NCBI GenBank assembly: GCA_963704075.1 | Contig: CAVPGV010000009.1 | Coordinates: 244,286 to 308,285 of the forward strand | Source of the DNA: an uncultured Actinomycetota bacterium | GTDB taxonomy: Bacteria > Actinomycetota > Actinomycetes > S36-B12 > UBA10799 | DNA length: 64,000 nucleotides | Direction of reading: 5' to 3' | Part shown: piece by piece, positions 1 through 64,000 of the stretch | How the letters are laid out: each line of letters starts with the position of its first letter | Numbering within the stretch: position 1 is the first letter of the stretch | Program-made: the position numbers and the translations under genes | Notes under the pieces: generated by a model | Seen by the model: only the letters and a program-made list of their open reading frames with translations | Database searches by the model: none | Told to the model about the DNA's origin: nothing

Positions 1-690
1 CGGTGCCTTGACAGCGAATGCGAAGAAGAACCCGAGGAACAACATCCGCTGCGTGGTCGAGTCCATCCCGAGCTGGGTCAGCGCGCCGAAGTCGAACGTG
101 CCGGCCCCGAACTCGCGCTGGCTGACCACGTAGAGCCCGATCAGGCTGGCCAGCATGAACAGCCCACCGAACAGGCTCACGATCAGGAACTTCACCGCGG
201 CGTAGGACCGGCGGGCACCTCCGTAACGGCCGATCATGAAGTACATCGGGATCAGCATGACCTCGAAGAAGACGTAGAAGAGGAACACGTCGATGGCCGA
301 GAAGACCCCGATCATGCAGACTTCCAGCGCCAGCATGAGCGCGAAGTAGCCCTTCGTCGGGGCATCGCTGTGATCGGCCTCGTTCCATCCGGCCAGGATC
401 ACCACCGGCACCAGGATGGCGGCCATCGCGATGAGGACAAGGGCGATCCCGTCGACGCCCAGCGCGAACGAGATCCCGAACGACTCGATCCACGGTGTCG
501 AGGTCACGAACTGGAACGGATCGGTGCTCTGCGCGTCGAACTGCAACGCCATCGCGATGACGAGCACGAGCGTGGCGATGCTGAAGCCCAGGGCGACCTG
601 TTTGGCCAGTTCCGGGGAGTTCTTCGGCAGCAGCGCGACGACCACGGCACCGATCGCCGGGACCAGCAGCAGGATGAGCAACCAGTTCAT
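1..690 (-). CDS. nuoM: NADH-quinone oxidoreductase subunit M, N-terminal 230 codons (gene continues beyond window start)
   Basis: Manual minus-strand translation from ATG at 688-690 gives MNWLLILLLVPAIGAVVVALLPKNSPELAKQ... The frame stays open down to position 1 and the sequence is multi-TM and ND4-like. The start shares 1 nt with the nuoL stop. Its position after nuoL fits nuoA-N order. Confidence 0.85.
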   Translation of the reverse strand, partial: MNWLLILLLVPAIGAVVVALLPKNSPELAKQVALGFSIATLVLVIAMALQFDAQSTDPFQFVTSTPWIESFGISFALGVDGIALVLIAMAAILVPVVILAGWNEADHSDAPTKGYFALMLALEVCMIGVFSAIDVFLFYVFFEVMLIPMYFMIGRYGGARRSYAAVKFLIVSLFGGLFMLASLIGLYVVSQREFGAGTFDFGALTQLGMDSTTQRMLFLGFFFAFAVKAP

Positions 691-2616
691 CAGAGCCTCA
701 CCACCAGGAGCGCCACGAAGAGCAGGAAGGCACCGGCCAGCATCGACAGCGCGTACGACCGCGAGTAGCCGGTCTGCCACTTGCGCAACCGGTTGGACAG
801 GCCCGCGGTGGCCGATCCCATGGCCACGACCGCCCCGTCGATGCTGCGGTTGTCGAACCACACCAGGGCCCGGGTCAGGTACTGACCAGGACGCATGAAC
901 ACCGCCTCGTTGAACGCATCCCCGTACAGGTCCTTACGTGCCGCAACGGTCAGCGGCGACACCGACGTCGGGGCGGTCAGCGGAACCTCGCGGCGGTACT
1001 GCTGGTAGGCCAGCAGGGCACCGACGATGACCAGTGCGAGGGTCGACCCACTGATCACCGGTATGGGTATCGGTGGTTCGGGGTGTTCGAAGCCCACGAC
1101 CGGTTCCAGCCACTTCTCGATAGCGCCGTTCCAGGCCAGCAGGAAACCGCTGGCCAGCGACGCGATGCCCAGGATGATCAACGGGATGGTCATCACCGGC
1201 GGGGACTCGTGCGGATGCACGTCGTCGGTCCAGCGCTTCTTGCCCAGGAACGTCATGGTGAACAACCGGGTCATGTAGAAGGCGGTGATCCCGGCGCCGA
1301 TCATGGCGGCCAGACCCGCGGCCCAACTGTGCGCGAACGCCGGCTTCGATGATCTTGTCCTTCGAGTAGAAGCCGGAGAACGGTGGCACCCCCATGATCG
1401 CCAGCCAGCCGGCGGCGAACGTGACGTACGTGACCACCATGACGGTGCGGATGCCTCCGAACCGTCGCATGTTCTCCTGGTTGTTGAACGAGTGCATGAC
1501 CGAGCCGGCACCGAGGAACATATTGGCCTTGAAGAAGCCGTGGTTGACCAGGTGGAAGATGGCGAACACGTAGCCGATCGGCCCGAGCCCGGCGGCCAGC
1601 ACCATGTACCCGATCTGGGACATGGTGGAGCCTGCGAGAACCTTCTTGATCTCGTCCTTGGCCAAACCGATGATCGCCCCGAAGATCAGCGTGAACGCAC
1701 CGATGAAGATGACCACGGTCTGCGCGGTGGGTGCGCCGTCGAAGATCGGGTTGGACCGGGCGATGAGGTACACACCGGCGGTCACCATCGTGGCCGCGTG
1801 GATCAGCGCCGAGACCGGGGTCGGACCCTCCATGGCGTCCAGCAACCAGGACTGCAGCGGGAACTGCGCGGACTTCCCACACGCCGCGAGCAGCAGCAGC
1901 AGCCCGATCCAGGTCAGCGTCCCCTCGCTGGACTCCCCGGCCTGTGCGAAGACCTCCGGGAACGTGACCGTCCCGAACGACACGAAGATCGCCATGATCG
2001 CCACGGACAGCCCGAAGTCACCCACCCGGTTGACCACGAAGGCCTTCTTGGCCGCCACGGCAGCGCTCGGCTTGTACTGCCAGAAGCCGATCAGCAGGTA
2101 CGAGGCCAGGCCCACGCCCTCCCAGCCGACGTAGAGCAGCAGGTAGTTGTCGGCGAGCACCAGCAGCAGCATCGCCGCGACGAACAGGTTCAGGTAGGCG
2201 AAGAACAGCCGCCGCTTCGGGTCATCTTTCATGTACCCGATGGAGTAGATGTGGATCAGCGATCCGACACCGGTGATCAGCAGCACGAACGTCATCGACA
2301 GCTGGTCGATCTGCAGCCCCACGTTGGCGGTGAAACTGCCGACGAAGACCCAGTCCCACAGGTGCTGGATGATCCCGCGCTCCTCCGAGGGCCGGGCCAG
2401 CAGGCCCAGCCACATCATGACGGCGAGGATGAACGAGCCGATCGGCAGCGCGGTGGCCAGGTAGTGGCCCCACGAGTCGGTGCGGCGCCCGAAACTGAGC
2501 AGCACCGCGGCACCGATCAGCGGCAGGGCGATGAGCACCCAGATGTAGGTGAAGATGCCCTCCGGCGGGGCATACGTGATGGTCGGCGTCGCGGACGCCA
2601 GCAGGTCGGTGGTCAT
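690..2616 (-). pseudogene. nuoL: NADH-quinone oxidoreductase subunit L, reading frame broken once as assembled
   Basis: ORF piece 934..2616 carries a typical NuoL/ND5 N-terminal part ending ...[18 protein letters not shown] piece 690..1511 carries the continuation [27 protein letters not shown].... The junction is at about 1338-1344 (GCCGGCG). The span is 1927 nt, which is 3n+1. Confidence 0.85.
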
Positions 2617-2915
2617 CAGAACCTCAGCAGACTGGGCTCGTCCACCGAGGCGCTGCGGCGGGTCCGGAAGATGACCACGATGATCGCCAGGCCGACGACC
2701 ACTTCAGCGGCGGCCACCACCATGGTGAAGAACGCGAAAACCTGCCCCTCGAGGTTGCCGTGCATCCGGGCGAAGGCCACGAACGCCAGGTTGGAGGCGT
2801 TGAGCATGAGTTCCACGCACATGAACACCACGATGGCGTTACGGCGGAACAGCATCCCGAACGCCCCGAGGCTGAACAAGATCGCCGACAGGGCGATGTA
2901 GTGGTCGGTCGTCAC
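2616..2915 (-). CDS. nuoK: NADH-quinone oxidoreductase subunit K
   Basis: 99-aa 3-TM ORF, ND4L-like. It lies between nuoJ and nuoL with overlapping stop/start codons. Confidence 0.9.
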
Positions 2916-3739
2916 CTTTCCTCCCCGGAGGTGTCGTCGGTGGCCGCACCGAGCTCGTCGACGACGACGTCGTGCCCCGCAGCGACCTCGTCAACCTCCT
3001 CGACGTCGACCCGGTCGACCGGTGTTTCGCGCAGCGCCATGGGCCGCGGCACGGAGATCTCAGCCACCGAACCGTCGGGCAGCAGTGCTGGGGTGTCCAC
3101 CGCGTTGTGCCGGGCGAACGTGCCCGGCGGCGGCAGAGCGCTGGGATGCGGGCCCTTGAACCGGGCCTGTGACATATCGCGTTGTGTGGGCTTGGGCTTG
3201 AAGTGTTCCTGGTGGGTCAGGATCATGGCGCCGAGTGCGGCGGTGATCAGCAGGGCCGAGGTCACCTCGAACGCGAACACGTACTGCGTGAAGATCAGTT
3301 CGGCCAGCCCCTGCAGGTTCCCGCCGTTGACCGAGTTGGCTTCGTCCAGCGAGCCGGCGGGCAGATCCCGGGTGCCCTGACCCAGGATGCCGACCAGCAG
3401 CACCCCGAAGCCGAGGCCGAAGAAGATCGCCGGTCCGCGTTGGTTCTTGACGGTCTCGATCAACGAGTCCGAGGAGTCGACGCCGACCACCATCAGCACG
3501 AACAGGAACAGCATCATGATCGCGCCGGTGTACACGATCACCTGCACCATGCCCAGGAACGGCGCCGACAGGCTCACGTAGAGGATCGCCAAGTTGATCA
3601 TGGTCATCGCCAGGAACAAGGCGCTGTGCACGGCCTTGCGCGAGAACAGCATGCCCATGGCCCCCAGCACGGCCAGTGCCCCGCAGATCCAGAAGACCGC
3701 GGCCTCCCCGGTGTTCTGCGCGGCCAGCGTCACGGTCAC
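2912..3739 (-). CDS. nuoJ: NADH-quinone oxidoreductase subunit J (long acidic C-terminal tail)
   Basis: 275-aa ORF with an ND6-like TM core ([28 protein letters not shown]...). It has 4-nt overlaps with nuoI and nuoK. Confidence 0.85.
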
Positions 3740-4290
3740 GTGGCACTCCCTTCGACCGCGTCCTTGAGGGGTTCCCCGGCTCCGGTGACCCGCCCCTGGT
3801 AGTAATCCTTCTCCGTGGCCCCGTCGACCATGTCATGGGGTGGGTTCACCATGCCGGGCAGCAGTGGCCCCAGCAGGTCCTGCTTCTCGTAGATCAGCTT
3901 CTGGCGACTGTCGTCGGCCAATTCGAACTCGTGGATCATGGTCAGCGCCCGCGTGGGGCAGGCCTCGATGCACAGCCCGCAGCCGATGCAGCGCAGGTAG
4001 TTGATCTGGTACACCCGTCCGTAGCGCTCACCCGGGGAGTACCGGCCGCCGCTGTCGTTGTCGGCGCCCTGCACGAAGATCGCATCGGCCGGACAGGCCC
4101 ATGCGCACAACTCGCAGCCGATGCACTTCTCGAGGCCGTCCGGGTGCCGGTTGAGCTGGTGGCGGCCGTGATACCGCGGCTTCGGGGGGAACTCGTCCTT
4201 CTCCTCCGGGTACTGCTCGGTGACGACCTTGCGGAACATGGTGGCGAAGGTCGTGGAGAATCCCTTGACCACAGGTGGGACATCAGGCAT
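3736..4290 (-). CDS. nuoI: NADH-quinone oxidoreductase subunit I
   Basis: Two 4Fe-4S ferredoxin motifs are present: [12 protein letters not shown] and [12 protein letters not shown]. Start ATG 4290 ([10 protein letters not shown]) was chosen, 8 nt inside the nuoH 3' end. The longer track ORF up to 4458 is upstream read-through. Confidence 0.85.
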
Positions 4291-5563
4291 TGTGCGGCTC
4301 CTGTTCGACGGCCGGGACATTGCTCGGTTCGAGCAACTCCTGGCCGGGCATCGGCGGGACCGGGTGACCGCCGGCGAAGGGGTCCACCGGCTCGGCGGAC
4401 GCCACCTCGGCGGCCTCCTGTGCTTCGGCACGGCGATCGCGGTGCACCTGCGCGACATACGACGAGATGATCAGCAACACCAGCGCGAATCCGAAGGCCA
4501 CCATCACCTGCAGATACGCCGACCCGTCGGGGCCGATGGCGTAGCGGGCGACCGACGCCACGATGATCCAGGCCAGGGCGGTCGGGATGAGCACCTTCCA
4601 GCCGAACCGCATGAACTGGTCGTAGCGCAACCGCGGCAGGGTGCCGCGCAGCCAGATGAACACGAAGATGAACGAGACCACCTTCATCAGGAACCAGAGC
4701 ATCGGCCACCAGCCCTCGTTGGCCCCGGACCAGATCGAGATCGGCCAGGGCGCCCGCCAGCCGCCGAGGAACAGCGTGGTGGCAAGCGCCGAGACAGTGA
4801 CCATGTTGATGTACTCGGCCAGGAAGAACATCGCGAACTTCAGCGACGAGTACTCGGTGTGGAAACCGCCCACCAGTTCACCCTCGGCTTCGGGCAGGTC
4901 GAAGGGCGCCCGGTTGACCTCTCCGACCATCGAGGTGGCGTAGATGATGAACGACGGAAGCAGGAGCAGCACGTACCAGAGTTTCGTCTGGGCGTTGACG
5001 ATCTCGGAGGTCGAGGCGCTGCCGGCGAAGAGGAAGACGGCCACGAACGACAGACCCATCGCGATCTCGTAGGAGATCATCTGCGCGGTGCTGCGCAGAC
5101 TGCCGAGCAGCGGATAGGTCGAGCCGGACGCCCAGCCGGCCAGCACGATGCCGTAGATGCCGATCGAGGCGATCGCCAGCACGTACAGGACGCTGACCGG
5201 GAAGTCCGTCAGTTGCAGCATCGTGGTCTGACCGAAGATCGAGACTTCCGGGCCGAACGGGATGACCGCGAAGGCCATGAACGCGGGCACCGCGGACAGG
5301 ATCGGCGCCAGGATGTACACGCCGAGTTCCACCTTGCGCGGGATGACTTCTTCCTTGAGGGCGAGTTTGAACCCGTCCATCAATGACTGCAGCAACCCGA
5401 ACGGGCCCACCCGGTTGGGGCCGACCCGGCTCTGCATCCGGGCGACCACGCGGCGCTCACCCCAGATGGTCAGCAGCACGATGACCACCAGCAGGGCGAA
5501 CAGGGCGACGACCTTGAGCAGGATCAGCCAGAACGGGTCACTGCCGAACCCGGCCACGTTCAT
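4283..5563 (-). CDS. nuoH: NADH-quinone oxidoreductase subunit H
   Basis: 426-aa multi-TM ND1-like ORF. Operon position fits, and it has a 4-nt overlap with the nuoG end. Confidence 0.9.
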
Positions 5564-7973
5564 GAAACCCTCCCGACGCTCACACGCACCGTATCGCCGC
5601 TGGCCACGCCGAGTGCGGACACCACGTTGGTTCCCGAATTCGTGGGCAACCAGACCACCCCGGACGGCATGTCGGTGACCAACGCCGGCAGCGTCAGGGA
5701 GCCGACGTCACCGGTGACGGTGACCGGGTCCCCGTCGGAGATCCCGAGGTCGCTGGCGTTGGCCGGACTCAGCCGCACTACTGGGGGTCGGGCGGTGGCG
5801 GCCATGTACGGCTCACCGGCCTGCATGGATCCGTCGTCGATGAGTTGGTGCCAGGTGGCCAGGACCGCCTCGCCGGGCGCCAGCCGCGACGGTTCGGCCG
5901 GCGGCTGCGCCGGAGCGGCGGGACGGCTCTGCTGCCTGCGCTCCCAGGGCGATCGGCTCGGCCTGCGGCTCCAGCAGCATCTCGTCGCTGATCGCGGACA
6001 GCACAGCCGCGTCAGTCAGGATGAGCGACTCGCGGAACACCTGTGGGAACGGTCGGCGTCTGCCTTCCCAATCGGTGTAGGAGCCGGCCTTCTCGGTGAC
6101 CGCCGCCACCGGGAACACCACGTCCGCGGCGCGGGTGGCAGCGTTGTGGTGCGTGGCCAGCGCCACGACACACGGCACCTGCTCGAAGCCGGTGACCAGT
6201 GCGGCACCGTCGGGCACGTCCATAGGGTCGAATCCGGCCACCAGCAGCGCACGGTAGGGCGGCTCCGGCTCCTCGGCCACCTCGGCTGCGGGGTCCTCCT
6301 GAATGTCCTCTGCGACATCCTCTTCGGCGACCGGCACCAGTGCCTCCCGCGGCTGTGCGGCGGCGACGAGGCGCTCGGTGACCCCGGCGAACCCGACGCC
6401 CGCGTCACCGTTCCACAGGGCGGGTGCGGCACCGGGCAGCAGCCCTGCGTCCAGCGCACCGCGCTCACCGGCGCGTCGCGGCACCCACGCCAGGCGGGCA
6501 CCGGTCTGCGCAGCCGTGGCGGCCAGCCAGCTGAGCAGGCCCTGCGAGGTGGCGGCACGCTCACCGACCATGAGCACCGCACCGGGCTGACGCAACGCCT
6601 GCATCAACGTCTTCGGACCCGGACATGGCTGCGATCTCCTGACCGGGACCGGCGGCCAGGACGGTGGCGGCGAGTTTGGACAATCCCGGGCTCGCCCAGG
6701 GTGCGACCGCGAAGACCTTCGTCGATCCCTTGGTCACCGCCTTGCGCAGGCGCAGGAAGACGATCGGCGACTCCTCCTCCGGCTCGAAAGCAACCAGCAC
6801 CACGGCCGGCGCCACATCGAGGTCGCTGTAGGTGGGACCCTGCGTACCGGCGATCGTGGAGGTCAGGAACGCGGCCTCCTCGTCGCTGCTGGGGCGGGCC
6901 CGGAAGTCGACGTCGTCGGTCTTGAGCACGCTGCGGGCGAACGTCGAGTAGGCCTGCGCGTCCTCTGCCGTCAGCCGGCCGCCCACCAGGACGGCGGCAC
7001 TGCCCGCGGCGGCGGCCAGCGCGTCGGCGGCGATCCCCAAGGCCTCGGGCCACGAGGCGGTGACCAGTCGACCGGCCTCGTCACGGACCAGCGGATGGGT
7101 GATGCGGTCCTCGGTCAGATAGGTGAAGGCGAACCGGCCCTTGTCGCAGTTCCACTCCTCGTTGACCTGCGGGTCGTCACCGGCCAGCCGTCGCTGCACC
7201 TCGCCGCGCCGCACGTCGGTGCGCATCGCGCAGCCGCTGGCGCAGTGCTCGCAGACCGTGGGAACCGACACCAGGTCGAACGGCCGCGCCCGGAACCGGT
7301 AGCGCGCGTTGGTCAGCGCCCCGACCGGGCAGATCTGCACGGTGTTGCCGGAGAAGTACGAGTCGAACGGGGTGTCCTGGCTGATCCCGACCTGCTGCTG
7401 CGCACCCCGCTCCAGCAGGTCGATGAAGGCGTCACCGGCGATCTCGTCGGCGAACCGGGTGCAGCGGGCACACGAAACGCACCGTTCCCGGTCGAGCAGG
7501 ATCTGCGCGCTGACGTTGATCGGCTTCGGGAAGGTGCGTTTCGGCCCCTCGAACCGGGTCTCCGACCGGCCGGCGGTCATCGCCTGGTTCTGCAGCGGAC
7601 ACTCTCCGCCCTTGTCGCAGATCGGGCAGTCCAGCGGGTGGTTGAGCAGAAGGAATTCCATCACGCCGCGCTGAGCGTCGTCGGCGACCTTCGAGGTGCG
7701 CTGCGTCCGCACCACCATGTTGTCGGCCACCGGGATCGCACAGGCGGGCTGAGGTTTCGGCTGCCCCTCGATCTCGATCAGGCACATGCGGCAGGCGGCG
7801 ACCGGATCCAGCAGCGGGTGGTCGCAGAAGCGTGGGATCTCGATACCCAGCTGCTCGGCCGCGCGGATGATCAGCGTGCCCTTCTCCGCGGTCATCGAGA
7901 CCCCGTCGATGGAGAAGGCCACGTGGCCCTCCGGCACCGTCATCTCGTTGCTGTCCGGGTCTGTGACGGTCAT
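5560..7973 (-). pseudogene. nuoG: NADH-quinone oxidoreductase subunit G, two frame breaks as assembled
   Basis: Three collinear pieces: 6561..7973, 5813..6607 and 5560..5826. The N-terminus has Fe-S Cys motifs ([32 protein letters not shown]). The start at 7973 forms an ATGA overlap with the nuoF stop. Frame changes lie near 6605-6625 and 5880-5935. The span is 2414 nt, which is 3n+2. Confidence 0.85.
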
Positions 7974-9271
7974 GCCTTCACCTCGTTGAAAACCGTGCTG
8001 GCGGCCGGGTCGAAGGCCTGGCTGCTGGGAGTCGTGGTGCCGGCTTCGAACTCGTCGGCGAAGTACTTCATCGCCGCCGGGAACGGGGTGGCGGCCGCGT
8101 CGCCGAGAGCGCAGAACGACCGGCCCATGATCTGCCCGCACACGTCGTCCAGAATCTTGAGTTGCTGACGCTCACCGCGGCCGGTGTCGAACCTGTGCAG
8201 GATGTCGTGGATGAACCAGTTGCCCTCACGGCACGGTGTGCACTTGCCGCAGGACTCGTGTTTGTAGAAGTCCAACCAGCCGGTCACCGCTCGGACCACG
8301 GAGGTCGTGTCGTCGTACAGCATCGGGGTGCCGGTGCCCAGCATCGAACCGGCCTCTGCCATCGCCTCATAGGTCAGCGGAAGGTCGATATGGTCCGGGG
8401 TCAGCATCGGCACCGAGGACCCGCCCGGCAGCCAGAACTTCAGCGTGTGGCCCTCTCGGATCCCGCCGGCGTAGTCGAGCAACTCCGACATCGGCGTGCC
8501 CAGCGGCGCCTCGTAGATGCCGGGCCGCTGTACGTGGCCGGACACCGCGAAGACCTTGAACCCCGGGGACTTGTCGGTGCCGAAGGAACGGAACCAGTCC
8601 ACCCCGTTGTTCACGATGTAGGGGACGTTCGCGATGGTCTCGACGTTGTTCACCACGGTCGGGCAGGCATACAGACCCGCGACTGCCGGGAACGGTGGCT
8701 TCAGCCGAGGTTGTCCGCGCCTGCCCTCCAAGGAGTCGAGCAGCGCCGTCTCCTCCCCGCAGATGTAGGCGCCGGCGCCGGAGTGCACGACGAGGTTCAG
8801 GTTGAAGCCGCTGCCCAGGATGTTGTCGCCGAGGTAGCCGGCCTCGCGGGCCTGGCGGACCGCGGCGTGGACACGGCGGATGACGTGCGGCACCTCGCCG
8901 CGGATGTAGACGAACGCGTGGTCGGCCCGGATCGCGTAGGAGGCGATGATGATGCCCTCGATGAGGGCGTGCGGGTTGGCCAGCATGATCGGGATGTCCT
9001 TGCAGGCACCCGGTTCGGACTCGTCAGCGTTGACGACCAAGTAGTGCGGCTTGCCATCGTTCTGCGGGACGAAACTCCACTTCAGACCAGTGGGGAATCC
9101 GGCGCCACCACGTCCGCGCAGGCCGGAGTCCTTGACGGTGGAGATGACAGCGTCCGGGTCCATCTCGATGGCTTTTGTCAGGGCGCTGTATCCGCCGTGC
9201 CGGCGATACCCGTCGAGGGTGAACGAGTCGACGTCGTCCCAGTGGGCGGTGAGGACAGGGGTCAGCGGCAT
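7970..9271 (-). CDS. nuoF: NADH-quinone oxidoreductase subunit F
   Basis: 433 aa with the motifs [23 protein letters not shown] and [12 protein letters not shown]. Confidence 0.95.
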
Positions 9272-9921
9272 CAGATGACCTCCCCGTCGGGGGCCTTCAT
9301 ATCGTGCTCCTTGGCGTAGCGCAGACCTGCCAGCATCAAGTCGTCGGTGGCCGGGATATCGCCGAGGCCGTCGTCGTCGATCCCGGACAGAGTGCGTTCC
9401 TGAGCTTTGAAATCGCGGATCTGCGGACCCCGGGTGGAGGTCACCTCACGTCCCGCACGCAGATCCTCGACGAGTCGCCGGGCGGATTCCACGGTCATGT
9501 TGTCCATGAACTCCCAGTTGGCGGTCAGGACCGGAGCGTGGGTGCAGGCGGCCTGGCATTCGATGCGCTCCAGGGAGACCTTGCCGTCCGCGGTGACCTC
9601 GTCGTGGCCGACTCCCAGTTCGCTGCTCAGGGCGTCCCAGATGGCGTCGCCGCCGAGGACCCCGCAGCCGGGGTTGATGCACACGCCGATGTGGTACTCG
9701 CCGACCGGCTCGTCCTTGAACATCGTGTAGAAGGACGCCACGCCCTTGACCTCGGCGGTGGTGAGCCCCAGCACCTCGCCGCACATGATGATCGCCTCGG
9801 GCGTCACGTAGCCCTCGACCGACTGGGCCAGGTGCAGCATCGGCAGCAGTGCGCTGCGCGGCTGCGGATAGCGCGCAGCGAGGTCCATCATCTCCGCACG
9901 GGTCTGTTCGGTCAGTGCCAT
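9271..9921 (-). CDS. nuoE: NADH-quinone oxidoreductase subunit E
   Basis: 216 aa, thioredoxin-like 2Fe-2S subunit (GVCINPGCGVLGG, ECQAACTHAP). Operon position fits. Confidence 0.9.
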   Translation of the reverse strand: MALTEQTRAEMMDLAARYPQPRSALLPMLHLAQSVEGYVTPEAIIMCGEVLGLTTAEVKGVASFYTMFKDEPVGEYHIGVCINPGCGVLGGDAIWDALSSELGVGHDEVTADGKVSLERIECQAACTHAPVLTANWEFMDNMTVESARRLVEDLRAGREVTSTRGPQIRDFKAQERTLSGIDDDGLGDIPATDDLMLAGLRYAKEHDMKAPDGEVI

Positions 9922-11258
9922 CAGCGATCCACTCCACCCATGACGGGGTCGATACTTGCCACCGCGGCCACCACGTCGGCGACCTGCCCACCCTCACTCA
10001 TCGCGGGGACGGCCTGCAGATTGTTGAACGAGGGATCCCGGAAGTGCACGCGGTACGGGCGGGTCCCGCCGTCGGAGACCAGGTGCACGCCGAGTTCGCC
10101 GCGGGGGGCCTCGATGGCCACATACGCCTGCCCGGCCGGAACCCGGAAGCCCTCGGTCACCAGCTTGAAGTGGTGGATCAGGGCCTCCATCGACTGGCCC
10201 ATGATGTGCCGGATGTGGTCCAGGGAGTTGCCGATCCCGTCCGACCCGATCGCCAACTGCGCCGGCCAGGCGATCTTCTTGTCCTCCACCATCACCGGTC
10301 CAGGGCGCAGCCGCTCGAGGCACTGGTCGACGATCCGCATGCTCTGCTGCATCTCCTCGAGCCGGATCAGGAAGCGGCCATAGGCGTCGCAAGTGGTCTG
10401 CGTGGGCACGTCGAACTCGTACGTCTCGTACCCGCAGTAGGGCTGCGTCTTGCGCAGGTCCCAGGGGTAGCCGGTCGAACGCAGGACTGGTCCGGTCATG
10501 CCCAGAGCTATGCAGCCGGTCAGGTCGAGGTACCCGACTCCCTCGGTCCGGGACATCCAGATCGAGTTGTTGACCAGCAGGTTCGCAGTGTCGGGAAGGC
10601 GTTTACGCAGCAGCGCCAGGAGGTCGGCGATCTGTTGCGGCGCGTCTTCAGGGATGTCCTGGGCCAGGCCACCCGGGCGGATGAAGGCGTGGTTCATGCG
10701 CAACCCGGTCACCGACTCCAGGACGTCCAGGACGTGCTCGCGCTCGCGGAACCCGAACGTCATGGCGGTCAGAGCCCCGAGTTCCATGCCGCCGGTGGCC
10801 AGATACACGAGGTGGCTGGAGATGCGGTTGAGCTCCATCAGCATCACCCGGATGACCGTGGCGCGCTCGGGGATCTGATCGGTGATGCCCAGCAGTTTCT
10901 CAACGCCGAGGCAGTAGGCCGTCTCGTTGAAGATCGGTGCGAGGTAGTCCATGCGGGTCACGTACGTGACGCCCTGGGTCCAGGTGCGGAACTCGAGGTT
11001 CTTCTCGATCCCGGTGTGCAGGTAGCCGATCCCGGAACGCGCCTGGGTGACGGTCTCCCCGTCGAGTTCGAGGATGAGCCGCAGGACGCCGTGGGTGGAC
11101 GGGTGCTGCGGACCCATGTTGACCACGATCCGCTGGGCGATGCCTTCATCACCCTCGACCTGGTCCCAGTCGCCACCGGAGACCGTGAAGACCTTGCCCT
11201 CGGTGGTGTCGTACGAGTCCGCCTCTTCGGCGGTGTCGTAGATGACGTCGTCGCTCAC
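9921..11258 (-). CDS. nuoD: NADH-quinone oxidoreductase subunit D
   Basis: 445-aa intact ORF, 49-kDa subunit-like ([14 protein letters not shown]..., ...[10 protein letters not shown]-terminus). Confidence 0.95.
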
Positions 11259-11947
11259 TTGTACTCCCGGCGGGTGTCCGGCGGTGGGATGGTGGCCCCC
11301 TTGTACTCCACCGGGATGCCGCCCAGTGGATAGTCCTTGCGCTGCGGATGCCCGACCCAGTCGTCGGGCATCTCGATCCGGGTCAGGCCGGGGTGGCCGT
11401 CGAAGATCACGCCGAAGAAGTCGTAGGTCTCCCGCTCGTGCCAGTTGTTGCCGGGGTAGATCTCCACGATCGACGGCACGTGCGGGTCATCGTCGGGGCA
11501 GGTGACCTCGACGGACAGCCGTCGGTTGTGGGTCATGGACAGCATCGGGTAGTGGATGTGCAACTCGCGGCCGGTGTCCTCGGGCCAGTGGACCCCACTG
11601 GCTCCCATGCACATCTCGAACCGCAGATCGGGGTGGTCACGCAAGTGGCGCATCACCGACAACAGGTGCTCGCGCTCGACCTCGAGGGTCAGTTGGTCGT
11701 GCTGGATGACCACCTTGGAAACGGCCGGGCCGAAGTCGCTGCCGAGTTGCTCGGCGAGGGTGTCGACGACCTGGTCGTACCAGCCCCCGTAGGGACGGGT
11801 GGCCGCCGCCGCGGCGTGGACGGTGCGGGCCAACCCTCCGTACCCGCTGACGTCGGGGGTGCCTTCGGCGCCGAAAGCGCCCTGGCCGGTCGCCAGCACC
11901 TCGAGGGTCTCGGTCCCCGCGGGGACGACCTCGGAGTTCTCAGTCAC
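11255..11947 (-). CDS. nuoC: NADH-quinone oxidoreductase subunit C
   Basis: 230 aa, 30-kDa subunit-like ([19 protein letters not shown]). It has 4-nt overlaps on both sides. Confidence 0.9.
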
Positions 11948-12498
11948 CGCATCAGGCCCTTCATCTGTTCGCTGGGAACGGCGGTCATCGCAGCGGTCTC
12001 GAGCTCGACGACCTCCCGCTCACGGTTCGCTCCGAGCTTCGTGTGCTGGATCTGGTCGTGGATCTTCAGGATTGCGTCGATCAGCATCTCGGGCCGGGGC
12101 GGGCACCCGGGCAGGTACATGTCCACCGGCACGACGTGGTCGACGCCCTGCACGATCGCGTAGTTGTTGAACATGCCACCGCTGGACGAGCAGACCCCCA
12201 TGGCCAGGACCCACTTCGGGTTGGGCATCTGGTCGTAGATCTGCCGCAGGACCGGGGCCATCTTCTGGCTCACGCGACCGGCGACGATCATCAGATCGGC
12301 CTGGCGTGGGGAGGCGCGGAATACCTCCATCCCGAACCGGGCCAAGTCGTAGCGCGGGGCGCCGGTGGCCATCATCTCGATGGCACAACACGCGAGCCCG
12401 AAAGTAGCCGGCCACAACGACCCCTTGCGCGCGTACCCGGCGACCGCCTCGACGGTGGTCAGCAGGACCCCGCTGGGGAGTTTCTCCTCAAGACCCAT
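11944..12498 (-). CDS. nuoB: NADH-quinone oxidoreductase subunit B
   Basis: Start MGLEEKLP at 12498 overlaps the nuoA stop by 1 nt. Motifs [10 protein letters not shown] and LPGCPPRPE are present. The upstream part of track ORF 11944..12888 is read-through over nuoA. Confidence 0.9.
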
Positions 12499-12860
12499 CA
12501 GTCCCACTCCAAACCGCGGCGTCGCCACACGTACGCGTAGACGACCGCCAGCGTCAAGATGAACAACAACATCTCGATCAGACCGAATGCCGCGAGCTGG
12601 TCGAAAGCGACCGCCCACGGATACAGGAACACGATCTCGATGTCGAAGATGATGAACAGCATCGCCGTCAGGTAGTACTTGACCGGGAACTTGCCGCGCC
12701 CCATCAATTGCGGCGTGGGCTCGATGCCACATTCGTACGGCTCGACCTTGGCCCGGTTGTACCGCTTGGGACCGGTGAGACTGGCTACCCCGACACTGAA
12801 TGCGGCGAACGCGAACGCCAGCAATCCCAGGATCAGGATGGGAAGGTACACATTGCCCAT
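12498..12860 (-). CDS. nuoA: NADH-quinone oxidoreductase subunit A
   Basis: 120-aa 3-TM ORF, ND3-like (YECGIEP...[13 protein letters not shown]). It is the first gene of the operon and is preceded by about 440 nt of non-coding DNA. Confidence 0.9.
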
Positions 12861-13298
12861 CGCTATCGACTCCTTCCGGTCGGCTCAATCCTAGGGTGCG
12901 GTGTCGTGATGCTGCCCGGCGACTCCGGCCCGATACTCGGTCTGCACCGGAAGGCGGGTTGTGCGCCGAACTGCGGCGCCTGCCGCGGGGCGCTTCGGAC
13001 GGCTGTGACGCCGCCGGTGAGGTGGTCCATCCGCTCTCCTCGATGCAAAGGATCTCCGCTGCCTACCCCCCGATCGAGTCTAGGTGCCGGTGGTGGGGCT
13101 GTCGTGCGGGTGGGAACCGGGGTCGGCACGTCGGGGGCGCCGGTTGGATCGGCCCGATTCCACAACGGGGAGTCCAAAGGCGCCCCGTTCGACTCCCGAC
13201 TTCCCGTTCCACTCCCCGATCGCCGAACGGCCCAGGTCAGCGGGAGGCCGAAGCCGCGCAGGCGTCGGCGCTCAGACGCCGGTCACCAAGAATCCGAA

Positions 13299-13988
13299 CT
13301 ACGCTGCTGGCGACTCAGTCATCGCCGGCTCGGTCACCGAGAACGAGCTGACCATCTGGTCGAACGTCGGCGCCAACTCCTCCCAGCGATCGGTCGCCGC
13401 CTGGGTCAGCAGCTGGTATTCGATCATCCCGTCGAACAGGAAGTACAGCTTCGAGGTGATGGGTGTGCCTTCGACGTCGAAGGTGGCGTCGGCCTCAAAA
13501 CCGTTCAGCCCGCTCACCGTGACCGGCGCGAGTTCGGAGATCTGCATGTTCTCCGAGGACTGCTCCAACTGCGGGATCACACTCTGCTCGAGCTCGGCCT
13601 GGACCGCGTCGAGGTTCTCCTCGGTGATCTCGGTGTTGAGCTCGTAGACATTCACCAGAAAGGCGTCGCGATACTGCCCGCCGACCTGCGTGCCTTCGGT
13701 GTCGAACACCGCCACCGAGTCAGCGCTGCTGGCGCCGCTCTCAGCCTCGAAGGAGGTGTCGTCCTTCTGCTCGAACGGTGGCGCGTACTGGAAACTGAAG
13801 CCGTACGTGTCGCTGGTGTACGTCTGCACATCCGACGGTGTGGTCTGCTCGACGGTCGGGCTCTGCTCGACGGTCGGGCTCTGCGAGGAATCGCCACCCC
13901 CGACGTTCACTTCGGCCGAACACCCGGCCAAACCCACGGTCAGGGCGGCCGCTGCCAACACTGCTGAGAATCGTGCTGAGATACGCAT
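13299..13988 (-). CDS. Secreted lipoprotein of unknown function
   Basis: Start MRISARFSAVLAAAALTVGLAGCS at 13988 gives a signal peptide plus the LAGC lipobox. The mature part is acidic and Ser/Thr-rich. The longer track ORF to 14273 runs antisense into menG. Confidence 0.7.
   Translation of the reverse strand: MRISARFSAVLAAAALTVGLAGCSAEVNVGGGDSSQSPTVEQSPTVEQTTPSDVQTYTSDTYGFSFQYAPPFEQKDDTSFEAESGASSADSVAVFDTEGTQVGGQYRDAFLVNVYELNTEITEENLDAVQAELEQSVIPQLEQSSENMQISELAPVTVSGLNGFEADATFDVEGTPITSKLYFLFDGMIEYQLLTQAATDRWEELAPTFDQMVSSFSVTEPAMTESPAA
13845..13884. repeat. Tandem 18-bp duplication inside the lipoprotein gene
   Basis: CTGCTCGACGGTCGGGCT occurs at 13845-13862 and 13863-13880, followed by a partial third copy. 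It encodes SPTVEQ-SPTVEQ in the linker just after the lipobox. Confidence 0.8.
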
Positions 13989-14023
13989 GGGGTATTCCAA
14001 TCGATACGCCGACAGGTCGCCGC

Positions 14024-14713
14024 TCAGGCTACTCCCCTGTGCAGCGCGACGATACCCCCAGAAATGTTCCGCCAGGCGACGTCCTCCCATCCGGTATCCA
14101 GCAACAGTTCCGCCAGACCTTGTTGATCGGGCCACGCCGCAATCGATTCGGCGAGGTACTCGTAGGCCTCGGAGTTGGTGGCAACCCTGTTGGCGATCTG
14201 CGGCAGGGCCTTCATCAGGTACTCCTGGTAGATCGTCCGGAACGGCGGCCAGACCGGCGTCGAGAACTCGCATACCACCAGGCGGCCACCGGGGCGGGTG
14301 ACACGCCGCATCTCGCGCAGGCCCTGGGCGGGGTCGTGAATGTTGCGCAGGCCGAAGGAGATCGTGACGGCATCGAACGACGCATCGGCGAACGGCAGCG
14401 CCATCGCGTCACCGGCCACGAACGGCAGGTGCGGTAGGCGTTTGCGGCCGACCCGGAGCATTCCCAGTGAGAAGTCACACGCAACCACCTGCGCCCCGAC
14501 GCGTACGAACGACTCACTGCTGGTCCCGGTCCCCGCCGCGAGGTCCAGAACCCGCTGGCCGGGCTGAGGATCGACCGCTGCGGTGACCAGCCGCCGCCAC
14601 TTGCGCGTCTGCCCCACCGCGAGGACGTCGTTGGTCAGGTCGTAGCGGCCCGCCACCCGGTCGAACATCGAGGCCACTGCCGATGGCTGTTTGTCGAGGT
14701 CGGCTCTGCTCAC
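14024..14713 (-). CDS. menG: Demethylmenaquinone methyltransferase (UbiE/MenG family)
   Basis: 229 aa with a SAM-binding motif (VLDLAAGTG) and a UbiE-like N-terminus ([26 protein letters not shown]). Confidence 0.9.
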
Positions 14714-14809
14714 CGGCTCAGTCTCTCACCAGCCTGCTGCTGCGGCACGGGGCCGGGCGCCGCCGACCTTGCCTTCGCGCGCGCGGCCACCCGGCCATAA
14801 TCTGGAAGG

Positions 14810-16009
14810 GTGACCCAGCCCGTTCAGGTGCGCACCCGGCTCGTGGATCCCAGCGATCTACTGTCGATGATCCCTGCGCACGCCCAGCCCCTGAGCTGGG
14901 TCCACGATGGGGACGGGCTCGTGGCCTGGAACGTCGCCGCGACCACGACGGTGCGCGGCCCTGAGCGCTTCGCGAGGGCGCAACGGTGGTGGGCACGGTT
15001 GTGCGAGTCCGCGGTCATCGACGACGAGGTCATGGCACCGGGCACCGGCCCGATCGCGTTCGCTTCGTTCTCCTTCGACGCCGACGACGAATCGGTGGTA
15101 ACCGTGCCGGGAACCATCGTCGGTCAGCGCGACGGCAAGGCCTGGATCACCACGATCACCCCCAACCGGCCGGCCCCGCTGCCGCCGGCCGGGGCGGGAC
15201 CGCTGTGCGAACCGGAGCAGGACGGCAGTCACTACCGCCGGCTCGTGGCCGACGCGGTGGACGCGATCTCGGCGGGGGTCTTCGACAAGGTGGTCCTGGC
15301 CAGAGCGGTGCGGATGAGCGGCAACATCGACGTCCACCGAACCCTGCACAAACTCTCAGAGCGGTATGCCGACTGCTGGACGTTCAGCGTCCACGGCTTG
15401 ATCGGCGCCACCCCCGAACTGCTCGTGCGCCGCACGGGAGAGCAGGTCACCTCCCGGGTTCTGGCAGGGACGGTGGCTCGCAGTCAGGACGATCTCGAGA
15501 GCGGACAACTCGCCGAGGACATGGTGACGTCGCAGAAGGCCCGCGAGGAGCACGCGTACGCGGTCATGTCCGTGGCCCAGGCCCTCGGCACGCACTGCAC
15601 CGATCTGATCGTCCCGGAGGAACCCAGCGTTCTGCGCCTGGCCAACGTGCAGCACCTGGCCACGGACATCCACGCGATGCTGGTGGACGAGACCTCTGTC
15701 GTCGCCATCGCGGCGGCACTGCATCCCACCGCTGCTGTCTGCGGCACCCCGACCGAGCGGGCCCTGCAGTACATCCTCAACCGCGAGCAGTTGCGCAGGC
15801 AGCGGTACGCCGGGCCGGTGGGCTGGTTCGACGCCAACGGCGACGGCGAGTTCGGGATCGCGCTGCGGTGCGGACAGTTGACCCCGGACAACCGGTCCAT
15901 CGACCTGTACGCCGGCTGCGGGATCGTGGCTGGATCCGACCCCGACTCCGAATACGCCGAGTCCGAGTCCAAACTGGCTGCGATGCGGTGGGCGTTGTCC
16001 AGCGGGTAG
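14810..16009 (+). CDS. menF: Isochorismate synthase
   Basis: 399 aa with chorismate-binding C-terminal motifs (HPTAAVCGTP, YAGPVGWFDANGDGEFGIALR, GCGIVAGSDPDSE). It is divergent from menG. Confidence 0.9.
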   Translation: MTQPVQVRTRLVDPSDLLSMIPAHAQPLSWVHDGDGLVAWNVAATTTVRGPERFARAQRWWARLCESAVIDDEVMAPGTGPIAFASFSFDADDESVVTVPGTIVGQRDGKAWITTITPNRPAPLPPAGAGPLCEPEQDGSHYRRLVADAVDAISAGVFDKVVLARAVRMSGNIDVHRTLHKLSERYADCWTFSVHGLIGATPELLVRRTGEQVTSRVLAGTVARSQDDLESGQLAEDMVTSQKAREEHAYAVMSVAQALGTHCTDLIVPEEPSVLRLANVQHLATDIHAMLVDETSVVAIAAALHPTAAVCGTPTERALQYILNREQLRRQRYAGPVGWFDANGDGEFGIALRCGQLTPDNRSIDLYAGCGIVAGSDPDSEYAESESKLAAMRWALSSG

Positions 16010-16278
16010 CCGTTCTGGTCGCGGGGGCGTCTGCAAAGCGGCGCCGCTGCAAACCGGGCCGGCAGATTCTTCCGATCAGGTCGGGTGCTCATCACATGGG
16101 GGCCGGAATGGGTGAGGTCCAGCCGATTTGGCCCAGATGTAATGGGCCGGGTTAGGACAAAGCGGATGAATCGGTCGGGGAAACCCGTTGAAACGGGCCG
16201 CGGTATGGGTCGGCCGCCCTCATTTAATGGGCGGTCGTGACCGTGAGCCCCTACGTCGCTAGACCACGTGATCCTGAC

Positions 16279-16941
16279 CTACGCCATGGAGAGCCAGGTG
16301 CCTCGGACCGCCGCGACCCGCTGACCACCCGCGGTGAACAGGGCGGCGGCGCTGATCCGGCGGCGGCCCACGGACTCCAACTGTCCGGCGACGACGACGT
16401 ACGGGTCAGCGGGATCCAGCGGCGCGTCGGTGAGAAGGCCCCCCGTCAGGCGACCAGTCACCAGTGCGGTCACCTGCAACGGCCAGGCCCAGCCGGTGGC
16501 GCAGTCCAGAGCCGACCAGACCCATTCCTTCGCGACCCGCCCCCGCGGCGTCCAGACGCAGGCGACCAGCCCGTCGGCCACCGGACCCGGACCGATGCCC
16601 AGACCGTCGTGGCGCAAGCGGCCGCAACTGAAGCACGTTTCGTACGGATTCTCCACCGCGCCCGGGTAGGAGCGACCGGCGATGCGGGCGCGCTCGATGT
16701 CGACGAACGGGATCGGATCGGGTGCGACGTCCACCGCCGACGCCTCGGCGATCAGCGTCTGGTCGTCCCAGAACTCCATGTGCCGACCATCGCCGACCTC
16801 CCGCATGTCCGTTTCCAGCGGTGCCGCGGCACGCAACCAGACATCGGCGCCCGGACCGTCCAGCCGCACGGCAAGTGAGCCGGCCACGTAGCCTCCCTGG
16901 CCGGAGTCCGGCGGGCCGTTGAGGTGCCTGGCGATCCTCAT
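16279..16941 (-). CDS. Hotdog-fold thioesterase-like protein, translationally coupled to menD
   Basis: 220-aa ORF whose ATG (16939-16941) overlaps the menD stop (16938-16940) as ATGA. The C-terminal half has a CFSCG...GLGI motif of the kind seen in PaaI-type hotdog thioesterases. The family call is by motif only. Confidence 0.6.
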   Translation of the reverse strand: MRIARHLNGPPDSGQGGYVAGSLAVRLDGPGADVWLRAAAPLETDMREVGDGRHMEFWDDQTLIAEASAVDVAPDPIPFVDIERARIAGRSYPGAVENPYETCFSCGRLRHDGLGIGPGPVADGLVACVWTPRGRVAKEWVWSALDCATGWAWPLQVTALVTGRLTGGLLTDAPLDPADPYVVVAGQLESVGRRRISAAALFTAGGQRVAAVRGTWLSMA

Positions 16942-18704
16942 GCGAGAGCTTCCCTGATCTGTGTGTGCAGTTCGGCCTCCGCCTGCCGGGAGACGGGTCC
17001 CACCACGACGGCGCTGATTCCGGGGGTCTCCCGCGCCTGGCGCAATGCCCCCTCGAAGTCCGGGCCTTCGTGCACCGTGACGCCGCTGGCATGCAGAAGC
17101 GTGCGGATATCGACGCCCACCGGCGTGCCGAAGACCCGCTCGTAGACGTCGGAGTACGCGGGGTCGGCTTGTTCCAGAGAACCGAAGATCCCGCCGCCCC
17201 CGTTGTCGACGACCAGCAGGCAGAGGTCCGGCCGTGGCTCCTCGGGACCGATGATCAGCCCGTTCTGATCGTGCAACAGGGCGAGGTCACCCAGCATGAC
17301 GAAGGCCTTGCCGCCCCCCTCACTCTGATGGGCCAGGGCCGCGCCCACGGCGGTGGACACGATGCCGTCGATCCCGTTCACTCCGCGATTCGCCAGCACG
17401 CGGGGGGCATCGGGCCGGGCATCGGCCACCAGTTCGAGGTCCCGGATGGAGCGCGAGGATGCCACGAACAGAAGGTCGTCGGATTCTGCGACCTTCCACA
17501 GGGCCCGGGCGGCGTGCAGGCCGGTCGGCTGCGGTGCCGAATCCAGGATCTTCTCGATGGCACGCTTGGCCCCGGCGTCGGCCATGAGCCAGCTGTCGAG
17601 CCACTCGCTGGACTCCGGAACTTGCGTGTCGGCCGGAGGCCCCGGGACCGATCCCAGCACGCAGATGGCCGTGCGCGTGGGGTCCGGCCAGTCGGTCGTC
17701 CGCTGCGGCTCGGCGTGAATGTGGATGTCTGCAGCAGTAATCAGGGCCATGAGGCCGCGACTGAGCCCGACCTTGCCCACCGTGACGACTAGTTCCGGGC
17801 GGTGTGCCGCACAGAACCGTTCGCTGCCTGTTAGCGCGCTCGCATGCGCCACAGCCACCAGCCCGGCTCGGGCCTGACCGCTGGGTTCGCTGTGCAGCGG
17901 CCAGCCGCACGACTCGGCGAGTTCGACTGCTGCGGCCGCGTCCTCGGGGTCGTCGATGTCACCGACGATCACCAGACCGCGCTCCGGCAGTTCACCGGCG
18001 GCGAGATCGTCGAGCACTTCGTCGATGGGTTCCTGCACGCTGAGCATCAGCCGCCGGTCCACCGTCCACGTCCGGATGACCTGGACCTCGTCGCCCTCCT
18101 CATCCACGAAACCGATGCCGTCGTGGCCCTCGAGCGGTTCGACCCACGTGTCGTCCTCGTCGGGGACGAGCGGTTCGCGCAGGCCGACGTTGACATGCAC
18201 CGGTCCGCGCTGGAACGGATGACTGGCGATCGCGCACGCCCGGGAGATGGTGCTGCGCCAGTACCGCACCTGGCCGCGAGCGCGGGTGGGCGCCTCCACA
18301 TCGGCCGACCAGCGCACGAGCCCGTCGAAGATCCGGACCTGGTCGATCGTCTGGTTGGCGCCCGTCTGGCGCAGTTCGGCCGGCCGGTCGGCGGTCAGGA
18401 CGATCAGCGGCAGGGCACTGAACCAGGCCTCCTCGACCGCGGGCAGCAGGTTCGCCACGGCAGTGCCCGAAGTGGTGATCACCGGCACGGGAGCTCCCCC
18501 GCCCTTGGCCAGGCCCAGAGCCAGGAAGCCGGCACTGCGCTCGTCGATGCGCACGTGCAGGCGGAGTTCACCACGGTCGTGTGCACGGGCCGCCTCGATG
18601 GCCAGCGGGGCACTGCGCGAGCCGGGTGCGAGCACCACGTCGTTGATCCCGGAACGCACCAACTCGTCGAGGATCACCTGCGCGGCGGCGGTGGACGGAT
18701 TCAC
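16938..18704 (-). CDS. menD: SEPHCHC synthase (2-succinyl-5-enolpyruvyl-6-hydroxy-3-cyclohexene-1-carboxylate synthase)
   Basis: GTG start at 18704 (VNPSTAAAQVILDELVRSGI...) followed by 588 codons. ThDP-binding motif GDLALLHDQNGL is present. The upstream 131 codons of the track ORF are read-through. Confidence 0.9.
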   Translation of the reverse strand: MNPSTAAAQVILDELVRSGINDVVLAPGSRSAPLAIEAARAHDRGELRLHVRIDERSAGFLALGLAKGGGAPVPVITTSGTAVANLLPAVEEAWFSALPLIVLTADRPAELRQTGANQTIDQVRIFDGLVRWSADVEAPTRARGQVRYWRSTISRACAIASHPFQRGPVHVNVGLREPLVPDEDDTWVEPLEGHDGIGFVDEEGDEVQVIRTWTVDRRLMLSVQEPIDEVLDDLAAGELPERGLVIVGDIDDPEDAAAAVELAESCGWPLHSEPSGQARAGLVAVAHASALTGSERFCAAHRPELVVTVGKVGLSRGLMALITAADIHIHAEPQRTTDWPDPTRTAICVLGSVPGPPADTQVPESSEWLDSWLMADAGAKRAIEKILDSAPQPTGLHAARALWKVAESDDLLFVASSRSIRDLELVADARPDAPRVLANRGVNGIDGIVSTAVGAALAHQSEGGGKAFVMLGDLALLHDQNGLIIGPEEPRPDLCLLVVDNGGGGIFGSLEQADPAYSDVYERVFGTPVGVDIRTLLHASGVTVHEGPDFEGALRQARETPGISAVVVGPVSRQAEAELHTQIREALA

Positions 18705-18846
18705 GCAGACCACTGTGCCACGCGAATGCCGCTCACCGGTCGCGGGCGAAGCCCGCTGGTCGCCGCGGGTGCATGTCGGTTCGAAAGATCCATCCGCAAC
18801 CACCCACGCCCGACCGTCCGCATGGGGCGCCGAACCTCGGTCCCGG

Positions 18847-19765
18847 CTACGAACGTGCCAGCACGTCGGCGGCCGCTGCGATCCGGCGCTGCCAGTAGCC
18901 CAGATCCTCACCCGTCTCGACCAGGTCCGGGGTCGGGTAGCCCACCCACCCCACCTCGCCGGCAACCGGCAGTAGCGGCTCGGTGGTGTCGCGCACGTAC
19001 AACGAACCGGTGCCCAGACCGCATGCGAGCGGCGGCTCCGGCAGACAGCATGCCGCGGCGACTCCGGCGGCCAGTCCGAGGGACGTGTCCAGGGCACTGG
19101 AGATCACCACGGGAAGGCCCACCCGTCTGGCCACCTGCAGGGTCCGCCGGACCCCGCCGAGCGGCGCGACCTTCAGCACCGCCACATCGGCAGCAAACGC
19201 GACGTCGTCGAAACGGCGGTCGATGCGGATCAGTTCGTCTGCAGCCAGCGGAACATCGATGCGTGCCCGCAGCGCCACCATGTCCTCGAAACTGCGAACC
19301 GGCTGCTCGGCGTACTCGAGGTCGAACGACGACAGCTCCTCGAGCTCCTCGACCGCCTGCTCCAGCGACCATGCACCATTGACGTCCACTCTCAGCGCAG
19401 CATCCGGCATCGCGTCACGGACCGCGGCGACCCGGTCGCGCCCAAGCACGATCGCCGACCTTGATCTTGATCGTCGTGCACCCCGAAGCCAGGGCCATCC
19501 CAGCGGCGACCACGGGTTCCACGGCCGGGACGATCGCGTTGACCGCCACCCGGCGCCGAACCGGTTGTGGCCACAAACCGTCGGCCTGCTCGATCGCACT
19601 GGCGAGCCATCGCGCGTCGGCGTCGACGCCATAGTCGGAGAACGGCGCGAACTCCCCCCACCCGTGCGACCCCGAGATCAGACATCCCCTGCGCTCGGTC
19701 AGGCCCCGGAACTCGGTGGCCAGGTCCAGCCGGAACGGCAACAATCGGCGGTCGCCGAGGTTCAC
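18847..19765 (-). pseudogene. menC: o-Succinylbenzoate synthase, one frame break as assembled
   Basis: The N-terminal part ([15 protein letters not shown]...TTIKIKVGD) is in the frame of ORF 19415..20782. The C-terminal part (...LGRDRVAAVRDAMPDAALRVDVNGAW...) is in ORF 18847..19632. The junction is at about 19447-19460. The GTG start forms a GTGA overlap with the menB stop. The span is 919 nt, which is 3n+1. Confidence 0.85.
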
Positions 19766-20682
19766 GGGCGTTTCGGGAACTTGTCGAACTCCGGACGACG
19801 GCGTTCGGTGTAGGCGTTGCGGCCCTCTTGGGCCTCCTCGGTCATGTAGAACAGCAGCGTCGCGTCGCCGGCCAGTTGCTGGACGCCTGCCAGACCGTCG
19901 TCGGCGGCGTTGTGCGAAGCCTTCAGCATCCGCAGCGCCAGCGGGGACAACTCGAGCATCTCCCGGGCCCACGCGACGGTTTCCTTCTCGAGGTCGACCA
20001 GCGGGACGACGGCGTTGACCAGGCCCCAGTCGTACGCCTGCTCCGCACCGTACTGCCGGCACAGGAACCAGATCTCCCGGGAGCGCTTCTGACCGATCTG
20101 CCGGGCCAGCAGTCCGGACCCGTAGCCGCCGTCGAAGGATCCGACCTTGGGCCCGGTCTGCCCGAAGCGGGCATTGTCCGCCGCCACCGTCAGGTCGCAG
20201 ACGATGTGCAGGACGTGCCCGCCGCCGATGGCGTACCCGGCGACCATCGCGATGACCGGCTTCGGCAGTCGCCGGATCTGAATCTGCAGATCCAGCACGT
20301 TCAACCGCCCGATGCCCTTGGCCGCGACCTCGTCGTCGCCGATGTAGCCGTCGTTGCCGCGGATCTGCTGGTCGCCTCCTGAGCAGAACGCCCAGTCCCC
20401 GGCACCGGTCAGGATGATCACACCGACGGTGTCGTCGTCGCGGGCCATCGTGAAGGCACGTTCGAGTTCGAACAGGGTCTGCGGGCGGAACGCATTGCGC
20501 TTGTGGGGACGGTTGATGGTGATCTTGGCGATTCCGTCGGCGGTCTCGTAGCGGATGTCGCCGAAGTCGCCCTGCGGCTTCCAGTCGGCCGCGGGTTCGA
20601 TGCTGGAGTGCGAGGGATCGGTGTACGCCGGGCTGTCCTCGGCGACGACCGGCGGCAGGGGGTAGCGGGTGCGACTGTCCAT
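19762..20682 (-). CDS. menB: 1,4-dihydroxy-2-naphthoyl-CoA synthase
   Basis: 306-aa crotonase-fold ORF with motifs [17 protein letters not shown] and [11 protein letters not shown]. Confidence 0.95.
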
Positions 20683-20748
20683 GCGTCAAGGCTAGATGAA
20701 AGCGAGCAAACCGGCGCCCGGGACGGGGTACGGCGCACAATAGGTCGG

Positions 20749-21720
20749 GTGATCGAGTTGCCGGGGAACCTCCCGCCCGCACAGATGGCGCGCATGGTGT
20801 ATCGCCTGCTCGACGAACGGACGCAGTTCGCAGCTCCCGGCGCCCCGACCAGCGATGACGCCGACATCGTGCTGCGCACGTCCGGCAGCATCGACACCGC
20901 CAAGTCGGTGGCCCACAAGTACGCGGCGGTCGACTGGGCGGTGGCCACCTCTCGCAGTGTGTTGTCGGCGCATGACTGGCGGTGGTTGCTGCTGCTGTCG
21001 CCGGTCTCGGCTGGGGGCTTCATGACCCTTGCGCGGTCCGATCGCGAACCGCTGATCTGGCCCGGTCTCGGCGGGCGTTTCGACGCTCGCGCGGTGACCG
21101 ACTGGTACTCCGGCGGCGCGGATGCGACGGCCCTGGTCAGCACGCAGGTGGCCAGGATGCTCGATCTCCCGCAAGGCGTCGAGATGTTGCAGCGGATGAA
21201 GGTGGTGCTGGTGGGTGGCGGACCGTTCCCGCCCGCACTGCGGGACAGGTGCCGCGACGTCGGAGTCCGGGCCGTCGCGACGTACGGCTCGACGGAGACC
21301 TTGGGCGGCTGCGTGTACGACGGAGTGCCCTGGCCCGGCATCGAGGTGGAGATCCGCGAGGACCAGATCCATCTGGATGGGCCCAACCTGTCGGCGTCGT
21401 ACGTGCCGGGACCGTTGATTCCCCGGCCATGGCCCACCGGGGATCTGGGTCGGTGGACCGACGGCCGGCTCGAGGTCGTGGGCCGGGTCGACGACCTCGT
21501 TCCGGTCAAGGGCGTGAACCGGCATCTGCGGGAGTTCGAACGGGAGGCCCTGCGCCGCCCCGGGGTCCTCGAAGCGGTGGCCGTGGCGGTTCCCGACGAG
21601 GTCGACGGATACCGTGTGGTGGTCTTCGTCGAGGATGCCGAACAGCGGCTGCCCCGACTGGAAACCGGCAAGCCGGACCGCCGAGAGCTACTCAGGAGGG
21701 CACGTGGCCAGCGTCGCTGA
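20749..21720 (+). CDS. menE: o-Succinylbenzoate-CoA ligase, unusually short form
   Basis: GTG at 20749 (VIELPGN...) followed by 323 codons. Adenylate-forming core motifs are present (YGSTETLGG, TGDLGRW...GRVDDLV, GKPDRREL). The first AMP-binding motif is degenerate (TSGSIDTAK). The gene sits only 66 nt from the divergent menB start. Confidence 0.75.
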   Translation: MIELPGNLPPAQMARMVYRLLDERTQFAAPGAPTSDDADIVLRTSGSIDTAKSVAHKYAAVDWAVATSRSVLSAHDWRWLLLLSPVSAGGFMTLARSDREPLIWPGLGGRFDARAVTDWYSGGADATALVSTQVARMLDLPQGVEMLQRMKVVLVGGGPFPPALRDRCRDVGVRAVATYGSTETLGGCVYDGVPWPGIEVEIREDQIHLDGPNLSASYVPGPLIPRPWPTGDLGRWTDGRLEVVGRVDDLVPVKGVNRHLREFEREALRRPGVLEAVAVAVPDEVDGYRVVVFVEDAEQRLPRLETGKPDRRELLRRARGQRR

Positions 21721-22591
21721 GTGGATCGAGGGCGCCCGACCGCGCACGCTGCCTGCGGCGATCGCCCCGGTCGCCGCAGGTCTGGGCGTGACCGGTTACA
21801 CCGGGACGAGCCTTTCCGCGATGCAGGTGACTGTCGCCGCGGTCTCGCACTGCTGGTGGCTCTTGCCCTGCAGGTCGGGGTCAACTACTTCAACGACTAC
21901 AGCGACGGGGTCCGTGGCACCGACAGCGTCCGCGTCGGCCCGGTCCGCTTGGTCGGCCAGGGACTGGCCCCTGCCTCCCAGGTCAAGCGACGCAGCTCTC
22001 CTGAGCCTGGGGATCGCGGCCGTTCTGGGCAGTGCGCTGGTGCTGGTCAGCCGGCAGTGGATCCTGCTCCCGGTCGGAGTGGCGGCGGTCCTGGCGGCGT
22101 ACGGCTACACCGGCGGCAAACACCCCTACGGGTACCTCGGTCTCGGAGACGTGTTCGTCTTCGTCTTCTTCGGACCAGTCGCGGTATGCGGAACCACGCT
22201 GGTGACCGGCGGTGGTCTGTGGCCGGTGGCCGTGCTGACGTCGATCGCCATCGGCATCTTGACCGTCAACATCCTGGTGGCGAACAACCTGCGCGACCGG
22301 GCTTTGGACGAGCAGGCCGGCAAGCGGACATTGTCGGTCCGCCTTGGCGACGAGCGCACCCGGCGCCTGTTCGCGGTGAGCAACATGGTGGCCTTCGTCA
22401 TCGTCGCGTGGCTCGCGATTCTGGCCACTCCCTGGGCACTGCTCGGGATGACCGGCGCGATCCCCGCGGTCAGGGCCTCACAGGACGTCCTCGAGCACGC
22501 CTACGGCAAGGGCCTGATCCCGGTGCTGCAGATGACGTCCCTGGCGCTACTGCTGACCGGACTTGGGCTCGGAGTGGGACTCACCCTCTAG
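21704..22591 (+). pseudogene. menA: 1,4-dihydroxy-2-naphthoate polyprenyltransferase, two compensating frame shifts as assembled
   Basis: GTG at 21704 follows [29 protein letters not shown]... is in frame 1. The conserved [27 protein letters not shown] block is in the frame of ORF 21721..22623. Frame 1 resumes from about 21990 ([12 protein letters not shown]...). The shifts are near 21838 and 21990. The span of 888 nt is a multiple of 3. Confidence 0.85.
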
Positions 22592-22885
22592 CTCCGCGGT
22601 GTCATCGTCGCGATCGTCGGTGACGTCGACCTCTTGCAGATCATCCTCGGAGGCCGCAGCGGCGTCGATGCGCTCGTTGACCCTGCCGATGGCCCTACCC
22701 ACACCGGCACTCATCTGGGCACGCGGCCGGTCCAGCCACACCAGGCTCAGCGCGCCGCTGACGAGGAAGGACAGCAGGATCAGCAGAAGTCCCCTGGCAC
22801 CGGTCAGATAGAGCAGCCCGCCGACGGCCAGCAGCAGGATGATACGCAGGCCCGTATAGATCACGAAGGCACGACCGGTACTCAC
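22547..22885 (-). CDS. Small 2-TM membrane protein with acidic tail (DUF4229-like)
   Basis: 112-aa ORF with two hydrophobic helices followed by an Asp/Glu-rich C-terminus. Its 3' end overlaps the menA 3' end by 45 nt in convergent orientation. Confidence 0.6.
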
Positions 22886-22995
22886 CGTTCCAGGGTACGT
22901 CAGGGCTTTCCGTCGGGGGCGTATGCGCCCACGCCCTCGCCGGATCCCAAAGTCTCGGGCCTGCCGAATTGCGTCGAGGGGCGTACGATTGTTGC

Positions 22996-23247
22996 ATGGG
23001 AAAGGTGTTGTTGGTCATAGCCGCTCTCGGCGTGATGATCTTCGCGCTGATCGACCTGTGGCAGGTGCCGGCCGCCGACGTGCGGGGCGGCAGCCGCTTC
23101 CTCTGGACGCTAGCGATCCTGCTTCTGCCCGTCGTGGGTGCCGGCCTGTGGCTGTTCTTCGGCCGCGAACCCGTCGAGGGCCCGAAACGGCGCTATCTGC
23201 CGCCCGACGACGATCCGGACTTCCTGCGCCGGATGCGTTCTCAGTAG
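22996..23247 (+). CDS. PLD-nuclease N-terminal (PLDc_N) domain small membrane protein
   Basis: ATG at 22996 (MGKVLLVIAALGVMIFALIDLWQ...WTLAILLLPVVGAGLWLFFGR), 83 aa, two TM helices, with a typical PLDc_N pattern. Confidence 0.6.
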   Translation: MGKVLLVIAALGVMIFALIDLWQVPAADVRGGSRFLWTLAILLLPVVGAGLWLFFGREPVEGPKRRYLPPDDDPDFLRRMRSQ

Positions 23248-23284
23248 GTAGTTCGGTCGTGCTCCCCCGGCCGAGCAGCGCCTT

Positions 23285-23548
23285 GAGGGCGGTGTTGTTG
23301 GGGTCGGTCGACAACCAGGGCGGTGTTGTTGGGCAACTTCAACCCCGCACACGCCCAACAACGTCGCCCTCAAGCCGAAGGCCACCGCCCTCACCAACCA
23401 AGGGCTACTACGCGCATTTCGAGGGCGGTGTTGTTGGGGTCGGTCGACAACCAGGGCGGTGTTGTTGGGCAACTTCAACCCCGCACACGCCCAACAACGT
23501 CGCCCTCAAGCCGAAGGCCACCGCCCTCACGGACGAGGGGCTACTACC
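23285..23548. repeat. Two tandem copies of a 136-bp element rich in internal inverted repeats
   Basis: 23285-23394 is identical to 23421-23530 (110 of 110 nt), followed by similar but diverged tails. Each unit contains GGGCGGTGTTGTTGGG twice, its imperfect complement CCCAACAACGTCGCCC once, and CACCGCCCTC complementary to the unit start. Confidence 0.9.
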
Positions 23549-24467
23549 TACACTCCCGCGTAGGAATGCAGCCCGGTCGCGAAGAAGTTCACCCCGAAGT
23601 AGTTGATCAGGAACGAGACGAACCCGACGAGGCCGATGATCGCGGCCTTGCGGCCCTTCCACCCGGCTGTGGACCGTGCATGCAGGTATCCGGCGTAGAT
23701 GACCCACGTGATGAACGCCCAGGTCTCCTTGGGGTCCCAGCCCCAGTAGCGGCCCCAGGCGTTCTCGGCCCAGATGGCGCCGGCGATGACCGCGAACGTC
23801 CACACCGGGAAGACGAAGGCGATCGTGCGGTAGGACAGGGCGTCGAGGCGTTCGGCACTCGGCAGGCGTGAGGCCAGGCCCGAATCCGCTCGTCCCGGTC
23901 CTCGGCCCGCTGCCGTATGAGGTAGGCGCCGATCAGACCGGCGCTGAGCGTGAATGCCCCGCCGGAGATCGCCGCGGCGCTCACGTGGATCACCAGCCAC
24001 CAGGACTTCAAGGCCGGGACCAGTTGGGCCGACTCGGTGTAGAGCAGAGTGACGGCCACGCCGAGGGTCAGCAGAACCGCTCCGATGACCCAGACGCCGA
24101 GCCAGCGCAAGTCGGTGCGGGTCGAGGCGATCAGGTATGTGAGAGACACGGCGATGGCCGCTCCCAGGGAGAACTCGTACATATTGCCCAGTGGGAAACG
24201 CTCGGCTGCCAGACCGCGTAGCACGAACCCGACGATCAGGAGCCCCGTGGCCAGCCAGGACAGCGACAACGCGATGTTGCCGCTGCGGCGACCGGGTTCA
24301 TCGGCGATGGGCGTCTGTGTGTCATGAGCACCGGCAGCACCCACCAGGACCGGGTTCTTGGAGGCCAGCGGCACCCGTCGGGCGGCCAGCGAGGCAGCGA
24401 AACCGAAGAGGGCCAAGGCGTACACCAGCATCGAGGCGTACACCGCAGCGTTGCTCAACTGTGCCAT
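23548..24467 (-). pseudogene. ccsA: Cytochrome c biogenesis protein CcsA/ResC, one frame break as assembled
   Basis: ORF 23607..24467 carries the N-terminal TM part. ORF 23548..24000 carries the C-terminal part with the WGxxWxWD heme-handling motif (WGRYWGWDPKETW). The junction is at about 23875-23890. The span is 920 nt, which is 3n+2. Confidence 0.85.
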
Positions 24468-24469
24468 TC

Positions 24470-25978
24470 TCAGCTCTCCCTCTTCGACAGCATCGTGGCG
24501 ATCTCGCGGACATCATCGTGCACGCGCCCGCCGCCCGAACGGCTCAGACCCGCCACTTCGGCCACTGTATCCCCCTGCGGCGACAGCCGGATCCAAACCC
24601 GGCGCCGGTGCAGCAGCAGTGACATGCTGACCCCGACGATCACCAACGCCGACGCGATCAGCGCCAGCCAGCGGCCCGGGTCGTGGGCCAGGGAAAGGTT
24701 CGCGAAGTCCCGGAATCCGACGAACTCGACGGTCGTGCCGTCGGGCAGTTCCCAACTCTGGCCCGGCCGCAGCGCCTGGTTGCCGATCAGATCGAGGTCC
24801 GTGGTGTCCAGCTGGTACACGCTGCCGCCGATCTTCACGTCACCGGTGAACGCCCCGAGGAACAGTTGCGGGTCCTGGGCGGCCGGAAAGGTGGAAATGG
24901 GCCCTCGCACGGGGTCGATCGAGGCGGTCGGAAGGAACAGGCCCTGCAGGGCGAAACCGGGCTCGACATCCGGAACCTTGACCACCCCCGAGGAGGTCAG
25001 GTTGCCGTCGCGGGGCAGGAAGACCACCGCGTCATCGAAGATGACGGTCCCGTCCGGCCGGGTGACCTTGATCTCGGGCGCATACCCGTGGCCGGTGAGG
25101 AACACTTTGACACCGGGCAGCACCAGCGGTGAGTTGACCTGGAACTCCTGCTCGGTGACAGGATCCCCTGGCCGCTCGCTGACCAGGGCCCGCGCCTCGA
25201 ACTGCCGTGGCGCTCCGGCCTGTTGGCCCGACTCCTGGAAGGTGGCGGCGAAGTCCTGGAGGATGACCGAGAACGGCGCGATCTGATCGGGATTGACGAG
25301 CCGACCCTTGCGGAACGAGTCGAACTGCGTCAGAGAGCCCGTGAAGCCCTTGCCTTCCACCACGATGACCCTGGCCGACCATCCGAACAGTCCACCGACG
25401 CCGACGGCCAGCAGCAGGAAGATGAAGCAGAGGTGGAACAGCAGGTTGCCCACCTCATGCAGGTAGCCCTTCTCGGCGCTGACCGCGTCGCCGTCGCGAC
25501 GCACCCGCCACTTGCTGGCACGCAGGTAGGCTTCCGCATCGTCGAGCAGTGCCTGATCCGCGGCGACGTCGTGCACGGCGGTGTACGCGGGCATGCGCGA
25601 CAAGCGCGAGGGCGCCGGCGGCGGGGGATTGCGATAGGTCCGTATGAAGTCAGCGGTCCGGGGGATGATGCATCCGACCAAGGAGATGCACAGCAGCAGG
25701 TAGATCGCCGCGAACCACGCCGAGGCGAAGACGTCGAACATGCCGAGCCGGTCCAGCCACGGCCCGAGGGTCGGATTTGCCTGCAAGTAGTCGTTGACAC
25801 GCGCCGCGTCGGTGCCCCGCTGCGGGAACACGGAACCGGGAATACTGGCCAGCGCGAGCAACAGCAGCAGGATCAGCGCCGTGCGCATGCTGGTGAGGGT
25901 CCGCCAGCCCCAGCGCAACCACCCCACCGCGCCGAGCTGCGGACCGCTGCTGCGCGGACGTTCCACCGTCGTGGTCAT
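24470..25978 (-). CDS. resB: Cytochrome c biogenesis protein ResB/Ccs1
   Basis: ATG at 25978 (MTTTVERPRSSGPQLGAVGWLRWGWRTLTSMRTALILL...) followed by 502 codons. It forms an ATGA overlap with the ccdA stop. The track ORF 24470..26725 fuses it to ccdA read-through. Confidence 0.85.
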   Translation of the reverse strand: MTTTVERPRSSGPQLGAVGWLRWGWRTLTSMRTALILLLLLALASIPGSVFPQRGTDAARVNDYLQANPTLGPWLDRLGMFDVFASAWFAAIYLLLCISLVGCIIPRTADFIRTYRNPPPPAPSRLSRMPAYTAVHDVAADQALLDDAEAYLRASKWRVRRDGDAVSAEKGYLHEVGNLLFHLCFIFLLLAVGVGGLFGWSARVIVVEGKGFTGSLTQFDSFRKGRLVNPDQIAPFSVILQDFAATFQESGQQAGAPRQFEARALVSERPGDPVTEQEFQVNSPLVLPGVKVFLTGHGYAPEIKVTRPDGTVIFDDAVVFLPRDGNLTSSGVVKVPDVEPGFALQGLFLPTASIDPVRGPISTFPAAQDPQLFLGAFTGDVKIGGSVYQLDTTDLDLIGNQALRPGQSWELPDGTTVEFVGFRDFANLSLAHDPGRWLALIASALVIVGVSMSLLLHRRRVWIRLSPQGDTVAEVAGLSRSGGGRVHDDVREIATMLSKRES

Positions 25979-26725
25979 AGGCCCACCTGGAACTCGTTGG
26001 CCCAGACCCGCATCCAGACGGACACGTCGTTCCAGAAGCCCGTCACCAACAGCACTCCGATGAGGATCAACGTGGCGCCGCCGAAACGAAGCACCCACAG
26101 GGAATGCTGGCGCAGCCATTTCACCGCCCCGGCCATCCGGCGGAAGGCCAGCGCGATGATCAGGAAGGGAACGCCCAGCCCGATGCAGTACGCAAGGGAC
26201 AGCAGCGCGCCCGCGCAGCGCAGAGCCCTCCGTGAAGACCAGCGCTTGCACCGCCGCCAGGGTCGGGCCGATGCACGGCGTCCAGCCGAGGCCGAACAGC
26301 ACACCCAGCACCGGAGCGGTCCAGATCCCCAGGTTCGGGGACACGTGCCAGCGCACCTCGCGCTGTAGCCACGGGAAGGCCCCCATGAAGCCGATCCCCA
26401 TCACGATGATCACGACGCCGAGGACGCGCTGTATCGGCTCCTGGTACTCCAGCAGCACTCCCCCGGCGTAGCCGAGCAGAGCACCGTAGGAGATGAACAC
26501 CAGCGAGAAGCCCGCGATGAACAAGCCCACGCCGGTGAGAATGCGGCTGTGTCGGGGGGTCACGGGCTCGGTGAGTTCGGCGCCGGTCACACCGGTCACG
26601 ACCCCCACGTAGCCCGGAACCAGCGGCAGGACGCACGGCGAGGCGAACGAGACGAAGCCCGCGAGCAGCGCCAGCGGGATCGCCAGCAGCAGCGACCCGC
26701 CGGTGACGGTCTCGGCAACGCTCAC
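25975..26725 (-). pseudogene. ccdA: Cytochrome c-type biogenesis protein CcdA (DsbD-like), one frame break as assembled
   Basis: The N-terminal part has FASPCVLPLVPGY and GWTPCIGPTL motifs in the frame of ORF 24470..26725. The C-terminal part (ALLSLAYCIGLGVPFLI...) is in ORF 25975..26304. The junction is at about 26205-26215. The span is 751 nt, which is 3n+1. Confidence 0.85.
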
Positions 26726-27309
26726 CCGGAGGCTCCGCCCGAGTCTTCGGCAACGAGGTCCTGCAGGGCCGCGTCGAGCTCACCGGCCTCGACGGCACCG
26801 AGGAACCGCCCGGCCACTCTGCCTTGCGCATCGACGAGCAGCGTGGACGGGATCGCCTGCGGCGGCAGGCTGTCCGAGAACTGCAGCACCAGTTGCCCGT
26901 CCGGGTCCGGCAGGTTGGGATACGGGATGTTGAACTTCTCCACGAACGCCCGTGCGGGGGCGTCCGAATCTCGGGTGTCCAGTCCCAGGAAGTTGACGTC
27001 CGGGTTCTGCTGCGCGACGGCAACCAGTTCCGGCGCCTCCGCCCGGCACGGCGCGCACCAGGAGGCCCACACGTTGATGACCCCGGGACTGCCTTCCCAG
27101 GTGGAGGTGTCGACGGGTTCACCGTTCAGGTCGGTACCGGTGAGGACAGGAGCAGGTTTGCGCTGATCGACCGGCAGGATCACCGATGTGCCGTCACCTT
27201 CGACGAAACCGGCCGAATCACCGGGGTCCGCCGCCTCCTGCGAGCAGCCGGCCAGCGCCAGGGCAGCCAAGAGCGCGACCAGGCCGAACCGTTTCCCTGC
27301 CGTACGCAC
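26722..27309 (-). CDS. Thioredoxin-like thiol:disulfide oxidoreductase lipoprotein (TlpA/ResA family)
   Basis: 195 aa with the lipobox LALAGCS and the thioredoxin active site WASWCAPCRAE. It lies upstream of ccdA-resB-ccsA. Confidence 0.85.
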   Translation of the reverse strand: MRTAGKRFGLVALLAALALAGCSQEAADPGDSAGFVEGDGTSVILPVDQRKPAPVLTGTDLNGEPVDTSTWEGSPGVINVWASWCAPCRAEAPELVAVAQQNPDVNFLGLDTRDSDAPARAFVEKFNIPYPNLPDPDGQLVLQFSDSLPPQAIPSTLLVDAQGRVAGRFLGAVEAGELDAALQDLVAEDSGGASG

Positions 27310-27951
27310 TTACGCCCCGACCCCCTTGGTCGACCGCGGATACAGCGACGCCGCGGGTTCGGTGTAGACGATCGACACCAGTTCGTCGTCGTCGAATGTG
27401 AAAGACGTCAGAGACGCCAGGTTGCACTGCCGCTTGCGGGGGTCGTGCATGAACGGCCGTCGTTCGGCGTCCAGCCGGGAGATCCATACCGGCAACTGAT
27501 GGCTGACCAGCACCGTTTCGTGACCGCGGGCGCTGCGGCGGGCATCGGTGACAGCCGCACGCATGCGGGCGGCTACATCCTTGTAGGGCTCCCCCCATGA
27601 GGGCCGCGCCGGGTTCCACAGGTGCCGCCAGGCCCGGGGCTGGCGCAGGACGCCGTCACCCACCGAGACCCGCTGGCCCTCGAAGACGTTGCCGGCCTCG
27701 ATGATCCGCTCGTCGATCAGCGGCGTGAGCCCGAACTTCTCGGAGATGGGCGCGGCCGTTTCCCGGGCCCGTTCCAGCGGGGACGACCGCACCTCGACCA
27801 GGTCGCGCCCGGCCAGTGCCTCTGCGGCGAGAACAGCCATCTGCTGTCCCAGTTCCGACAGGTGGAACTCCGGCAGCCGACCGTAGAGGATCTTGTCGGG
27901 GTTGTACACCTCGCCGTGGCGCAGCAGGTGGACCGTCGTGCGCTCGGTCAT
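27310..27951 (-). CDS. Histidine phosphatase (phosphoglycerate mutase) family protein
   Basis: 213 aa with an N-terminal RHG motif (VHLLRHGEV). It has a 4-nt overlap with the hemL end. Confidence 0.8.
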
Positions 27952-29234
27952 GACGTGGCTCCTTGGGACGCGGCGGCGCGGGCTGCGCCGGGCAATGCTT
28001 GTTCGATCAGTCCGAGCGCCTCGTCATCGTGCGCACTGCTCACGAACCACGCTTCGAACGCCGACGGCGGAAGACTCACACCGGCATCGAGCATCGCCGA
28101 ATGGAACGCAGCGAACGCGCCGGTGTCCTGCTCGCGGGCCTGGTCGTAGTTGGTGACCGGTTCGTCCCGGAAGAAGAAACTGAACAGGTTTCCGGCACGC
28201 TGCACGACGTGGGGTACACCTGCCTTCGTGAGCGCCTCGCCGGTCATTGCGATGACCTGCTCGGCGGCGGCATCCACCGCGGCGTAGTCGGCGTTGCGCA
28301 GCATCGCGAGCCCGGCCGCGGTGGCGACCGGGTTGCCCGACAAGGTGCCCGCCTGATACACCGGGCCCTGCGGGGCCAGCATCTGCATCACATCCGCACG
28401 GCCGCCGAAGGCCGCCACGGGCAAGCCGCCTCCGATGACTTTGCCGTAGGTGTAGAGATCTGCCGGGACGCCCTCAACACCGAACCAGCCCGCCGGGGAG
28501 ACCCGGAAACCGGTCATGACCTCGTCGCTGATGAGCAGAGCGCCGTTCTCCTTGCACAGTCCGGCGAGGCCCTGGCTGAACCCGGGTGCAGGGGGGACGA
28601 CCCCCATGTTCGCGGGGACCGCCTCGGTGATGACCGCGGCCACCTCGTGGGCTTGCAGCGCATCAGCCACGGCTGCCAGATCGTTGTAGGGCAGCACGAC
28701 CGTGTCGGCGGTCTGTTCCTTGGTCACGCCGGCGCTGTCGGGCAGCCCGAGGGTGGCCACTCCGCTACCCGCGGCGGCCAGCAGACCGTCGGAGTGCCCG
28801 TGGTAGCAGCCGGCGAACTTCACGATCACGTCACGTCCGGTGAAGCCCCGAGCCACCCGGATCGCGCTCATCGTGGCCTCCGTACCGGAGTTGACCAGGC
28901 GCACCTGATCCACCGGGTCTACCCGCTCGACGATCAATTCGGCGAGTTCGACCTCGTTGGGGTGCGGCGCACCGAAACCGAGTCCGGAGGCGGCGGTCTG
29001 CTGCGCTGCTTCGACAACCGCGGGGTGCGCGTGGCCGAGCAGTGCCGGACCCCACTGACCCACCAGATCGACGTAGGTGTTGCCATCGACGTCGGTCACG
29101 TACGGTCCCTGGCCGCTGGTGAAGAAGACCGGATGACCGCCAACGGCCCGGAACGCCCGGACCGGGGAGTTGACCCCGCCGGGGGTGACCGCCCGCGCCC
29201 GGTCCAACCACCTGGCCGACGTGCTGCGCTCCAT
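27948..29234 (-). CDS. hemL: Glutamate-1-semialdehyde 2,1-aminomutase
   Basis: ATG at 29234 ([28 protein letters not shown]...) followed by 428 codons. It is a class III aminotransferase. The upstream 195 codons of the track ORF are read-through. Confidence 0.9.
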
Positions 29235-29323
29235 GCCTCCGATCGTCGCATGGGCGAACCCGGCCGGCGATCCGTGGTCCCGAGATCGTGGCCCGGGTCC
29301 GCGGCGATCCAGCGGAGCCGGGC

Positions 29324-29983
29324 TCAGACCGGATCCTCCGGTGGCCGGGCAGGCATCCGGCCCAGCAGGAACCCCGCGAGCCCCGCACCTGTCGGCCACC
29401 ACAGCACCGCGAGGGTGGGCGAGATGAACGCCAGGGGGATGGAGGTCAGGAACACGACGATGGGTGACAACGAGCCCAGCAACTGAACCCTGGAGAACGC
29501 GGGGTCGGGCTGCACGACGAACAATCCGCCGCGCAGCGCCAGTGCGAACAGAACGGTCTCCATGCCACTGACCGCGCTCGCGTACACCGCGAACACCGCG
29601 ATCGCCAGCGGATTGTTCCAGTACTCCCCCAGAACCCCCGCGGGTATCGGCAGCAGCGCGATCAGGGCGAGGAAGACCAACGTGCCCACCACGTATCGCG
29701 AGTCCATGGCCCGAAGTGTCATCACGAACCGGTGATTGGCCCGCCAGTAGATGGCCACCCAGACGAAGGCCACCAGGAAGGCCAGGAGCACCGGCCCCTT
29801 GGCGGTCAGTGCTGCCCACAGATCCGGGACGGAGTCGGGGTCTCCCTCAACCTCCGGGAGTCCGATCTCGACCGCGGCCAGGGTCAAGGCGATAGCGAAG
29901 ACCGCGTCCGAGAAGAAGACCACGCGATCGAACGCGACCCCGTCGCCCCTGGGATAGACCGTCCGTGTCCACACCGATGCCAT
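29324..29983 (-). CDS. TMEM175/DUF1211-family putative potassium channel
   Basis: ATG at 29983 followed by 219 codons. The signature is [18 protein letters not shown] followed by 5-6 further TM helices. Confidence 0.65.
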
Positions 29984-30073
29984 GACCGGCACAGGAGTGG
30001 GCAGGGCGCCCGGTGGCGGGGATCCGCACGTTGGGGGATGGCGGCCGGGCCAGCCGATTGGTAGTTTCCGACC

Positions 30074-30628
30074 ATGGTCCTGGGGCTCGCGAGCGCTGCC
30101 GGTGCGCTCGCCGCCGCCGCTCTGCTCATCCGGCTTCATCTGCTGCCGACCGGGCTGAATCCACTGCGGGATGCGGTCAGCGACTACGGCTGGACTCCTT
30201 ACCACCGCAACTACCGAGCCATGGTGACCCTGTTCGGGGTCGCCGGCGCGCTCCTGGCGCTGGGTCTGAACAACGACACCGACGCCACCTCGCTGTATTG
30301 GCTGTGGCTCTTCGCGGCGTGCCGGGTCGCTATCGCATGGTTCATGACCGACGAGAACCCGCCGCCGGTCACCAGAGAGGGCCGGATTCACGCGCTCCTC
30401 GCGGTGGGAGCGTTCGCAGCGATCGCTCTGGCGGGAGCCACCGTGCAGTGGACCGGCGAGGTGGCTGCCCTCGCACCGCTGGGTACGGCCGTCTGGATCA
30501 CGGCGCTCGTGACCCTCGGCGCCCGGCTCATCCCGCGCGTGCGACCGGTCCTGTTCGGCGCGGCGGAGCGGGCCCTCTACCTGGCCACCATCGCCTGGCT
30601 GCTGACGGCCGCGCTGACCTTCTGGTGA
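30074..30628 (+). CDS. Integral membrane protein (DUF998-like)
   Basis: 184-aa ORF with about 6 predicted hydrophobic helices. It is divergent from the TMEM175-like gene. Confidence 0.55.
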   Translation: MVLGLASAAGALAAAALLIRLHLLPTGLNPLRDAVSDYGWTPYHRNYRAMVTLFGVAGALLALGLNNDTDATSLYWLWLFAACRVAIAWFMTDENPPPVTREGRIHALLAVGAFAAIALAGATVQWTGEVAALAPLGTAVWITALVTLGARLIPRVRPVLFGAAERALYLATIAWLLTAALTFW

Positions 30629-30736
30629 CGAAGTGGCACGGGCCAGTCAGTTCTCCACCGACTGGCCCGCCGGCGTTGCGCTGGCGGCGCAGGGCCCGAC
30701 CCCTGAGGGCCGGCCCCCGCGCCAGGACTGAGCGGC

Positions 30737-32896
30737 CTACAGGTACTGCTCGCCGCGGTCGGCCCGCGCCACCAGCGAGGCGGGGACAGCGAAGCGTTCA
30801 CCGTACTTCTCGGCGAACTCGCGTGCCCTGGCCACGAATTCGGCCAATCCGTAACCGTTGATGTACTGCAGCACACCCCCGGTCCACGGCGGGAACCCGA
30901 TCCCGAAGATGGAGCCGATGTTCGCATCCGGAACGTTGCGCAGGACGCCCTCGTCCAGGCAGCGCACCGAGTCCAGTGCCTCGACGAACAACATCCGCTC
31001 CTGCAACTCGGTGAGGTCGATCGACGCGGGATCGATGTCCGATCCCCAGGTCTCGAGCAGGCCCGGCCACAAACCGACCCGCTTGCCGTCCTCGTAGTCG
31101 TAGAACCCGGCACCGGCCGCGCGGCCGCCGCGGTCGAACTCCACGACCATCTTGTCGATGACCGGGTAGGAGGGATGCTCGGGGAAGTCCCAGCCCTCGG
31201 CAGCTGCGGCCTCCCGGGAGGCCTCCCGGATCCGACGGCCCAGCGTCAGGCTGACCTCGTCGAACAGCGCCAGCGGTCCGGTCGGGTAGCCGGCCTGCAG
31301 TGCTGCTTGCTCGATGCTGGCCGCCGGGATCCCCTCGGCCAGCATCGCCGCGGCCTCGCCCATGAACGTGCCGATGACGCGACTGGTGAAGAACCCGCGG
31401 CTGTCGTTGACGACGATCGGGGTCTTCTTGATCTGCAGGGCGACGTCCACGGCTTGCGCGATCGCCGCATCCGAGGTCTGCTCCCCGACGACGATCTCCA
31501 GCAGCGGCATCTTGTCCACCGGCGAGAAGAAGTGCATACCGATGAAGTCGGCCGGCCGGGTCACCGCGTCAGCGAGCCCGGTGACGGGCAGGGTCGAGGT
31601 GTTGGAGGCCAGCAGCGCGTCCCAGGCCAGGAACGGCTCGATCTCCGCGTAGACCTTCTTCTTCAGCGCCGGGTCCTCGAACACCGCCTCGATCAGCAGG
31701 TCGGCACCCTTGGCGTCGGCTGGGTTGTCGGTGGAGTGATCCGGGCCAGCACCTCATCGGCGGCCTCCTGGGTCATCCTGCCCCGGCTCACGGCCTTGTC
31801 CAGCAGCTTCTCGCTGTAGGCCTTGCCCTTCTGCGCCGACTCCAGCGTGACATCCTTGAGTACGACCTCCATGCCGGAACGCGCCGACACGTAGGCGATG
31901 CCGGCGCCCATCATGCCCGCTCCGAGGACCACGACCTTCTTGGCCGTGTACTTCTCGTGGCCCTTCGGGCCGGCTGCTGCCCTTCATGATCCCCTGCAGG
32001 TCGAAGAAGAACGCCTTGATCATGTTCTTGCTGACCTGGCCGGTGGCGAGACTGACGAAGTACTGCGTCTCGATGCGCAGTGCGTTGTCGACGTCCACCT
32101 GGGAACCCTCGACCGCCGCGGCCATGATGGCCTCCGGGGCAGGCATGGGTGCGCCCTTGATCTGCTTGCGCAGGTTCGCCGGGAACGCCGGCAGCATCGC
32201 GGCGAACTTGGGATTCGACGGGGTGCCACCGGGGATCTTGTAGCCCTTGACGTCCCACGGCTGTACCGCATCCGGGTTGGCCCTGATCCAGGCCTTCGCC
32301 GCGGCGATCAACTCCGCCGGGTCGCTGACGAGTTCGTCGACCAGTCCCACCTCGAGTGCGGCCGCGGGCTTGCGGCGCTGTCCCTGCAGGAGGACCTCCA
32401 TGAGCGCCTTCTGCAGCCCGAACATGCGCACGGTGCGGGCCACGCCGCCGCCGCCGGGCAACAAGCCCAGACTCACCTCGGGCAGCCCGATCTCACTGCC
32501 CTTGACGTCCAGCGCGATCCGGTGGTGACAGGCCAGGGCGATCTCCAGGCCACCGCCGAGCGCAGCGCCGTTGATGGCTGCCACGACGGGCTTGCCCAGC
32601 GTCTCGAGTTGCCGGCTCAGGCCCTTGAACGTCTGCAGTTGCTCGGTCAGCGCCTGCGCGTCCGCGGGCGTGGCCTGGCTCAGCAACGTCAGGTCGCCAC
32701 CGGCGAAGAAGGTCTTCTTCCCCGAGGTGATGACCACACCGGCGATGTCGTCCTTCTCCGCGAGCAGGCGCTGCATCGTTTCGGCGAAACTCGACTGGAA
32801 CGTCGCGTTCATCGTGTTGGCGCCCTGGTCCGGGTCATCCATCGTCAGCGTGACGATCCCGTCGGCGTCCGTGTCCCAAGCGATCATGTTCGTCAT
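30737..32896 (-). pseudogene. fadB: Fatty-acid oxidation multifunctional protein (enoyl-CoA hydratase / 3-hydroxyacyl-CoA dehydrogenase), two frame breaks as assembled
   Basis: Three collinear pieces make up the gene. 31964..32896 is the crotonase domain, starting MTNMIAWDTDADGIVTLTMDDP. About 31733-31963 carries the NAD-binding motif VLGAGMMGAGIAYV. 30737..31732 is the HCDH part (...FEDPALKKKVYAEIEP...HFFSPV...). The junctions are near 31958-31968 and 31728-31738. Confidence 0.85.
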
Positions 32897-32900
32897 TTCC

Positions 32901-34116
32901 TCAGACCCTTTCGACGATCGTGGCCAGACCCATGCCGCCACCGATGCACAACGTGACCAATCCGTACCGGCCGCCGGAACGTTCCAGTTCGTCGACGACG
33001 GTCCCGAGGATCATCGCGCCGGTGGCTCCCAGCGGGTGTCCCATGGAGATCGCCCCCCCGTTGAGGTTGACCTTCTCCATGGGCAGGTCGAAGTCCTTCA
33101 CCCACTTGAGAACGACCGCGGCGAACGCCTCGTTGAGTTCCCAGACGTCGATGTCGTCGACGGTCAGGCCGGCGGTCTTCAAAACCTTGCGGGTGGCCGG
33201 CGTGGGGCCGGTGAGCATGATCGTCGGATCCGCGCCGGACACCGCCGTCGCGACGATCCGGGCGCGCGGCGCCATGCCGAAGTCCTTGCCGACCTGCTCG
33301 TTGCCGACGACCACCAGAGCGGCGCCGTCGACGATGCCCGAGGAGTTGCCCGGGGTGTGCACGTGGTCGATCGACTCGACCCAGTGGAACTTCTGCAGCG
33401 CAACCGCGTCGAAACCACCCATCTCACCGATGCCGGCGAACGACGGCCTGAGCTTTGCCAGCGACTCCATCGTCGTGTCGGGACGCATGTGCTCGTCGTG
33501 GTCGAGCAGGGTCACACCGTTGCGGTCCTTCACGGGCACCACGGACTTGGCGAAGTTGCCGGCACTCCACGCGGCCGCCGACCGCTGCTGGGACTGCACG
33601 GCGTAGGCGTCGACGTCCTCGCGCGTGAAACCCTCCGTGGTGGCGATGAGGTCGGCACTGATGCCCTGCGGCACGAAGTAGGTGTCGTAGGCGGTCTCGG
33701 GATCCATGGCCCACGCGCCGCCGTCGGAGCCCATGGGCACGCGGCTCATGCACTCGACGCCGCCGGCGATGATCAACTGGTCCCATCCGGAGCGGACCTT
33801 CTGCGCGGCGATGTTGACGGCTTCGAGCGCGGAGGCGCAGAACCGGTTGACCTGGGTACCCGCGACGGTGTCGGGGAGACCGGCGAAGATCGCGGCGGTC
33901 TTGGCGATGTCGGCACCCTGGTCGCCCACCGGGGTGACGCAGCCGAGCACGAGATCATCGATCGCGTTCGGGTCCATGTTCGGATGCCGCGTGCGCAGTT
34001 CGTCGATGAGTCCGGTCACCAGGGTCACGGGCTTGACGCCGTGCAGCGAACCGTTGGCCTTTGCCCCGGCCGCGGGGGGTGCGGATCGCTTCGTAGATGT
34101 ACGCTTCGTTGGCCAT
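32901..34116 (-). pseudogene. fadA: Acetyl-CoA C-acyltransferase (thiolase), frame break in first ~20 codons as assembled
   Basis: ATG at 34116 after GAAGGAG gives the canonical thiolase N-terminus [16 protein letters not shown]. This frame then fails. The rest ([11 protein letters not shown]...[11 protein letters not shown]...[12 protein letters not shown]) is in ORF 32901..34121. The junction is at about 34055-34085. The span is 1216 nt, which is 3n+1. Confidence 0.85.
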
Positions 34117-34146
34117 GCCACTCCTTCGATCGGGCTTGGCCTCAGA

Positions 34147-35350
34147 CTAAGCGGGGGCTACGTCATCCACATCAGCCGGTTGTGGATGCGCGCCCGAACG
34201 GCTGCCGATCGCGGTGGCGATCTGCGGGAACAACATCACGGACACTACGCCGGCGCCCACCAGCGTCGCCGCGTCCCCGTTCGTCATGAGCCCTGCCTCC
34301 TGGCCCACCTGGGACAGTGCGACGAGCAGTGGCAGGGCCGTTGACGTGTAGAAGACCATCTGCCACCGCTGGTTGACGGTGAGCACTTCCGGTACATGTA
34401 CAGTGCCGGCAGGCCGCGGATCGCCAGCATGAGGGCCGCGAAGACAATCGGCTTCCAGGGGGCGGCCAGGATCGACGCGATGTCGAGGGTCATCCCGGAG
34501 TTGATGAAGAAGATGGGGATGAACAGACCCCAACTGACGGCCTCCAATTTGCGCTCGAGGCTGTCGGTGTCGCCGGGCGCCCACCGCCGCAGCACAACGC
34601 CGGCCAGGAAACCGCCGAGCACGATGTCGAGGCCGAAGTCCTCGGCGAGCATCAGCAGGAACACCAGCAGGATCACCGTCCAGCGAAGGGTGATCTGTCC
34701 GGTGGCGTGCTCCTGCAGACTCAGCCGGACGGCGACACCGCGCCGCTGCGCCCGTATCAGCACTTGCAGCACCATGAACACCGCGATCCCCATCGCGACC
34801 AACGCGATGATCCCGCCGATGGCCCCCGTGGCGCTGAGGAGCAGGGCCATGGCGACGATCGGCAGGAATTCGCCGACCGCACCGGCGGCGAACACGAAAG
34901 GACCCAGCGCGGTCTTCAGCGTCCCGTTGTCGCGCAGGATCGGCAGCAGGGTCCCCAGCGCCGTGGTGGTCAGCGCGATCGTCACCTCCACACTTCCGTC
35001 GACCACCTAGAACTGCTGGAACACGAGCACCGCAGCCAAGCGCCATCACCGCGGTGAGCAGCCAGGATCGGATGGCGAGTTCTGCCCGGCAACTGACTGA
35101 ACAGGCGCGTCTCGAGTTCGTAGCCGGCCATGAGGAAAAGGAACCCGAGCCCGAGTTGCGACAGCGCCTCGATCTGATCCGGGCTGGCCCAGTTGAGTGC
35201 TTCCGGGCCGATCAGGATCCCCCCGAGGATCAGGAAGACGACCTGCGGCAGCGACGGACCCGGCAGCAGTGCTGTGATCATCGGGGCGATCCCGGCGACG
35301 ACCGCGACCGCGAACAGGGACTCCAGCAGAGAGGGCATGGCGTCAAGCAT
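34147..35350 (-). pseudogene. Cation:proton antiporter (CPA2/Kef-type) with multiple lesions
   Basis: Fragments 34982..35350, 34284..35006 and the tail of 34147..35049 are collinear pieces of one Na+/H+-exchanger-family TM protein. Frame changes lie near 35085, 35035 and 34390. There is also an apparent in-frame TAG (plus-strand CTA at 35007-35009) in ...AAVLVFQQF*VVDGSVEVTIA. Confidence 0.75.
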
Positions 35351-35395
35351 GCCCGGCCGTGATGCGATCCGCTCGCATCACGGCCCTACCGGCCC

Positions 35396-35803
35396 TCAGT
35401 TGGCCAAGGCCTCCTGCAGCCTGGTCGTGCACTCCTGGACCTTCGTCGCCTGCGACGGATCGTTGATCAGCTCCTGGGTGAGCTGCGACGCGATGTCCTG
35501 CAGTTCCTGGGCCTTCGCCTGCAACGCAGTGGCGTCCACCGACGTCGGATCATCGATCAGTTTCTTGGCCTCGGCGGCGTACTCATCGACCTTCTGGCAG
35601 TACTCGTCGACCGCACTACCGGCCTCCATGGTCCCGTCGGTGGCCTCCATCGAAGCGCCCTCGGTCGGCTCCATGGCCTCGGTCTCGGCGGGGGTGGCCG
35701 CGGCGGTCGTCTCAGTGGCAGTGGTGGTGTCGTCGCCGCCGCACGCGGCCAGGCCACCGAACAGCAGGGGCACCACGACAACAATTCCCAGTAGTCTCTT
35801 CAT
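35396..35803 (-). CDS. Small secreted lipoprotein, helical acidic C-terminal domain
   Basis: ATG at 35803 (MKRLLGIVVVVPLLFGGLAACGG) gives the LAAC lipobox. The ORF is 135 aa and carries two Cys (EYCQK, QECTT). Confidence 0.65.
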   Translation of the reverse strand: MKRLLGIVVVVPLLFGGLAACGGDDTTTATETTAAATPAETEAMEPTEGASMEATDGTMEAGSAVDEYCQKVDEYAAEAKKLIDDPTSVDATALQAKAQELQDIASQLTQELINDPSQATKVQECTTRLQEALAN

Positions 35804-35948
35804 CGGGCCCTCCCAGGCATCGGATCGGGCGACTCTACCGGAGGAAGCGACGTTGCCATAGGGACCGAACGGCCGAACCTCGATCTCCGGTGTCTCCGCA
35901 CATGTCGAAGCACCTCGCGAACCTGACCGAACCCCCTGCTGGCGCGAC

Positions 35949-36656
35949 TCAGCGCGGCCGCCGGTGCTCGGTCCACTGCCGCCCATCCCACCACCGCAAC
36001 TGGTTCGGGTCCTCGGGGTCGGGGTACCAGGAGCCGATCTGGTCGGGGTTCTGGATCGGGGCCGACGGCGCCGAATGACCCGCAGCCGGTGCCATCCCGT
36101 AGTAGCCAGTGGCCGCGGCCGGTTCTGGCGCGCGCCGGCCCAGGACCGCCGCGACGATCAGCCAGACCACACCGACCACCGAGAGGAACCCTCCGAGCAT
36201 GGCCAGTCCCGCACCACGGAACGCACCCAGCAGCGTCTGCGAGACGGACGGGCCGAGCACGAGGGTGGCACCGGAGTCCGTGGCCGAAACGGTGTAGGAA
36301 CCGGCGGTGTCGGCGGTGAAGGAGACCACACCGACATACGTCGCGTCGCCGAGCGTGACGGTGGTCTTCGTCGATCCGCAGGAGATGCAAGTGACCGGGA
36401 CGGCGCCGGCGGGGCCGGTGACCGTGATCGAATCCGGGTCGATCGTCACCCGGGCCGAGGTCGCGTCGGTGATTCCCGCGGACTCATACACGACGTAGCC
36501 GCCGGGTTCCAGCTGCGAGGTGCTCTCACCGGGGGTGCGCCATTGCTCCCCCACCGTGTTCAAGGACGACGCGACGCCGCTGACCGCGTTCACCACCCCG
36601 ACGGCGAACACGACCACTCCGAGCACGATCAGCAGGATGGGCAGCACCTTGCGCAT
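35949..36656 (-). CDS. Membrane-anchored protein with C-terminal DUF2510 motif
   Basis: ATG at 36656 (MRKVLPILLIVLGVVVFAVGVV...), a second TM helix, then GSWYPDPEDPNQLRWWDGRQWTEH, which is typical of DUF2510. Confidence 0.65.
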   Translation of the reverse strand: MRKVLPILLIVLGVVVFAVGVVNAVSGVASSLNTVGEQWRTPGESTSQLEPGGYVVYESAGITDATSARVTIDPDSITVTGPAGAVPVTCISCGSTKTTVTLGDATYVGVVSFTADTAGSYTVSATDSGATLVLGPSVSQTLLGAFRGAGLAMLGGFLSVVGVVWLIVAAVLGRRAPEPAAATGYYGMAPAAGHSAPSAPIQNPDQIGSWYPDPEDPNQLRWWDGRQWTEHRRPR

Positions 36657-36752
36657 ATCCCCAGCCTGCCACGTTCCTGGCCCAGGAGGCACCGAATACA
36701 ACCACGACGAACCGGCGCAGAGGGCGCCTGCACAGGCGTAGGCTTGATCGGT

Positions 36753-38144
36753 GTGAGCGACTTCGACGACTTCATCGACGGTTTCTATCCCTACCGCAAG
36801 GAAACGGTCAACTACCGTCGGATCCCCGACGAACCACGCGACCGCTCCGAGATCCTCTCCGAGATCGCCTCCATGGCCAGTCGCGAGGATGCCACCGGCG
36901 ATGAGGGCAAGGTGTCGGGCAGCCTCTACAGCGGCGACCACGAGCACTACGCCTACCTCGGGGAGGTGTTCTCTCAGTTCTCGCATGCGAACGTGCTGCA
37001 GCGCGACATGTACCCCTCCGCAACGAAGTTCGAGGCTGAGATCATCGCTATGGTCCTGGACCTGCTCAACGGCGACGCGAACGCGTGCGGAGTGGTCACC
37101 AGCGGCGGTTCCGAGTCACTGATCACCGCGTTGTACACCTACCGCGAGGCAGCGCGCGAGCGCGGAGTGACCAAGCCCAACGTCGTCATGCCGATCACCG
37201 CGCACGTGGCGTTGGACAAGGGCGCCTACTGGATGGACATCGAGGTCCGCCACGCACCGCTGACCGACAAGTACACCGCCGACGTCGCAGCGATGGCCGA
37301 CCTGATCGACGACCAAACCATCGCGCTGGTCGGTTCGGCCGGTGACTACGGCCACGGCCTGATCGACCCCATCGAGGACATCGCGGCGCTTGCCGCCGAA
37401 CGCGGGATCGGAATGCACGTCGACGGGTGCCTCGGCGGGCTGCTGTGGCCGTGGGCCGAGGAACTCGGCTACGACATCCCGCTGTGGGACTTCCGGGTCC
37501 CCGGCGTCACCTCGATCTCCGCGGACACGCACAAGTACGGCTACTCGATCAAAGGCACGTCCACGTTGCTCTACCGCGACAAGGACCTGCGTCGTCACCA
37601 GTACTTCACGTACCCGGATTGGCCCGGCGGCCTCTACCTGTCCCCCGGGCTGGCCGGTTCCCGCTCGGGCGGCCTGATCGCGGCCACATGGGCGGCGATG
37701 GTCACCACCGGACGTCAGGGGTACCTGGACGCTGCGCGCGGGATCATGGAGACCGCGGCCACCATCCGCGCCGGCATCGACGACATGAACGGGCTGCAGG
37801 TCATCGGCGACCCCAAGTTCCTCATCGCGTTCATGGCTGACCGCGACGACCTCGACATCTACCTGGTCAACGACGCGCTGAAGAAAGCCGGCTGGCGCAT
37901 GAACGCCCTGCAGTTGCCGGCTGCGCTGCACTTCTGCGTCACCCGCCCCAACACCCGGCCCGGTATCGCGCAGGCCTTCCTCGATGACCTGCAGGGTGCT
38001 GTCGACTACGCGCTGGACAACGTCGGAACACCGGCTGCCAGCGGCGCGATGTACGGCTTCGGTCACACCCCGCAGGGCAACCAGACGATCAACATGCTGA
38101 TGTCCGGGGTCCTGGACGCGATGCACGAGGTGGCTCCCGAGTGA
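36753..38144 (+). CDS. PLP-dependent group II decarboxylase-fold enzyme, sphingosine-1-phosphate-lyase-like
   Basis: About 463 codons from GTG 36753; TTG 36744 is also possible. The PLP-lysine context is SISADTHKYGYS. Blocks GGSESLITAL and HVDGCLGG are present, and the overall pattern resembles bacterial SPL homologues. Confidence 0.7.
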   Translation: MSDFDDFIDGFYPYRKETVNYRRIPDEPRDRSEILSEIASMASREDATGDEGKVSGSLYSGDHEHYAYLGEVFSQFSHANVLQRDMYPSATKFEAEIIAMVLDLLNGDANACGVVTSGGSESLITALYTYREAARERGVTKPNVVMPITAHVALDKGAYWMDIEVRHAPLTDKYTADVAAMADLIDDQTIALVGSAGDYGHGLIDPIEDIAALAAERGIGMHVDGCLGGLLWPWAEELGYDIPLWDFRVPGVTSISADTHKYGYSIKGTSTLLYRDKDLRRHQYFTYPDWPGGLYLSPGLAGSRSGGLIAATWAAMVTTGRQGYLDAARGIMETAATIRAGIDDMNGLQVIGDPKFLIAFMADRDDLDIYLVNDALKKAGWRMNALQLPAALHFCVTRPNTRPGIAQAFLDDLQGAVDYALDNVGTPAASGAMYGFGHTPQGNQTINMLMSGVLDAMHEVAPE

Positions 38145-39733
38145 GTTGGATCCTGGCCATCGACCTCGGCAACGGTGGCCCGAAGGTCGCCGCCGTCGAC
38201 GTCGACGGTCGGATTCTCGCCACCGCCTTCCAGCCGGTATCGGTGTACGTGGGCCGCGACGGGACCGCCACCCAGGACGCCATCGAATGGGAAGTGGCCC
38301 TGCGCTCGGCCATCGCCCGGGTGACCGAGGACGTGTCACGCGACGAGTTGTACGCGATCGGCATCACCGGCCAATGGGCCTCCACCGTTCCGGTCGGCCC
38401 GGACGACACACCCGCGGGACCCGTCATGCTGTGGTCCGACACCCGCTCGCGGCACAACGTCCGCAAACTCATCGGCGGGCCGATCTCGTTCGGAGGATAC
38501 GCACCGCAGAAGGTGCTGCCCTGGCTGCGGATCACCGGCGGCGCCCCCAATCCGTCCGGAGCCGATCCCACCGGGCACTCGCTGCTGCTGCAGAACGAAC
38601 TGTCCGAGATCGGTGCGCGCTGCCGCGTGCTGCTGGAGCCGGTGGACTACGTGGCTTTCCTGCTCACGGGCAGGGCTGCGGCGACGCCCGCGTCCATGAC
38701 CGCCTCCTGGTTGACCGACAACCACATCGGGGCCGAGCCGGTGTACGTCGACGACCTGGTGCGGCGTTCCGGGCGCAATCGCGACCTGCTTCCGGAACTG
38801 ATCCCCACTGGATCGATCCAGGGCGCTCTGCTGCCCGAACCAGCCGAACGGCTCGGGCTCAAAGCCGGCGTGCCCGTCGCCTGCGGGATACCCGATGTCC
38901 ACGCCGCTGTGATCGGCAGCGGCGCGGTCAGCGCCTACGACACGCACCTGGCGGTGTCCACCACGGCTTGGCTGTCCGCGCGGGTCCCGTTCAAGCGCAC
39001 CGACATCCTGCACTCGATCGCGACCCTGCCCGGCATGGACCCGACGATGAACCTCGTCGGGAACAACATCGAGACCGGCGGCGCCGCGCTGTCCTGGCTG
39101 CGCGAGCAGATCATCGCCCCTTCCGACGGCTTGCTCGGCGGGGGCAGTGGCATCGGTGCCGACGGCGCCGCCCCGGTCTTCGAGCAGCCGACGTACGACG
39201 CCCTGACCACCTTGGCGGCTACCGCGCCGGCCGGATGCGAAGGTCTGATCTTCACGCCATGGCTGGCCGGGGAGCGCAGCCCGATCGAGGACAAGAACCT
39301 GCGGGCGGCCTTCGTCAACATGTCGTTCCGCACCGACCGGGCGATGATGGTCCGCGCAGTGCTGGAAGGCGTCGCGCTCAACATCGCGTGGCTGTTCGCC
39401 TATTACGAGAAGTACCTCAAACGCCCGGTTCCGAGCCTGCGCATCCTGGGCGGTGGCGCGCAGTCCGACCTGTGGTGTTCGATCATCGCGTCCACACTGG
39501 ACCGGCGCATCGAACAGGTGGAGGACCCGCTCAACGCACAACTGCGGGGGGTGGCCATGTGGGCGCTGGTATGCATGGGCGAACTGACTCTGGAGCAGGC
39601 GGCAGCGCGCGTCCCGGTGGCACGGACGTTCGAGCCGGTGCCCGGGGAGCGCGAGGTCTACCAGCGCCATTTCACTGAGTACAAGAAGCTCTACCCGGCC
39701 CTGAAGGGCTTCTACCGGCGGATGAACGGATAG
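38141..39733 (+). CDS. FGGY-family carbohydrate/polyol kinase
   Basis: 530 aa. The GTG start forms a GTGA overlap with the preceding stop. The N-terminal motif ILAIDLGNGGPKVA and the C-terminal FGGY block (LRILGGGAQSDLWCSIIA) are present. Confidence 0.8.
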   Translation: MSWILAIDLGNGGPKVAAVDVDGRILATAFQPVSVYVGRDGTATQDAIEWEVALRSAIARVTEDVSRDELYAIGITGQWASTVPVGPDDTPAGPVMLWSDTRSRHNVRKLIGGPISFGGYAPQKVLPWLRITGGAPNPSGADPTGHSLLLQNELSEIGARCRVLLEPVDYVAFLLTGRAAATPASMTASWLTDNHIGAEPVYVDDLVRRSGRNRDLLPELIPTGSIQGALLPEPAERLGLKAGVPVACGIPDVHAAVIGSGAVSAYDTHLAVSTTAWLSARVPFKRTDILHSIATLPGMDPTMNLVGNNIETGGAALSWLREQIIAPSDGLLGGGSGIGADGAAPVFEQPTYDALTTLAATAPAGCEGLIFTPWLAGERSPIEDKNLRAAFVNMSFRTDRAMMVRAVLEGVALNIAWLFAYYEKYLKRPVPSLRILGGGAQSDLWCSIIASTLDRRIEQVEDPLNAQLRGVAMWALVCMGELTLEQAAARVPVARTFEPVPGEREVYQRHFTEYKKLYPALKGFYRRMNG

Positions 39734-39736
39734 CCG

Positions 39737-39765
39737 CGACTCTGACTCACCTGGGTCAGAGTCGG
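39737..39765 (+). terminator. Hairpin immediately after the kinase gene (possible intrinsic terminator, no U-tract)
   Basis: CGACTCTGAC (39737-39746) pairs perfectly with GTCAGAGTCG (39756-39765) around a 9-nt loop. The hairpin begins 4 nt after the stop. Confidence 0.4.
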
Positions 39766-39855
39766 GTTGGGCCCGCGACCCACCCGACGAAAACTGAATC
39801 ACCTCGCAATGGGCTGCCTCAGGCGTAACCTGGAAGCGGATAGGAGGTGGGCGAG

Positions 39856-41523
39856 ATGTCCGACCTCGAGTCTCTCGACGTTGCCATTCGCGACCTGAAG
39901 GAGGGGTTGCCCTCCTGGCTGGAGACGCCGCTACCGGCGAAGATCCGGCTGCTGGAATCCGTCCGCCATCGGCTGGGTGAAGAAGCCGAGGGGATGGTGG
40001 CGGCCGCGTGCGACGCACAAGGCACCGCGCCTGACGGGCCGTGGATCGGCCATCAGTGGTCGGCCCTGTGGCCCTTCCTGCAGCATCTGCGTGCATTCGA
40101 GGAGGTGCTGGGGCGGATCGCGGCCGAAAAGCCGCCGCTGCCGGACAGCGCCGTTCACACCCTTGCGAACGGGCAGGTGGCGGTGGACGTGTTTCCCGTC
40201 ACCTGGAGTGAGAAGGTGCTCTACTCGGGGTTCCAGACGCAGGTGTGGATTCAGCCCGGGGTGACAGCCGAACAGGTGCGAGCCGACGCCGCCCGGGCCT
40301 ACCGCGGTGACGGGTTCGAGAGTCCAGGGGTGGCCCTGGCGCTGGGGGCGGGCAACGTCGCGTCCTTGCCGGCCATGGATGTGTTGTATCTGCTGTACGC
40401 CGAGGGCTGCGTGGTCGCGCTGAAGATGAATCCGGTGAACGCCTACCTGCGCCCCTTCTTCGAGCGGATCTTCGCCGACTTCGTCGACCGGGGATGGCTG
40501 CGATTCGTCGATGGTGGCGCGCAGGAGGGCCAATACCTGGCTCACCACCCGAACGTGGACCGCTTGCACATGACCGGGTCGGCGGCGACCTACGACGCCC
40601 TGGTCTGGGGCACCGGCGAGCAGGGGGACCGCAACCGGGCCGGTGGAAGGCCGCTGCTGGACAAACCGTTCACCTGTGAGTTGGGCGGGGTGAGCCCGAT
40701 GATCGTGGTGCCTGGGGACTGGAGCGCCGCGGACGTGCGGCGGCAGGCCGACAAGATCGTCGGGTCCAAGTTGCTCAACTGCGGCCACATCTGTGCTGCT
40801 CCGCAGATCCTGATCCTGCCGCAGGACTGGCCCCAGGCCGACGAACTGCTCGAGCAGGTCCGCGAATTGATGCGCACCCTGCCACCCAATGCGCCCTACT
40901 ACCCGGGCACTGATGAGAACGTAGCGCGGGCTCTCGCCGGTCAGCCGGGTGCCGAACCGCTGCAGGGTGAAGGTCGGCGGGTGCTGGTCACGGGTTTGGA
41001 CCCTGCGGAGGATGCCAGCCTGTTCAGCGACGAGGTGTTCGCCGACGTCCTCGGGGTGGTTCGGCTGCCCGCCGCGACGGTGGCCGATTACCTCGCCGCT
41101 GCGACCGAATTCGCCAACGGGCGCCTGGCCGGCAGCCTCGCCGCCACGATGCTGGTGCACCCGGCGACGATCAAGGCCCATGCGGGCGCGGTGGAGCGCG
41201 CGGTCGCGGATCTCAGGTACGGCGCCGTCGGGATCAACGAGTACGCCGTCATGGTGGACGGGCTCGGGTACGCGACGTGGGGCGGCTACCCGGGGGCGAC
41301 GCCGGCGGAGGTCAGCAGCGGGATCGGCGTGGTGGGCAACGCTTTTCTGCTACCGAAGCCGCAGAAGTCGGTTCTCACGGGCGAATTCCACCCTCTGATG
41401 AAACCCACCACTGCCGCGAGCCATCGGACGATCGCGACCGTCTTCCGTCGGGTGGTGCACTTCGAGGCCACCGACCATGTGACGGATCTGCCGGGGATCT
41501 TCCTGGCAGCCATGCGGGGGTGA
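39856..41523 (+). CDS. Aldehyde dehydrogenase family protein (divergent subfamily)
   Basis: ATG at 39856 lies 8 nt after GGAGG; GTG at 39847 is an alternative. ALDH blocks are FTCELGGVSP and the catalytic Cys context NCGHICAAPQ. Confidence 0.75.
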   Translation: MSDLESLDVAIRDLKEGLPSWLETPLPAKIRLLESVRHRLGEEAEGMVAAACDAQGTAPDGPWIGHQWSALWPFLQHLRAFEEVLGRIAAEKPPLPDSAVHTLANGQVAVDVFPVTWSEKVLYSGFQTQVWIQPGVTAEQVRADAARAYRGDGFESPGVALALGAGNVASLPAMDVLYLLYAEGCVVALKMNPVNAYLRPFFERIFADFVDRGWLRFVDGGAQEGQYLAHHPNVDRLHMTGSAATYDALVWGTGEQGDRNRAGGRPLLDKPFTCELGGVSPMIVVPGDWSAADVRRQADKIVGSKLLNCGHICAAPQILILPQDWPQADELLEQVRELMRTLPPNAPYYPGTDENVARALAGQPGAEPLQGEGRRVLVTGLDPAEDASLFSDEVFADVLGVVRLPAATVADYLAAATEFANGRLAGSLAATMLVHPATIKAHAGAVERAVADLRYGAVGINEYAVMVDGLGYATWGGYPGATPAEVSSGIGVVGNAFLLPKPQKSVLTGEFHPLMKPTTAASHRTIATVFRRVVHFEATDHVTDLPGIFLAAMRG

Positions 41524-41645
41524 CCCCGTTCGAGGGTCCGGCCCTGCCGGGCTGCAGGCCGCCCTAGGTTGCCGTCCGTGCACTTCGCCGGTGTTGGTCT
41601 GCGCGTCCGGTGTGATCGACACCAGAGGAGTGGACACTGTCAGTG

Positions 41646-42051
41646 TCAGAATCCGCGCGTGAGATCAAGCAGGCGGTCGCGCAGCGCAGTCGCCACCGCC
41701 GGCAGCTCACCGGCCGCGAGGTTGAGCAGACCACGATCACGCACTCGCACGGCGCCTGTGGCATTGCCCCGCATGGCGTGGGTCAATGCCACAGCCAGTT
41801 GCGCCATGCCCTTCCACGCGGTGCGCTCCGGTTCCGAGGACACCTTCCAAACCGCTTCCAAGACCTCGTGCGCTTGGAACGGCAGCCCTTCATCCAGCAG
41901 ATGACCGGCATGAGCGACCACCGCCGCCGGGCTGGTGTCGATGTCCTCGGGCAACGGGTGCCACACCCGGGCGCCCGGGCGGCAACGGCCTGCCCAACTC
42001 GTCCCGCGGCCGGGCATTGCGGGGGCGTCCGGACGTGTCGCGGTCACGCAT
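41646..42051 (-). pseudogene. DUF309 domain protein, one frame break as assembled
   Basis: The N-terminal MRDRDTSGRPRNARPRDELGRPLPPGRPGV is in the frame of ORF 41890..42120. The C-terminal HPLPEDID...LLDEGLPFQAHEVLEAVWK...WKGMAQLAVALTHAMRGN is in ORF 41646..42287. The junction is at about 41955-41965. The span is 406 nt, which is 3n+1. Confidence 0.7.
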
Positions 42052-43210
42052 CCGGTTGCCCCTTGGCACTGAGATACGCACGCCTGACATCGACCGCCTG
42101 TTGCAGCGACGCGCCCACATCCTCGGAGAAGGAGGCCCGGTACACCGGGTCGCTGGCTGCGTAGACGGTGGTGTAGAAAGCGGCGAACGCTCCCAGGAAC
42201 GTGGCCACGCGGATCAGTGCGCGGGACAGCACATGGTCCTGGCCGATCGTCCAGAACACGTCCGCCGAGCCCAGGTCGCCCAGCCATGCCTGTTGCACGG
42301 GTGCGGTGATCGCGACCACGCCGAAGACGATGAAGAAAGCCCAGACCAGAAGCCCGATCAGAGCGGCCTGGATCACCTGGGTGGACAGCGCGGCGATGAC
42401 CATCGCCCGTCGCTGCGGCCGGTGCAGGTCCGCCTCGCCCACCTCCTGCATTCCCTGCACGACCCCCTCCATCGGCGTGCGCGCGCAGGCGGCCCGCACC
42501 TCCTCGATCGGTGCGTCCAGCCGGAGGGTGGCGATCTGATCCCGCGTCCGGTCAAGGGTCACCAGCACCCCGAAGATGAGCAGCAGGCCGCTGCTGCCCC
42601 ACAGGACCGGACCGTCGAGACTTCCCGCCACCTGCCACATCTCGGTGTTGATGAACAGCACGATCATGACGATCAGCAGCAGCGGCAGGGCCTTCGTGGC
42701 GACGGCGTAGAGGTCGCCGGCGGACCGGGCGGTCTGCCGGATCGCCCAACCGGCCATCGCCAGCAGCGCGAACCGCGTGACGAAGTAGATGACGCCGAGC
42801 AGCAGCACCTGGAGCAGCAGCGACGCGACGACCGTGTGCCAGGTGATGTCGACACCCTCGATGCGACGGCCGTACTGGATCGCGTCGGGGAGGGCCCCCG
42901 CCGCGACGAATCCCAGCAGGACCGGCCAGCCGACCCGTTCGGACGGAGCGAACCAGTAGCCCCGGCGGCGTTTCGACCACAGTCCCACGAGAACGAGGGC
43001 CAGGACGGCCACCAACACCGTGAACACCGGCAGGACCCGGCTGCCGCTGTTGAGAGCACTCCACAACGCCGACGAGAACTGGACCGCCAGGACCACGATC
43101 ATCGCAGGCACCGCCCTGGTCCAGATGTGCTCGCCGGAGTTGTAGTCATCGACGAACCGCGGTAGTCCGTTGCGCGCGAACCAGGTCTCGGTGCGCCGGA
43201 TGGGATCCAC
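42044..43210 (-). CDS. Integral membrane protein of unknown function
   Basis: 388-aa intact ORF with about 8 hydrophobic segments. I recognised no motif. It overlaps the DUF309 start by 8 nt. Confidence 0.6.
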   Translation of the reverse strand: MDPIRRTETWFARNGLPRFVDDYNSGEHIWTRAVPAMIVVLAVQFSSALWSALNSGSRVLPVFTVLVAVLALVLVGLWSKRRRGYWFAPSERVGWPVLLGFVAAGALPDAIQYGRRIEGVDITWHTVVASLLLQVLLLGVIYFVTRFALLAMAGWAIRQTARSAGDLYAVATKALPLLLIVMIVLFINTEMWQVAGSLDGPVLWGSSGLLLIFGVLVTLDRTRDQIATLRLDAPIEEVRAACARTPMEGVVQGMQEVGEADLHRPQRRAMVIAALSTQVIQAALIGLLVWAFFIVFGVVAITAPVQQAWLGDLGSADVFWTIGQDHVLSRALIRVATFLGAFAAFYTTVYAASDPVYRASFSEDVGASLQQAVDVRRAYLSAKGQPDA

Positions 43211-43269
43211 GGGAGAACGCTAGCGCCGACCGATGCGGCGGCGTGGATCCTGCGGGTGATCCGGCCGGA

Positions 43270-43657
43270 TCAGTCGGTCCCCGTGGCGGTCAACGGTGCC
43301 GCGGCCGAGGCCAGTTCACCGGCGAAGGCCGCCACGGATCCATCCAACCGGTCCAGTTGGCGCTCGCCGAGCATCAGTACCAGATCAGTGGCCGTCCGGG
43401 CCAGGACCACCGGGCTGCCGGTGGTGGAAACCATGGCCGCGACGTCCGCCGGCATCTCGTTGAGGTGGTAGCAGGCGGAACGGCACGCCGAGCGAATCAA
43501 CGAAAGCGTCCCACTGCTTCTTGCGGCGCACCGGGGAGTGGGTGATGTCGCACAGGGAGCAGTGGGTGCGTCCGAGGAGGTGCCCCAGCACGTACTTGGC
43601 CTCGCCGACGAGCCCGCCGTCCGCGTGATAGACCCCGATGTACTCCGTGATCGCCAT
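43270..43657 (-). pseudogene. Conserved-looking hypothetical protein with HCxxC motif, one frame break as assembled
   Basis: ATG at 43657 gives MAITEYIGVYHADGGLVGEAKYVLGHLLGRTHCSLCDITH...GVPFRL. It continues in another frame as HLNEMPADVAAMVSTTGSPVVLART.... The junction is at about 43465-43480. The span is 388 nt, which is 3n+1. Confidence 0.55.
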
Positions 43658-43706
43658 GGTTCCAGCCTGCGGCCCCCGGAGCCACGCCGCAACTAGACTC
43701 GGACGG

Positions 43707-44072
43707 GTGAAGGCGTGGGTGGCTGCGGTTCTGGACTTCGTGTGCGTTCTGGTTTTCGTCGCCGTGGGGATGCGGGCGCATTCCGAATCCGATTCGGTGG
43801 TGCAAGTGGCGGCGCCGTTCCTCGCAGCGCTCGCGCTCGGCTGGATCATCGCGATACCGCTGCGCCCACCGGAGTCCCTGCGCGCCGGCCTGGTGATCTG
43901 GATCATGACCCTGGTCGGCGGCATGCTGCTGCGGCGCACGTTCGGCGAGGGCACCGCCGGCGCGTTCATCGCCGTGGCCACCGCGTTCCTGGCGCTGACG
44001 ATGATCGGGTGGCGCGGGATCGCGCTGCTGGTGGTGCGACGGCGCGGCGGCGACTCGGCCCCGGCGACCTGA
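43707..44072 (+). CDS. DUF3054-like 4-TM membrane protein
   Basis: GTG at 43707 (VKAWVAAVLDFVCVLVFVAVGMRAHSE...) followed by 121 codons. It is divergent from the previous gene. Confidence 0.6.
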   Translation: MKAWVAAVLDFVCVLVFVAVGMRAHSESDSVVQVAAPFLAALALGWIIAIPLRPPESLRAGLVIWIMTLVGGMLLRRTFGEGTAGAFIAVATAFLALTMIGWRGIALLVVRRRGGDSAPAT

Positions 44073-44089
44073 TCGCCGCCACGATCACC

Positions 44090-44982
44090 TCAGCCGGGAT
44101 CGCGGACGTCGATGTGCACGGTGCGTCCCACCGCGGGCACGCTGCGGGTGTCGGTCACGTACGACACGGGCTGCCCGGCCACGGTGCCCGACACCAGGAA
44201 TCGTCCGTCGTCGAAGGTCCGGCCGGTGACGCGCAGTTCCCACCTGCCCCCTCGCCTCTGCTGCAAACGCTCCGGCGGATATGCGACGTCGTCGAGGACC
44301 GAGAGGCCGACCAGCCGGGCCACGTAGTCGTCGACGGGCGCGTTCCACAACTCGTCGGCTGTGCCGACCTGGACCAGTTTTCCCTGCTTCAACACGGCCA
44401 CCCGGTCGGCCATCGTGAACGCCTCATGCCGGTCGTGCGTCACCGCCAGGACGGTCATCTCGCGATCGCGCAGAAGCCGTTGGACGTCCAGTACGAGTTC
44501 CGCCTTCAGCACCGCGTCCAGCGCGCCGAACGGCTCGTCGAGCAGCACCACCGCCGGCGCTGGGGCCATCGCCCGGGCCAGGGCGACACGTTGTGCCTGG
44601 CCACCACTGAGCGTGTCCACCGCCCTGTCCTGGAAGCCGGCCAGGCCGACCAGATCCAGCGTCTCGTCGACCCGACGGGCATCGGCGGGCCGTCACTCCG
44701 AAGCCCGACGTTCTCCGCGACGTTGAGGTGCGGGAAGAGCAGGTCGTCCTGGAACATCATTCCGATCGCCCGGCGGTGTGTGGGGACACCCTCCAAGGGG
44801 CGGCCCGCCACCTCGATGCGACCGGTGTAGTCGACCAGCCCCGCCACCGCCCGCAGGAGCGTGGACTTGCCACCGCCACTGGGCCCCAGGATGCACACGA
44901 TCTCGCCCTGCCCCACCTCCAGGTCGACGCAGTACAGGACCGGCTGGTCGTAGGACACCGAAACGTTCTGAAGGTGCAGCAT
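44090..44982 (-). pseudogene. ABC transporter ATP-binding protein (ThiQ/FbpC-like), one frame break as assembled
   Basis: The N-terminal part has Walker A (GPSGGGKST) in the frame of ORF 44506..46068. The C-terminal part has the signature LSGGQAQRV and Walker B (VVLLDEP) in ORF 44090..44620. The junction is at about 44688-44700. The span is 893 nt, which is 3n+2. Confidence 0.8.
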
Positions 44983-46571
44983 CAGAAACCTACCGCCCGG
45001 TTGAGGCGCACCCGGTCGATCGCCACCACGACCGCGACGGTTACCAGCATCAGCAGGGCGCCCGCCGCGTACGCCGCGGCGACCGTCACCGCACCCGGCC
45101 GGGCCAGCAGGCGGGAGATGGCCACCGGCAGGGTCGGGTCTGCCGGACTGGCGAGGAAGATGGTCGCCCCGAACTCCCCGATGGTCACCGCGAACGCGAA
45201 CCCGGTCGCCACCAGCACCGCCGGCAGGACCAGTGGTACGGCCACCGATCGCAGGGCGTTGACCGGCGACCGCCCCAGGACCGTCGCCACGTGAAGGTAC
45301 CTCAGGTCGAAACCCTGCAGTGCCGGCGTCAACACCCGCACGACGAACGGCATGGCCACCAGCGACTGCGCGAGGATGATCAGCAGGCCGGTGTTGCGCA
45401 GGTCGATCGGGGGCCGACCGAATGCGAGCAGCATGCCGAGGCCGACGGTGACTGCGGAGGTGCCCAAGGGAAGCAGAAGCATCGCGTCGACCGAACGCAG
45501 CCACCTGCCGCGGCCGCTGAACGCCAGGCCGAACGCCGCCATCCCGCCTATCGTCACCGCGATCAGGGTGGCTGCGGCCGCGGTGCGCAGGGAAGCGACT
45601 ACGGCCGACCACGGATCGACCGAGTTGGTGCTCGTCCCCTGCGCGAACAAGGTCTGCCACCCCAGCGTGGTCCACTGCCCGTCGATCGTCAGGGATCGGA
45701 CCAGCACGATCAGCAGCGGTGCCAACACCGCCACGCAGGTGAGGGACACGACGACCACCACCGCGATGCGCTGCCGCCACCCGCGCGGGGGTCGCGCGAC
45801 ATCCACGACCGGTCCGGTGACCACGGACGCGGTGTTGCCGACCACCGCGAGCATGGCGACGACCGCGAGTAACTGCAGCAGTGACAGCGCGGCGGCGGCA
45901 GGCAGGTCGAGCAGGTAGGCGGTCTGCCGATAGATCTCCACTTCGAGCGTGCGCAACTGTCCCGCGCCGAGGACCTGCACGACGCCGAACGACGTGAAGC
46001 TGAACAGGAAGACGATCAACGCCGATGAGCGCAGCCCGGGCCGCAGCAGCGGCCAGGTCACCCGCCACCAGGCCTGCCAGCGGGAGGCCCCCAGCACCTG
46101 TGCGGCCTGCTCCAGACGCGGGTCGATCGTCGACAGCGAACTACCCACCACTCTGATCACGACGGCGATGTTGAGGAAGACATGTGCGATGACCAGCCCC
46201 CACAACGAACCCGAGAGGTCCACGGCCAGCACCCCGCCGGGACCGATCATCGCCAGGAAGGCGGCGGCGACCACCACCGTCGGCATCACGAACGGAACCA
46301 GCACCAGCGCCCGCACCAGTGCCCGGCCGGGGAACCTGAAGCGTGCCAGGACGACGGCCGCGGGCATCGCCACGATCATCGTCGCGGCCGTCGACAGGGC
46401 GGCCTGGGCGACGGTGAAACCGAGGATGCGCCAGGTGCGACCCGCGCCCACCACCGCGAGCATGGCCTCTGGACCGTCTTGTGCACCGACCCGGATGACA
46501 GCGGCGACCGGGATCACGAAGAGCAGGACGAGGAACAGCAGGGGGACGGCGAGCACGACCCGCAGGATCAC
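44982..46571 (-). CDS. ABC transporter permease with two fused permease domains (ThiP-like)
   Basis: About 529 codons from GTG at 46571, which forms a GTGA overlap with the binding-protein stop. The track ORF start at 46601 is the alternative. There are 12 or so TM segments, and the size matches duplicated thiamine/Fe(III)-type permeases. Confidence 0.8.
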   Translation of the reverse strand: MILRVVLAVPLLFLVLLFVIPVAAVIRVGAQDGPEAMLAVVGAGRTWRILGFTVAQAALSTAATMIVAMPAAVVLARFRFPGRALVRALVLVPFVMPTVVVAAAFLAMIGPGGVLAVDLSGSLWGLVIAHVFLNIAVVIRVVGSSLSTIDPRLEQAAQVLGASRWQAWWRVTWPLLRPGLRSSALIVFLFSFTSFGVVQVLGAGQLRTLEVEIYRQTAYLLDLPAAAALSLLQLLAVVAMLAVVGNTASVVTGPVVDVARPPRGWRQRIAVVVVVSLTCVAVLAPLLIVLVRSLTIDGQWTTLGWQTLFAQGTSTNSVDPWSAVVASLRTAAAATLIAVTIGGMAAFGLAFSGRGRWLRSVDAMLLLPLGTSAVTVGLGMLLAFGRPPIDLRNTGLLIILAQSLVAMPFVVRVLTPALQGFDLRYLHVATVLGRSPVNALRSVAVPLVLPAVLVATGFAFAVTIGEFGATIFLASPADPTLPVAISRLLARPGAVTVAAAYAAGALLMLVTVAVVVAIDRVRLNRAVGF

Positions 46572-47582
46572 TCCATGATTGCGGACCACTGATCGATCCA
46601 TTCGTCACGGCCGGCCGCGATCTCGTCGGGCTGCATCACCACGGGATCCGCAGGTTGTGGCGCGTACTTCCGGAAGGCCGGCGGAACCTTCGCCCCTTCG
46701 ATCACCGGGTAGACGAACATCTGCCCGCCGATGTCGTCCTGGAAGGCCTTCGACAACATGAAGTCCACGAACGTCTTCGCCCCCGACTCGTTGCGCGCGC
46801 CGGCCAGGACCCCGGCGTATTCCACCTGCCTGGAAGCACTGGGCGTCGACATTGGCGGTGGGCGGCGGGGCCGCGGGATCCTCGGAGAACATCACCTCGG
46901 CAGCCGGACTCGTGGAGTAGGACACGACGATCGGACGGTCACCTTCGCCGGATCCACCGGAGAACTGCCGGTAGTAGGCGTTGTCCCACCCATCGACCAC
47001 TTTGACGCCGTTGGCCTTGAGGTCGCGCCAGTACTGCTGCCAGTCCTGCTGGGTCGCGACGGTGCTGAGCAGAAAGGCGAGCCCGGGGGAGGACGTGGCC
47101 GGGTTCTGCACCACCGCGAGGTCCCGGTACTGGGAATCGATCAGGTCCGCGGGGCTGTCAGGGGCCGGCCTGTTGGCGAAGTAGGCGGTGTCGTAGTTCA
47201 GGCACACCGCACCGGTGTCGATCGGCGTGACACCGGGTGCGTCCTGCGCGAGAGCGGCCGGCGCGCCGGAGGCCTGATAGTCGACGAAGACGCCTGCTTC
47301 CTGGGCCCGGCTCAGGAAGGTGTTGTCGACCCCGAACAGCACATCACCTTGTGGGGCGCCTGCCGACAGGATCGCCGAGTTGACGACCTGGCCGGCGTCA
47401 CCGTTCTGCACGATCTTGACAGTGAGGCCACTGTCCCGGGTGAACTCGTCGAGCACGTCCTGCGACACGGCGAAGGAGTCGTGGGTCACCACCACCACCT
47501 CGGAGACCGGCTCGGATTGGGGCTCCGCCTGGCTCGAACAGGCCGCGAGAGCGATGGTCAGGGATACGATGAGAAGTCGCAC
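46568..47582 (-). pseudogene. ABC transporter substrate-binding lipoprotein (thiamine/TbpA-like), one frame break as assembled
   Basis: GTG at 47582 after GGAGGAAAC. The lipobox is LAACSS. The body is in ORF 46605..47582 up to ...ANVDAQCF, then continues RQVEYAGVLAGARNESGAKTFVDFML... in ORF 46568..46852. The junction is at about 46829-46840. The span is 1015 nt, which is 3n+1. Confidence 0.8.
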
Positions 47583-47685
47583 GTTTCCTCCGCTGGCATT
47601 ACCCAGATCAGGTTGTGTGGGTCGGCCACGCAGACGGTGACCCTCTCAGCCCGGCTGACCCGAGCTCCCCATGTGACCCCAGGCT
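47583..47685 (-). promoter_or_regulatory. TPP (thiamine pyrophosphate) riboswitch in the leader of the ABC importer
   Basis: The minus strand reads ...GGGGAGCUCGGGUCAGCCGGGCUGAGAGGGUCACCGUCUGCGUGGCCGACCCACACAACCUGAUCUGGGUAAUGCCAGCGGAGGAAACGUG. It contains the invariant CUGAGA and the ACCUGAUCUGG-UAAUGCCAGCG THI-box core. The 3' end runs into the SD sequence and the GTG start. Confidence 0.85.
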
Positions 47686-47728
47686 ACCGCCGGATGTCAG
47701 GCTCCGGACACCGGTACCTTGGGAAGCC

Positions 47729-48322
47729 ATGGATGCGGAGTGGTTCGGCTACGCCGGCGCGGCACTGATGACGGCCATGTCGCTGCCACAGATCGCGCGC
47801 ATCGTGCGTGACCGCAGCGCGGCGGGGGTCAGCCTTCTGACGTGGACGATCTTCGCACTGTCCGGCACCAGCTGGCTGGCGTACGGACTGATCCTTCAGG
47901 CACCCGCGATCATCGTCGGCAACGTGACGTTCATCGCCACGACAGTGCCGGTGGTGGTCCTGCTGCTGCGGCGGCAGCACGCGTGGCCGCTGCCCGCGGC
48001 CGTGCTGGTACCACTGGTCGCGGTGGCGGTAGGGGTCGCGGTGCTGAGCCTCCTGCCCGGTGCGGTGGCCTCCAGCCTGGGGGTGGTGTGCGGCATCCTG
48101 ACCACAGTTCCGCAACTGCTCGAATCGATCAGCCGGCGCAGGGCGGGGGCTACTTCCGAGGTGTCGTTGGCCACGCTGTTCCTGCTGCTGGCCGGGCAGT
48201 CCCTGTGGCTGACGTACGGGCTCACCCGCCCGGACCTGCCGATGATCGTGACGAACGTCGTGGCGGTCACGGTGACAACCAGCCTGATCGCCGTGGAGTC
48301 CCGGACTCCTGCGAGAGTGTGA
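47729..48322 (+). CDS. PQ-loop repeat membrane protein with 7-TM (3+1+3) layout
   Basis: ATG at 47729 followed by 197 codons. Two PQ motifs (MSLPQIARIV and TTVPQLLESI) each open a 3-helix bundle, and the bundles are separated by one linker helix. Confidence 0.65.
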   Translation: MDAEWFGYAGAALMTAMSLPQIARIVRDRSAAGVSLLTWTIFALSGTSWLAYGLILQAPAIIVGNVTFIATTVPVVVLLLRRQHAWPLPAAVLVPLVAVAVGVAVLSLLPGAVASSLGVVCGILTTVPQLLESISRRRAGATSEVSLATLFLLLAGQSLWLTYGLTRPDLPMIVTNVVAVTVTTSLIAVESRTPARV

Positions 48323-48347
48323 GGGGCCGTCGCGACGGGTCCTGATC

Positions 48348-48456
48348 CGTTGGACTTGCGTACGGACGTTGGAGATCGGTACAGACGTTGGACAGGCAAC
48401 GCCCGTGCAACTCCAACCCCGGTGCCCAAGTCCAACATCTGTGCGCAACTCCAACG
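48348..48456. promoter_or_regulatory. Mirror-symmetric array of six GTTGGA(C/G) motifs overlapping a putative promoter
   Basis: CGTTGGAC, CGTTGGAG and CGTTGGAC start at 48348, 48367 and 48386 (19-bp period). Their complements CTCCAAC, GTCCAAC and CTCCAAC start at 48411, 48430 and 48449, with the same period. All three pairs are symmetric about position ~48402. TATAGT at 48479-48484 lies 6 nt before ATG 48491. Confidence 0.6.
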
Positions 48457-48490
48457 CCTGGTGAAATACCCCCTGGGGTATAGTGAAGTC

Positions 48491-48982
48491 ATGCCAACCT
48501 GCCCCTTCACGGCCTTTCTCAGTTGGCCCCTGCGGCGGTGGATCGTCGCTGCGGCCGTGGCTGCAGGCACGTTCCTGCTGCTCGGCCTGAGCACCGCGGT
48601 GATCCCCAACCCCGTCTTCAGCCGAAGCATCCCGCCGACGAGCTGGGCGATGAACGTGCTGATCGTGACGTCGGTCCTCACCGGGCTGCTCACCGCCACA
48701 TACGTCGCCGCAACCACCCCGTCCGGACTAGACCGCAAAGGCACGGTCGGTGCCCTGCTGGCATACCTGGCCATCGGCTGCCCCGTGTGCAACAAGTTGG
48801 CACTGATCGTTCTCGGCGCGTCCGGTGCGGTGCAGTTCTTCGCCCCGATGCAGCCCTATCTGGCGGCCGCGGGGATCATCGCGCTGCTGTGGGCCCTTTC
48901 GGTGCGGCTGCGCGGTGAGATGACGTGCGGCTGGTCCCCGCCGGTCGAACAACCCACTGAGGCCGAACGGCTGGGATCGTGA
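48491..48982 (+). CDS. Membrane protein with intramembrane CPVC motif
   Basis: ATG at 48491 (MPTCPFTAFLSWPLRRW...) followed by 163 codons and about 4 TM helices. IGCPVCNKLALIVLG lies in a hydrophobic segment. The stop overlaps the next start (GTGA). Confidence 0.6.
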   Translation: MPTCPFTAFLSWPLRRWIVAAAVAAGTFLLLGLSTAVIPNPVFSRSIPPTSWAMNVLIVTSVLTGLLTATYVAATTPSGLDRKGTVGALLAYLAIGCPVCNKLALIVLGASGAVQFFAPMQPYLAAAGIIALLWALSVRLRGEMTCGWSPPVEQPTEAERLGS

Positions 48983-49998
48983 GTTTCCGCCTGGACTCGT
49001 TCGCGCCCAATTGGGGGGCGTCGGTGATGGGCACCTCCGTGGTCGCAGTCGCGACCGCCGCGATCGGCTGGCCGGTGTGGATCTCCCGGACGCTTCTCAT
49101 CCTCGCGTCCCTGGTGGCCGTCGTGGTCCTGGTGGTCACCGGCGCCCGGTGGGTCCGGCATCGGGAGCTGGCTCTGGCCGACCTGCGCCATCCGATCAAG
49201 GGCGGAATGACGGCCACGGTCGCCGGCGGCCTTCTCGCCTGGGCCGTGGCGATCGGGCGGATCGGAGCCGGTTGGCTGCCCGACGACCTCGTGACCGTCG
49301 CCGTTGCCGTACTGACCGTGTCGGGGGCTGTGGTCGCGCTCATGATCGGCTGGGCGTTCATGACCAACCTGTTCACCAGTCAGAGCACCCCCACCGAGCA
49401 CATCAGCGGCGCCTGGTTCATCCCGCCGGTGGTGACGATCATCATCCCGCTCGCTCTGGTTCCGCTGGCCCTCGAACTGCCCGACATCTCCGCGGACCTG
49501 TTGGCACTCGGATGGGGTTTCCTTGGAATGGGCGCAGTTCTCTACTTCGTGGTGACCGCGGTGCTGTTCCTGCGCACCGTGTCCCATCCGTTGCCTCCGG
49601 ACGCCCTGGCGCCGACGTTGTTCATCGGGATGGGTCCTGCCGGGCTCATGGGCCTGGACATGGTGCGCCTCGCGCAAGCCTCCGGAAACCCTGGACTGGT
49701 CGAGGCGATGACGCCGCTGGCCACCATGATGTGGGGCTTCGGCTTCTGGTGGATGATCGCGTCCCTGCTGGTGATCCGGCGTGGCTACGGACGACTGCCG
49801 TTCTCGCTGTCCTGGTGGGGTTTCGTGTTTCCGTTCGGTGCGTGGACGGTCGCCACGAGCGTGCTCGCGCAGACCTGGGATGCCGGCCTGTTCGACGTGC
49901 TGGCCTGGATCGCCACCGTGGTCCTGGTCGCCCTGTGGCTGATGACCTCCATCAGCACCCTCGCCGGGATCCGGCGCGGGACCATCTGGGCGCACTGA
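48979..49998 (+). CDS. TDT-family (TehA/Mae1/SLAC1-like) anion transporter
   Basis: 339 aa with about 10 TM helices. The N-terminal FAPNWGASVMGTSVVA pattern is typical of tellurite-resistance/dicarboxylate transporter family members. Confidence 0.7.
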   Translation: MSFRLDSFAPNWGASVMGTSVVAVATAAIGWPVWISRTLLILASLVAVVVLVVTGARWVRHRELALADLRHPIKGGMTATVAGGLLAWAVAIGRIGAGWLPDDLVTVAVAVLTVSGAVVALMIGWAFMTNLFTSQSTPTEHISGAWFIPPVVTIIIPLALVPLALELPDISADLLALGWGFLGMGAVLYFVVTAVLFLRTVSHPLPPDALAPTLFIGMGPAGLMGLDMVRLAQASGNPGLVEAMTPLATMMWGFGFWWMIASLLVIRRGYGRLPFSLSWWGFVFPFGAWTVATSVLAQTWDAGLFDVLAWIATVVLVALWLMTSISTLAGIRRGTIWAH

Positions 49999-50032
49999 CC
50001 GGGTCAACTGCGCTGACCCGACCGCTGTCGCC

Positions 50033-52570
50033 TCACTCGGTGGCGATGGCGTCCAGGATGTCCAGACGGGCCGCACGGCGGGCGGGCAGGGCGGCGGCGA
50101 ACACGCCCAGCAGGACCGCCAGCACCAGGATGACCACGACCGTCGCTACCGGGATCACCAGGATCTCGATCCCGTCGCCGGACAACGCTTGCCGCAGACT
50201 GACACCGGCGATCAGCCCGACCACAACGCCGACCACGGCTCCGGTCACCGCCACCAGTACCGCTTCCCAGCGGATCATGCGCCGCACTTGTCGCCGGGAC
50301 AGGCCCACTGCGCGCAGCAGGCCGATTTCACGGGTGCGTTCCAGCACCGACAGGGCCATCGTGTTGACCACCCCGAGGGCGGCGATGAGGATCGACAGCC
50401 CGAGCATCCCGTAAATGAGAAACAGCAGTTGGTTGATCTGGGAGGTGTTCTGCTCCTTGATCGACGCCTGGTCCAGCACCTGCAACAGCGGGTTCTGATC
50501 GGTCACCTGCTCGACCTCCGGGAGAGCGGTTTCCGGATCGGCGTCGGGCTGCAAGGTCACGTACAGGAGCGTGTCCTGGGCGGCTCCACCCACCGATCGG
50601 TAGTCCTCCTTCGGAATGATCAGTCCGCTGAGCAGGCCGGCATCGGTCTGCTCGAACGTGCCTTCCACGGTGAACCCGCGGGTCTGCCCGGAGGGGAACA
50701 AGACGCTGACGCGATCCCCGACGGACACCCCAGCGGACTCCGCCCACTCGACGTCGGCGATGGCTGTGCCCTGGGTCAAGTCATCGATGGTTCCTGAGGA
50801 GACCTGTAGATCGAAGGCCGAGGTCACCGGTCCCCCGCCCATGGCGGTGATGAGTTGGTCCTCCCCGTCCACCCGGGCGGGGCCCTGCGACTGGGAGACC
50901 ACGTATTGCACATCGGGGACGTCCCGCAGCTGGTCGGCGATCTGGGTGCTGAACGGGTTGCCGGTCTGGGTGGCCACGATGTAGTCGGCGCCGAACGCCC
51001 GGTCGATCAGATCGTTGATGGATTCGCGTGCGGACGCGACGACGACGGCGACGGTGGTGACCAGGGCCAGCCCGATCAGTAGCGCCGATGCGGTGGCCGC
51101 CACCCGCCGCGGGCCACGTGCGGCGTTGCGCCCCGCCAGTTGACCGGAGACACCCCCGGCTTGCATGACGGTCGTGGCCATGCGGGCCGCTCCCATGGCC
51201 AACACGGGGGCAAGGAACACCGCGGCGACCAGCAGCCCGAGGGCCGCGAAGGCGACCCGCGCGACGTTGGGCGTGTCGGAGAACGCCCCCACGAGACCCA
51301 CCACGGACACGAGCAGCAGGATCAGGCCCACGATCGTGCGAACCTTCCCGGGCCGTTCGACCGGCGTGGTCGAGTCCCGCAAGGCGGCAATCGGCGGGGT
51401 CCGGGCAGCGCGCAATGCAGGCAGCAGGGCTGAGGCGACTGTCACCACGACAGCCAGCACGAGCGCCCACACCACAGCCTGCGCGGTCAGGACGACCCCC
51501 GATGTCAGCGAGAGACCGATCTGCGTGAGCAATGCGGTGAGTCCCAGCGCCAAGCCGTAGCCCAGGGCGATGCCGATCGCCGCGGCCACCAGGGCCAGGA
51601 CCACGGCCTCCAGGAGCACGGAGGTGAGAACCTGTCGCTGCGACGCGCCCACCGCCCGCAGCAGCGCCATCTCCTTACCGCGCTGGGCGACCAGCATGGC
51701 GAAGGTGTTGTAGATCAGGAACGCGGCGACGAACAGCGAGATCCCGGAGAAGCCGAGCAACACGTAGGTGATGAACCCCAGGCCCTGCCGCAACGCCGAG
51801 GACTGCTCCTCGACCTGTTGATCGCGGGTCTTGACCGTCCAACCCGTGCCGAGTTCGGCGGCGATGGCGTCAGCCACCTCCTGGTCGCTGACGCCGTCGT
51901 CAGCGGCCACTTCGACCGATTGCCATTGGCCGGGCTCGCTGAACAACTCCTGAGCGCGCTCGGGGGTGAAGGCGGTGATCGTGGCCCCGGCCAGCCCCCC
52001 GGTCTCGCCGAATCGGAACACCCCCACCAGGGTGACGGTGAGCGGCCCTGTCGGGGTGACCATCCGGACCTCGTCGCCGACCGGGATCTCGAGTTTGGGG
52101 AACGTAACCTCGTCCACGACGATCTCGTCATCGGCCTGCGGCGCACTGCCCTGCGTGATCGTCACAACCGACAGCGCGGGGTCCGGCTGCCAGTTGACGC
52201 CGAGAGCCGGCGGACCATTGCCACCCACCACGTCGCCCTGCGCGTCCAGCAGGTACGCCCCATTCTGGGTGACCGCGCCGGCGGCAGCCTGCACCCCGGG
52301 CACCCCGGCCACCTCGTCGACGGTGTCCTGCGAGATCAGCAGGGTCGCGTCGTCGCCGGTACTCTGCGTGATGTCCTCGGAGACCGCGGTCGTGCGTGTG
52401 ACCAGCACATCCTGGGAACCACTCTCGAAGATGTCAGTGAAGGTGCGGTCCAGTGCGTTGGTCAGCATCAGCATCCCGGTGATGAAAGCCACACCGAGAA
52501 AGACCGCCGCGGCGGTCAGCAACAGACGCAGTTTGTGCGCACCGAGGCTGCGCAAAGCGATTGTGAACAT
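50033..52570 (-). CDS. ABC-type permease with two FtsX domains (MacB/DevC-like, 845 aa)
   Basis: N-terminal MFTIALRSLGAHKLRLLLTAAAVFLGVAF, two large extracytoplasmic loops and two 4-TM FtsX modules. No ATPase gene is adjacent. Confidence 0.8.
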   Translation of the reverse strand: MFTIALRSLGAHKLRLLLTAAAVFLGVAFITGMLMLTNALDRTFTDIFESGSQDVLVTRTTAVSEDITQSTGDDATLLISQDTVDEVAGVPGVQAAAGAVTQNGAYLLDAQGDVVGGNGPPALGVNWQPDPALSVVTITQGSAPQADDEIVVDEVTFPKLEIPVGDEVRMVTPTGPLTVTLVGVFRFGETGGLAGATITAFTPERAQELFSEPGQWQSVEVAADDGVSDQEVADAIAAELGTGWTVKTRDQQVEEQSSALRQGLGFITYVLLGFSGISLFVAAFLIYNTFAMLVAQRGKEMALLRAVGASQRQVLTSVLLEAVVLALVAAAIGIALGYGLALGLTALLTQIGLSLTSGVVLTAQAVVWALVLAVVVTVASALLPALRAARTPPIAALRDSTTPVERPGKVRTIVGLILLLVSVVGLVGAFSDTPNVARVAFAALGLLVAAVFLAPVLAMGAARMATTVMQAGGVSGQLAGRNAARGPRRVAATASALLIGLALVTTVAVVVASARESINDLIDRAFGADYIVATQTGNPFSTQIADQLRDVPDVQYVVSQSQGPARVDGEDQLITAMGGGPVTSAFDLQVSSGTIDDLTQGTAIADVEWAESAGVSVGDRVSVLFPSGQTRGFTVEGTFEQTDAGLLSGLIIPKEDYRSVGGAAQDTLLYVTLQPDADPETALPEVEQVTDQNPLLQVLDQASIKEQNTSQINQLLFLIYGMLGLSILIAALGVVNTMALSVLERTREIGLLRAVGLSRRQVRRMIRWEAVLVAVTGAVVGVVVGLIAGVSLRQALSGDGIEILVIPVATVVVILVLAVLLGVFAAALPARRAARLDILDAIATE

Positions 52571-52624
52571 TGCTTCGAGAGTAGTCGTCCTGGTCGGGCC
52601 CGCCCGTCGTCAGGGCAATCGGGC

Positions 52625-54454
52625 TCAGGGCTGCGATGGGGTCCCGTCACCCTTGAGGGCCTCGCGGATGGTCGCCACGTAGGCCCGGATGCCCTCAGTG
52701 GTGAGGTGGGTTCCGTCGTAGACGAAGTACTCGCGGTGCCCCTCGGAGGCGGCCTCCCAGTCGGCGATCCGTACATTGTCGAACTGCTTGGCCATCCCGT
52801 TGATGTTCCGGTTGGAGTCGTCCATCCAGGAGTTCGGCGTGTGGACGGTCACCAGCACCACGTCGCGGTCCTGCAGGCCGTCCAGGGTGGTCTTGAGCAT
52901 GTCCCAGTACGCCGTGCCGTTGGTCCCGGGGTGGATGACGACGACGTCCTGCAGCTGGCCGGCGGCCTTGCGGGCGTTGATACGCTCGACGATCTGCGGG
53001 AACTGCCGGGAGACCGCGGCATCCACCGTGACCTTGAAGGCGCCTTCCAGCGCCCCCGTGGCTCCCAGCATCACAGAGTCGCCGATGGCGGTCATGGGGC
53101 GCTTCGACAGGTCCGCGCCCGAGACCCGGGGCTGGTCATCCGACGGTTGCGGTTCTTCATTCGTGGCCGCGGCCGGTTCGGCCGTCAGGTCCTGCCCCAC
53201 CTCGGTGCGGCCGCCGAGGTAGTCCGAAGCGTTGGGCGCCGGTATCGCGGCGAGCGCTGCGCCGGTCGCGAAGATCAGCCCGGCCGCCGCGGCAACCGCT
53301 CCGGCGACCCGGACACTGGCAGTGGCCACACCGGCCTCCCGCCAGCGATGCCACGTCGCCGACAACGCCCCACGCCGGATCGGGATCTCCAGGTAGCGGT
53401 AGGACAACTCGGCGACCCCGAACGTCAAGGCCATCCGCAGAATCCAGGCGGGCACCCCGTCGAAGGGCAGGTCGATCCCCGGGCGGGTCACCACGAAGAT
53501 CGGCCAGTGGTAGAGGTACAGCCCGTAGGAGCGCTCGCCGATGTAGCGCATCGGCTGGGTCGCGAGCAGCCTGCCGAACGAGATGGCCGGGTGACACGCC
53601 AGCGCCACGATCGCCGCCGAGGCCGCGGACACGACGAGGAAGCCGCCCCGGTACAGCCACGCACTGTCCTCGCCGACGCGGTGGAAGATCGAGAACAGCA
53701 CGAACACCGCGCCGAGCGCCGCAGCCCAGAGCACGACCTTGGCTGGGGCGGCGACGGTTCGAGGAAGTGCTCCCGGCCGCCAGACGGTCGCCAGGGCGGC
53801 TCCCAGCAGCAGACCCATCATGTGGGTGTCCGTACCGAAGTACAACCTGCTGGCGTCGCCGGCCTCGGGAACGTTCCAGATCAGCGACCCGAGCGCCATC
53901 AGCACGGTGGAGACCAGCGACACGATCAGGGCGACCCGGCCGACCCCCGGGCGACCGCGCCACCGGTAGAGGAAGACCAGGATCAGTGGCCACAGCAAGT
54001 AGAACTGTTCCTCCACGGCCAGTGACCACAGGTGCTGCAGCATCGGCGGCCGGCCCATCGCCTCGAAGTACGACAGATCCTGGACGACGTACCACCAGTT
54101 GGTCACATAGAGCATCGACGAGATGGCGTCCTGACGGAACTGCGCAGCGGCGTCGCGGGCGAACACCAGCACCAGCACCGAGGACAGGGCCAATGTGGCC
54201 AGCAGAGCCGGCAACAGGCGCCTGGCCCGGCGCAGGTAGAACTGTCCGAACGAGACTGCTGAGGTCCGTTCGATCTCCTGCAGCAGCAGGCTGCTGATCA
54301 GAAAGCCCGACAGGACGAAGAAGACATCCACCCCGAGGAAACCCCCGGGCACCCCCGCGACCCCCGAGTGGTAGAGCAGGACCGCCAGCACCGCGATCGC
54401 ACGGATTCCGTCGAGGCCGGGGATGTACCCCATGGGTGGGGCGACGCGACGCAT
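52625..54454 (-). CDS. Acyltransferase-3 family membrane O-acyltransferase fused to C-terminal SGNH hydrolase-like domain
   Basis: ATG at 54454 (MRRVAPPMGYIPGLDGIRAIAVLAVLLYH...); ATG at 54433 is an alternative. It has about 10 TM helices followed by a periplasmic domain with a GDSV block (MTAIGDSVMLGA). The upstream 215 codons of the track ORF are the antisense shadow of the next gene. Confidence 0.8.
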   Translation of the reverse strand: MRRVAPPMGYIPGLDGIRAIAVLAVLLYHSGVAGVPGGFLGVDVFFVLSGFLISSLLLQEIERTSAVSFGQFYLRRARRLLPALLATLALSSVLVLVFARDAAAQFRQDAISSMLYVTNWWYVVQDLSYFEAMGRPPMLQHLWSLAVEEQFYLLWPLILVFLYRWRGRPGVGRVALIVSLVSTVLMALGSLIWNVPEAGDASRLYFGTDTHMMGLLLGAALATVWRPGALPRTVAAPAKVVLWAAALGAVFVLFSIFHRVGEDSAWLYRGGFLVVSAASAAIVALACHPAISFGRLLATQPMRYIGERSYGLYLYHWPIFVVTRPGIDLPFDGVPAWILRMALTFGVAELSYRYLEIPIRRGALSATWHRWREAGVATASVRVAGAVAAAAGLIFATGAALAAIPAPNASDYLGGRTEVGQDLTAEPAAATNEEPQPSDDQPRVSGADLSKRPMTAIGDSVMLGATGALEGAFKVTVDAAVSRQFPQIVERINARKAAGQLQDVVVIHPGTNGTAYWDMLKTTLDGLQDRDVVLVTVHTPNSWMDDSNRNINGMAKQFDNVRIADWEAASEGHREYFVYDGTHLTTEGIRAYVATIREALKGDGTPSQP

Positions 54455-54620
54455 GTCGGATTGGTGCCGGGGCACAACCGCAACTGACACCGCAACCTCT
54501 TCCGCGAATGCTGAGACTTCATGGTAAGCAGCAGATTCGGCACGACGGCGGAGAACTCGCCCGTGGCGTCCGGGCGGAATCCGCGGATCGGCCGAACGGA
54601 CACTGTGCACGGGGTGTGCG

Positions 54621-55889
54621 ATGCAGTTCAATACCCCCATGTCTGTTCGACTACCGGTCATCGTGTCCGTCATGGCGATCGCCGTTCCGATCGGGGCTGG
54701 CCCGGTTGCCGCTGATCCTGTGGCGGATGGACGGTTCGCGGTCAGTGGCGTCGGCACGAACAACCAGATCACGATCGGTCCCGACGGCAATGTGTGGGTC
54801 ACGCTGGACGCGACCAACGACGTGGCCAGGATCGCCCCGGACGGGACCGTCACACAGTTCAACCCCGCTGGCCTGACCAGTCCCACCGGGATCACGGCAG
54901 GTCCGGACGGCAATCTCTGGGTGACCCAGGCCGGCGCCGTCGCCAGGTTCTCACCGGCCGACCCCGACGCCGCGGTGGCATTCGCCATCGCCGACATCGC
55001 CGATCCGCGGGCGATCACCGTCGGACCCGACGGCAACCTCTGGACCGCGTCCGGGGACAAGGTGATCACCTTCCCGGCCGCGAACCCCGCAGGGTTCACC
55101 TCCTACGGTGCGACCGGAGTCCTGGGCGCCCGCTGGATCACCTCCGGCACGGACGGCAACCTATGGGTGGCGGACTTCGGCGGGCAGCAGATCGTGCGTG
55201 TCACGACCGGCGGGGCCGGCACCGCCTTCCCGACCGGTGGGGGTCCGCAAGGTGTCACCGGTGGCGCTGACGGCCAGGTGGCCTACAGCAACCCCACCGC
55301 CGTACCCCAGACCGTCGGTCGCATCCAGGCACCGGGATCACCGCAGAGCACCGACACCCCGTTGTCCGACCCGTTCGGCGTCGCGTACGGCGGCGACGGC
55401 GCCTACTGGTTCGCGCAGTTCGCGACCAACGACCTCGGCCGGTTGACGCCCGGCGGGGCGTACTCACGGCTGCCCCTGGATGCCGCCACCGGCCCCCGGC
55501 AGATCACCGCCGGACCGGGCAACACCTTGTGGGTGACCCTCGACCTCACCGAGCAGGTGGCGCGGGTCCGCGGTGTGTCGGTGGCACCGCAGCCGCAGCC
55601 CGCAGCCGCAGCCGATTGTGCCTTTGCAGACCCGCATCACCAAGGCGCCGAAGAAGTCGTCAGGACCAAACGGGCCAAGGCCCGGGTGAAGGTGCGGTTC
55701 TCGGGAACGCCGGGTGCGAGCTTCCAGTGCCGACTGGGGAAGAAGCCTGTGAAGAAGTGGCGCACGTGCTCGTCGCCGAAGGTGCTGAAGGTCAAGCCGG
55801 GTCGCTATCGGTTGCGGGTACGAGCGGTCCTCGACGGGGCCAAGGACCCGACGCCGGCCAAAGCCCGGTTCCGGATCGTGCGCCGCTGA
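54621..55889 (+). CDS. Secreted beta-propeller protein with Vgb (streptogramin lyase)-like repeats and a C-terminal basic Ig-like domain
   Basis: Signal peptide (…VMAIAVPIGAGPVAADP). There are at least 6 repeats of the GPDGN(L/V)WVT type. The C-terminal block FQCRLGKKPVKKWRTCSSPKVLKVKPGRYRLRVRAV follows. Total length is 422 aa. Confidence 0.7.
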   Translation: MQFNTPMSVRLPVIVSVMAIAVPIGAGPVAADPVADGRFAVSGVGTNNQITIGPDGNVWVTLDATNDVARIAPDGTVTQFNPAGLTSPTGITAGPDGNLWVTQAGAVARFSPADPDAAVAFAIADIADPRAITVGPDGNLWTASGDKVITFPAANPAGFTSYGATGVLGARWITSGTDGNLWVADFGGQQIVRVTTGGAGTAFPTGGGPQGVTGGADGQVAYSNPTAVPQTVGRIQAPGSPQSTDTPLSDPFGVAYGGDGAYWFAQFATNDLGRLTPGGAYSRLPLDAATGPRQITAGPGNTLWVTLDLTEQVARVRGVSVAPQPQPAAAADCAFADPHHQGAEEVVRTKRAKARVKVRFSGTPGASFQCRLGKKPVKKWRTCSSPKVLKVKPGRYRLRVRAVLDGAKDPTPAKARFRIVRR

Positions 55890-55993
55890 CCTTTCAGGCG
55901 CTTCGGATTTGAGGGCGGAGTTGGCGAGCGCTGTGCTGGGGACTGGATGGTCGGCTTCGACCGCCCACACAGATGGGACCCGCACTTCCTTTC

Positions 55994-56031
55994 GGTGAGA
56001 ATACGACCAGTCACTGGTCGTGATTTTCACC
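55994..56031. terminator. Near-perfect 38-bp palindrome between convergent genes, probable bidirectional intrinsic terminator
   Basis: The sequence is GGTGAGAATACGACCAGT C ACTGGTCGTGATTTTCACC. The core ACGACCAGT/ACTGGTCGT (56003-56021) is perfect. It is followed by a T-rich stretch GATTTTC on the plus strand and ATTCTC on the minus strand. The surrounding patch is locally AT-richer. Confidence 0.5.
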
Positions 56032-56221
56032 AGAAGGTTCCCTCGGATTCCTAGGGGTGGTGGGATTCACCCCACGGGCGCTGAGTGAGGTGCCGCACCT
56101 GCCACAACGACCTGCTCGACACAGAAGGCGTCACCGGGCTGATCCACCCATTGACTCCACCTGAAGATCCCGAAGACCCCCCTTTTTCAGGGTCTCGCGG
56201 CGGAGGTGTACGCCCCCAATC

Positions 56222-56521
56222 TCAGGTGATGACCTTCCACTTCAGCCGGCCCTTGGCCTCGTTGCCCAGACGCACCTGCACGCGCGCCTTCGAGCCGTCC
56301 TTGGCCTTGACGCGGCAGAAGAAGATCTTGCCCTTGGCCCATTTGACCTTCTTCGGGCACTTGACCTTGACGGAGACCTTCGCCTGCTTCTTGATGCCTT
56401 TCTTGATGTTCTTCTTCAGGACGTCGATCTTCACCGTGCTGGCGGCCTGGGCCGGCGCGCTGGTGAGAGCCGGGGCGGCCAGTAGAGGGACGGTCACGGC
56501 CACAGCGATGGTCTTGCGCAT
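56222..56521 (-). CDS. Small secreted lysine-rich protein (DUF4333-like Cys pair)
   Basis: 99 aa with a signal peptide (MRKTIAVAVTVPLLAAPALTSAPAQA). The mature part is very Lys-rich, with CPKKVKWAKGKIFFC. The coding region is visibly less G+C-rich than its neighbours. Confidence 0.6.
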   Translation of the reverse strand: MRKTIAVAVTVPLLAAPALTSAPAQAASTVKIDVLKKNIKKGIKKQAKVSVKVKCPKKVKWAKGKIFFCRVKAKDGSKARVQVRLGNEAKGRLKWKVIT

Positions 56522-56605
56522 GGCAGACCCCTTTCGTCGAAGGTTTCCCAGCGTACGCCGTGCAGCGACCCCCGATCCAGCCTCCAGCCGGACGGATCGC
56601 GATCC

Positions 56606-57559
56606 CTACGCGAGCCAGTCGGCGGCTTCCAAGGCCCAGTAGGTCAAGATGACGTCCGCACCGGCCCGCACACATCCGGTGAGCGATTCCAGGATCGCCG
56701 CCCGCCGGTCGATCCAGCCGTTGGCCGCGGCAGCCTCGAGCATCGCGTACTCGCCAGACACCTGGTAGACGGCCACCGGCACGTCCGAGATCTCCGCGAC
56801 CGCCCGCACGACGTCCAGGTAGGCGGGCTTGACCATCACGACGTCGGCGCCCTCTGCGAGATCCAGGACCGTCTCCCGCAGCGCTTCGCGGCCGTTGGCC
56901 GGATCCTGCTGATAGGTGCGGCGGTCCCCTTGCAGGGAACTGTCGACGGCTTCTCGGAAGGGTCCGTAGAGCGCCGAGGTGTACTTCGCGGCGTAGGCGA
57001 GGATCGCGGTGTTGACGAACCCGGCGGAATCCAGCGCCTCACGCACCGCACCCACCTGACCGTCCATCATGCCGCTGGTTCCCACCATGTCGGCGCCCGC
57101 CCGGGCCAGGACCACTGCCATTTGCTGGTAGCGGACCAAGGTCGCGTCGTTGTCGACCTCATCACCGGCGAGTACTCCGCAGTGTCCGTGGTCGGTGAAC
57201 TCGTCCAGACACAGGTCCGCCTGCACGACCAGCCGGCCGGCGGCGGCGGCTTTGGCGACCTCGACCGCCCGACTGAGGATACCCTTCGGGTCGGTGGCCC
57301 CGGAACCGATCGCGTCCTTGTGCTTCGGCACCCCGAACAGCATCACTGCTCCGAGCCCGGCCGAAGCCGCCTGCTCGACGACGGCAGGCAGCGTGTCGAG
57401 GGTCTGCTGATACACCCCCGGCATCGAGGTGATCGCCCGCGGCTCGGCCAGGCCTTCGGCCACGAAGACCGGCAGCACCAGGGCGGCCGGGTGGACCCGG
57501 GACTCCGCCACGAGCCTTCGGATCGCCGGGTTCGACCGCAGCCGGCGCGGCCGCATCAT
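56606..57559 (-). CDS. hemB: Porphobilinogen synthase (delta-aminolevulinate dehydratase)
   Basis: 317 aa with the active-site Lys context VMVKPA and the metal-site region [14 protein letters not shown]. It forms an ATGA-type overlap with the hemD stop. Confidence 0.95.
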
Positions 57560-59142
57560 GACTTGGCTGCGGACCGCCGACGGCCGGCGCCGCGCCGCTT
57601 CGACGGCCGCCAGGTGCGCTCGCCGCTGTCCAGCGCGGTCTGGCGCATGTGCTCACCGTGCGCGGCCAGGGCTGCGACCAGCGGCTCGATCTTGGATTGC
57701 GCCGGCTGCACCGCGACCTTCAACCCGTGTTCCACCGCGGTGTTCGCGGTCTCCGGGCCGATGGCGGCGATGACGGTGGTGGCGTGGGGTTTGCCCGCGA
57801 TCCCGACCAGGTTGCGCACGGTGCTGGACGAGGTGAAGACCACCGCGTCGAAACCGCCGGTCTTGATGGCCTCGCGGATCTCCGCGGCCGGCGGCGCTGC
57901 CCGGACCGTGCGGTAGGCGGTGATGTCGTCGACCTCCCAGCCGAGTTCGGTGAGACCGGCCACGAGCTTCTCAGTGGCGATGTCCGCCCGGGGCAGGAAC
58001 ACCCGGCCGATCGGGTCGAGTTCGGGGTCGCGGTCGGGCCACACCTCCAGCAGGCCGGCAGACGACTGGGCATCGGCCGGTGGCAGCAGGTCGGCGCGCA
58101 CCCCGAAGTCCTGCAGGGCCGCGGCGGTGGCCTCGCCGATCGCGGCGATCTTCAGACCAGCCAGGTGCCGGGCGTCGAGGCCGCGCTGCTCGAATCGCTC
58201 GCGGATGGCGCGGACCGCATTGACGCTGGTGAACGCGATCCACTGGTAGCGACCGGATTCGATCCCCTCGATCGCACGTTCCATCTGCTGAGGGGTGCGC
58301 GGGGGCTCGACGCTGATCGTGGGCACTTCCACGGGCACCGCGCCGAACAGCCGCAGTTGTGCCGACAACTCGCCGGCCTGGTCCTTGGTGCGCGGGACCA
58401 GCACCCGCCAGCCGAACAGCGGCCTGCTCTCGAACCAGCCCAGGTTGGTCGCCGAACCGACCGCCTCGCCGATGAAGACGTCGCCGTTGCCGGTCAACTT
58501 CGCGGCCTTCAGGTCGGCTGCCGCGTCGCCGAGCGTGGTGACGATCGTCTGCTGCTCCACCGTAGTTCCGCCGCGGACGACCACCAGGCCGGTGGCCGGC
58601 GTGCGACCGGCGGCGAGCGCGGCTTTGGCCAATCCGGCCGCGGAATCGGCAGCGTTGCGGATCACCAGGGTGGACGCCGTGTCCGCCAGAGTCTGCTCGT
58701 CGACATCCCCGGACAGCAGGTCCACGACGTGCAGTCGCTTGGCCCGCGAACCGACCAGGCCGATCCCGGCATAGGCGGCGATGCCCGAGATGTCGCTGGC
58801 ACACGGGGCGATCTCGAACGGGATCCGGGAACGGTGCAGCGCCTTGGCCTCGGCCAGCACGCGGCCGTCGAGGACCGGGTCACCGGCGAATACCCGCACT
58901 GCGTGGCGTCCGGCGCGGGCCTGTTCGGCCAGCGCTTTCGCCACCGCGGCTGCATCGGTCGGCGCGGTCGCCACATCGAGCACCTCGACCTCACGCCCGG
59001 CGATCAGCGAGTTGACCTCCGGGTCGCAGATGACCACGTCGGCCTGGTCCAGCAGGGCCGCCCCGCGCACCGACAGCAGTTCGGGGTCGCCGGAGCCGGC
59101 TGCGAGCAGGGCAACGGCGGGTACGGTCTTGCTCTTCTTCAT
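57556..59142 (-). CDS. hemD: Fused uroporphyrinogen-III C-methyltransferase-like / uroporphyrinogen-III synthase
   Basis: 528 aa. The N-terminal tetrapyrrole-methylase pattern is [31 protein letters not shown]. The C-terminal half is HemD-like. It has 4-nt overlaps with hemC and hemB. Confidence 0.85.
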
Positions 59143-60038
59143 CTGTTCTCTCCCAATAGTCGACCGGCGCCTTGTCCGATCAGGTCTTCAGCTGCGCGCT
59201 GTCCCACATCGGGATCCAGCAGCGAGCCGGTCGTCGTGCATTCGTACATCTGCGAACCGTCGCGCGACAGCACGGCGGCTCGAAGCTCGAGTGTGTCTCC
59301 AGTGGCATCGGCCAGCGCCCCGACGGGCGCACTGCAACCGGCCCGCAGTCCGGCCAGCAACGCACGTTCGGCCGTGACCGCCGCCAACGTCGCGGTGTGG
59401 CTGATACCGCCGACGGCGTGGGCCGCGGGGTGGTCGCGCAGCATCTCGACACCGAGCGCACCCTGACCGACCGCGGGCAGCATGACCTCGAAACCCAGCG
59501 GGAATCCCGGCGGCCGCAATGACAGCCGGTTCAGGCCGGCCATGGCCAGGACGACGGCGTCGAGGTCACCGCTGGTGACCCTGGCCACCCGGGAGTCGAC
59601 ATTGCCGCGGATCGCGATCACCTCGAGATCCGGCCGGGCACGCAGCAGATAGGCCACCCGCCGGGGGGAACCGGTGCCCACCCGTGCGCCAGGGGGCAGG
59701 TCCTGCAGGCTGTCGGCCGAGGTGACCAGGAAGTCCCGGACGTCTTCGCGGGCCGGAACCGCCGCGATCATCGTCCGTGGGTCGTCGGCGGTCGGCATGT
59801 CCTTCATCGAGTGGACGGCGACATCCGCCCGCCCGTCGATCAGTGCCTGTCGCACCGCGGCAACGAACACCCCTTGACCGCCGAACGAGGTGAGGGCGGC
59901 TGTGGATGTGTCGCCTTCGGTGGTGATGAGCACCTCGCGGACCTCGTCACCGGTCACGCGGCGAATTCGCTCGCGCACCCAACCGGTCTGCGCGCGCGCC
60001 AAAGCACTGGCCCTGGTGGCCACCCGGATTTCAGGCAC
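59139..60038 (-). CDS. hemC: Hydroxymethylbilane synthase (porphobilinogen deaminase)
   Basis: GTG at 60038 (VPEIRVATRASALARAQT...) is preferred; ATG at 60062 is the alternative. The motif HSMKDMPT is present. The 5' end overlaps the hemA 3' end. Confidence 0.9.
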   Translation of the reverse strand: MPEIRVATRASALARAQTGWVRERIRRVTGDEVREVLITTEGDTSTAALTSFGGQGVFVAAVRQALIDGRADVAVHSMKDMPTADDPRTMIAAVPAREDVRDFLVTSADSLQDLPPGARVGTGSPRRVAYLLRARPDLEVIAIRGNVDSRVARVTSGDLDAVVLAMAGLNRLSLRPPGFPLGFEVMLPAVGQGALGVEMLRDHPAAHAVGGISHTATLAAVTAERALLAGLRAGCSAPVGALADATGDTLELRAAVLSRDGSQMYECTTTGSLLDPDVGQRAAEDLIGQGAGRLLGENR

Positions 60039-61377
60039 GCGGCTCTCCGTCAGTGGGAGCATCGTCGGCCAGCGCGGCGGGATAGCCCGCGCCGAGGTCC
60101 TCGGGGGTCTGGGTCAGCGCAGTGACCGCGGCCGGATCCAGATCGAACAGGGCGTGCAAGGCAGCGGCGTAGCGGTCCCCGCCGGGATCGACCGCGAACT
60201 CCTTCATACGCACCGTGGGGGTGTGCAGCAACGTGGCCACCAGGCGGCGCATGGCCCGCGCGATCTCGTCGAACTCCTCGGGCGTGAGTTTCGGGTTGCG
60301 CAGGCGCAGACGGCTCAGCTCCTGCTCGACGACCTCTTCGGCGCGTGAGCGCAGAGCCACGACCACAGGCTGGACCTTGGCGCTGGTCTGCCGCGCGACG
60401 AAGTCGGTGGTGGCCCGCAGAACCAGGGTTTCGGCGGCGGTGACCGAGTCCGTCGCCACGTGCGCTTCGGGAAGGGCGGCGATACCGGCCAGGTCGAGTC
60501 GGTGGACGCCAGGGATCTGCGCGATGTCGGGATCGGTGTCGTGCGGCAGAGCGAGGTCACACACGAACAGGTCCGGGCTCACCCCGGCCAGAACCCGCTG
60601 GAGGTGCTGCCGGGTCACCAGCAGACCGGTCGCGCCGGTGGCGCTCACCAGGATGTCGGCGGTGCGCAACTGAGCGTCGAGATCGACCAGCTCCACACCC
60701 ACGCCCCCCACCGCTTCGGCCAGTCGGTGGACGGAGGCCGCTGTGCGACCGACGATCGTCACGAGCGCTCCTTGTGCCGCCGACACCGATGCGGCCAGGG
60801 ACGACATGGAGCCGGAGCCGAGGATCACCACATGCCGGCCGGCCAGCGTGTCGAAGTGGCGCCGGGCCTGGGCCAGCGCGACCTCCACCACCGAGGCGCC
60901 GTGCCGGCCGATGGCGGTGTCGGTCTGCACGCGCTTCCCGACCCGCAGCGCGCTCTGGGCAAGTTCGTGCAGGCTGCGACCGGCTTGACCGTGCTCGACG
61001 GCCACCTTGAACGCCTCCCGGAACTGCCCCAGGATCTGCTCATCGCCGACGACCATCGAGTCCAGGCCGCTGGCGACCCGGAAGGCATGCCGGACCGCGG
61101 CGTCCTCGTAATGGACGTAGAGGTGGGCGGACAGTTGGTCCGGTGACAGCCCGGCGCTCTTGGCCAGGATCGCCGTGATCGATTCGACGGCGGCGTGGAA
61201 ACGGGAGACCTCGGTGTACACCTCGATGCGGTTGCATGTCGACAGCAGCAGAGCCTCGCCGACGGCTTCGCCGGTGCCGACCATCGGCAGGGTTTGTCCG
61301 ACGTCGACAGCGGCGACCTTCTCCAACACATCCAGCGGGGCGCTCTGGTGGCTGACCCCGAGCACCAACAGGCTCAT
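60031..61377 (-). CDS. hemA: Glutamyl-tRNA reductase
   Basis: 448 aa with N-terminal MSLLVLGVSHQSAPLDVLEK...LSTCNRIEVY (catalytic Cys). It forms an ATGA overlap with the rex stop. Confidence 0.95.
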   Translation of the reverse strand: MSLLVLGVSHQSAPLDVLEKVAAVDVGQTLPMVGTGEAVGEALLLSTCNRIEVYTEVSRFHAAVESITAILAKSAGLSPDQLSAHLYVHYEDAAVRHAFRVASGLDSMVVGDEQILGQFREAFKVAVEHGQAGRSLHELAQSALRVGKRVQTDTAIGRHGASVVEVALAQARRHFDTLAGRHVVILGSGSMSSLAASVSAAQGALVTIVGRTAASVHRLAEAVGGVGVELVDLDAQLRTADILVSATGATGLLVTRQHLQRVLAGVSPDLFVCDLALPHDTDPDIAQIPGVHRLDLAGIAALPEAHVATDSVTAAETLVLRATTDFVARQTSAKVQPVVVALRSRAEEVVEQELSRLRLRNPKLTPEEFDEIARAMRRLVATLLHTPTVRMKEFAVDPGGDRYAAALHALFDLDPAAVTALTQTPEDLGAGYPAALADDAPTDGEPRA

Positions 61378-62030
61378 CGACCGACTCCTTGCGCCGCGTG
61401 CACAGCCAGGATCTGGATCTCGGTGGCCAGGTCGACCGGACGCACCACCACCGAGTCCGGCGTGGACAGGTGGACAGCGGAGAGGTTGAGGATGCTCGTG
61501 ACACCCGCTGCCACGAGCAGGTCGGCCACCGACTGGGCGGCTTCGGCCGGGGTGGCGATCACGCCGATGGCCACCCCGTTGTCGGCCACAAAGGTCGGGA
61601 GCTCGGCCAGCGTCATGATCTCCAGGTACTCCCCGGCGGGGCTGCCGGCCTTCGAACCGATCAGATCGGGATCGACGTCGAACAACCCGACCACCCGCAG
61701 ACCGCGCTCGCCGAAACCGGTATAGCCGGCCAGGGCACGCCCGAGGTGACCCACGCCCACGACCACCATGCGGTGCTCGGTGGCCAGGCCGAGCGCCTGG
61801 TTGACCTGCTCACGCAGCTGCGCCACCGGGTACCCCACGCCGCGCGTGCCGTAACTGCCGACATAGCTCAGGTCCCGTCGCACCACGGCGCCACTGACGC
61901 CCACATGCGCGGCTAGATCCACGCTGTGCACGGTCTGCAGTCCGGCGTTCTCCAACTGCGACAGGCAGCGGATGTATTGGGGCAGGCGGGCTATGGTGGC
62001 GTCCGGCAGCGAGCGTCGCCTCAGTCGCAC
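61374..62030 (-). CDS. rex: Redox-sensing transcriptional repressor Rex
   Basis: 218 aa with an N-terminal winged-helix pattern (ATIARLPQYIRCL) and the Rossmann motif VVVGVGHLGRAL. It is the first gene of the rex-hemACDB string. Confidence 0.9.
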   Translation of the reverse strand: MRLRRRSLPDATIARLPQYIRCLSQLENAGLQTVHSVDLAAHVGVSGAVVRRDLSYVGSYGTRGVGYPVAQLREQVNQALGLATEHRMVVVGVGHLGRALAGYTGFGERGLRVVGLFDVDPDLIGSKAGSPAGEYLEIMTLAELPTFVADNGVAIGVIATPAEAAQSVADLLVAAGVTSILNLSAVHLSTPDSVVVRPVDLATEIQILAVHAAQGVGR

Positions 62031-62084
62031 GATGGGAACCTGTCACCTGTCTGTCCGGGGCCCGGCGCCCCACACTGATGTCCA

Positions 62085-62100
62085 TGCTACCGATTTCACA
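62085..62100 (-). promoter_or_regulatory. Candidate Rex operator half-palindrome upstream of rex
   Basis: The minus strand reads TGTGAAATCGGTAGCA against the Streptomyces ROP consensus TGTGAACNNNTTCACA. The left half is perfect and the right half matches 3 of 6. It lies 55-70 nt upstream of the rex ATG. Confidence 0.3.
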
Positions 62101-62353
62101 AGCGGGGCCAAACTGACATTCGGATGCCACCGTTCGGTTATCGGAGGACTGGGTGGGTGCTGCGCGTTGACCGCGCTCGGGCCCGGCGTGCTGCGCTTGC
62201 TGCCGGGCGATCCGGGTGCGTCCATGCGAGCCGCGAATCGTCGCGGGTTTTCGTGGCTGCGACGAACTCTCCCCGATGCTTCGCGGGGCGGGGAGATTCT
62301 GCGGGGTGCAGCATGCGCCCCACGCCATCGACCGACGATATGACCCCCCGACC

Positions 62354-62689
62354 TCAGACCAGCGCCGCCCGCAACCGCTGTGGGTTCACACGGAAGACGT
62401 CGTGCACCGCCCCGTCGACGAGGACCACAGGGACCTGGTCTGCGTAGCGCGCGGCCAGTCGGGGGTCGTCGTGCAGTGACACCTCGATCCATTCGGTGTC
62501 GGTCTGGGCGCACACGGACTCGATGACTTCCCGGGCCACATCGCACAAGTGGCAGCCCGGTTTGCCGACCAGGATGACCCGAGCGTTCAGAGCGACGTCA
62601 CCCCTTGGGACTGCCGCAGGCGGCCCTTGCTCACCTTGCCGGTCACCGAATGGGGCAGGTCGCCGACGACCTCCACGACGGTGGGGCAT
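62354..62689 (-). CDS. Glutaredoxin-like small thiol-disulfide protein (start codon uncertain)
   Basis: The conserved part is ARVILVGKPGCHLCDVAREVIE...VPVVLVDGAVH (CxxC thioredoxin fold, about 79 aa). The only in-frame ATG/GTG/TTG is at 62689, which would overlap the fadD 3' end by 103 nt. A CTG lies at about 62590. Confidence 0.6.
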   Translation of the reverse strand: MPHRRGGRRRPAPFGDRQGEQGPPAAVPRGDVALNARVILVGKPGCHLCDVAREVIESVCAQTDTEWIEVSLHDDPRLAARYADQVPVVLVDGAVHDVFRVNPQRLRAALV

Positions 62690-64000
62690 TTGAAGCGCGC
62701 CAGGCGCGTGCCCACGAAGTCGAGCACCTCGTCGGCGGTCAGTTCCGATCCGGTCTCGACCACGATGAACGCTTTCACGGCCTCGCCGGTGTAGGGGTCG
62801 GTGACGCCCATGACCGCGGCCTCCAGCACGCCGTCCATCGACAGCAGCACGTCCTCGACCTCACGTGGATAGACGTTGAAGCCGCTGACGATGATCAACT
62901 CGCGGCGCCGGTCGACCAGGCGCAGGTCACCCTCGTCGTCCTCGATGGCGACGTCGCCGGTCGCGAACCAGCCCTGCTCGTCGGGGCCTTCCGACCCGTC
63001 CGGCCAGTAGCCGGCGAACACGTTCTCACCGCGCACGAAGATCTCGCCGGGATCCCCGTCCTCGACGACGTCCCCGTCCTCGTCACGCAGTTCGAGTTCG
63101 ATGCCGGGCAGCGGTTGCCCCACCGATCCCGGTTTGGGCCGCCCGGAGACCAGTGAGGCGGCGATGACCGGTGAGCACTCGGTCATCCCGTAGCCCTCCC
63201 AAATGGGTTTGCCCGTGCGCGACTCGAAGTGCTCCATGACGGAGATGGGCAGCGGGGAGGCTCCAGAGATGAGCAACCGCACATCCTGCAGCGCCTCGGC
63301 GAGGCCGTCGAGGCCGGCCCACGCGACGTACATAGGAGGAGCGCCGGCCACGTTGGTGACCCTGTGCCGAGCGATCGAGGCGAGTGCCGCGGCGGCGTCG
63401 AACCGCTCGGTCAGCACGATGGTGGCGGCATGCCGGGCCACCATGCCCAGCGTGGCGTTGAGCGCGTAGATGTGGAACAGGGGCAGCACGCACATGACCA
63501 CGTCGTCGCCGGTCATGGCCGGCGGATCCTGCACCGCGCTGAGCTGGTCGAGGTTGGCCGAGAGGGCACGGTGGGTGAGCATCGCGGCTCTGGGGCGGCC
63601 GCTGGTCCCGGAGGTGAACAACAGCACCGCCAGCGAATCGGGCTCGGTGGGCTCCACCGGCAGCGGACTGCTGCCGACCGTGAACCGCCGCCAGTCCTCG
63701 GTGCCGGTGAGGATCACATCGATGCCCGGGACCTGCTCGAGGACCGGCGCCACCCGCGGGTCGGCCACGACCAGGCTCGCGTCCACGTCGGACAGCATCT
63801 GGCCCAATTCGGCAGCGGTGTACCCGGTGTTGAGCGGAACCGCGCACATCCCAGCGCGCAAGATGCCGAAATACGTGGTGATGAATTCGAGGGTGTTCGG
63901 CTGCATGAGAGCGATTCGACTGCCGGCCGGCAGGCCCCGTGCGATCAAGCCGCTGGCCACCGCCCGCACCTGCCAGTCGACCTCACTCCACGTGACGACC
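62587..64000 (-). CDS. fadD: Long-chain acyl-CoA synthetase (AMP-binding family), 5' end outside window
   Basis: Motifs present are LFTSGTSGRPRAAMLTH, GYGMTE, TGD and GKVSKGRL. The frame stays open from 63969 to the window end (…VVTWSEVDWQVRAVASGL), so the true start lies beyond 64000. Confidence 0.85.
   Translation of the reverse strand, partial: VVTWSEVDWQVRAVASGLIARGLPAGSRIALMQPNTLEFITTYFGILRAGMCAVPLNTGYTAAELGQMLSDVDASLVVADPRVAPVLEQVPGIDVILTGTEDWRRFTVGSSPLPVEPTEPDSLAVLLFTSGTSGRPRAAMLTHRALSANLDQLSAVQDPPAMTGDDVVMCVLPLFHIYALNATLGMVARHAATIVLTERFDAAAALASIARHRVTNVAGAPPMYVAWAGLDGLAEALQDVRLLISGASPLPISVMEHFESRTGKPIWEGYGMTECSPVIAASLVSGRPKPGSVGQPLPGIELELRDEDGDVVEDGDPGEIFVRGENVFAGYWPDGSEGPDEQGWFATGDVAIEDDEGDLRLVDRRRELIIVSGFNVYPREVEDVLLSMDGVLEAAVMGVTDPYTGEAVKAFIVVETGSELTADEVLDFVGTRLARFKCPTVVEVVGDLPHSVTGKVSKGRLRQSQGVTSL

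Follow-up and report, generated by a model that had tools for sequence, protein, structure and literature searches.

Does the 64,000-nucleotide stretch of an uncultured actinobacterium analysed here, referred to below as the window, record a wholesale loss of respiratory genes, or do its many interrupted reading frames reflect the way in which the sequence was assembled? All thirteen genes named in a preliminary description are frame-broken in the deposited sequence, and that description preferred consensus errors to a simultaneous loss of respiration. The comparison with related assemblies agrees: the breaks are very probably assembly errors at single-base differences between co-occurring strains, rather than biological gene loss, a reading favoured by lesions private to one assembly, intact relatives, normal selection, and the presence of both alleles at polymorphic columns.

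When the window was parsed with a Viterbi model of codon usage, frame switches fell at 1338, 5918, 6606, 19456, 21847, 21986, 23887, 26213, 31735, 31973, about 34060, 43469, 44671, and 46827, and exact lesion positions were set by base-level comparison with the closest relative (Table 1). Between positions 690 and 47582, 13 of about 46 genes are hit, while a single gene is affected between 47.6 and 64 kb. Across the broken genes there are 19 frameshifting indels, 15 insertions and four deletions, each exactly 1 nt long (19/19), and CPA2 has a single in-frame TAG besides. Pfam profile coordinates divide cleanly between the two frames of the broken genes, as seen with Proton_antipo_M and NADH5_C in nuoL, Molybdopterin (1-166 and 237-332) followed by Molydop_binding in nuoG, Enolase_like_N and MR_MLE_C in menC, Cytochrom_C_asm (2-103 in one frame, 106-212 in the other) in ccsA, and 3HCDH_N (1-71 and 70-179) in fadB. 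The 339,941-bp MAG contig (NCBI/ENA) from which the window derives has truncated products of broken genes on public record, including a 560-aa N-terminal NuoL product, which in the window is accompanied by a C-terminal piece, a 470-aa NuoG product, and a 325-aa substrate-binding protein. The suggestion that the frameshifts were planted after deposition or by handling was rejected, because these truncated products stand in the public protein collection. Exact matches to MenB, the PhoE-like phosphatase, DUF998, the ABC permease, and ALDH of the window did not occur in a gene-position index, and a cluster index assigns these proteins to a 339,941-bp contig.

Table 1. Positions of the lesions in the window, by gene or spacer
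Feature	Coordinates	Strand	Lesion	Compared with
nuoL	690..2616	-	+1 at 1338	CALOBO010000006.1
nuoG	5560..7973	-	+1 at 5933; +1 at 6608	
menC	18847..19765	-	+1 at 19445, within 19445-19449	
menB-menE intergenic spacer	20723	.	extra A; no gene broken	
menA	21704..22591	+	-1 at 21844, within 21841-21845; +1 at 21991, within 21989-21991	
ccsA (resC)	23548..24458	-	-1 at 23896	
ccdA	25975..26725	-	+1 at 26209, within 26209-26213	
fadB	30737..32896	-	-1 at 31734; +1 at 31969, within 31966-31971	L002, L003, L004
fadA	32901..34116	-	+1 at 34059, within 34058-34062	
CPA2 Na+/H+ exchanger gene	34147..35350	-	+1 at 35082; +1 at 35041; TAG 35007-35009; -1 at 34389	
DUF309 gene	41646..42051	-	+1 at 41960	
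HCxxC hypothetical gene	43270..43657	-	+1 at 43473	
ABC transporter ATPase gene	44090..44982	-	+1 at 44692; +1 at 44707	
ABC substrate-binding protein gene	46568..47582	-	+1 at 46833	
Secreted repeat protein gene (not among the 13)	54621..55889	+	11-nt deletion at 55600; 1-nt deletion at 55658	

In each of the 13 genes, frame breaks lie within about 35 nt of where the preliminary description had placed them. Its seven single-break genes with spans of 3n+1 (nuoL, menC, ccdA, fadA, the DUF309 gene, the HCxxC gene, and the binding protein gene) each carry a +1 insertion, the pairs of breaks that it reported in nuoG, menA, and fadB were located against relatives, and its "several lesions" in CPA2 consist of three indels and the in-frame TAG. 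The ABC ATPase gene, credited with one break, has two insertions. Single-base insertion, which had been proposed as the general form of the error, accounts for most lesions (15:4), the remaining four of the 19 being deletions, and the supposed G/C-rich context of the breaks was not recovered, as they share neither homopolymers nor a G/C-rich motif. A homopolymer run longer than three bases occurs at only one of the 19 indels, the deletion at 23896 (a run of four), and the insertions mostly lie between non-identical flanking bases. Homopolymer slippage was rejected because it does not fit the indel contexts, and no common sequence motif or methylation site was visible in these contexts. Among 58 genes compared with the closest relative, the sole net 3n length change comes from a compensated -11/-1 pair (net -12) in the secreted repeat protein gene. 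In this gene the 11-nt deletion lies inside a (GCAGCC)n stretch; the ORF remains open, with roughly 19 codons read in a frame other than that of the closest relative.

The closest relative, GCA_942491545.1 (contig CALOBO010000006.1, hereafter CALOBO), matches the entire window at 98.7-99.7% identity and is intact at 19/19 of the window's indel sites. The relatives, which carry the NCBI labels Micrococcales or Candidatus Nanopelagicales, are MAGs and single metagenome contigs, each counted only where it covers a site; JADKAV (L002), JAWKJL and JAWKJN (L084, L085, and L091), four JGI contigs (L086-L089), and ERZ25039603 (L093) likewise show none of the breaks at the window lesion sites that they cover. 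None of the 19 window indels is common to any relative, and all are private to one assembly. Alignment to the closest relative, which the preliminary description had proposed as a check, yields 1-nt differences at all 19 indels; 12 of the 13 genes are intact in CALOBO, the exception being fadB, which has different, private lesions of its own. A literature search on the accession of this relative returned no result.

Repaired proteins are full length and nearly identical to the intact orthologues. CALOBO encodes an intact NuoL of 641 aa and an intact NuoG of 803 aa, to which the repaired NuoG corresponds at 800/803 residues, with three differences. MenC is intact at 305 aa in CALOBO, JAWKJL, JAWKJN, and the four JGI contigs, and CcdA is intact at 249 aa in the relatives. 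In menA, 147 nt are out of frame between the missing and the extra base; the relatives have an intact MenA of 295 aa, and the repaired protein differs from that of JAWKJN at four residues. The repaired FadB is 92.6% identical over its full length to the JADKAV protein with zero stops, and the repaired ABC ATPase equals that of CALOBO at 296/296 residues.

According to the first rival explanation, the genes are genuine, very recent pseudogenes, and point indels have just inactivated complex I, menaquinone synthesis, cytochrome c maturation, beta-oxidation, and a transporter in a strain of this actinobacterium at the start of reductive evolution. The frameshifts are indeed present in the deposited record, four lesions, one of them a stop codon, fall in CPA2, and the heavily damaged fadB of CALOBO could mean that some of these genes are dispensable in the species. 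Against this stands the absence of any lesion shared with the other related assemblies examined, even one about 99% identical, together with the signal of selection. After repair, pN/pS relative to CALOBO is 0.082 in the broken genes and 0.104 in the intact genes, so that the repaired genes appear to be under purifying selection equal to that on their intact neighbours, and once the extra bases are removed the broken genes contain no stop codons apart from the single TAG in CPA2. Large deletions and IS insertions are both absent. Spontaneous 1-nt indels concentrate at homopolymers in mutation-accumulation studies, a spectrum that these indels, lying away from homopolymers, do not follow. Mycobacterium leprae exemplifies genuine mass pseudogenisation in a reductive genome, and the window resembles it in that many conserved metabolic genes, respiratory ones included, are interrupted yet recognisable; genuine cases of this type, however, show lineage-shared lesions, nonsense mutations, large deletions, rearrangements, and relaxed selection, none of which is seen in the window. 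Genuine pseudogenisation is thus very unlikely.

A narrower form of this explanation concerns the most heavily hit genes. The four lesions of CPA2 and the at least seven of CALOBO fadB exceed what a uniform error rate predicts, and one or both could therefore in principle be real pseudogenes. It is very improbable that at least some lesions are genuine, those of CPA2 being the most plausible candidates, or, more broadly, that point indels have only just deprived this strain of complex I, menaquinone synthesis, and cytochrome c maturation; if true, it would mean that the first moments of respiratory decay had been caught in a free-living wastewater actinobacterium.

The bases at the breaks themselves point to a mechanism. 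Coding insertions covered by at least two relatives were tested for the presence of both alleles of a SNP found among those relatives, leaving out the insertions at nuoL 1338, nuoG 5933, and nuoG 6608, which have one relative each. At 12/12 testable insertions, both alleles stand side by side in the window, with per-site null rates of 0.016-0.39 and a joint probability of about 3e-10, the alternative alleles being taken from relatives of other samples and not from phased reads of the source sample. The menC junction reads AAGC, as in JAWKJL, and then ACG, as in CALOBO. In fadA, CALOBO has GCTTTG, JADKAV GCCTTG, and the window GCCTTTG, while at the inserted column of the DUF309 gene CALOBO has T, ERZ25039603 has G, and the window has TG. 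The HCxxC gene reads CA in the window, against C in CALOBO and A in both ERZ25039603 and JAWKJN, and this is the site with the null rate of 0.016. The first ABC ATPase site is T or G in relatives and GT in the window, and the second is C or G in relatives and CG in the window; a metagenome-wide pattern scan across both of these sites, with either allele permitted, found no match. All four deletions fall on a polymorphic column (null rates 0.23-0.37 each), such as the column dropped from ccsA, where CALOBO carries C and the remaining relatives carry G. In the TAG of CPA2, T and G match the CALOBO codon TCG and A matches the JAWKJN codon GAA; judged from these codons, the lone stop codon is a chimera of two haplotypes, which counts against gene loss. 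Nothing about a genuine insertion would make it match the alternative SNP allele at every tested site.

The same observations weigh on the explanation that invokes random long-read indel errors, arising from low coverage or poor polishing with no strain mixture. Residual consensus errors of long reads are typically single-base indels (PMC8103633, PMC12007338), and four insertions have no demonstrable two-allele pattern: the three with one relative, and the extra A at 20723, which is absent from 7/7 relatives and for which the pattern was tested and not shown. Random errors, however, would not hit a polymorphic column and add its alternative allele at 12/12 testable sites, nor would they cluster where SNPs are dense. 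The indels lie in SNP-dense neighbourhoods (permutation test, P ~3e-4), pS is 3.8% in the broken genes against 1.0% in the intact genes, and the low-diversity stretch from 47.6 to 64 kb is nearly lesion-free, a sparing that is likewise unexpected under random error. Residual nanopore errors are typically homopolymer deletions, whereas the lesions of the window are non-homopolymer insertions. Random error alone is accordingly most improbable as the source of the breaks. Programmed ribosomal frameshifting or transcriptional slippage that restores the frames in expression, for which only the clean continuation on either side of each break speaks, has a negligible probability, since the breaks are not conserved in orthologues, which are single ORFs needing no frameshift in any relative, since slippery heptamers and homopolymer tracts were sought at the sites and none found, and since 13 unrelated genes are affected by both +1 and -1 shifts.

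Assembly error at strain-polymorphic positions would proceed as follows. The window belongs to a MAG whose consensus would have been built on reads from several closely related strains, and at a strain SNP the consensus step would pick no single allele. Emission of both alleles in tandem would give a +1 insertion, omission of the polymorphic column would give a -1 deletion, and mixing of the alleles of adjacent SNPs within one codon would give the TAG. Thirteen otherwise healthy genes would resemble pseudogenes because each such event breaks the frame of its gene. The source assembly is presumably long-read based, and the fault probably arose when a pile-up of mixed strains was turned into a consensus or polished. 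The consensus error posited in the preliminary description is supported, with collapsed strain haplotypes at SNP sites, instead of a G/C-rich context, as the likely cause.

Comparable errors have been described elsewhere. In collapsed long-read assemblies of a diploid trypanosome genome, nearby allelic variants lead to INDEL errors and ORF truncation (PMC8445201). As in the window, 1-nt indels truncate ORFs of otherwise intact genes where nearby variants shift haplotype homology, and the trypanosome lesions vanish once haplotypes are separated. The haplotypes here, in contrast, would be co-occurring metagenome strains rather than diploid alleles, and the tandem-allele signature is deduced from relatives in other samples rather than from phased reads. 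Nanopore MAGs also contain coverage-dependent frameshift pseudogenes (PMC8103633). The window shares with such long-read MAG and isolate pseudogenes (PMC8103633, PMC12007338) assembly-specific single-base indels that inflate pseudogene counts and are detectable against close references; those errors, however, are usually homopolymer-associated, often deletions, and coverage-dependent, while the window is insertion-biased, non-homopolymeric, and SNP-tied. Other assemblies of the clade bear private frameshifts of the same kind: several of the CALOBO fadB lesions are two-allele insertions, ALDH is truncated to 421 aa in ERZ25039603 contig_73055, and an 825,786-bp ENA contig encodes a 378-aa NuoG and a 102-aa PhoE.

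Both alleles in tandem at a strain-polymorphic site provide a simple reference-based test that separates artefacts from real frameshifts without reads. Gene-fragmenting consensus errors occur both in this public MAG and in three or more related ones on public record, where they would raise pseudogene counts and make pathways look less complete, and the respiratory chain of the organism is almost certainly normal.

The window, with a G+C content of 68%, contains a syntenic actinobacterial block comprising the nuoA-N operon, men genes, and the cytochrome c maturation genes ccsA/resB/ccdA/resA, together with hemL, fadBA, a CPA2 exchanger, an ABC importer, and hem genes. A Viterbi parse based on codon usage, with the long ORFs of the window itself as its training set, changes frame within genes at almost exactly the points where the preliminary description, made from the sequence alone, had placed breaks in about 13 conserved genes. 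Pfam profile coordinates run on from one frame into the next, revealing single genes cut into two or three pieces, and the observation of frame breaks is therefore real. Truncated products are on record for the source contig in NCBI and ENA, beside other proteins of the window, including NuoL (560 aa), NuoG (470 aa), the ABC binding protein (325 aa), MenC in pieces of 116 and 200 aa, and a FadB piece of 315 aa; the frameshifts thus belong to the deposited assembly.

The closest relative, contig CALOBO010000006.1 of MAG GCA_942491545.1 (CALOBO), was reached by an exact look-up of the window NuoF, while three more look-ups provided the remainder of the contig. It is a separate assembly, not the window itself, and is collinear with the entire window at 98.7-99.7% identity. 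Additional relatives include ERZ25039603 contig_73055 (97% identity), the Candidatus Nanopelagicales MAGs JAWKJL and JAWKJN (94-96%), the Micrococcales MAG JADKAV010000001.1 (nucleotide identity ~90%), and four JGI metagenome contigs. Divergence from CALOBO is strongly mosaic, ranging from 0 to 3.4% per kb, and looks like recombination tracts among strains. Mismatches number 0-3 per kb across 9-17 kb and 44-64 kb, and 20-38 per kb at 19-22, 31-32, 34 and 41 kb, where the frameshifts concentrate.

A gene-by-gene comparison of 58 genes with the closest intact reference, in which fadB was handled apart against three outgroups, identified 15 insertions and four deletions private to the window, each exactly 1 nt. 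The sole further coding length change among the 58 genes is a pair of deletions, of 11 and 1 nt, in the gene at 54621-55889. None of the window lesions is present in CALOBO or any other relative covering the site, and gene calls in the relatives give one full-length ORF per orthologue, carrying the expected domains. Alignment to the closest relative, which the preliminary description had proposed as a check, demonstrated that 1-nt changes separate the broken from the intact frames.

Window-private lesions (+1, inserted base; -1, deleted base), with alleles at insertion sites and Pfam matches in successive frames
Gene	Lesion	Alleles in relatives	Window	Pfam matches
nuoL	+1 at 1338			Proton_antipo_M, then NADH5_C
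nuoG	+1 at 5933; +1 at 6608			Molybdopterin 1-166, then 237-332, then Molydop_binding
menC	+1 at 19445	AAGC (JAWKJL-like), ACG (CALOBO-like)	AAGC joined to ACG, one-base overlap	Enolase_like_N, then MR_MLE_C
menA	-1 at 21844; +1 at 21991
ccsA	-1 at 23896			Cytochrom_C_asm 2-103, then 106-212 in next frame
ccdA	+1 at 26209
fadB	-1 at 31734; +1 at 31969			3HCDH_N 1-71, then 70-179 in next frame
fadA	+1 at 34059
CPA2	-1 at 34389; +1 at 35041; +1 at 35082; in-frame TAG 35007-35009	35082: T or C	TC
DUF309 gene	+1 at 41960	T or G	TG
HCxxC gene	+1 at 43473	C (CALOBO), A (ERZ25039603, JAWKJN)	CA
ABC ATPase	+1 at 44692; +1 at 44707	44692: T or G; 44707: C or G	GT; CG
ABC binding protein	+1 at 46833

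Neither homopolymers nor a shared motif were found at the indel sites, but their surroundings are rich in SNPs. Within 30 nt of 14 indel sites there are 28 mismatches to CALOBO against 6.7 expected (P ~3e-4), and pS reaches 3.8% in broken genes versus 1.0% in intact ones. Alleles read from local multiple alignments of the relatives revealed that, at the insertions, both alleles of a SNP segregating among relatives stand in tandem in the window. In a programmed two-allele test, in which simulated random insertions were given equal alignment freedom, all 12 testable coding insertions were positive (per-site null 0.016-0.39; joint probability ~3e-10); those at 1338, 5933 and 6608 lay outside the test, CALOBO being the sole relative there. 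All four deletions take out a column polymorphic among relatives, and the CPA2 stop TAG combines the T and G of the CALOBO codon TCG with the A of the JAWKJN codon GAA.

The lesions are over-dispersed, with four in CPA2 and almost none in 47.6-64 kb, where divergence from CALOBO is 0.25-0.35%, a distribution that fits dependence on local strain diversity. It would be compatible, too, with CPA2 being a real pseudogene. After repair, in which extra bases were removed and missing ones padded, pN/pS against CALOBO is 0.082 for broken and 0.104 for intact genes, and differences in the repaired genes are mostly synonymous. The repaired ABC ATPase equals its orthologue at 296/296 residues and NuoG at 800/803, while repaired FadB, free of stop codons, aligns end to end with the JADKAV protein at 92.6% identity. 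The broken genes show no sign of decay, and real, very recent respiratory decay, against which both pN/pS and the repaired proteins speak, is highly improbable.

Consensus error, the reading preferred in the preliminary description, is supported by the private lesions, the normal pN/pS and the two-allele insertions, and is favoured over real mutation because the latter has no reason to copy a neighbouring strain's alternative allele. A consensus drawn from a pile-up of two haplotypes does have such a reason, and this adds a specific mechanism to the earlier reading: SNPs between strains are collapsed into indels that hold both alleles in tandem. The same failure is on record for a heterozygous eukaryote, in whose collapsed long-read assemblies allelic variants lying close together shift the homology and so bring in INDEL errors, with truncation of ORFs (PMC8445201). 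Long-read MAGs are known to contain frameshift pseudogenes (PMC8103633; PMC12007338), and the type of error points to a long-read assembly as the source.

Other differences from CALOBO were also observed. The gene at 54621-55889 (+), encoding a secreted PQ-repeat protein, lacks 11 nt in a (GCAGCC)n stretch at 55600 and 1 nt at 55658, 58 nt downstream; the net loss of 12 nt leaves the ORF open, with ~19 codons in another frame. This pair is likely one more fault of the consensus, or else an error on top of a true difference in repeat length. Intergenic 1-nt indels at 13179, 18760-18783, 20723, 55985, 56022 and 56183 may reflect true variation or errors of the ordinary kind; at 20723, seven of seven relatives lack the extra A, which shows no two-allele pattern, and the indel at 56183 is a difference in homopolymer length (C7/C6). 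Upstream of ccsA, BLAST segments against CALOBO overlap at intergenic 23285-23547, which indicates that the two genomes differ by a short tandem duplication or in the copy number of a unit of ~100-140 nt, or by a small rearrangement. In two JGI contigs from a related strain, a Transposase_mut gene (L086 98-1348; L089 61-1311) takes the place of ccsA and its neighbours, the synteny break adjoining the DUF4229 gene.

Private frameshifts occur, elsewhere, in each long-contig assembly of the clade. CALOBO, intact wherever the window is broken, carries at least seven private frameshifting lesions in fadB (853-3130 of its sequence, L083), several again two-allele insertions, and the gene is called as pieces of 137, 340 and 42 aa; this seems to be either an artefact as in the window or real decay of fadB there. 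In ERZ25039603 contig_73055 (L093 3006-4271), ALDH is truncated to 421 aa, against 555 aa in the window and CALOBO. On an 825,786-bp ENA contig, known through proteins P0153 and P0223 only, NuoG measures 378 rather than 803 aa and the PhoE-like protein 102 rather than 213 aa. No private frameshifts were found in the regions compared of the JAWKJL and JAWKJN MAGs and the JGI contigs. The frame breaks in the window are not biological, and their counterparts across the clade suggest a quality problem that recurs among the long-contig MAGs of the lineage.

Follow-up and report, generated by a model that had tools for sequence, protein, structure and literature searches.

A conserved gene pair for an S1P-lyase-like enzyme and an FGGY-family kinase points to a phosphorylate-then-cleave route for an amino alcohol

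The window, i.e., the whole 64 kb stretch of DNA from an uncultured Actinomycetota bacterium that was analysed here, contains two overlapping genes for a PLP enzyme of the sphingosine-1-phosphate (S1P) lyase type (SPL) and a kinase of the FGGY family, followed in the same direction by a probable gene of the aldehyde dehydrogenase (ALDH) superfamily. The locus comprises the following features:

36666..36752, no strand: intergenic region of 87 nt between a DUF2510 gene and the SPL gene, presumed promoter region
36753..38144, plus strand: gene for the SPL-type PLP enzyme, 463 aa, with PF00282 and matches to solved S1P lyases
38141..38144, plus strand: GTGA in which the end of the SPL gene and the beginning of the FGGY gene overlap, from direct reading of the sequence
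38141..39733, plus strand: gene for the FGGY-family kinase, 530 aa, with FGGY_N and FGGY_C
39738..39763, plus strand: hairpin with a perfect 11-bp stem just 3′ of the FGGY stop, from folding
39874..41523, plus strand: gene for a divergent, probable ALDH-superfamily protein, 549 aa, with its own GGAGG-ATG and PF00171

All three open reading frames were found where the original prediction had placed them, and the co-directional trio that it described is real as an arrangement, a functional trio being a separate question. The GTGA proposed to couple the lyase and kinase genes was read directly in the sequence, the TGA stop of the former (38142-38144) overlapping the GTG start of the latter (38141-38143). 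On the other side of the intergenic region, the DUF2510 membrane-protein gene (Pfam match) runs divergently from the SPL gene on the minus strand, with its start at 36665; the region in between is presumed to act as the promoter, and a consensus scan and an Rfam search returned neither a sigma-70-like consensus nor an Rfam match within it. The same approaches, applied to the whole unit, detected no sigma-70-like promoter, no T-tract terminator inside it and no Rfam family. The 76 nt around the hairpin (39725-39800) fold at −31.7 kcal/mol (z = −3.4 versus shuffles), and the hairpin itself, having no U tract, was not called by the consensus terminator scan; it likely marks the end of a two-gene transcription unit, with a putative terminator function. 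Beyond it, again as predicted, the ALDH gene has a GGAGG (39844-39848) ahead of its ATG (39874) and starts 140 nt downstream of the pair.

The SPL reading frame at 36753-38144 encodes a protein that contains SISADTHKYGYSIKG, with K261 as the PLP lysine and without an N-terminal membrane segment, and the start of the gene is backed by a full-length alignment with 21 homologs. Its description as an S1P-lyase-like PLP enzyme, from a family with the group II PLP decarboxylase fold, was borne out by a PF00282 domain (70 bits, cut-off 27) and by full-length homology to the solved S1P lyases, namely StSPL of Symbiobacterium thermophilum (3mad; E = 1.2e-131, 46% identity), S1PL2021 of Burkholderia pseudomallei (5k1r; E = 4.9e-131, 48% identity) and human SPL (8ayf; E = 1.9e-104). 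Using the residue roles described for StSPL (PMC10243590), an alignment of 22 homologs (A1) was inspected, in which StSPL K311, K317, Y105, N126, S353, D274 and H201 correspond to K261, K267, Y59, N80, S303, D224 and H151 of the window protein, all invariant, as are H260 and G119/S120 (StSPL H310 and G168/T169) of the PLP-binding/Schiff-base set. The anchor for the substrate phosphate keeps Y59, N80 and K267, its sole change being StSPL H129 to Q83. This substitution is common to S1PL2021 (NALQRD; the window protein has NxLQRD), and S1PL2021 is a proven S1P lyase with Gln at the H129 position (PMC5234717); the idea that the change marks a lost lyase function was ruled out, since the active Burkholderia enzyme carries the same Gln. 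The bacterial enzymes StSPL and S1PL2021/2025, at 46-48% identity, have the same fold as the window protein, and apart from H129 in StSPL the same PLP and phosphate-site residues. The enzyme is predicted to split S1P, or a phospho-amino-diol related to it, by a retro-aldol reaction, and the retention of the substrate-phosphate site argues that the kinase acts first. Four residues, Y199, L294, L296 and M450, which correspond to the channel residues altered in a drug-design surrogate of StSPL, are hydrophobic and invariant here, and fit a lipid tail as well.

The kinase had also been placed in the right family: both FGGY_N and FGGY_C are matched in Pfam at ~82 bits each, and the two-domain fold and the catalytic Asp are present. 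This residue, D252, aligns with the Asp of the GDN motif of XylB, and together with D8 and K15 it is invariant in the kinase alignment (A3). With XylB, GlpK and GntK the protein shares the fold, the Asp and the phosphate-binding motifs; its motifs read DLGNGGPK, GQWAST and PDVH instead of DxGTS, GQMHG and GDN, the second and third being substitutions on the substrate side, and its genomic partners are amine-handling PLP enzymes rather than sugar isomerases. None of the NCBIfam kinase equivalogs (XylB, GntK, AraB, GlpK, LsrK, FucK) is matched at its curated cut-off, the top score being 186 bits against a cut-off of 380 for XylB (TIGR01312), with all others falling further short. The best solved relative was found at E = 1.7e-30. 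A structural model (pTM 0.82), which has low confidence at residues 265-314, 326-339 and 372-384 and confirms the fold only, gave Foldseek TM values of 0.6-0.73 to gluconate, xylulose and glycerol kinases, with no solved member exceeding 24% identity. Judged by its sequence, the kinase is a member of a distinct FGGY clade.

To follow the association of the two genes, 80 species-level genomes that encode a close relative of SPL were compared; the loci were the best-scoring 80 per scan and not a random sample. An FGGY ortholog (37-83% identity) lies directly downstream of the SPL gene in 78 of the 78 assessable loci among these best-scoring 80, the remaining two ending less than 210 nt after SPL. 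The genomes span the Actinomycetota (Nanopelagicales, Thermoleophilia, Microthrixaceae) and the Dormibacterota, and the flanks of the pair are unrelated. When metagenome loci were scanned starting from the kinase, SPL was found in 48 of the 60 assessable best-scoring loci, in both gene orders; the other 12 were without SPL, which shows that kinases of this clade also occur in its absence. Among 86 other loci in which the lyase gene precedes the kinase gene, the median distance from the SPL stop to the first kinase residue in the alignment is 14 nt. The distance matrices of the two proteins are correlated at r = 0.94 (Mantel 0/999), and the kinase clades track the SPL type. The StSPL clade likewise has the pair, in a locus whose lyase is 86% identical to StSPL (L086) and in a Symbiobacterium assembly (L170; 84%, with a 3-nt spacer), i.e., the close relatives of StSPL carry the same FGGY neighbour. 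The SPL–kinase association that had been proposed is thereby upheld: the two genes form a tightly co-conserved, co-inherited unit. As a negative control, SPL-like genes of proteobacterial plasmids (33-40% identity) were inspected, and an FGGY kinase was linked to none of the three. The Burkholderia genes BPSS2021-2025 span ~5 kb (PMC5388805), so that an FGGY gene would hardly fit in between the lyase genes. Read-through from SPL into FGGY was seen only in L046, as a clean 1031-aa ORF, and in L061, with a frameshift-like junction; both are MAGs of one project in which an assembly error is possible, and gene fusion was set aside as Rosetta-stone evidence.

Other genes recur beside the pair elsewhere. 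The commonest third partner among the 121 best-scoring pair loci is an MFS transporter, which flanks 29 of them in four gene orders and has no solved relatives other than FLVCR1/2 (E = 5e-12), which carry choline and ethanolamine; no solved lipid transporter reached E = 0.01 in the structure search. A GabD2-type ALDH accompanies nine of the same 121 best-scoring loci, TetR regulators and an SDR are linked to pairs as well, and in one locus (L155) ALDH, MFS, SPL and FGGY all run in one direction. Within the 64 kb of the window there is no FLVCR-like MFS, GabD2-type ALDH or SDR, and among the genes linked to the pair none for further use of phosphoethanolamine was found. Sister kinases of the clade pair with class-III aminotransferases and RuBisCO-like proteins or class II aldolases, and these sister operons appear to follow the same logic, on a ketose-1-phosphate. 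More distant SPL-like genes occur in biosynthetic contexts, e.g., with serC and a PKS in B. gladioli, and are not linked to an FGGY kinase. Full-text literature searches returned no paper linking SPL with an FGGY kinase, a xylulokinase, a carbohydrate kinase or a bacterial sphingosine kinase, and nothing relevant on a RuBisCO-like protein with FGGY and an aminotransferase, in agreement with the earlier statement that no characterised bacterial pathway combining SPL and FGGY was known.

With moderate confidence, we favor a two-gene phosphorylate-then-cleave cassette that acts on a small soluble amino-polyol or amino alcohol and leaves the window ALDH outside. The FGGY kinase would transfer a phosphate from ATP to a 2-amino-1,3-diol compound, at the primary hydroxyl adjacent to the carbon that bears the amino group, and the SPL-type enzyme would then cleave the C2–C3 bond of the resulting 1-phospho-2-amino-3-hydroxy compound by a retro-aldol reaction, yielding phosphoethanolamine and an aldehyde. 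In many genomes the FLVCR-like MFS may import the substrate, and in some a GabD2-type ALDH or an SDR may handle the aldehyde. We infer the reaction order, the catabolic direction and the substrate class, with order and substrate resting on context: many pairs have the FLVCR-like transporter as a neighbour, the sister operons combine aminotransferases with an aldolase or with RuBisCO-like enzymes, and the kinase reaches no sugar-kinase equivalog cut-off, all of which makes the substrate lean towards a soluble amino-polyol and most likely away from a long-chain sphingoid base. The kinase–lyase logic of the original prediction is supported. Its preference for a soluble amino-polyol over a sphingoid base is supported in that the context leans that way; on the other side, the characterised relatives cleave S1P and the channel fits a lipid tail as well.

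The sphingoid base is the substrate of an alternative that we consider unlikely, in which the pair serves sphingoid-base catabolism or detoxification, the FGGY protein acting as a non-canonical long-chain-base kinase that forms sphingosine- or sphinganine-1-phosphate, and SPL releasing phosphoethanolamine and a fatty aldehyde for an ALDH and beta-oxidation. Besides the invariant hydrophobic channel, it can draw on the cleavage of S1P in vitro by StSPL and BpS1PL2021/2025 (PMC5234717; PMC3148216), yet the Burkholderia enzyme, whose true substrate its authors call conjecture, turns S1P over poorly (kcat 0.015 per s; PMC5234717), and the Burkholderia enzymes reach a kcat/KM of no more than ~3e2 per M per s with S1P. 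Class-3-like motifs were seen by eye in the window ALDH, and M20 amidohydrolases, which could be deacylases, flank two pair loci (L086 and L089). In the clade of the window the pair also lies ~2.6 kb from fadA–fadB, but these genes sit on the other strand and the synteny is confined to relatives with at least 88% identity, and their proximity was dismissed as evidence for a lipid substrate because the synteny is clade-specific. To our knowledge no FGGY kinase uses a lipid; the transporter linked to the pair resembles carriers of choline and ethanolamine, and the sister operons encode ketose-phosphate enzymes, not lipid enzymes. Most improbable, in our estimate, is a reversal of direction or order, with SPL condensing phosphoethanolamine and an aldehyde, or with the lyase acting first on an unphosphorylated amino-diol and the kinase then phosphorylating a sugar-like product. 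Aldol reactions are reversible in principle, BpS1PL2021 shows ~8% activity on unphosphorylated sphingosine, and the distant homologs in biosynthetic contexts would suit a synthetic role; against this, those homologs lack the linked FGGY kinase, the substrate-phosphate site is conserved, and the importer-type MFS, the TetR regulators, the ALDH and the SDR fit catabolism.

The third gene raises a further alternative, namely that in this lineage the three genes do work together as one local pathway, in which the divergent ALDH is a non-orthologous replacement for the GabD2-type enzyme found beside other pairs. The ALDH is intact and co-directional with the pair, and motifs seen by eye (ELGGVSP, NCGHICAAP) look catalytic; its PF00171 match is above cut-off (66 bits, E 2.4e-18) and covers only residues 153-347 of 549, and its best solved relative was found at E = 1e-7. 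The exact sequence had no match in the protein collection. A strong hairpin and a separate ribosome-binding site split the gene from the pair, however, and an ALDH of the window type stands beside only two of the 121 best-scoring pair loci, i.e., the window itself and a relative with 92% SPL identity (L006), in which it is a remnant of the C-terminal 281 residues (269-549). In the relatives whose SPL is 88-90% identical, its place is taken by other genes. The pre-set check of co-conservation thus failed for the trio; oxidation of the aldehyde by an ALDH does not hold as a conserved trio here and may hold elsewhere, through the GabD2-type enzyme. A local three-gene pathway is very unlikely, and in the favored two-gene reading the window ALDH would be a lineage-specific neighbour with its own transcription unit, and not a conserved pathway member.

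The scheme has parallels in known systems. In the eukaryotic sphingoid-base route, sphingosine kinase, the lyase SGPL1/Dpl1p and ALDH3A2 follow the same order of phosphorylation, PLP-dependent retro-aldol cleavage and aldehyde oxidation, and the lyases are homologous; the window kinase, in contrast, is FGGY and not DAG-kinase-like, the lyase is soluble and has no membrane anchor, conservation of the pair does not extend to the ALDH, the transporter is FLVCR-like and the substrate is probably not a lipid. In the routes of the ethanolamine-phosphate phospho-lyase and of the mycobacterial 1-amino-2-propanol kinase, phospho-lyase and aldehyde dehydrogenase, a kinase first phosphorylates an amino alcohol, which a PLP enzyme then breaks down to an aldehyde that is oxidised by an ALDH. 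These routes share the scheme of phosphorylation followed by PLP-dependent breakdown, but they use an APH-like kinase and a phospho-lyase of the class-III aminotransferase fold and eliminate phosphate and ammonia, whereas the step proposed for the pair is a C–C cleavage. Work on StSPL and the Burkholderia S1PLs treated them singly, as S1P lyases or virulence factors, and a partner kinase was not found in the literature searched.

The conserved pairing suggests that an amino alcohol is broken down by a phosphorylate-then-cleave route that has yet to be described. Bacterial S1P lyase homologs have been solved and assayed, and the question of their native substrate gains a handle from a kinase gene that is almost always adjacent. 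The annotations that the two proteins currently carry, “xylulokinase” for the one and “aminotransferase class V-fold enzyme” or “glutamate/tyrosine decarboxylase-like” for the other, are corrected accordingly. Tentatively, and with a chance that we put a little below even, we propose that the FGGY clade consists of unrecognised amino-alcohol/amino-polyol kinases that, with an FLVCR-like importer, feed the bacterial “S1P lyases” their true substrate; the many SPL homologs found in Actinomycetota, Dormibacterota, Chloroflexota and Symbiobacteriaceae, those of the StSPL lineage among them, would then serve a widespread catabolism of soluble amino-polyols and not sphingolipid metabolism, and the operons in which the kinase is joined by a class-III aminotransferase and either a class II aldolase or a RuBisCO-like protein would represent parallel branches of this metabolism. 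Should the kinase indeed prove active with an amino alcohol, the range of the FGGY family would no longer be limited to sugars and polyols, and abundant uncultured lineages of freshwater and soil (Nanopelagicales, Thermoleophilia, Dormibacterota) would have a catabolic route relevant to both nitrogen and phosphorus.

The window (~68% G+C) belongs to the chromosomal core of an uncultured actinomycete, and in it genes for cytochrome c maturation and for the synthesis of haem and menaquinone surround a sphingosine-1-phosphate (S1P) lyase-like gene (SPL), an FGGY kinase gene and an aldehyde dehydrogenase-like gene (ALDH). Proteins nearly identical to those of the window are assigned in public records to Candidatus Nanopelagicales or Actinomycetota MAGs. 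Read from the sequence, the three frames and the signals between them lie where the original prediction had placed them:

36753-38144, plus strand: SPL gene, 463 aa, containing SADTHKYGY
38141-39733, plus strand: FGGY kinase gene, 530 aa, GTG start
38141-38144, plus strand: overlap of the FGGY GTG start with the SPL TGA stop
39738-39763, plus strand: hairpin with an 11-bp perfect stem, 3′ of the FGGY gene
39874-41523, plus strand: ALDH gene, 549 aa, GGAGG ahead of its start

The 76 nt around the hairpin (39725-39800) fold at -31.7 kcal/mol (z = -3.4), but the hairpin has no T tract and is therefore not called a terminator by a consensus scan. The SPL and FGGY genes are both full length, unlike the nearby frames of fadB (31700-31950), a DUF309 gene (41953-41981) and an ABC-transporter ATPase (44690-44700), which are broken when judged against the intact orthologs of locus L001 and represent either assembly indels or pseudogenes.

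The SPL alignment was scanned against one genome per species and found at least 596 relatives, of which the best 80 loci were examined, all of them MAGs from Actinomycetota (Nanopelagicales, Thermoleophilia, Microthrixaceae and others) and Dormibacterota. Immediately 3′ of SPL, 78 of these best 80 loci carry an FGGY ortholog (37-83% identity by tblastn), and the other two end 69 and 209 nt past SPL. Clustering of the neighbouring ORFs left SPL and FGGY alone as common across these loci, with flanks that vary (prfB-ftsEX-M23-smpB in one group, fadAB and DUF2510 solely in the window's own clade). The predicted trio thus holds clearly for SPL with FGGY, but not for the ALDH. The latter, by its sequence a very divergent ALDH-like protein (PF00171 match limited to residues 153-347, best solved relative at E = 1e-7), was found elsewhere in the best 80 loci only in L006 (92% SPL identity), where residues 269-549 are left (L006:13475-14317, without the N-terminal half), which suggests gene decay in the nearest relative sampled. 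Relatives at 88-90% SPL identity have other genes in place of the ALDH.

The pairing extends to homologs of StSPL, the solved S1P lyase of Symbiobacterium thermophilum: H-type proteins (motif NPLHPD, 66-86% identity to StSPL) also adjoin an FGGY gene, in one case in reversed order, and in a Symbiobacterium assembly the kinase begins 3 nt after an SPL 84% identical to StSPL. The kinases beside StSPL-type SPL share 39-40% full-length identity and the QW and PDxH motifs with the window kinase. A kinase-first search, likewise restricted to the best-scoring 80 loci (mostly MAGs), found SPL adjoining the kinase in 48 of 60 assessable metagenome loci, 38 with FGGY then SPL and 10 with SPL then FGGY. 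Distance matrices for SPL and for FGGY agree closely (r = 0.94, 115 loci; Mantel 0/999), and in a neighbour-joining tree (no support values) the kinases cluster by the accompanying SPL type. As a negative control, none of three inspected proteobacterial-plasmid SPL-like genes (35-40% identity; 14 such matches span 33-40%) was linked to an FGGY kinase. The gene for a distant SPL-like PLP enzyme (L173:4744-10087, Burkholderia gladioli BSR3 plasmid bgla_1p, 40% identity) sits between serC and a polyketide synthase in a biosynthetic-looking setting without an FGGY kinase, and plasmid homologs from Rhodobacteraceae and Rhizobium have M20 hydrolases and ABC transporters for amino acids as neighbours. 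SPL and FGGY share one continuous ORF in two Thermoleophilia MAGs (L046:7010-10105, 1031 aa, SPL C-terminus intact, linker of ~35 residues; L061:9863-13003, junction frameshift-like in appearance), which is a true fusion or else an artefact of assembly.

Sequence comparison places window SPL firmly in the S1P lyase family (E = 1e-131 against both StSPL and S1PL2021, the solved Burkholderia pseudomallei enzyme, and 1e-104 against human SPL; 46% and 48% identity to the first two). When the StSPL residue list (PMC10243590) was transferred through a homology alignment, the PLP lysine K311 and K317, Y105, N126, S353, D274 and H201 fell on K261, K267, Y59, N80, S303, D224 and H151, respectively, all unchanged across 22 homologs. 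The sole phosphate-site difference from StSPL, H129 to Q83 in the motif NVLQRDMYPS, is not disabling, because S1PL2021, which is catalytically active on S1P (PMC5234717), has the same Gln-Arg motif (NALQRDLCPS). An N-terminal membrane segment is absent from the protein. The window kinase has both FGGY domains but falls under the curated cut-off of every named kinase (nearest XylB, 186 bits versus 380), and shares no more than 24% identity with any solved FGGY kinase; its AlphaFold model (pLDDT 75, pTM 0.82) aligns structurally with gluconate, xylulose and glycerol kinases at TM 0.6-0.73. The clade motifs GQW(A/G)S and PD(L/V/I)H replace GQMHG and GDN of xylulokinases. A glycine-rich insertion of low model confidence (APSDGLLGGGSGIGADGAAP..., 39116-39196, kinase residues ~326-352) is shared with some orthologs and missing from L010, L036 and L054.

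Partners were counted over 121 non-redundant pair loci. An FLVCR-like MFS transporter lies near the pair in 29, a GabD2-type ALDH (NCBIfam PRK09407, 774 bits) in nine, an associated SDR in four and the window-type ALDH in two. Among solved structures the transporter is related only to FLVCR2 (E = 5e-12) and FLVCR1 (5e-4), which carry choline and ethanolamine. It directly adjoins the pair in four distinct gene orders, and in L155 ALDH, MFS, SPL and FGGY are all co-directional. At L088:9006-12459, in a 2.4-Mb contig, genes for a cholesterol-oxidase-like GMC oxidoreductase and a GabD2-type ALDH run convergently towards an H-type pair. Two StSPL-type loci (L086:9241-12439, L089:7814-13488) have a cluster of several M20-family amidohydrolase genes next to the pair; these enzymes could remove the N-acyl group from a precursor of the kinase substrate.

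The best explanation, which we hold to be reasonably probable, is that cells would take up a compound, probably a small amino-polyol, which the FGGY kinase would phosphorylate and SPL would then split by retro-aldol cleavage into phosphoethanolamine and an aldehyde. The conserved phosphate site of SPL argues for kinase first and then lyase. A sphingoid base as the substrate seems unlikely but has real evidence behind it: S1P is cleaved by StSPL and the Burkholderia enzymes, and the four positions of the channel that were changed in the StSPL surrogate 5EUD are occupied here by invariant hydrophobic residues. Against it, the Burkholderia enzymes are slow on S1P (kcat 0.015 per s), and the authors of that work call the identity of the true substrate conjecture (PMC5234717). 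A lyase-first order, a synthetic direction of the pair and a local role for the window ALDH are each less likely. All partner contexts (MFS, ALDH, aminotransferase, aldolase, RuBisCO-like) fit a 1-phospho-2-amino-polyol as the kinase product, which could be cleaved directly by SPL or, we infer, could be transaminated to a ketose-1-phosphate for an aldolase or RuBisCO-like enzyme.

Among SPL-less kinase loci, 10 of 12 assessable ones have a class-III GSA-aminomutase-like PLP enzyme and/or a RuBisCO-like protein, and upstream of several of these lie a TetR regulator and a member of the same MFS family. An SPL-less clade of the same kinase type comprises L130:15-7658 and L132, L133, L135, L139, L147, L129, L115 and L138; L130, L135 and L139 carry an operon of MFS, TetR, FGGY, class-III PLP enzyme, RuBisCO-like protein and a 370-aa uncharacterised protein, and the others parts of this set, some with a saccharopine-dehydrogenase-like gene upstream instead. 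The L130-type operon possibly encodes an undescribed route for amino-polyols that runs in parallel. On plasmids of the cultured bacteria Burkholderia ambifaria (L175:7039-14739, CF3 plas1, which also carries an SDR, ALDH, TetR regulator and MFS) and Butyrivibrio fibrisolvens (L176:6995-11592, pNP243), the gene of a sister kinase type (TQxEG, DN) is followed by those for a class II aldolase and a class-III aminotransferase; in L026, L028, L031 and L051 this kinase type is found 3-4 kb away from the SPL-FGGY pair.

In its logic the pair is like sphingoid-base degradation in eukaryotes and like the routes that combine an amino-alcohol kinase with a phospho-lyase; it differs in kinase family, in transporter and probably in substrate. 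No report of the SPL-FGGY pairing was found in the literature searched, and public annotation is generic ("xylulokinase" for the kinase, "aminotransferase class V-fold" for SPL). The pairing makes the native substrate of bacterial S1P-lyase homologs a directly testable question.

Follow-up and report, generated by a model that had tools for sequence, protein, structure and literature searches.

A REP element is one palindrome, roughly 35 bp long, whose 5' tetranucleotide is conserved; for such elements, terminator-, stabiliser- or insulator-type roles have been reported. The ends of Tn402 are made of contiguous 19-bp TniA sites, and in the Streptomyces clt loci the arrays are recognised by an oligomeric protein. 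The clt loci of actinomycete plasmids, to which TraB binds, are made up of arrayed direct and inverted repeats of 7-9 bp (PMC4447253, PMC3583192, PMC3429521, PMC11571958). Among the operators of persulfide-sensing CsoR/CstR repressors, the published ScCsoR site is ATACC-N6-GGTAT (PMC7533328); a palindrome of the DNA analysed here matches this site as well as the S. mitis cst operator (PMC8643695).

This DNA is a 64-kb stretch of an uncultured actinobacterium, referred to below, over its whole length, as the window. Upstream of one of its operons lies an array of six phased motifs, which the original prediction had read as the binding array of an oligomeric regulator of that operon. From the sequence comparisons reported here, the array is best read as one copy of an undescribed mosaic repeat, MITE-like or REP/BIME-like, of an uncultured high-GC actinobacterial lineage.

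Layout of the array and of the neighbouring genes

Table 1. Features of the locus, in positions of the window
Feature	Position	Strand	Remark
SemiSWEET/PQ-loop transporter gene	47615-48322	+	order kept in close relatives
Short GC-rich hairpin, GGGGCCGTCG/CGACGGGTCC	48323-48342	+	directly after the SemiSWEET stop codon; absent in L001
Dispersed quasi-palindromic intergenic repeat, about 120 bp	48342-48462		extent from the family profile
Left arm, 3 direct modules	48348-48404	+	each motif followed by 4 variable nt and a GYAC box
Right arm, 3 inverted modules	48405-48456	-	CTCCAAC, GTCCAAC, CTCCAAC on the + strand
Perfect palindrome ATACCCC-CT-GGGGTAT	48466-48481		ATACC-N6-GGTAT type, ATACCCCCTGGGGTAT; overlaps the -10
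TATAGT, candidate -10	48479-48484	+	6 nt before the start codon; leaderless-type geometry
163-aa membrane protein gene (CxxC gene)	48491-48982	+	CPVC and other Cys motifs; no Pfam family; weak MerT similarity
TDT/SLAC1/TehA-family anion transporter gene	48979-49998	+	PF03595 (3e-53), TIGR00816

The repeat follows the SemiSWEET stop codon and precedes the promoter of the next gene, and the start of the TDT gene and the CxxC stop codon overlap; the CxxC-TDT order is kept in L001, L002, L008 and L010-L012 (L numbers designate the loci compared). In the left arm, the direct motifs start at 48348, 48367 and 48386 (CGTTGGAC, CGTTGGAG and CGTTGGAC, respectively), and the inverted ones, in the order of Table 1, at 48411, 48430 and 48449. 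The motif spacing is exactly 19 bp in both arms and all direct/inverted pairs (3/3) share the centre 48402. The motif coordinates, the period and the common centre had been given correctly in the original prediction, as had the position of TATAGT and its distance of 6 nt to the ATG at 48491.

Taken singly, GTTGGAS heptamers show no enrichment over the 64-kb window (20 for 16.3 expected). Phased GTTGGAS pairs number 4 for 0.31 expected, and 4 or more were obtained in 0 of 100 shuffles. The six phased motifs are real and above chance, and it is their interpretation as an operon-specific regulator array that did not stand. The last motif had also been placed where a -35 element would be; it spans 48449-48455, which is -42 to -36 when counted from the ATG, just upstream of the -35 hexamer slot (48456-48461), and neither of the two sequences resembles TTGACA.

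Dispersal and conservation of the repeat

By pattern scan and nhmmer, at least about 46 copies of the element, 112-125 bp long, were retrieved from 31 metagenome contigs. The contigs bearing them have a GC content of 0.65-0.68, and the copies have in common an arm offset of 62 bp and a 3+3 layout, with three 19-bp modules per arm and a central CACGG/CCGTG-like core. A profile HMM made from 32 copies matched the window at 48342-48462 with 113 bits, and the profile search revealed this single copy in the 64 kb. Among the matches listed, family members occupy at least about 25 unrelated intergenic sites and no copy overlaps a confident ORF. The neighbour genes are unrelated housekeeping genes (UvrD, arginine deiminase, SRP54, SecA, PEP carboxylase, pyruvate kinase), each Pfam family being represented in at most 2 of the 104 flanking ORFs. 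The settings of the copies are, roughly, 6 convergent, 10 tandem and 2 divergent gene pairs, and their distance to the next gene start is variable. Tandem clusters of 2-3 copies, with periods of 131-355 bp, are also present, and recurring linker motifs join the clustered copies (L096/L152, L113 and L114). In assembly ERZ795057, the coverage of the contig with the orthologous locus (L137, 4.3) is similar to that of contigs with other copies (3.6-4.0 for L096, L113 and L114). Membership of a dispersed repeat family was to speak against the original prediction, by its own terms; such a family exists and the array belongs to it.

These data bear on the idea of a local accident, in which tandem repeats made by slippage and an inverted duplication unique to the locus, or chance, would have produced the array. 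The number of units does vary (4-5 in L141 and L108; 3+2 in the second L001 copy), which indicates that slippage occurs. However, the phasing greatly exceeds chance and the full-length element is found at many unrelated loci, so that the probability of such an accident is considered close to nil.

The region upstream of the CxxC gene was compared with 80 orthologous upstream regions, from 80 Actinomycetota genomes with an orthologue of this gene. The GTTGGA array was detected in 1 of the 80, that of the closest relative (L001, 94% aa), as two tandem copies. In L002-L012, the SemiSWEET gene is followed by about 40-60 bp with the palindrome and the -10 alone. At the orthologous locus the window has 1 copy, and L001, L137 and L170 have about 2. 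The array had been expected to be conserved in orthologous intergenic regions; it is absent from 79 of the 80, and the copy number differs in L001. In L008, the sequence GATCC-T-CGCCTG stands as far from the operator as do the flanks of the element in the window; this empty-site comparison was not relied on, because the SemiSWEET ORF may cross the stretch and CGCCTG also occurs in the family consensus.

An operator array or iteron-like element, bound cooperatively by an oligomeric regulator that controls the CxxC/TDT operon, would fit the position of the array, which is directly upstream of the promoter and ends at -36, and protein binding would fit the conservation of the motif sequence. Nevertheless, those 79 orthologous promoters do without the array and a different operator is conserved, the same arrays are present at the unrelated sites mentioned above, some of them between convergent genes without promoter, and the spacing between copy and gene start is not fixed. 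In addition, a period of 19 bp represents 1.8 helical turns, so successive sites would lie on different faces of the helix. We consider this regulatory reading very improbable: the array is lineage-limited and dispersed, and the conserved promoter element is a palindrome of CsoR/CstR type.

The module of the repeat reads GYACA-NN-CGTTGGAS plus 4 variable bases, 19 bp in all (for example CGTTGGAGATCGGTACAGA), and identical module types reappear in either arm and at varying positions. Copy retrieval demanded three exact motifs on one arm, a choice that still shapes the sample; the conservation statistics were corrected by scoring only the arm not used for retrieval. In this arm, the mismatch is 4.3% for the hexamers and 25.3% for the spacers. 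A heterogeneity chi-square on the copies gave p about 1e-116, and their mean pairwise identity is 75%.

Over 45 nt, the complementarity of the two arms amounts to 76%, and the foldability of the region into a long imperfect hairpin, as had been proposed, was found in silico, with -73.7 kcal/mol for 168 nt of RNA (z = -3.2 versus shuffled sequences) and z = -2.5 for the same hairpin as DNA. The repeat might then work through RNA or single-stranded DNA structure, terminating transcription without a factor, stabilising 3' ends or insulating SemiSWEET from the next operon, and the copies are indeed mostly just 3' of at least one gene, often 20-80 bp from the stop codon. Against such a role, RNAalifold detected 0 compensatory pairs in the family alignment. 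When the mirror hairpin is taken in full, 71% of the cells pair versus 75% in shuffles, with 500 of 500 shuffles reaching the observed value, and pairing at the variable positions does not exceed that of shuffled columns. The C/G alternation of one arm does not line up with that of the other, which makes the S position a mismatch conserved in the hairpin; 31 of the 32 copies leave the S of the middle module unpaired. The terminator scan revealed no U-tract signature, and the copies have no orientation bias versus flanking transcription (5 co-directional, 4 opposite). Rfam 15, run on 48200-48600, gave noise-level matches only (at most 18 bits, E at least 0.5), and no described RNA family was matched. 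The hairpin as a selected feature was rejected for lack of covariation, and a structural function of the repeat appears unlikely. With conserved hexamers, variable spacers and a hairpin free of covariation, the conserved feature is the 19-bp sequence module and not the structure. Each module is probably a protein-binding site; the proposal that the motifs are protein-recognition modules agrees with these data.

The copies have terminal inverted repeats (GCRCAGGCGTTGGAS...), and in the consensus the ends read (G)CRCAGGCGTTGGAS ... STCCAACGCCTGYG(C). The boundaries of 32 copies showed no consistent direct repeat indicative of a target-site duplication; as these boundaries are defined only to a few bp, a duplication of 2-3 bp could escape detection there. 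Among the matches listed, neither the 120 metagenome loci nor the flanking ORFs contained an autonomous partner, with two arms flanking a transposase gene. The flanking ORFs contained no recurrent transposase or other recurrent neighbour gene and no RAYT (IS200/IS605-like) transposase. A phage or plasmid origin was rejected after a viral scan, which gave only 3 unrelated low-GC tandem repeats, and after BLAST against a plasmid collection, without a match for this or a second array family. A search of the literature for an actinobacterial MITE of this kind yielded nothing relevant. Between loci, the element differs in presence and in copy number, and its transposition is putative.

The same mirrored 19-bp layout with shifted motifs was observed in related genomes (CGTTAGG in L002, GGTTAGAS in L004). 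An unbiased scan of 920 kb for periods of 15-25 revealed six matches, five of them at period 19; the odd one, TCCGGA in L016 with a period of 16, is mirrored in a trivial manner because it is its own reverse complement. The conservation of the motifs exceeds what neutral decay would leave in dead MITE copies of 75% mean identity, which hints at per-site selection and at a host function of the copies. The copies could accordingly be seen as dispersed docking sites, under selection for a protein of the host or of a conjugative element, and not as transposon remnants; candidates would be nucleoid-associated proteins and hexameric DNA translocases of the FtsK/TraB type, the latter acting on clt-like chromosomal sequences. 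The motifs are six-fold better conserved than the spacers across diverged copies, the cousin families have co-shifted motifs, plasmid clt loci offer a precedent and a chromosomal counterpart of them has been suggested (PMC4447253, PMC3583192, PMC3429521, PMC11571958), all of which is consistent with docking. However, none of the copies among the matches listed is linked to a traB/ftsK-like gene or an AICE, the plasmid collection gave no match and the published clt repeats do not display a regular 19-bp phasing; we consider selected docking sites unlikely. In L095, an FtsK-domain ORF beside the second, different array family was considered as a TraB/clt lead and dropped as evidence, because it is EccC-like and absent from the other contigs with that array. 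Just as unlikely, in our judgement, is the broader proposal that 19-bp-phased mirror arrays constitute an undescribed superfamily of protein-docking arrays in uncultured Actinomycetota, selected per locus and with lineage-specific motifs (CGTTGGAS, GGTTAGAS, CGTTAGG and perhaps GTTGGACCAC). If true, the arrays would be, for example, translocase loading or recognition sites mobilising chromosomal DNA, or sites of a structural nucleoid protein.

The palindrome and the CxxC/TDT promoter

The palindrome at 48466-48481 had been overlooked in the original prediction. It is conserved in 35 of the 80 orthologous upstream regions, mostly 25-36 bp before the start codon, about -25/-26 or nearby. Its sequence makes it a probable operator of a repressor of the CsoR/CstR family (PF02583). 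The gene context of the relatives points to the same family: in 9 of them, PF02583 regulators with a two-Cys, no-His signature adjoin the CxxC gene (Cys...Cys 29 residues apart, Y position without His), and rhodanese and TauE genes are found in the same clusters as the CxxC gene. In the window, neither a regular-expression search nor tblastn detected a CsoR-family gene anywhere in the 64 kb, in agreement with the earlier remark that no regulator gene is adjacent.

A consensus promoter scan revealed no sigma-70-type -35/-10 pair at the locus. A TANNNT box about 6-7 nt before the ATG or GTG is kept in the orthologues (L001-L012 and others), in line with leaderless promoters, where a TANNNT -10 about 6-8 nt from the start codon goes with the absence of a Shine-Dalgarno sequence. 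The leaderless-type arrangement of the -10 and the start codon, as originally proposed, is typical and its spacing is kept in the orthologues.

Proposed explanation and comparison with known systems

Taken together, these results make it reasonably probable, in our judgement, that a MITE/REP-like repeat has been inserted upstream of the promoter and that a CsoR/CstR-type operator, and not the array, controls the operon. Each arm would be a head-to-tail array of three 19-bp modules, each docking a sequence-specific DNA-binding protein, most likely the transposase or recombinase spreading the element; transposase sites are arrayed in a comparable manner at both ends of Mu, Tn7 and Tn402-type transposons. 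The insertion between the SemiSWEET stop codon and the CxxC/TDT promoter would have taken place in the common ancestor with the MAG JADKAV01, and a later local change would have left a single copy in the window's organism and two tandem copies in JADKAV01. The array would not be a regulatory site of the CxxC/TDT operon. Instead, the operon would be under the control of the ancestral ATACC-N6-GGTAT operator over the -10 of a leaderless-type promoter, to which a CsoR/CstR-family, probably persulfide-sensing, repressor encoded elsewhere would bind and so block RNA polymerase.

Any modelling of the regulation of the CxxC/TDT operon should then be based on the CsoR/CstR-type operator and the leaderless promoter and not on the array. 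With this operator predicted, the TDT/TehA transporter and the CxxC protein would probably belong to a reactive-sulfur (persulfide/sulfite) regulon. As an entry among the bacterial interspersed repeats the family is modest; its three phased modules per arm and its motif-only conservation are uncommon, and both features offer a good handle toward the recognising protein. In activated-sludge and freshwater actinobacterial MAGs, the repeat is a practical marker and also an assembly hazard.

Like the REP/BIME of enterobacteria and pseudomonads, the copies are short, non-coding, strictly intergenic imperfect palindromes, often located after stop codons or between convergent genes and gathered in tandem clusters with recurring linkers; they differ by their three phased 19-bp modules per arm and by a stem without covariation. 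With MITEs (Correia/NEMIS, RUP and the Tn3-derived TIMEs) they share a size of about 120 bp, terminal inverted repeats, the absence of coding capacity, many dispersed copies and presence or absence between close relatives, whereas here no target-site duplication and no autonomous parent were found and the motifs are over-conserved for decaying copies. The Streptomyces clt loci also combine short direct and inverted repeats, as does the 8-bp CGTTGGAS with its 3 + 3 copies here; the present element differs in having no traB neighbour, a regular phasing, a mirror symmetry and a non-streptomycete host. Compared with the ends of Mu, Tn7 and Tn402/Tn5053-type elements, the termini are without 5'-TG...CA-3' and no transposase or AAA+ helper gene is associated; the analogy would concern the architecture only: several contiguous, asymmetric sites of about 15-19 bp placed head-to-tail, mutually inverted ends and a 19-bp period. 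As for the CstR and ScCsoR operators, the locus differs from them in having no regulator gene within 64 kb and in the genes served, a CxxC membrane protein and a TDT transporter instead of pdo/tauE. It resembles them in the ATACC-N6-GGTAT sequence with its G/C tract, in the overlap with the core promoter and, in the relatives, in a context of rhodaneses, TauE and a two-Cys PF02583 regulator.

The phased array and its orthologous promoters

Direct reading of positions 48100-48700 and a repeat-finder search confirmed the array of six GTTGGAS motifs as first described: the period is exactly 19 bp and the three direct/inverted pairs share a common centre at 48402. Lone GTTGGAS heptamers show no enrichment across the window (20 for 16 expected); the phased arrangement gave 4 matches vs 0.31 expected, a number reached in 0/100 shuffles. 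The register of the C/G alternation differs between the two arms, which are 76% complementary over 45 nt (repeat finder), and the imperfect long hairpin proposed for them is predicted to be more stable than shuffled sequence (z = -3.2 as RNA, -2.5 as DNA). The spacing of TATAGT from the start codon was also verified. The last motif, supposed to lie on the -35 element, spans -42 to -36 and abuts that position without filling it.

Features of the window locus and of related loci (window positions unless another locus is named)
Feature	Locus	Positions	Description
SemiSWEET/PQ-loop transporter gene	window	47615-48322	upstream of array
Short hairpin	window	48323-48342	GC-rich, GGGGCCGTCG/CGACGGGTCC
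Element	window	48342-48462	~120-bp mirrored repeat
Direct motifs	window	48348, 48367, 48386	CGTTGGAC, CGTTGGAG, CGTTGGAC
Inverted motifs	window	48411, 48430, 48449	CTCCAAC, GTCCAAC, CTCCAAC
Palindrome	window	48466-48481	ATACCCC-CT-GGGGTAT, perfect
TATAGT	window	48479-48484	ends 6 nt before ATG 48491
CxxC gene	window	48491-48982	163-aa Cys-rich membrane protein; no Pfam family, weak MerT similarity; downstream of array
TDT gene	window	48979-49998	TDT/SLAC1/TehA-family transporter; overlaps stop codon of CxxC gene
Tandem elements	L001	5743-5859, 5874-5970	3+3 and 3+2 motifs
Two tandem elements	L002	10380-10640	CGTTAGG/CCTAAC
Cousin array	L004	5129-5237	GGTTAGAS for CGTTGGAS
Second high-GC family	L095	~4709-4850	four direct, three inverted units
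Third array kind	L093	1-245	reverse strand
Third array kind	L123	~11260-11650
cst-like cluster	L045	3451-7186	includes CxxC gene
cst-like cluster	L033	983-3808	includes CxxC gene

GC content is ~68%, and the closest relative found is L001, a syntenic locus of a Micrococcales MAG from activated sludge (94% amino acid identity, ~85-90% nucleotide identity). The short hairpin immediately 3' of the SemiSWEET stop codon could be what is left of a terminator; L001 lacks it.

When the genome collection was searched with the CxxC protein, 80 Actinomycetota loci (L001-L080) were obtained, and the 260 bp upstream of each were scanned. An ATACC-N5-8-GGTAT palindrome was found in 35 of the 80, mostly 25-36 bp from the start codon, and in the closest relatives a TANNNT box comes after it, ~6-7 nt from the ATG/GTG. 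GTTGGA arrays were found among these regions in L001 only, where the element occurs twice in tandem. SemiSWEET is kept directly upstream in L002-L004, L006, L008 and L010-L012, in which the intergenic region measures ~40-60 bp and holds the palindrome and -10 only. Because the orthologous promoters keep these two features and the array is confined among them to L001, the comparison argues that the array is a ~110-120-bp insertion restricted to the window organism and its sister, and that palindrome and leaderless-type geometry represent the ancestral state. In L008 (~5940-6000), the SemiSWEET reading frame may run through the operator to a TAG within GTATAGT, and a GATCC-T-CGCCTG stretch mirrors the flanks of the window's element at equal distance from the operator; this stretch could represent an empty site or have arisen by chance.

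A probable CstR-type operator beside the array

The palindrome, ATACCCCCTGGGGTAT, was overlooked in the original prediction. It fits ATACC-N6-GGTAT, the site established in S. coelicolor for its persulfide-sensing CsoR-like repressor (PMC7533328), and is similar to the S. mitis cst operator ATATACCCTTATGGGGTATAT as well (PMC8643695). Since it overlaps the -10, a repressor bound there would block access of RNA polymerase. Nine relatives encode a PF02583 protein next to the CxxC gene; its two Cys, 29 residues apart, and its Y position without His correspond to the x-C-x-C pattern assigned to CstR-type sensors (PMC8643695). No PF02583-type regulator gene was found within the 64-kb window, so that the regulator of this operator would have to act from another part of the genome. 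In L045 and L033 the CxxC gene lies in a cst-like cluster together with a two-Cys PF02583 regulator, several rhodaneses, a TauE/SafE sulfite exporter, a rhodanese-fusion protein, a thioredoxin and a pyridine-nucleotide-disulfide oxidoreductase, which suggests a role of the CxxC membrane protein in persulfide or sulfite handling. On the basis of the operator type and of these clusters, the CxxC/TDT operon probably belongs to a reactive-sulfur regulon. Ssu1, the sulfite pump of yeast, is a TDT-family protein, and by this analogy the export substrate of the transporter may be an anion such as sulfite. Two ATACC-N6-GGTAT palindromes ~44-70 bp apart were observed upstream of the CxxC gene in L007, L014, L048, L059 and L060, recalling the two ScCsoR sites of the S. 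coelicolor pdo promoter.

A dispersed family built from a conserved module

When metagenomes were scanned for three GTTGGAS motifs spaced 19 bp apart, at least 120 contigs matched. Many of the matches listed are unrelated low-GC tandem repeats; a coherent subset (GC 0.65-0.68) shows the same two arms at a 62-bp offset. Among the matches listed, nhmmer with the window element detected at least ~46 full-length copies in 31 contigs, and a profile built from 32 of them (alignment A1) recovers copies at 90-129 bits (113 bits for the window copy). After removal of redundant contigs at least ~25 distinct sites remain; the array, first taken as operon-specific, is therefore a member of a dispersed repeat family, an outcome that the original prediction had itself named as refuting it. 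Together with the orthologue comparison, this dispersal shows that its proposed meaning as the operon's regulatory site was largely wrong. In assembly ERZ795057, coverage is similar (3.6-4.3x) for L137, the contig with the orthologue of the window locus, and for three contigs holding other copies, which fits a single genome with many copies.

Among the matches listed, none of the copies overlaps a confident ORF, and by our own count ~6 sites lie between convergent, ~10 between tandem and ~2 between divergent genes, often 20-80 bp from a stop codon. The neighbours are housekeeping genes (UvrD/PcrA, arginine deiminase, SRP54, SecA, PEP carboxylase, pyruvate kinase, pantothenate kinase); among these matches at most 2 of 104 flanking ORFs share a Pfam family, and there is no recurrent transposase. 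Copies often form tandem clusters with a period of 131-355 bp, and the arms carry 2 to 5 modules. A variant, GTGAGAG/CTCTCAC in place of GTTGGAG/CTCCAAC, marks subfamilies in A1, in the first unit (e.g. L096, L113, L114, L127, L133, L176) or in the third (e.g. L145, L147, L168); one subfamily has an additional GGGGCGGGAG module past the right end.

The family consensus is CCACAGGCGTTGGAGTTGGGTACAnnCGTTGGAGATCGGTACAGnCGTTGGAGATCCACGGGCCGTGCAACTCCAACGGCTGTGCGnTTGTCCAACGTnTGTACnTAACTCCAACGCCTGCGC, and all arms collapsed to 19-bp units give the module GYACA-NN-CGTTGGAS, after which come four variable bases. Distinct module types (GTTGGAG-ATCG-GTAC and GTTGGAC-AAMC-GCAC, for example) turn up repeatedly in both arms at differing positions. 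As retrieval demanded exact motifs on one arm, conservation was measured in the other arm only, where mismatches amount to 4.3% in hexamers and 25.3% in spacers (column heterogeneity overall, p ~1e-116). RNAalifold detected no compensatory pairs, 71% of cells pair in the explicit mirror structure vs 75% in column shuffles (the observed value being reached by 500/500 shuffles), and in 31 of 32 copies the middle module has its S position unpaired. Selection does not act on the long hairpin; the conserved entity is a repeated asymmetric sequence module. Such a module points to recognition by a sequence-specific protein and not to a structured RNA or cruciform. The position of the copies would favour a structural RNA (terminator or stabiliser), a role which we consider unlikely, since there is no covariation and no orientation bias and neither a U-tract nor an Rfam match was found.

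A motif-blind scan of the window and L001-L080 (920 kb) for any hexamer in three copies spaced at one constant period between 15 and 25 bp and accompanied by neighbouring inverted copies returned only 19-bp-period arrays (window, L001, L002), save one trivial period-16 match in L016, TCCGGA, which is its own reverse complement. The L002 elements have the mirrored 19-bp layout, and a weak profile match in L004 keeps the same 3+3 layout; both carriers are related Actinomycetota MAGs. A further high-GC family among the listed metagenome matches has 4+3 units of GTTGGACCAC at 19 bp. The architecture thus recurs in related lineages with shifted motifs, as would be expected of a repeat co-evolving with its binding protein. 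This second high-GC family (L095, L101, L155, L174, L181, L088, L192; GC 0.70-0.74) carries four CTTGGACCAC/GTTGGACCAC units at 19 bp and three inverted units; ~100 bp of flank is conserved on each side and the neighbouring genes differ. In L192 the array is interrupted at its centre by a gene whose product end resembles an IS30-family transposase. A third kind, on contigs of GC 0.73-0.74, consists of long GTTGGACAACCTGCTGCTC runs (19 bp) followed by GGTGATCCGTYGGACCGCA repeats.

Nature of the element

The analysis shows a non-coding repeat that is lineage-specific, dispersed and intergenic; it has terminal inverted repeats, arrayed sequence modules and a locally unstable copy number. We infer that it would be MITE/REP-like, its modules serving as docking sites for the protein that moves it. 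Against this weigh the target duplication, looked for at the copies and not found, the lack of a parent element or linked transposase among the matches listed, and a motif conservation above the neutral-decay prediction. A docking array selected by the host, e.g. clt-like chromosomal sequences for a TraB/FtsK-type translocase, bears a formal resemblance, taken from the literature, to the TraB-recognised repeat loci of actinomycete conjugative plasmids; it seems improbable, as no linked traB was found among the matches listed and the sole lead, an FtsK-domain ORF, proved untenable.

The finding is thus of an ordinary kind: a member of an interspersed repeat family that adjoins a conserved, putative CstR-type operator without belonging to it. 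The family seems to be undescribed, and its uncommon modular architecture and the regulon assignment give it modest interest. For modules that would dock the moving protein, precedents exist in Mu, Tn7 and Tn402-type transposons, in which contiguous 19-22-bp transposase sites are arrayed at both ends.
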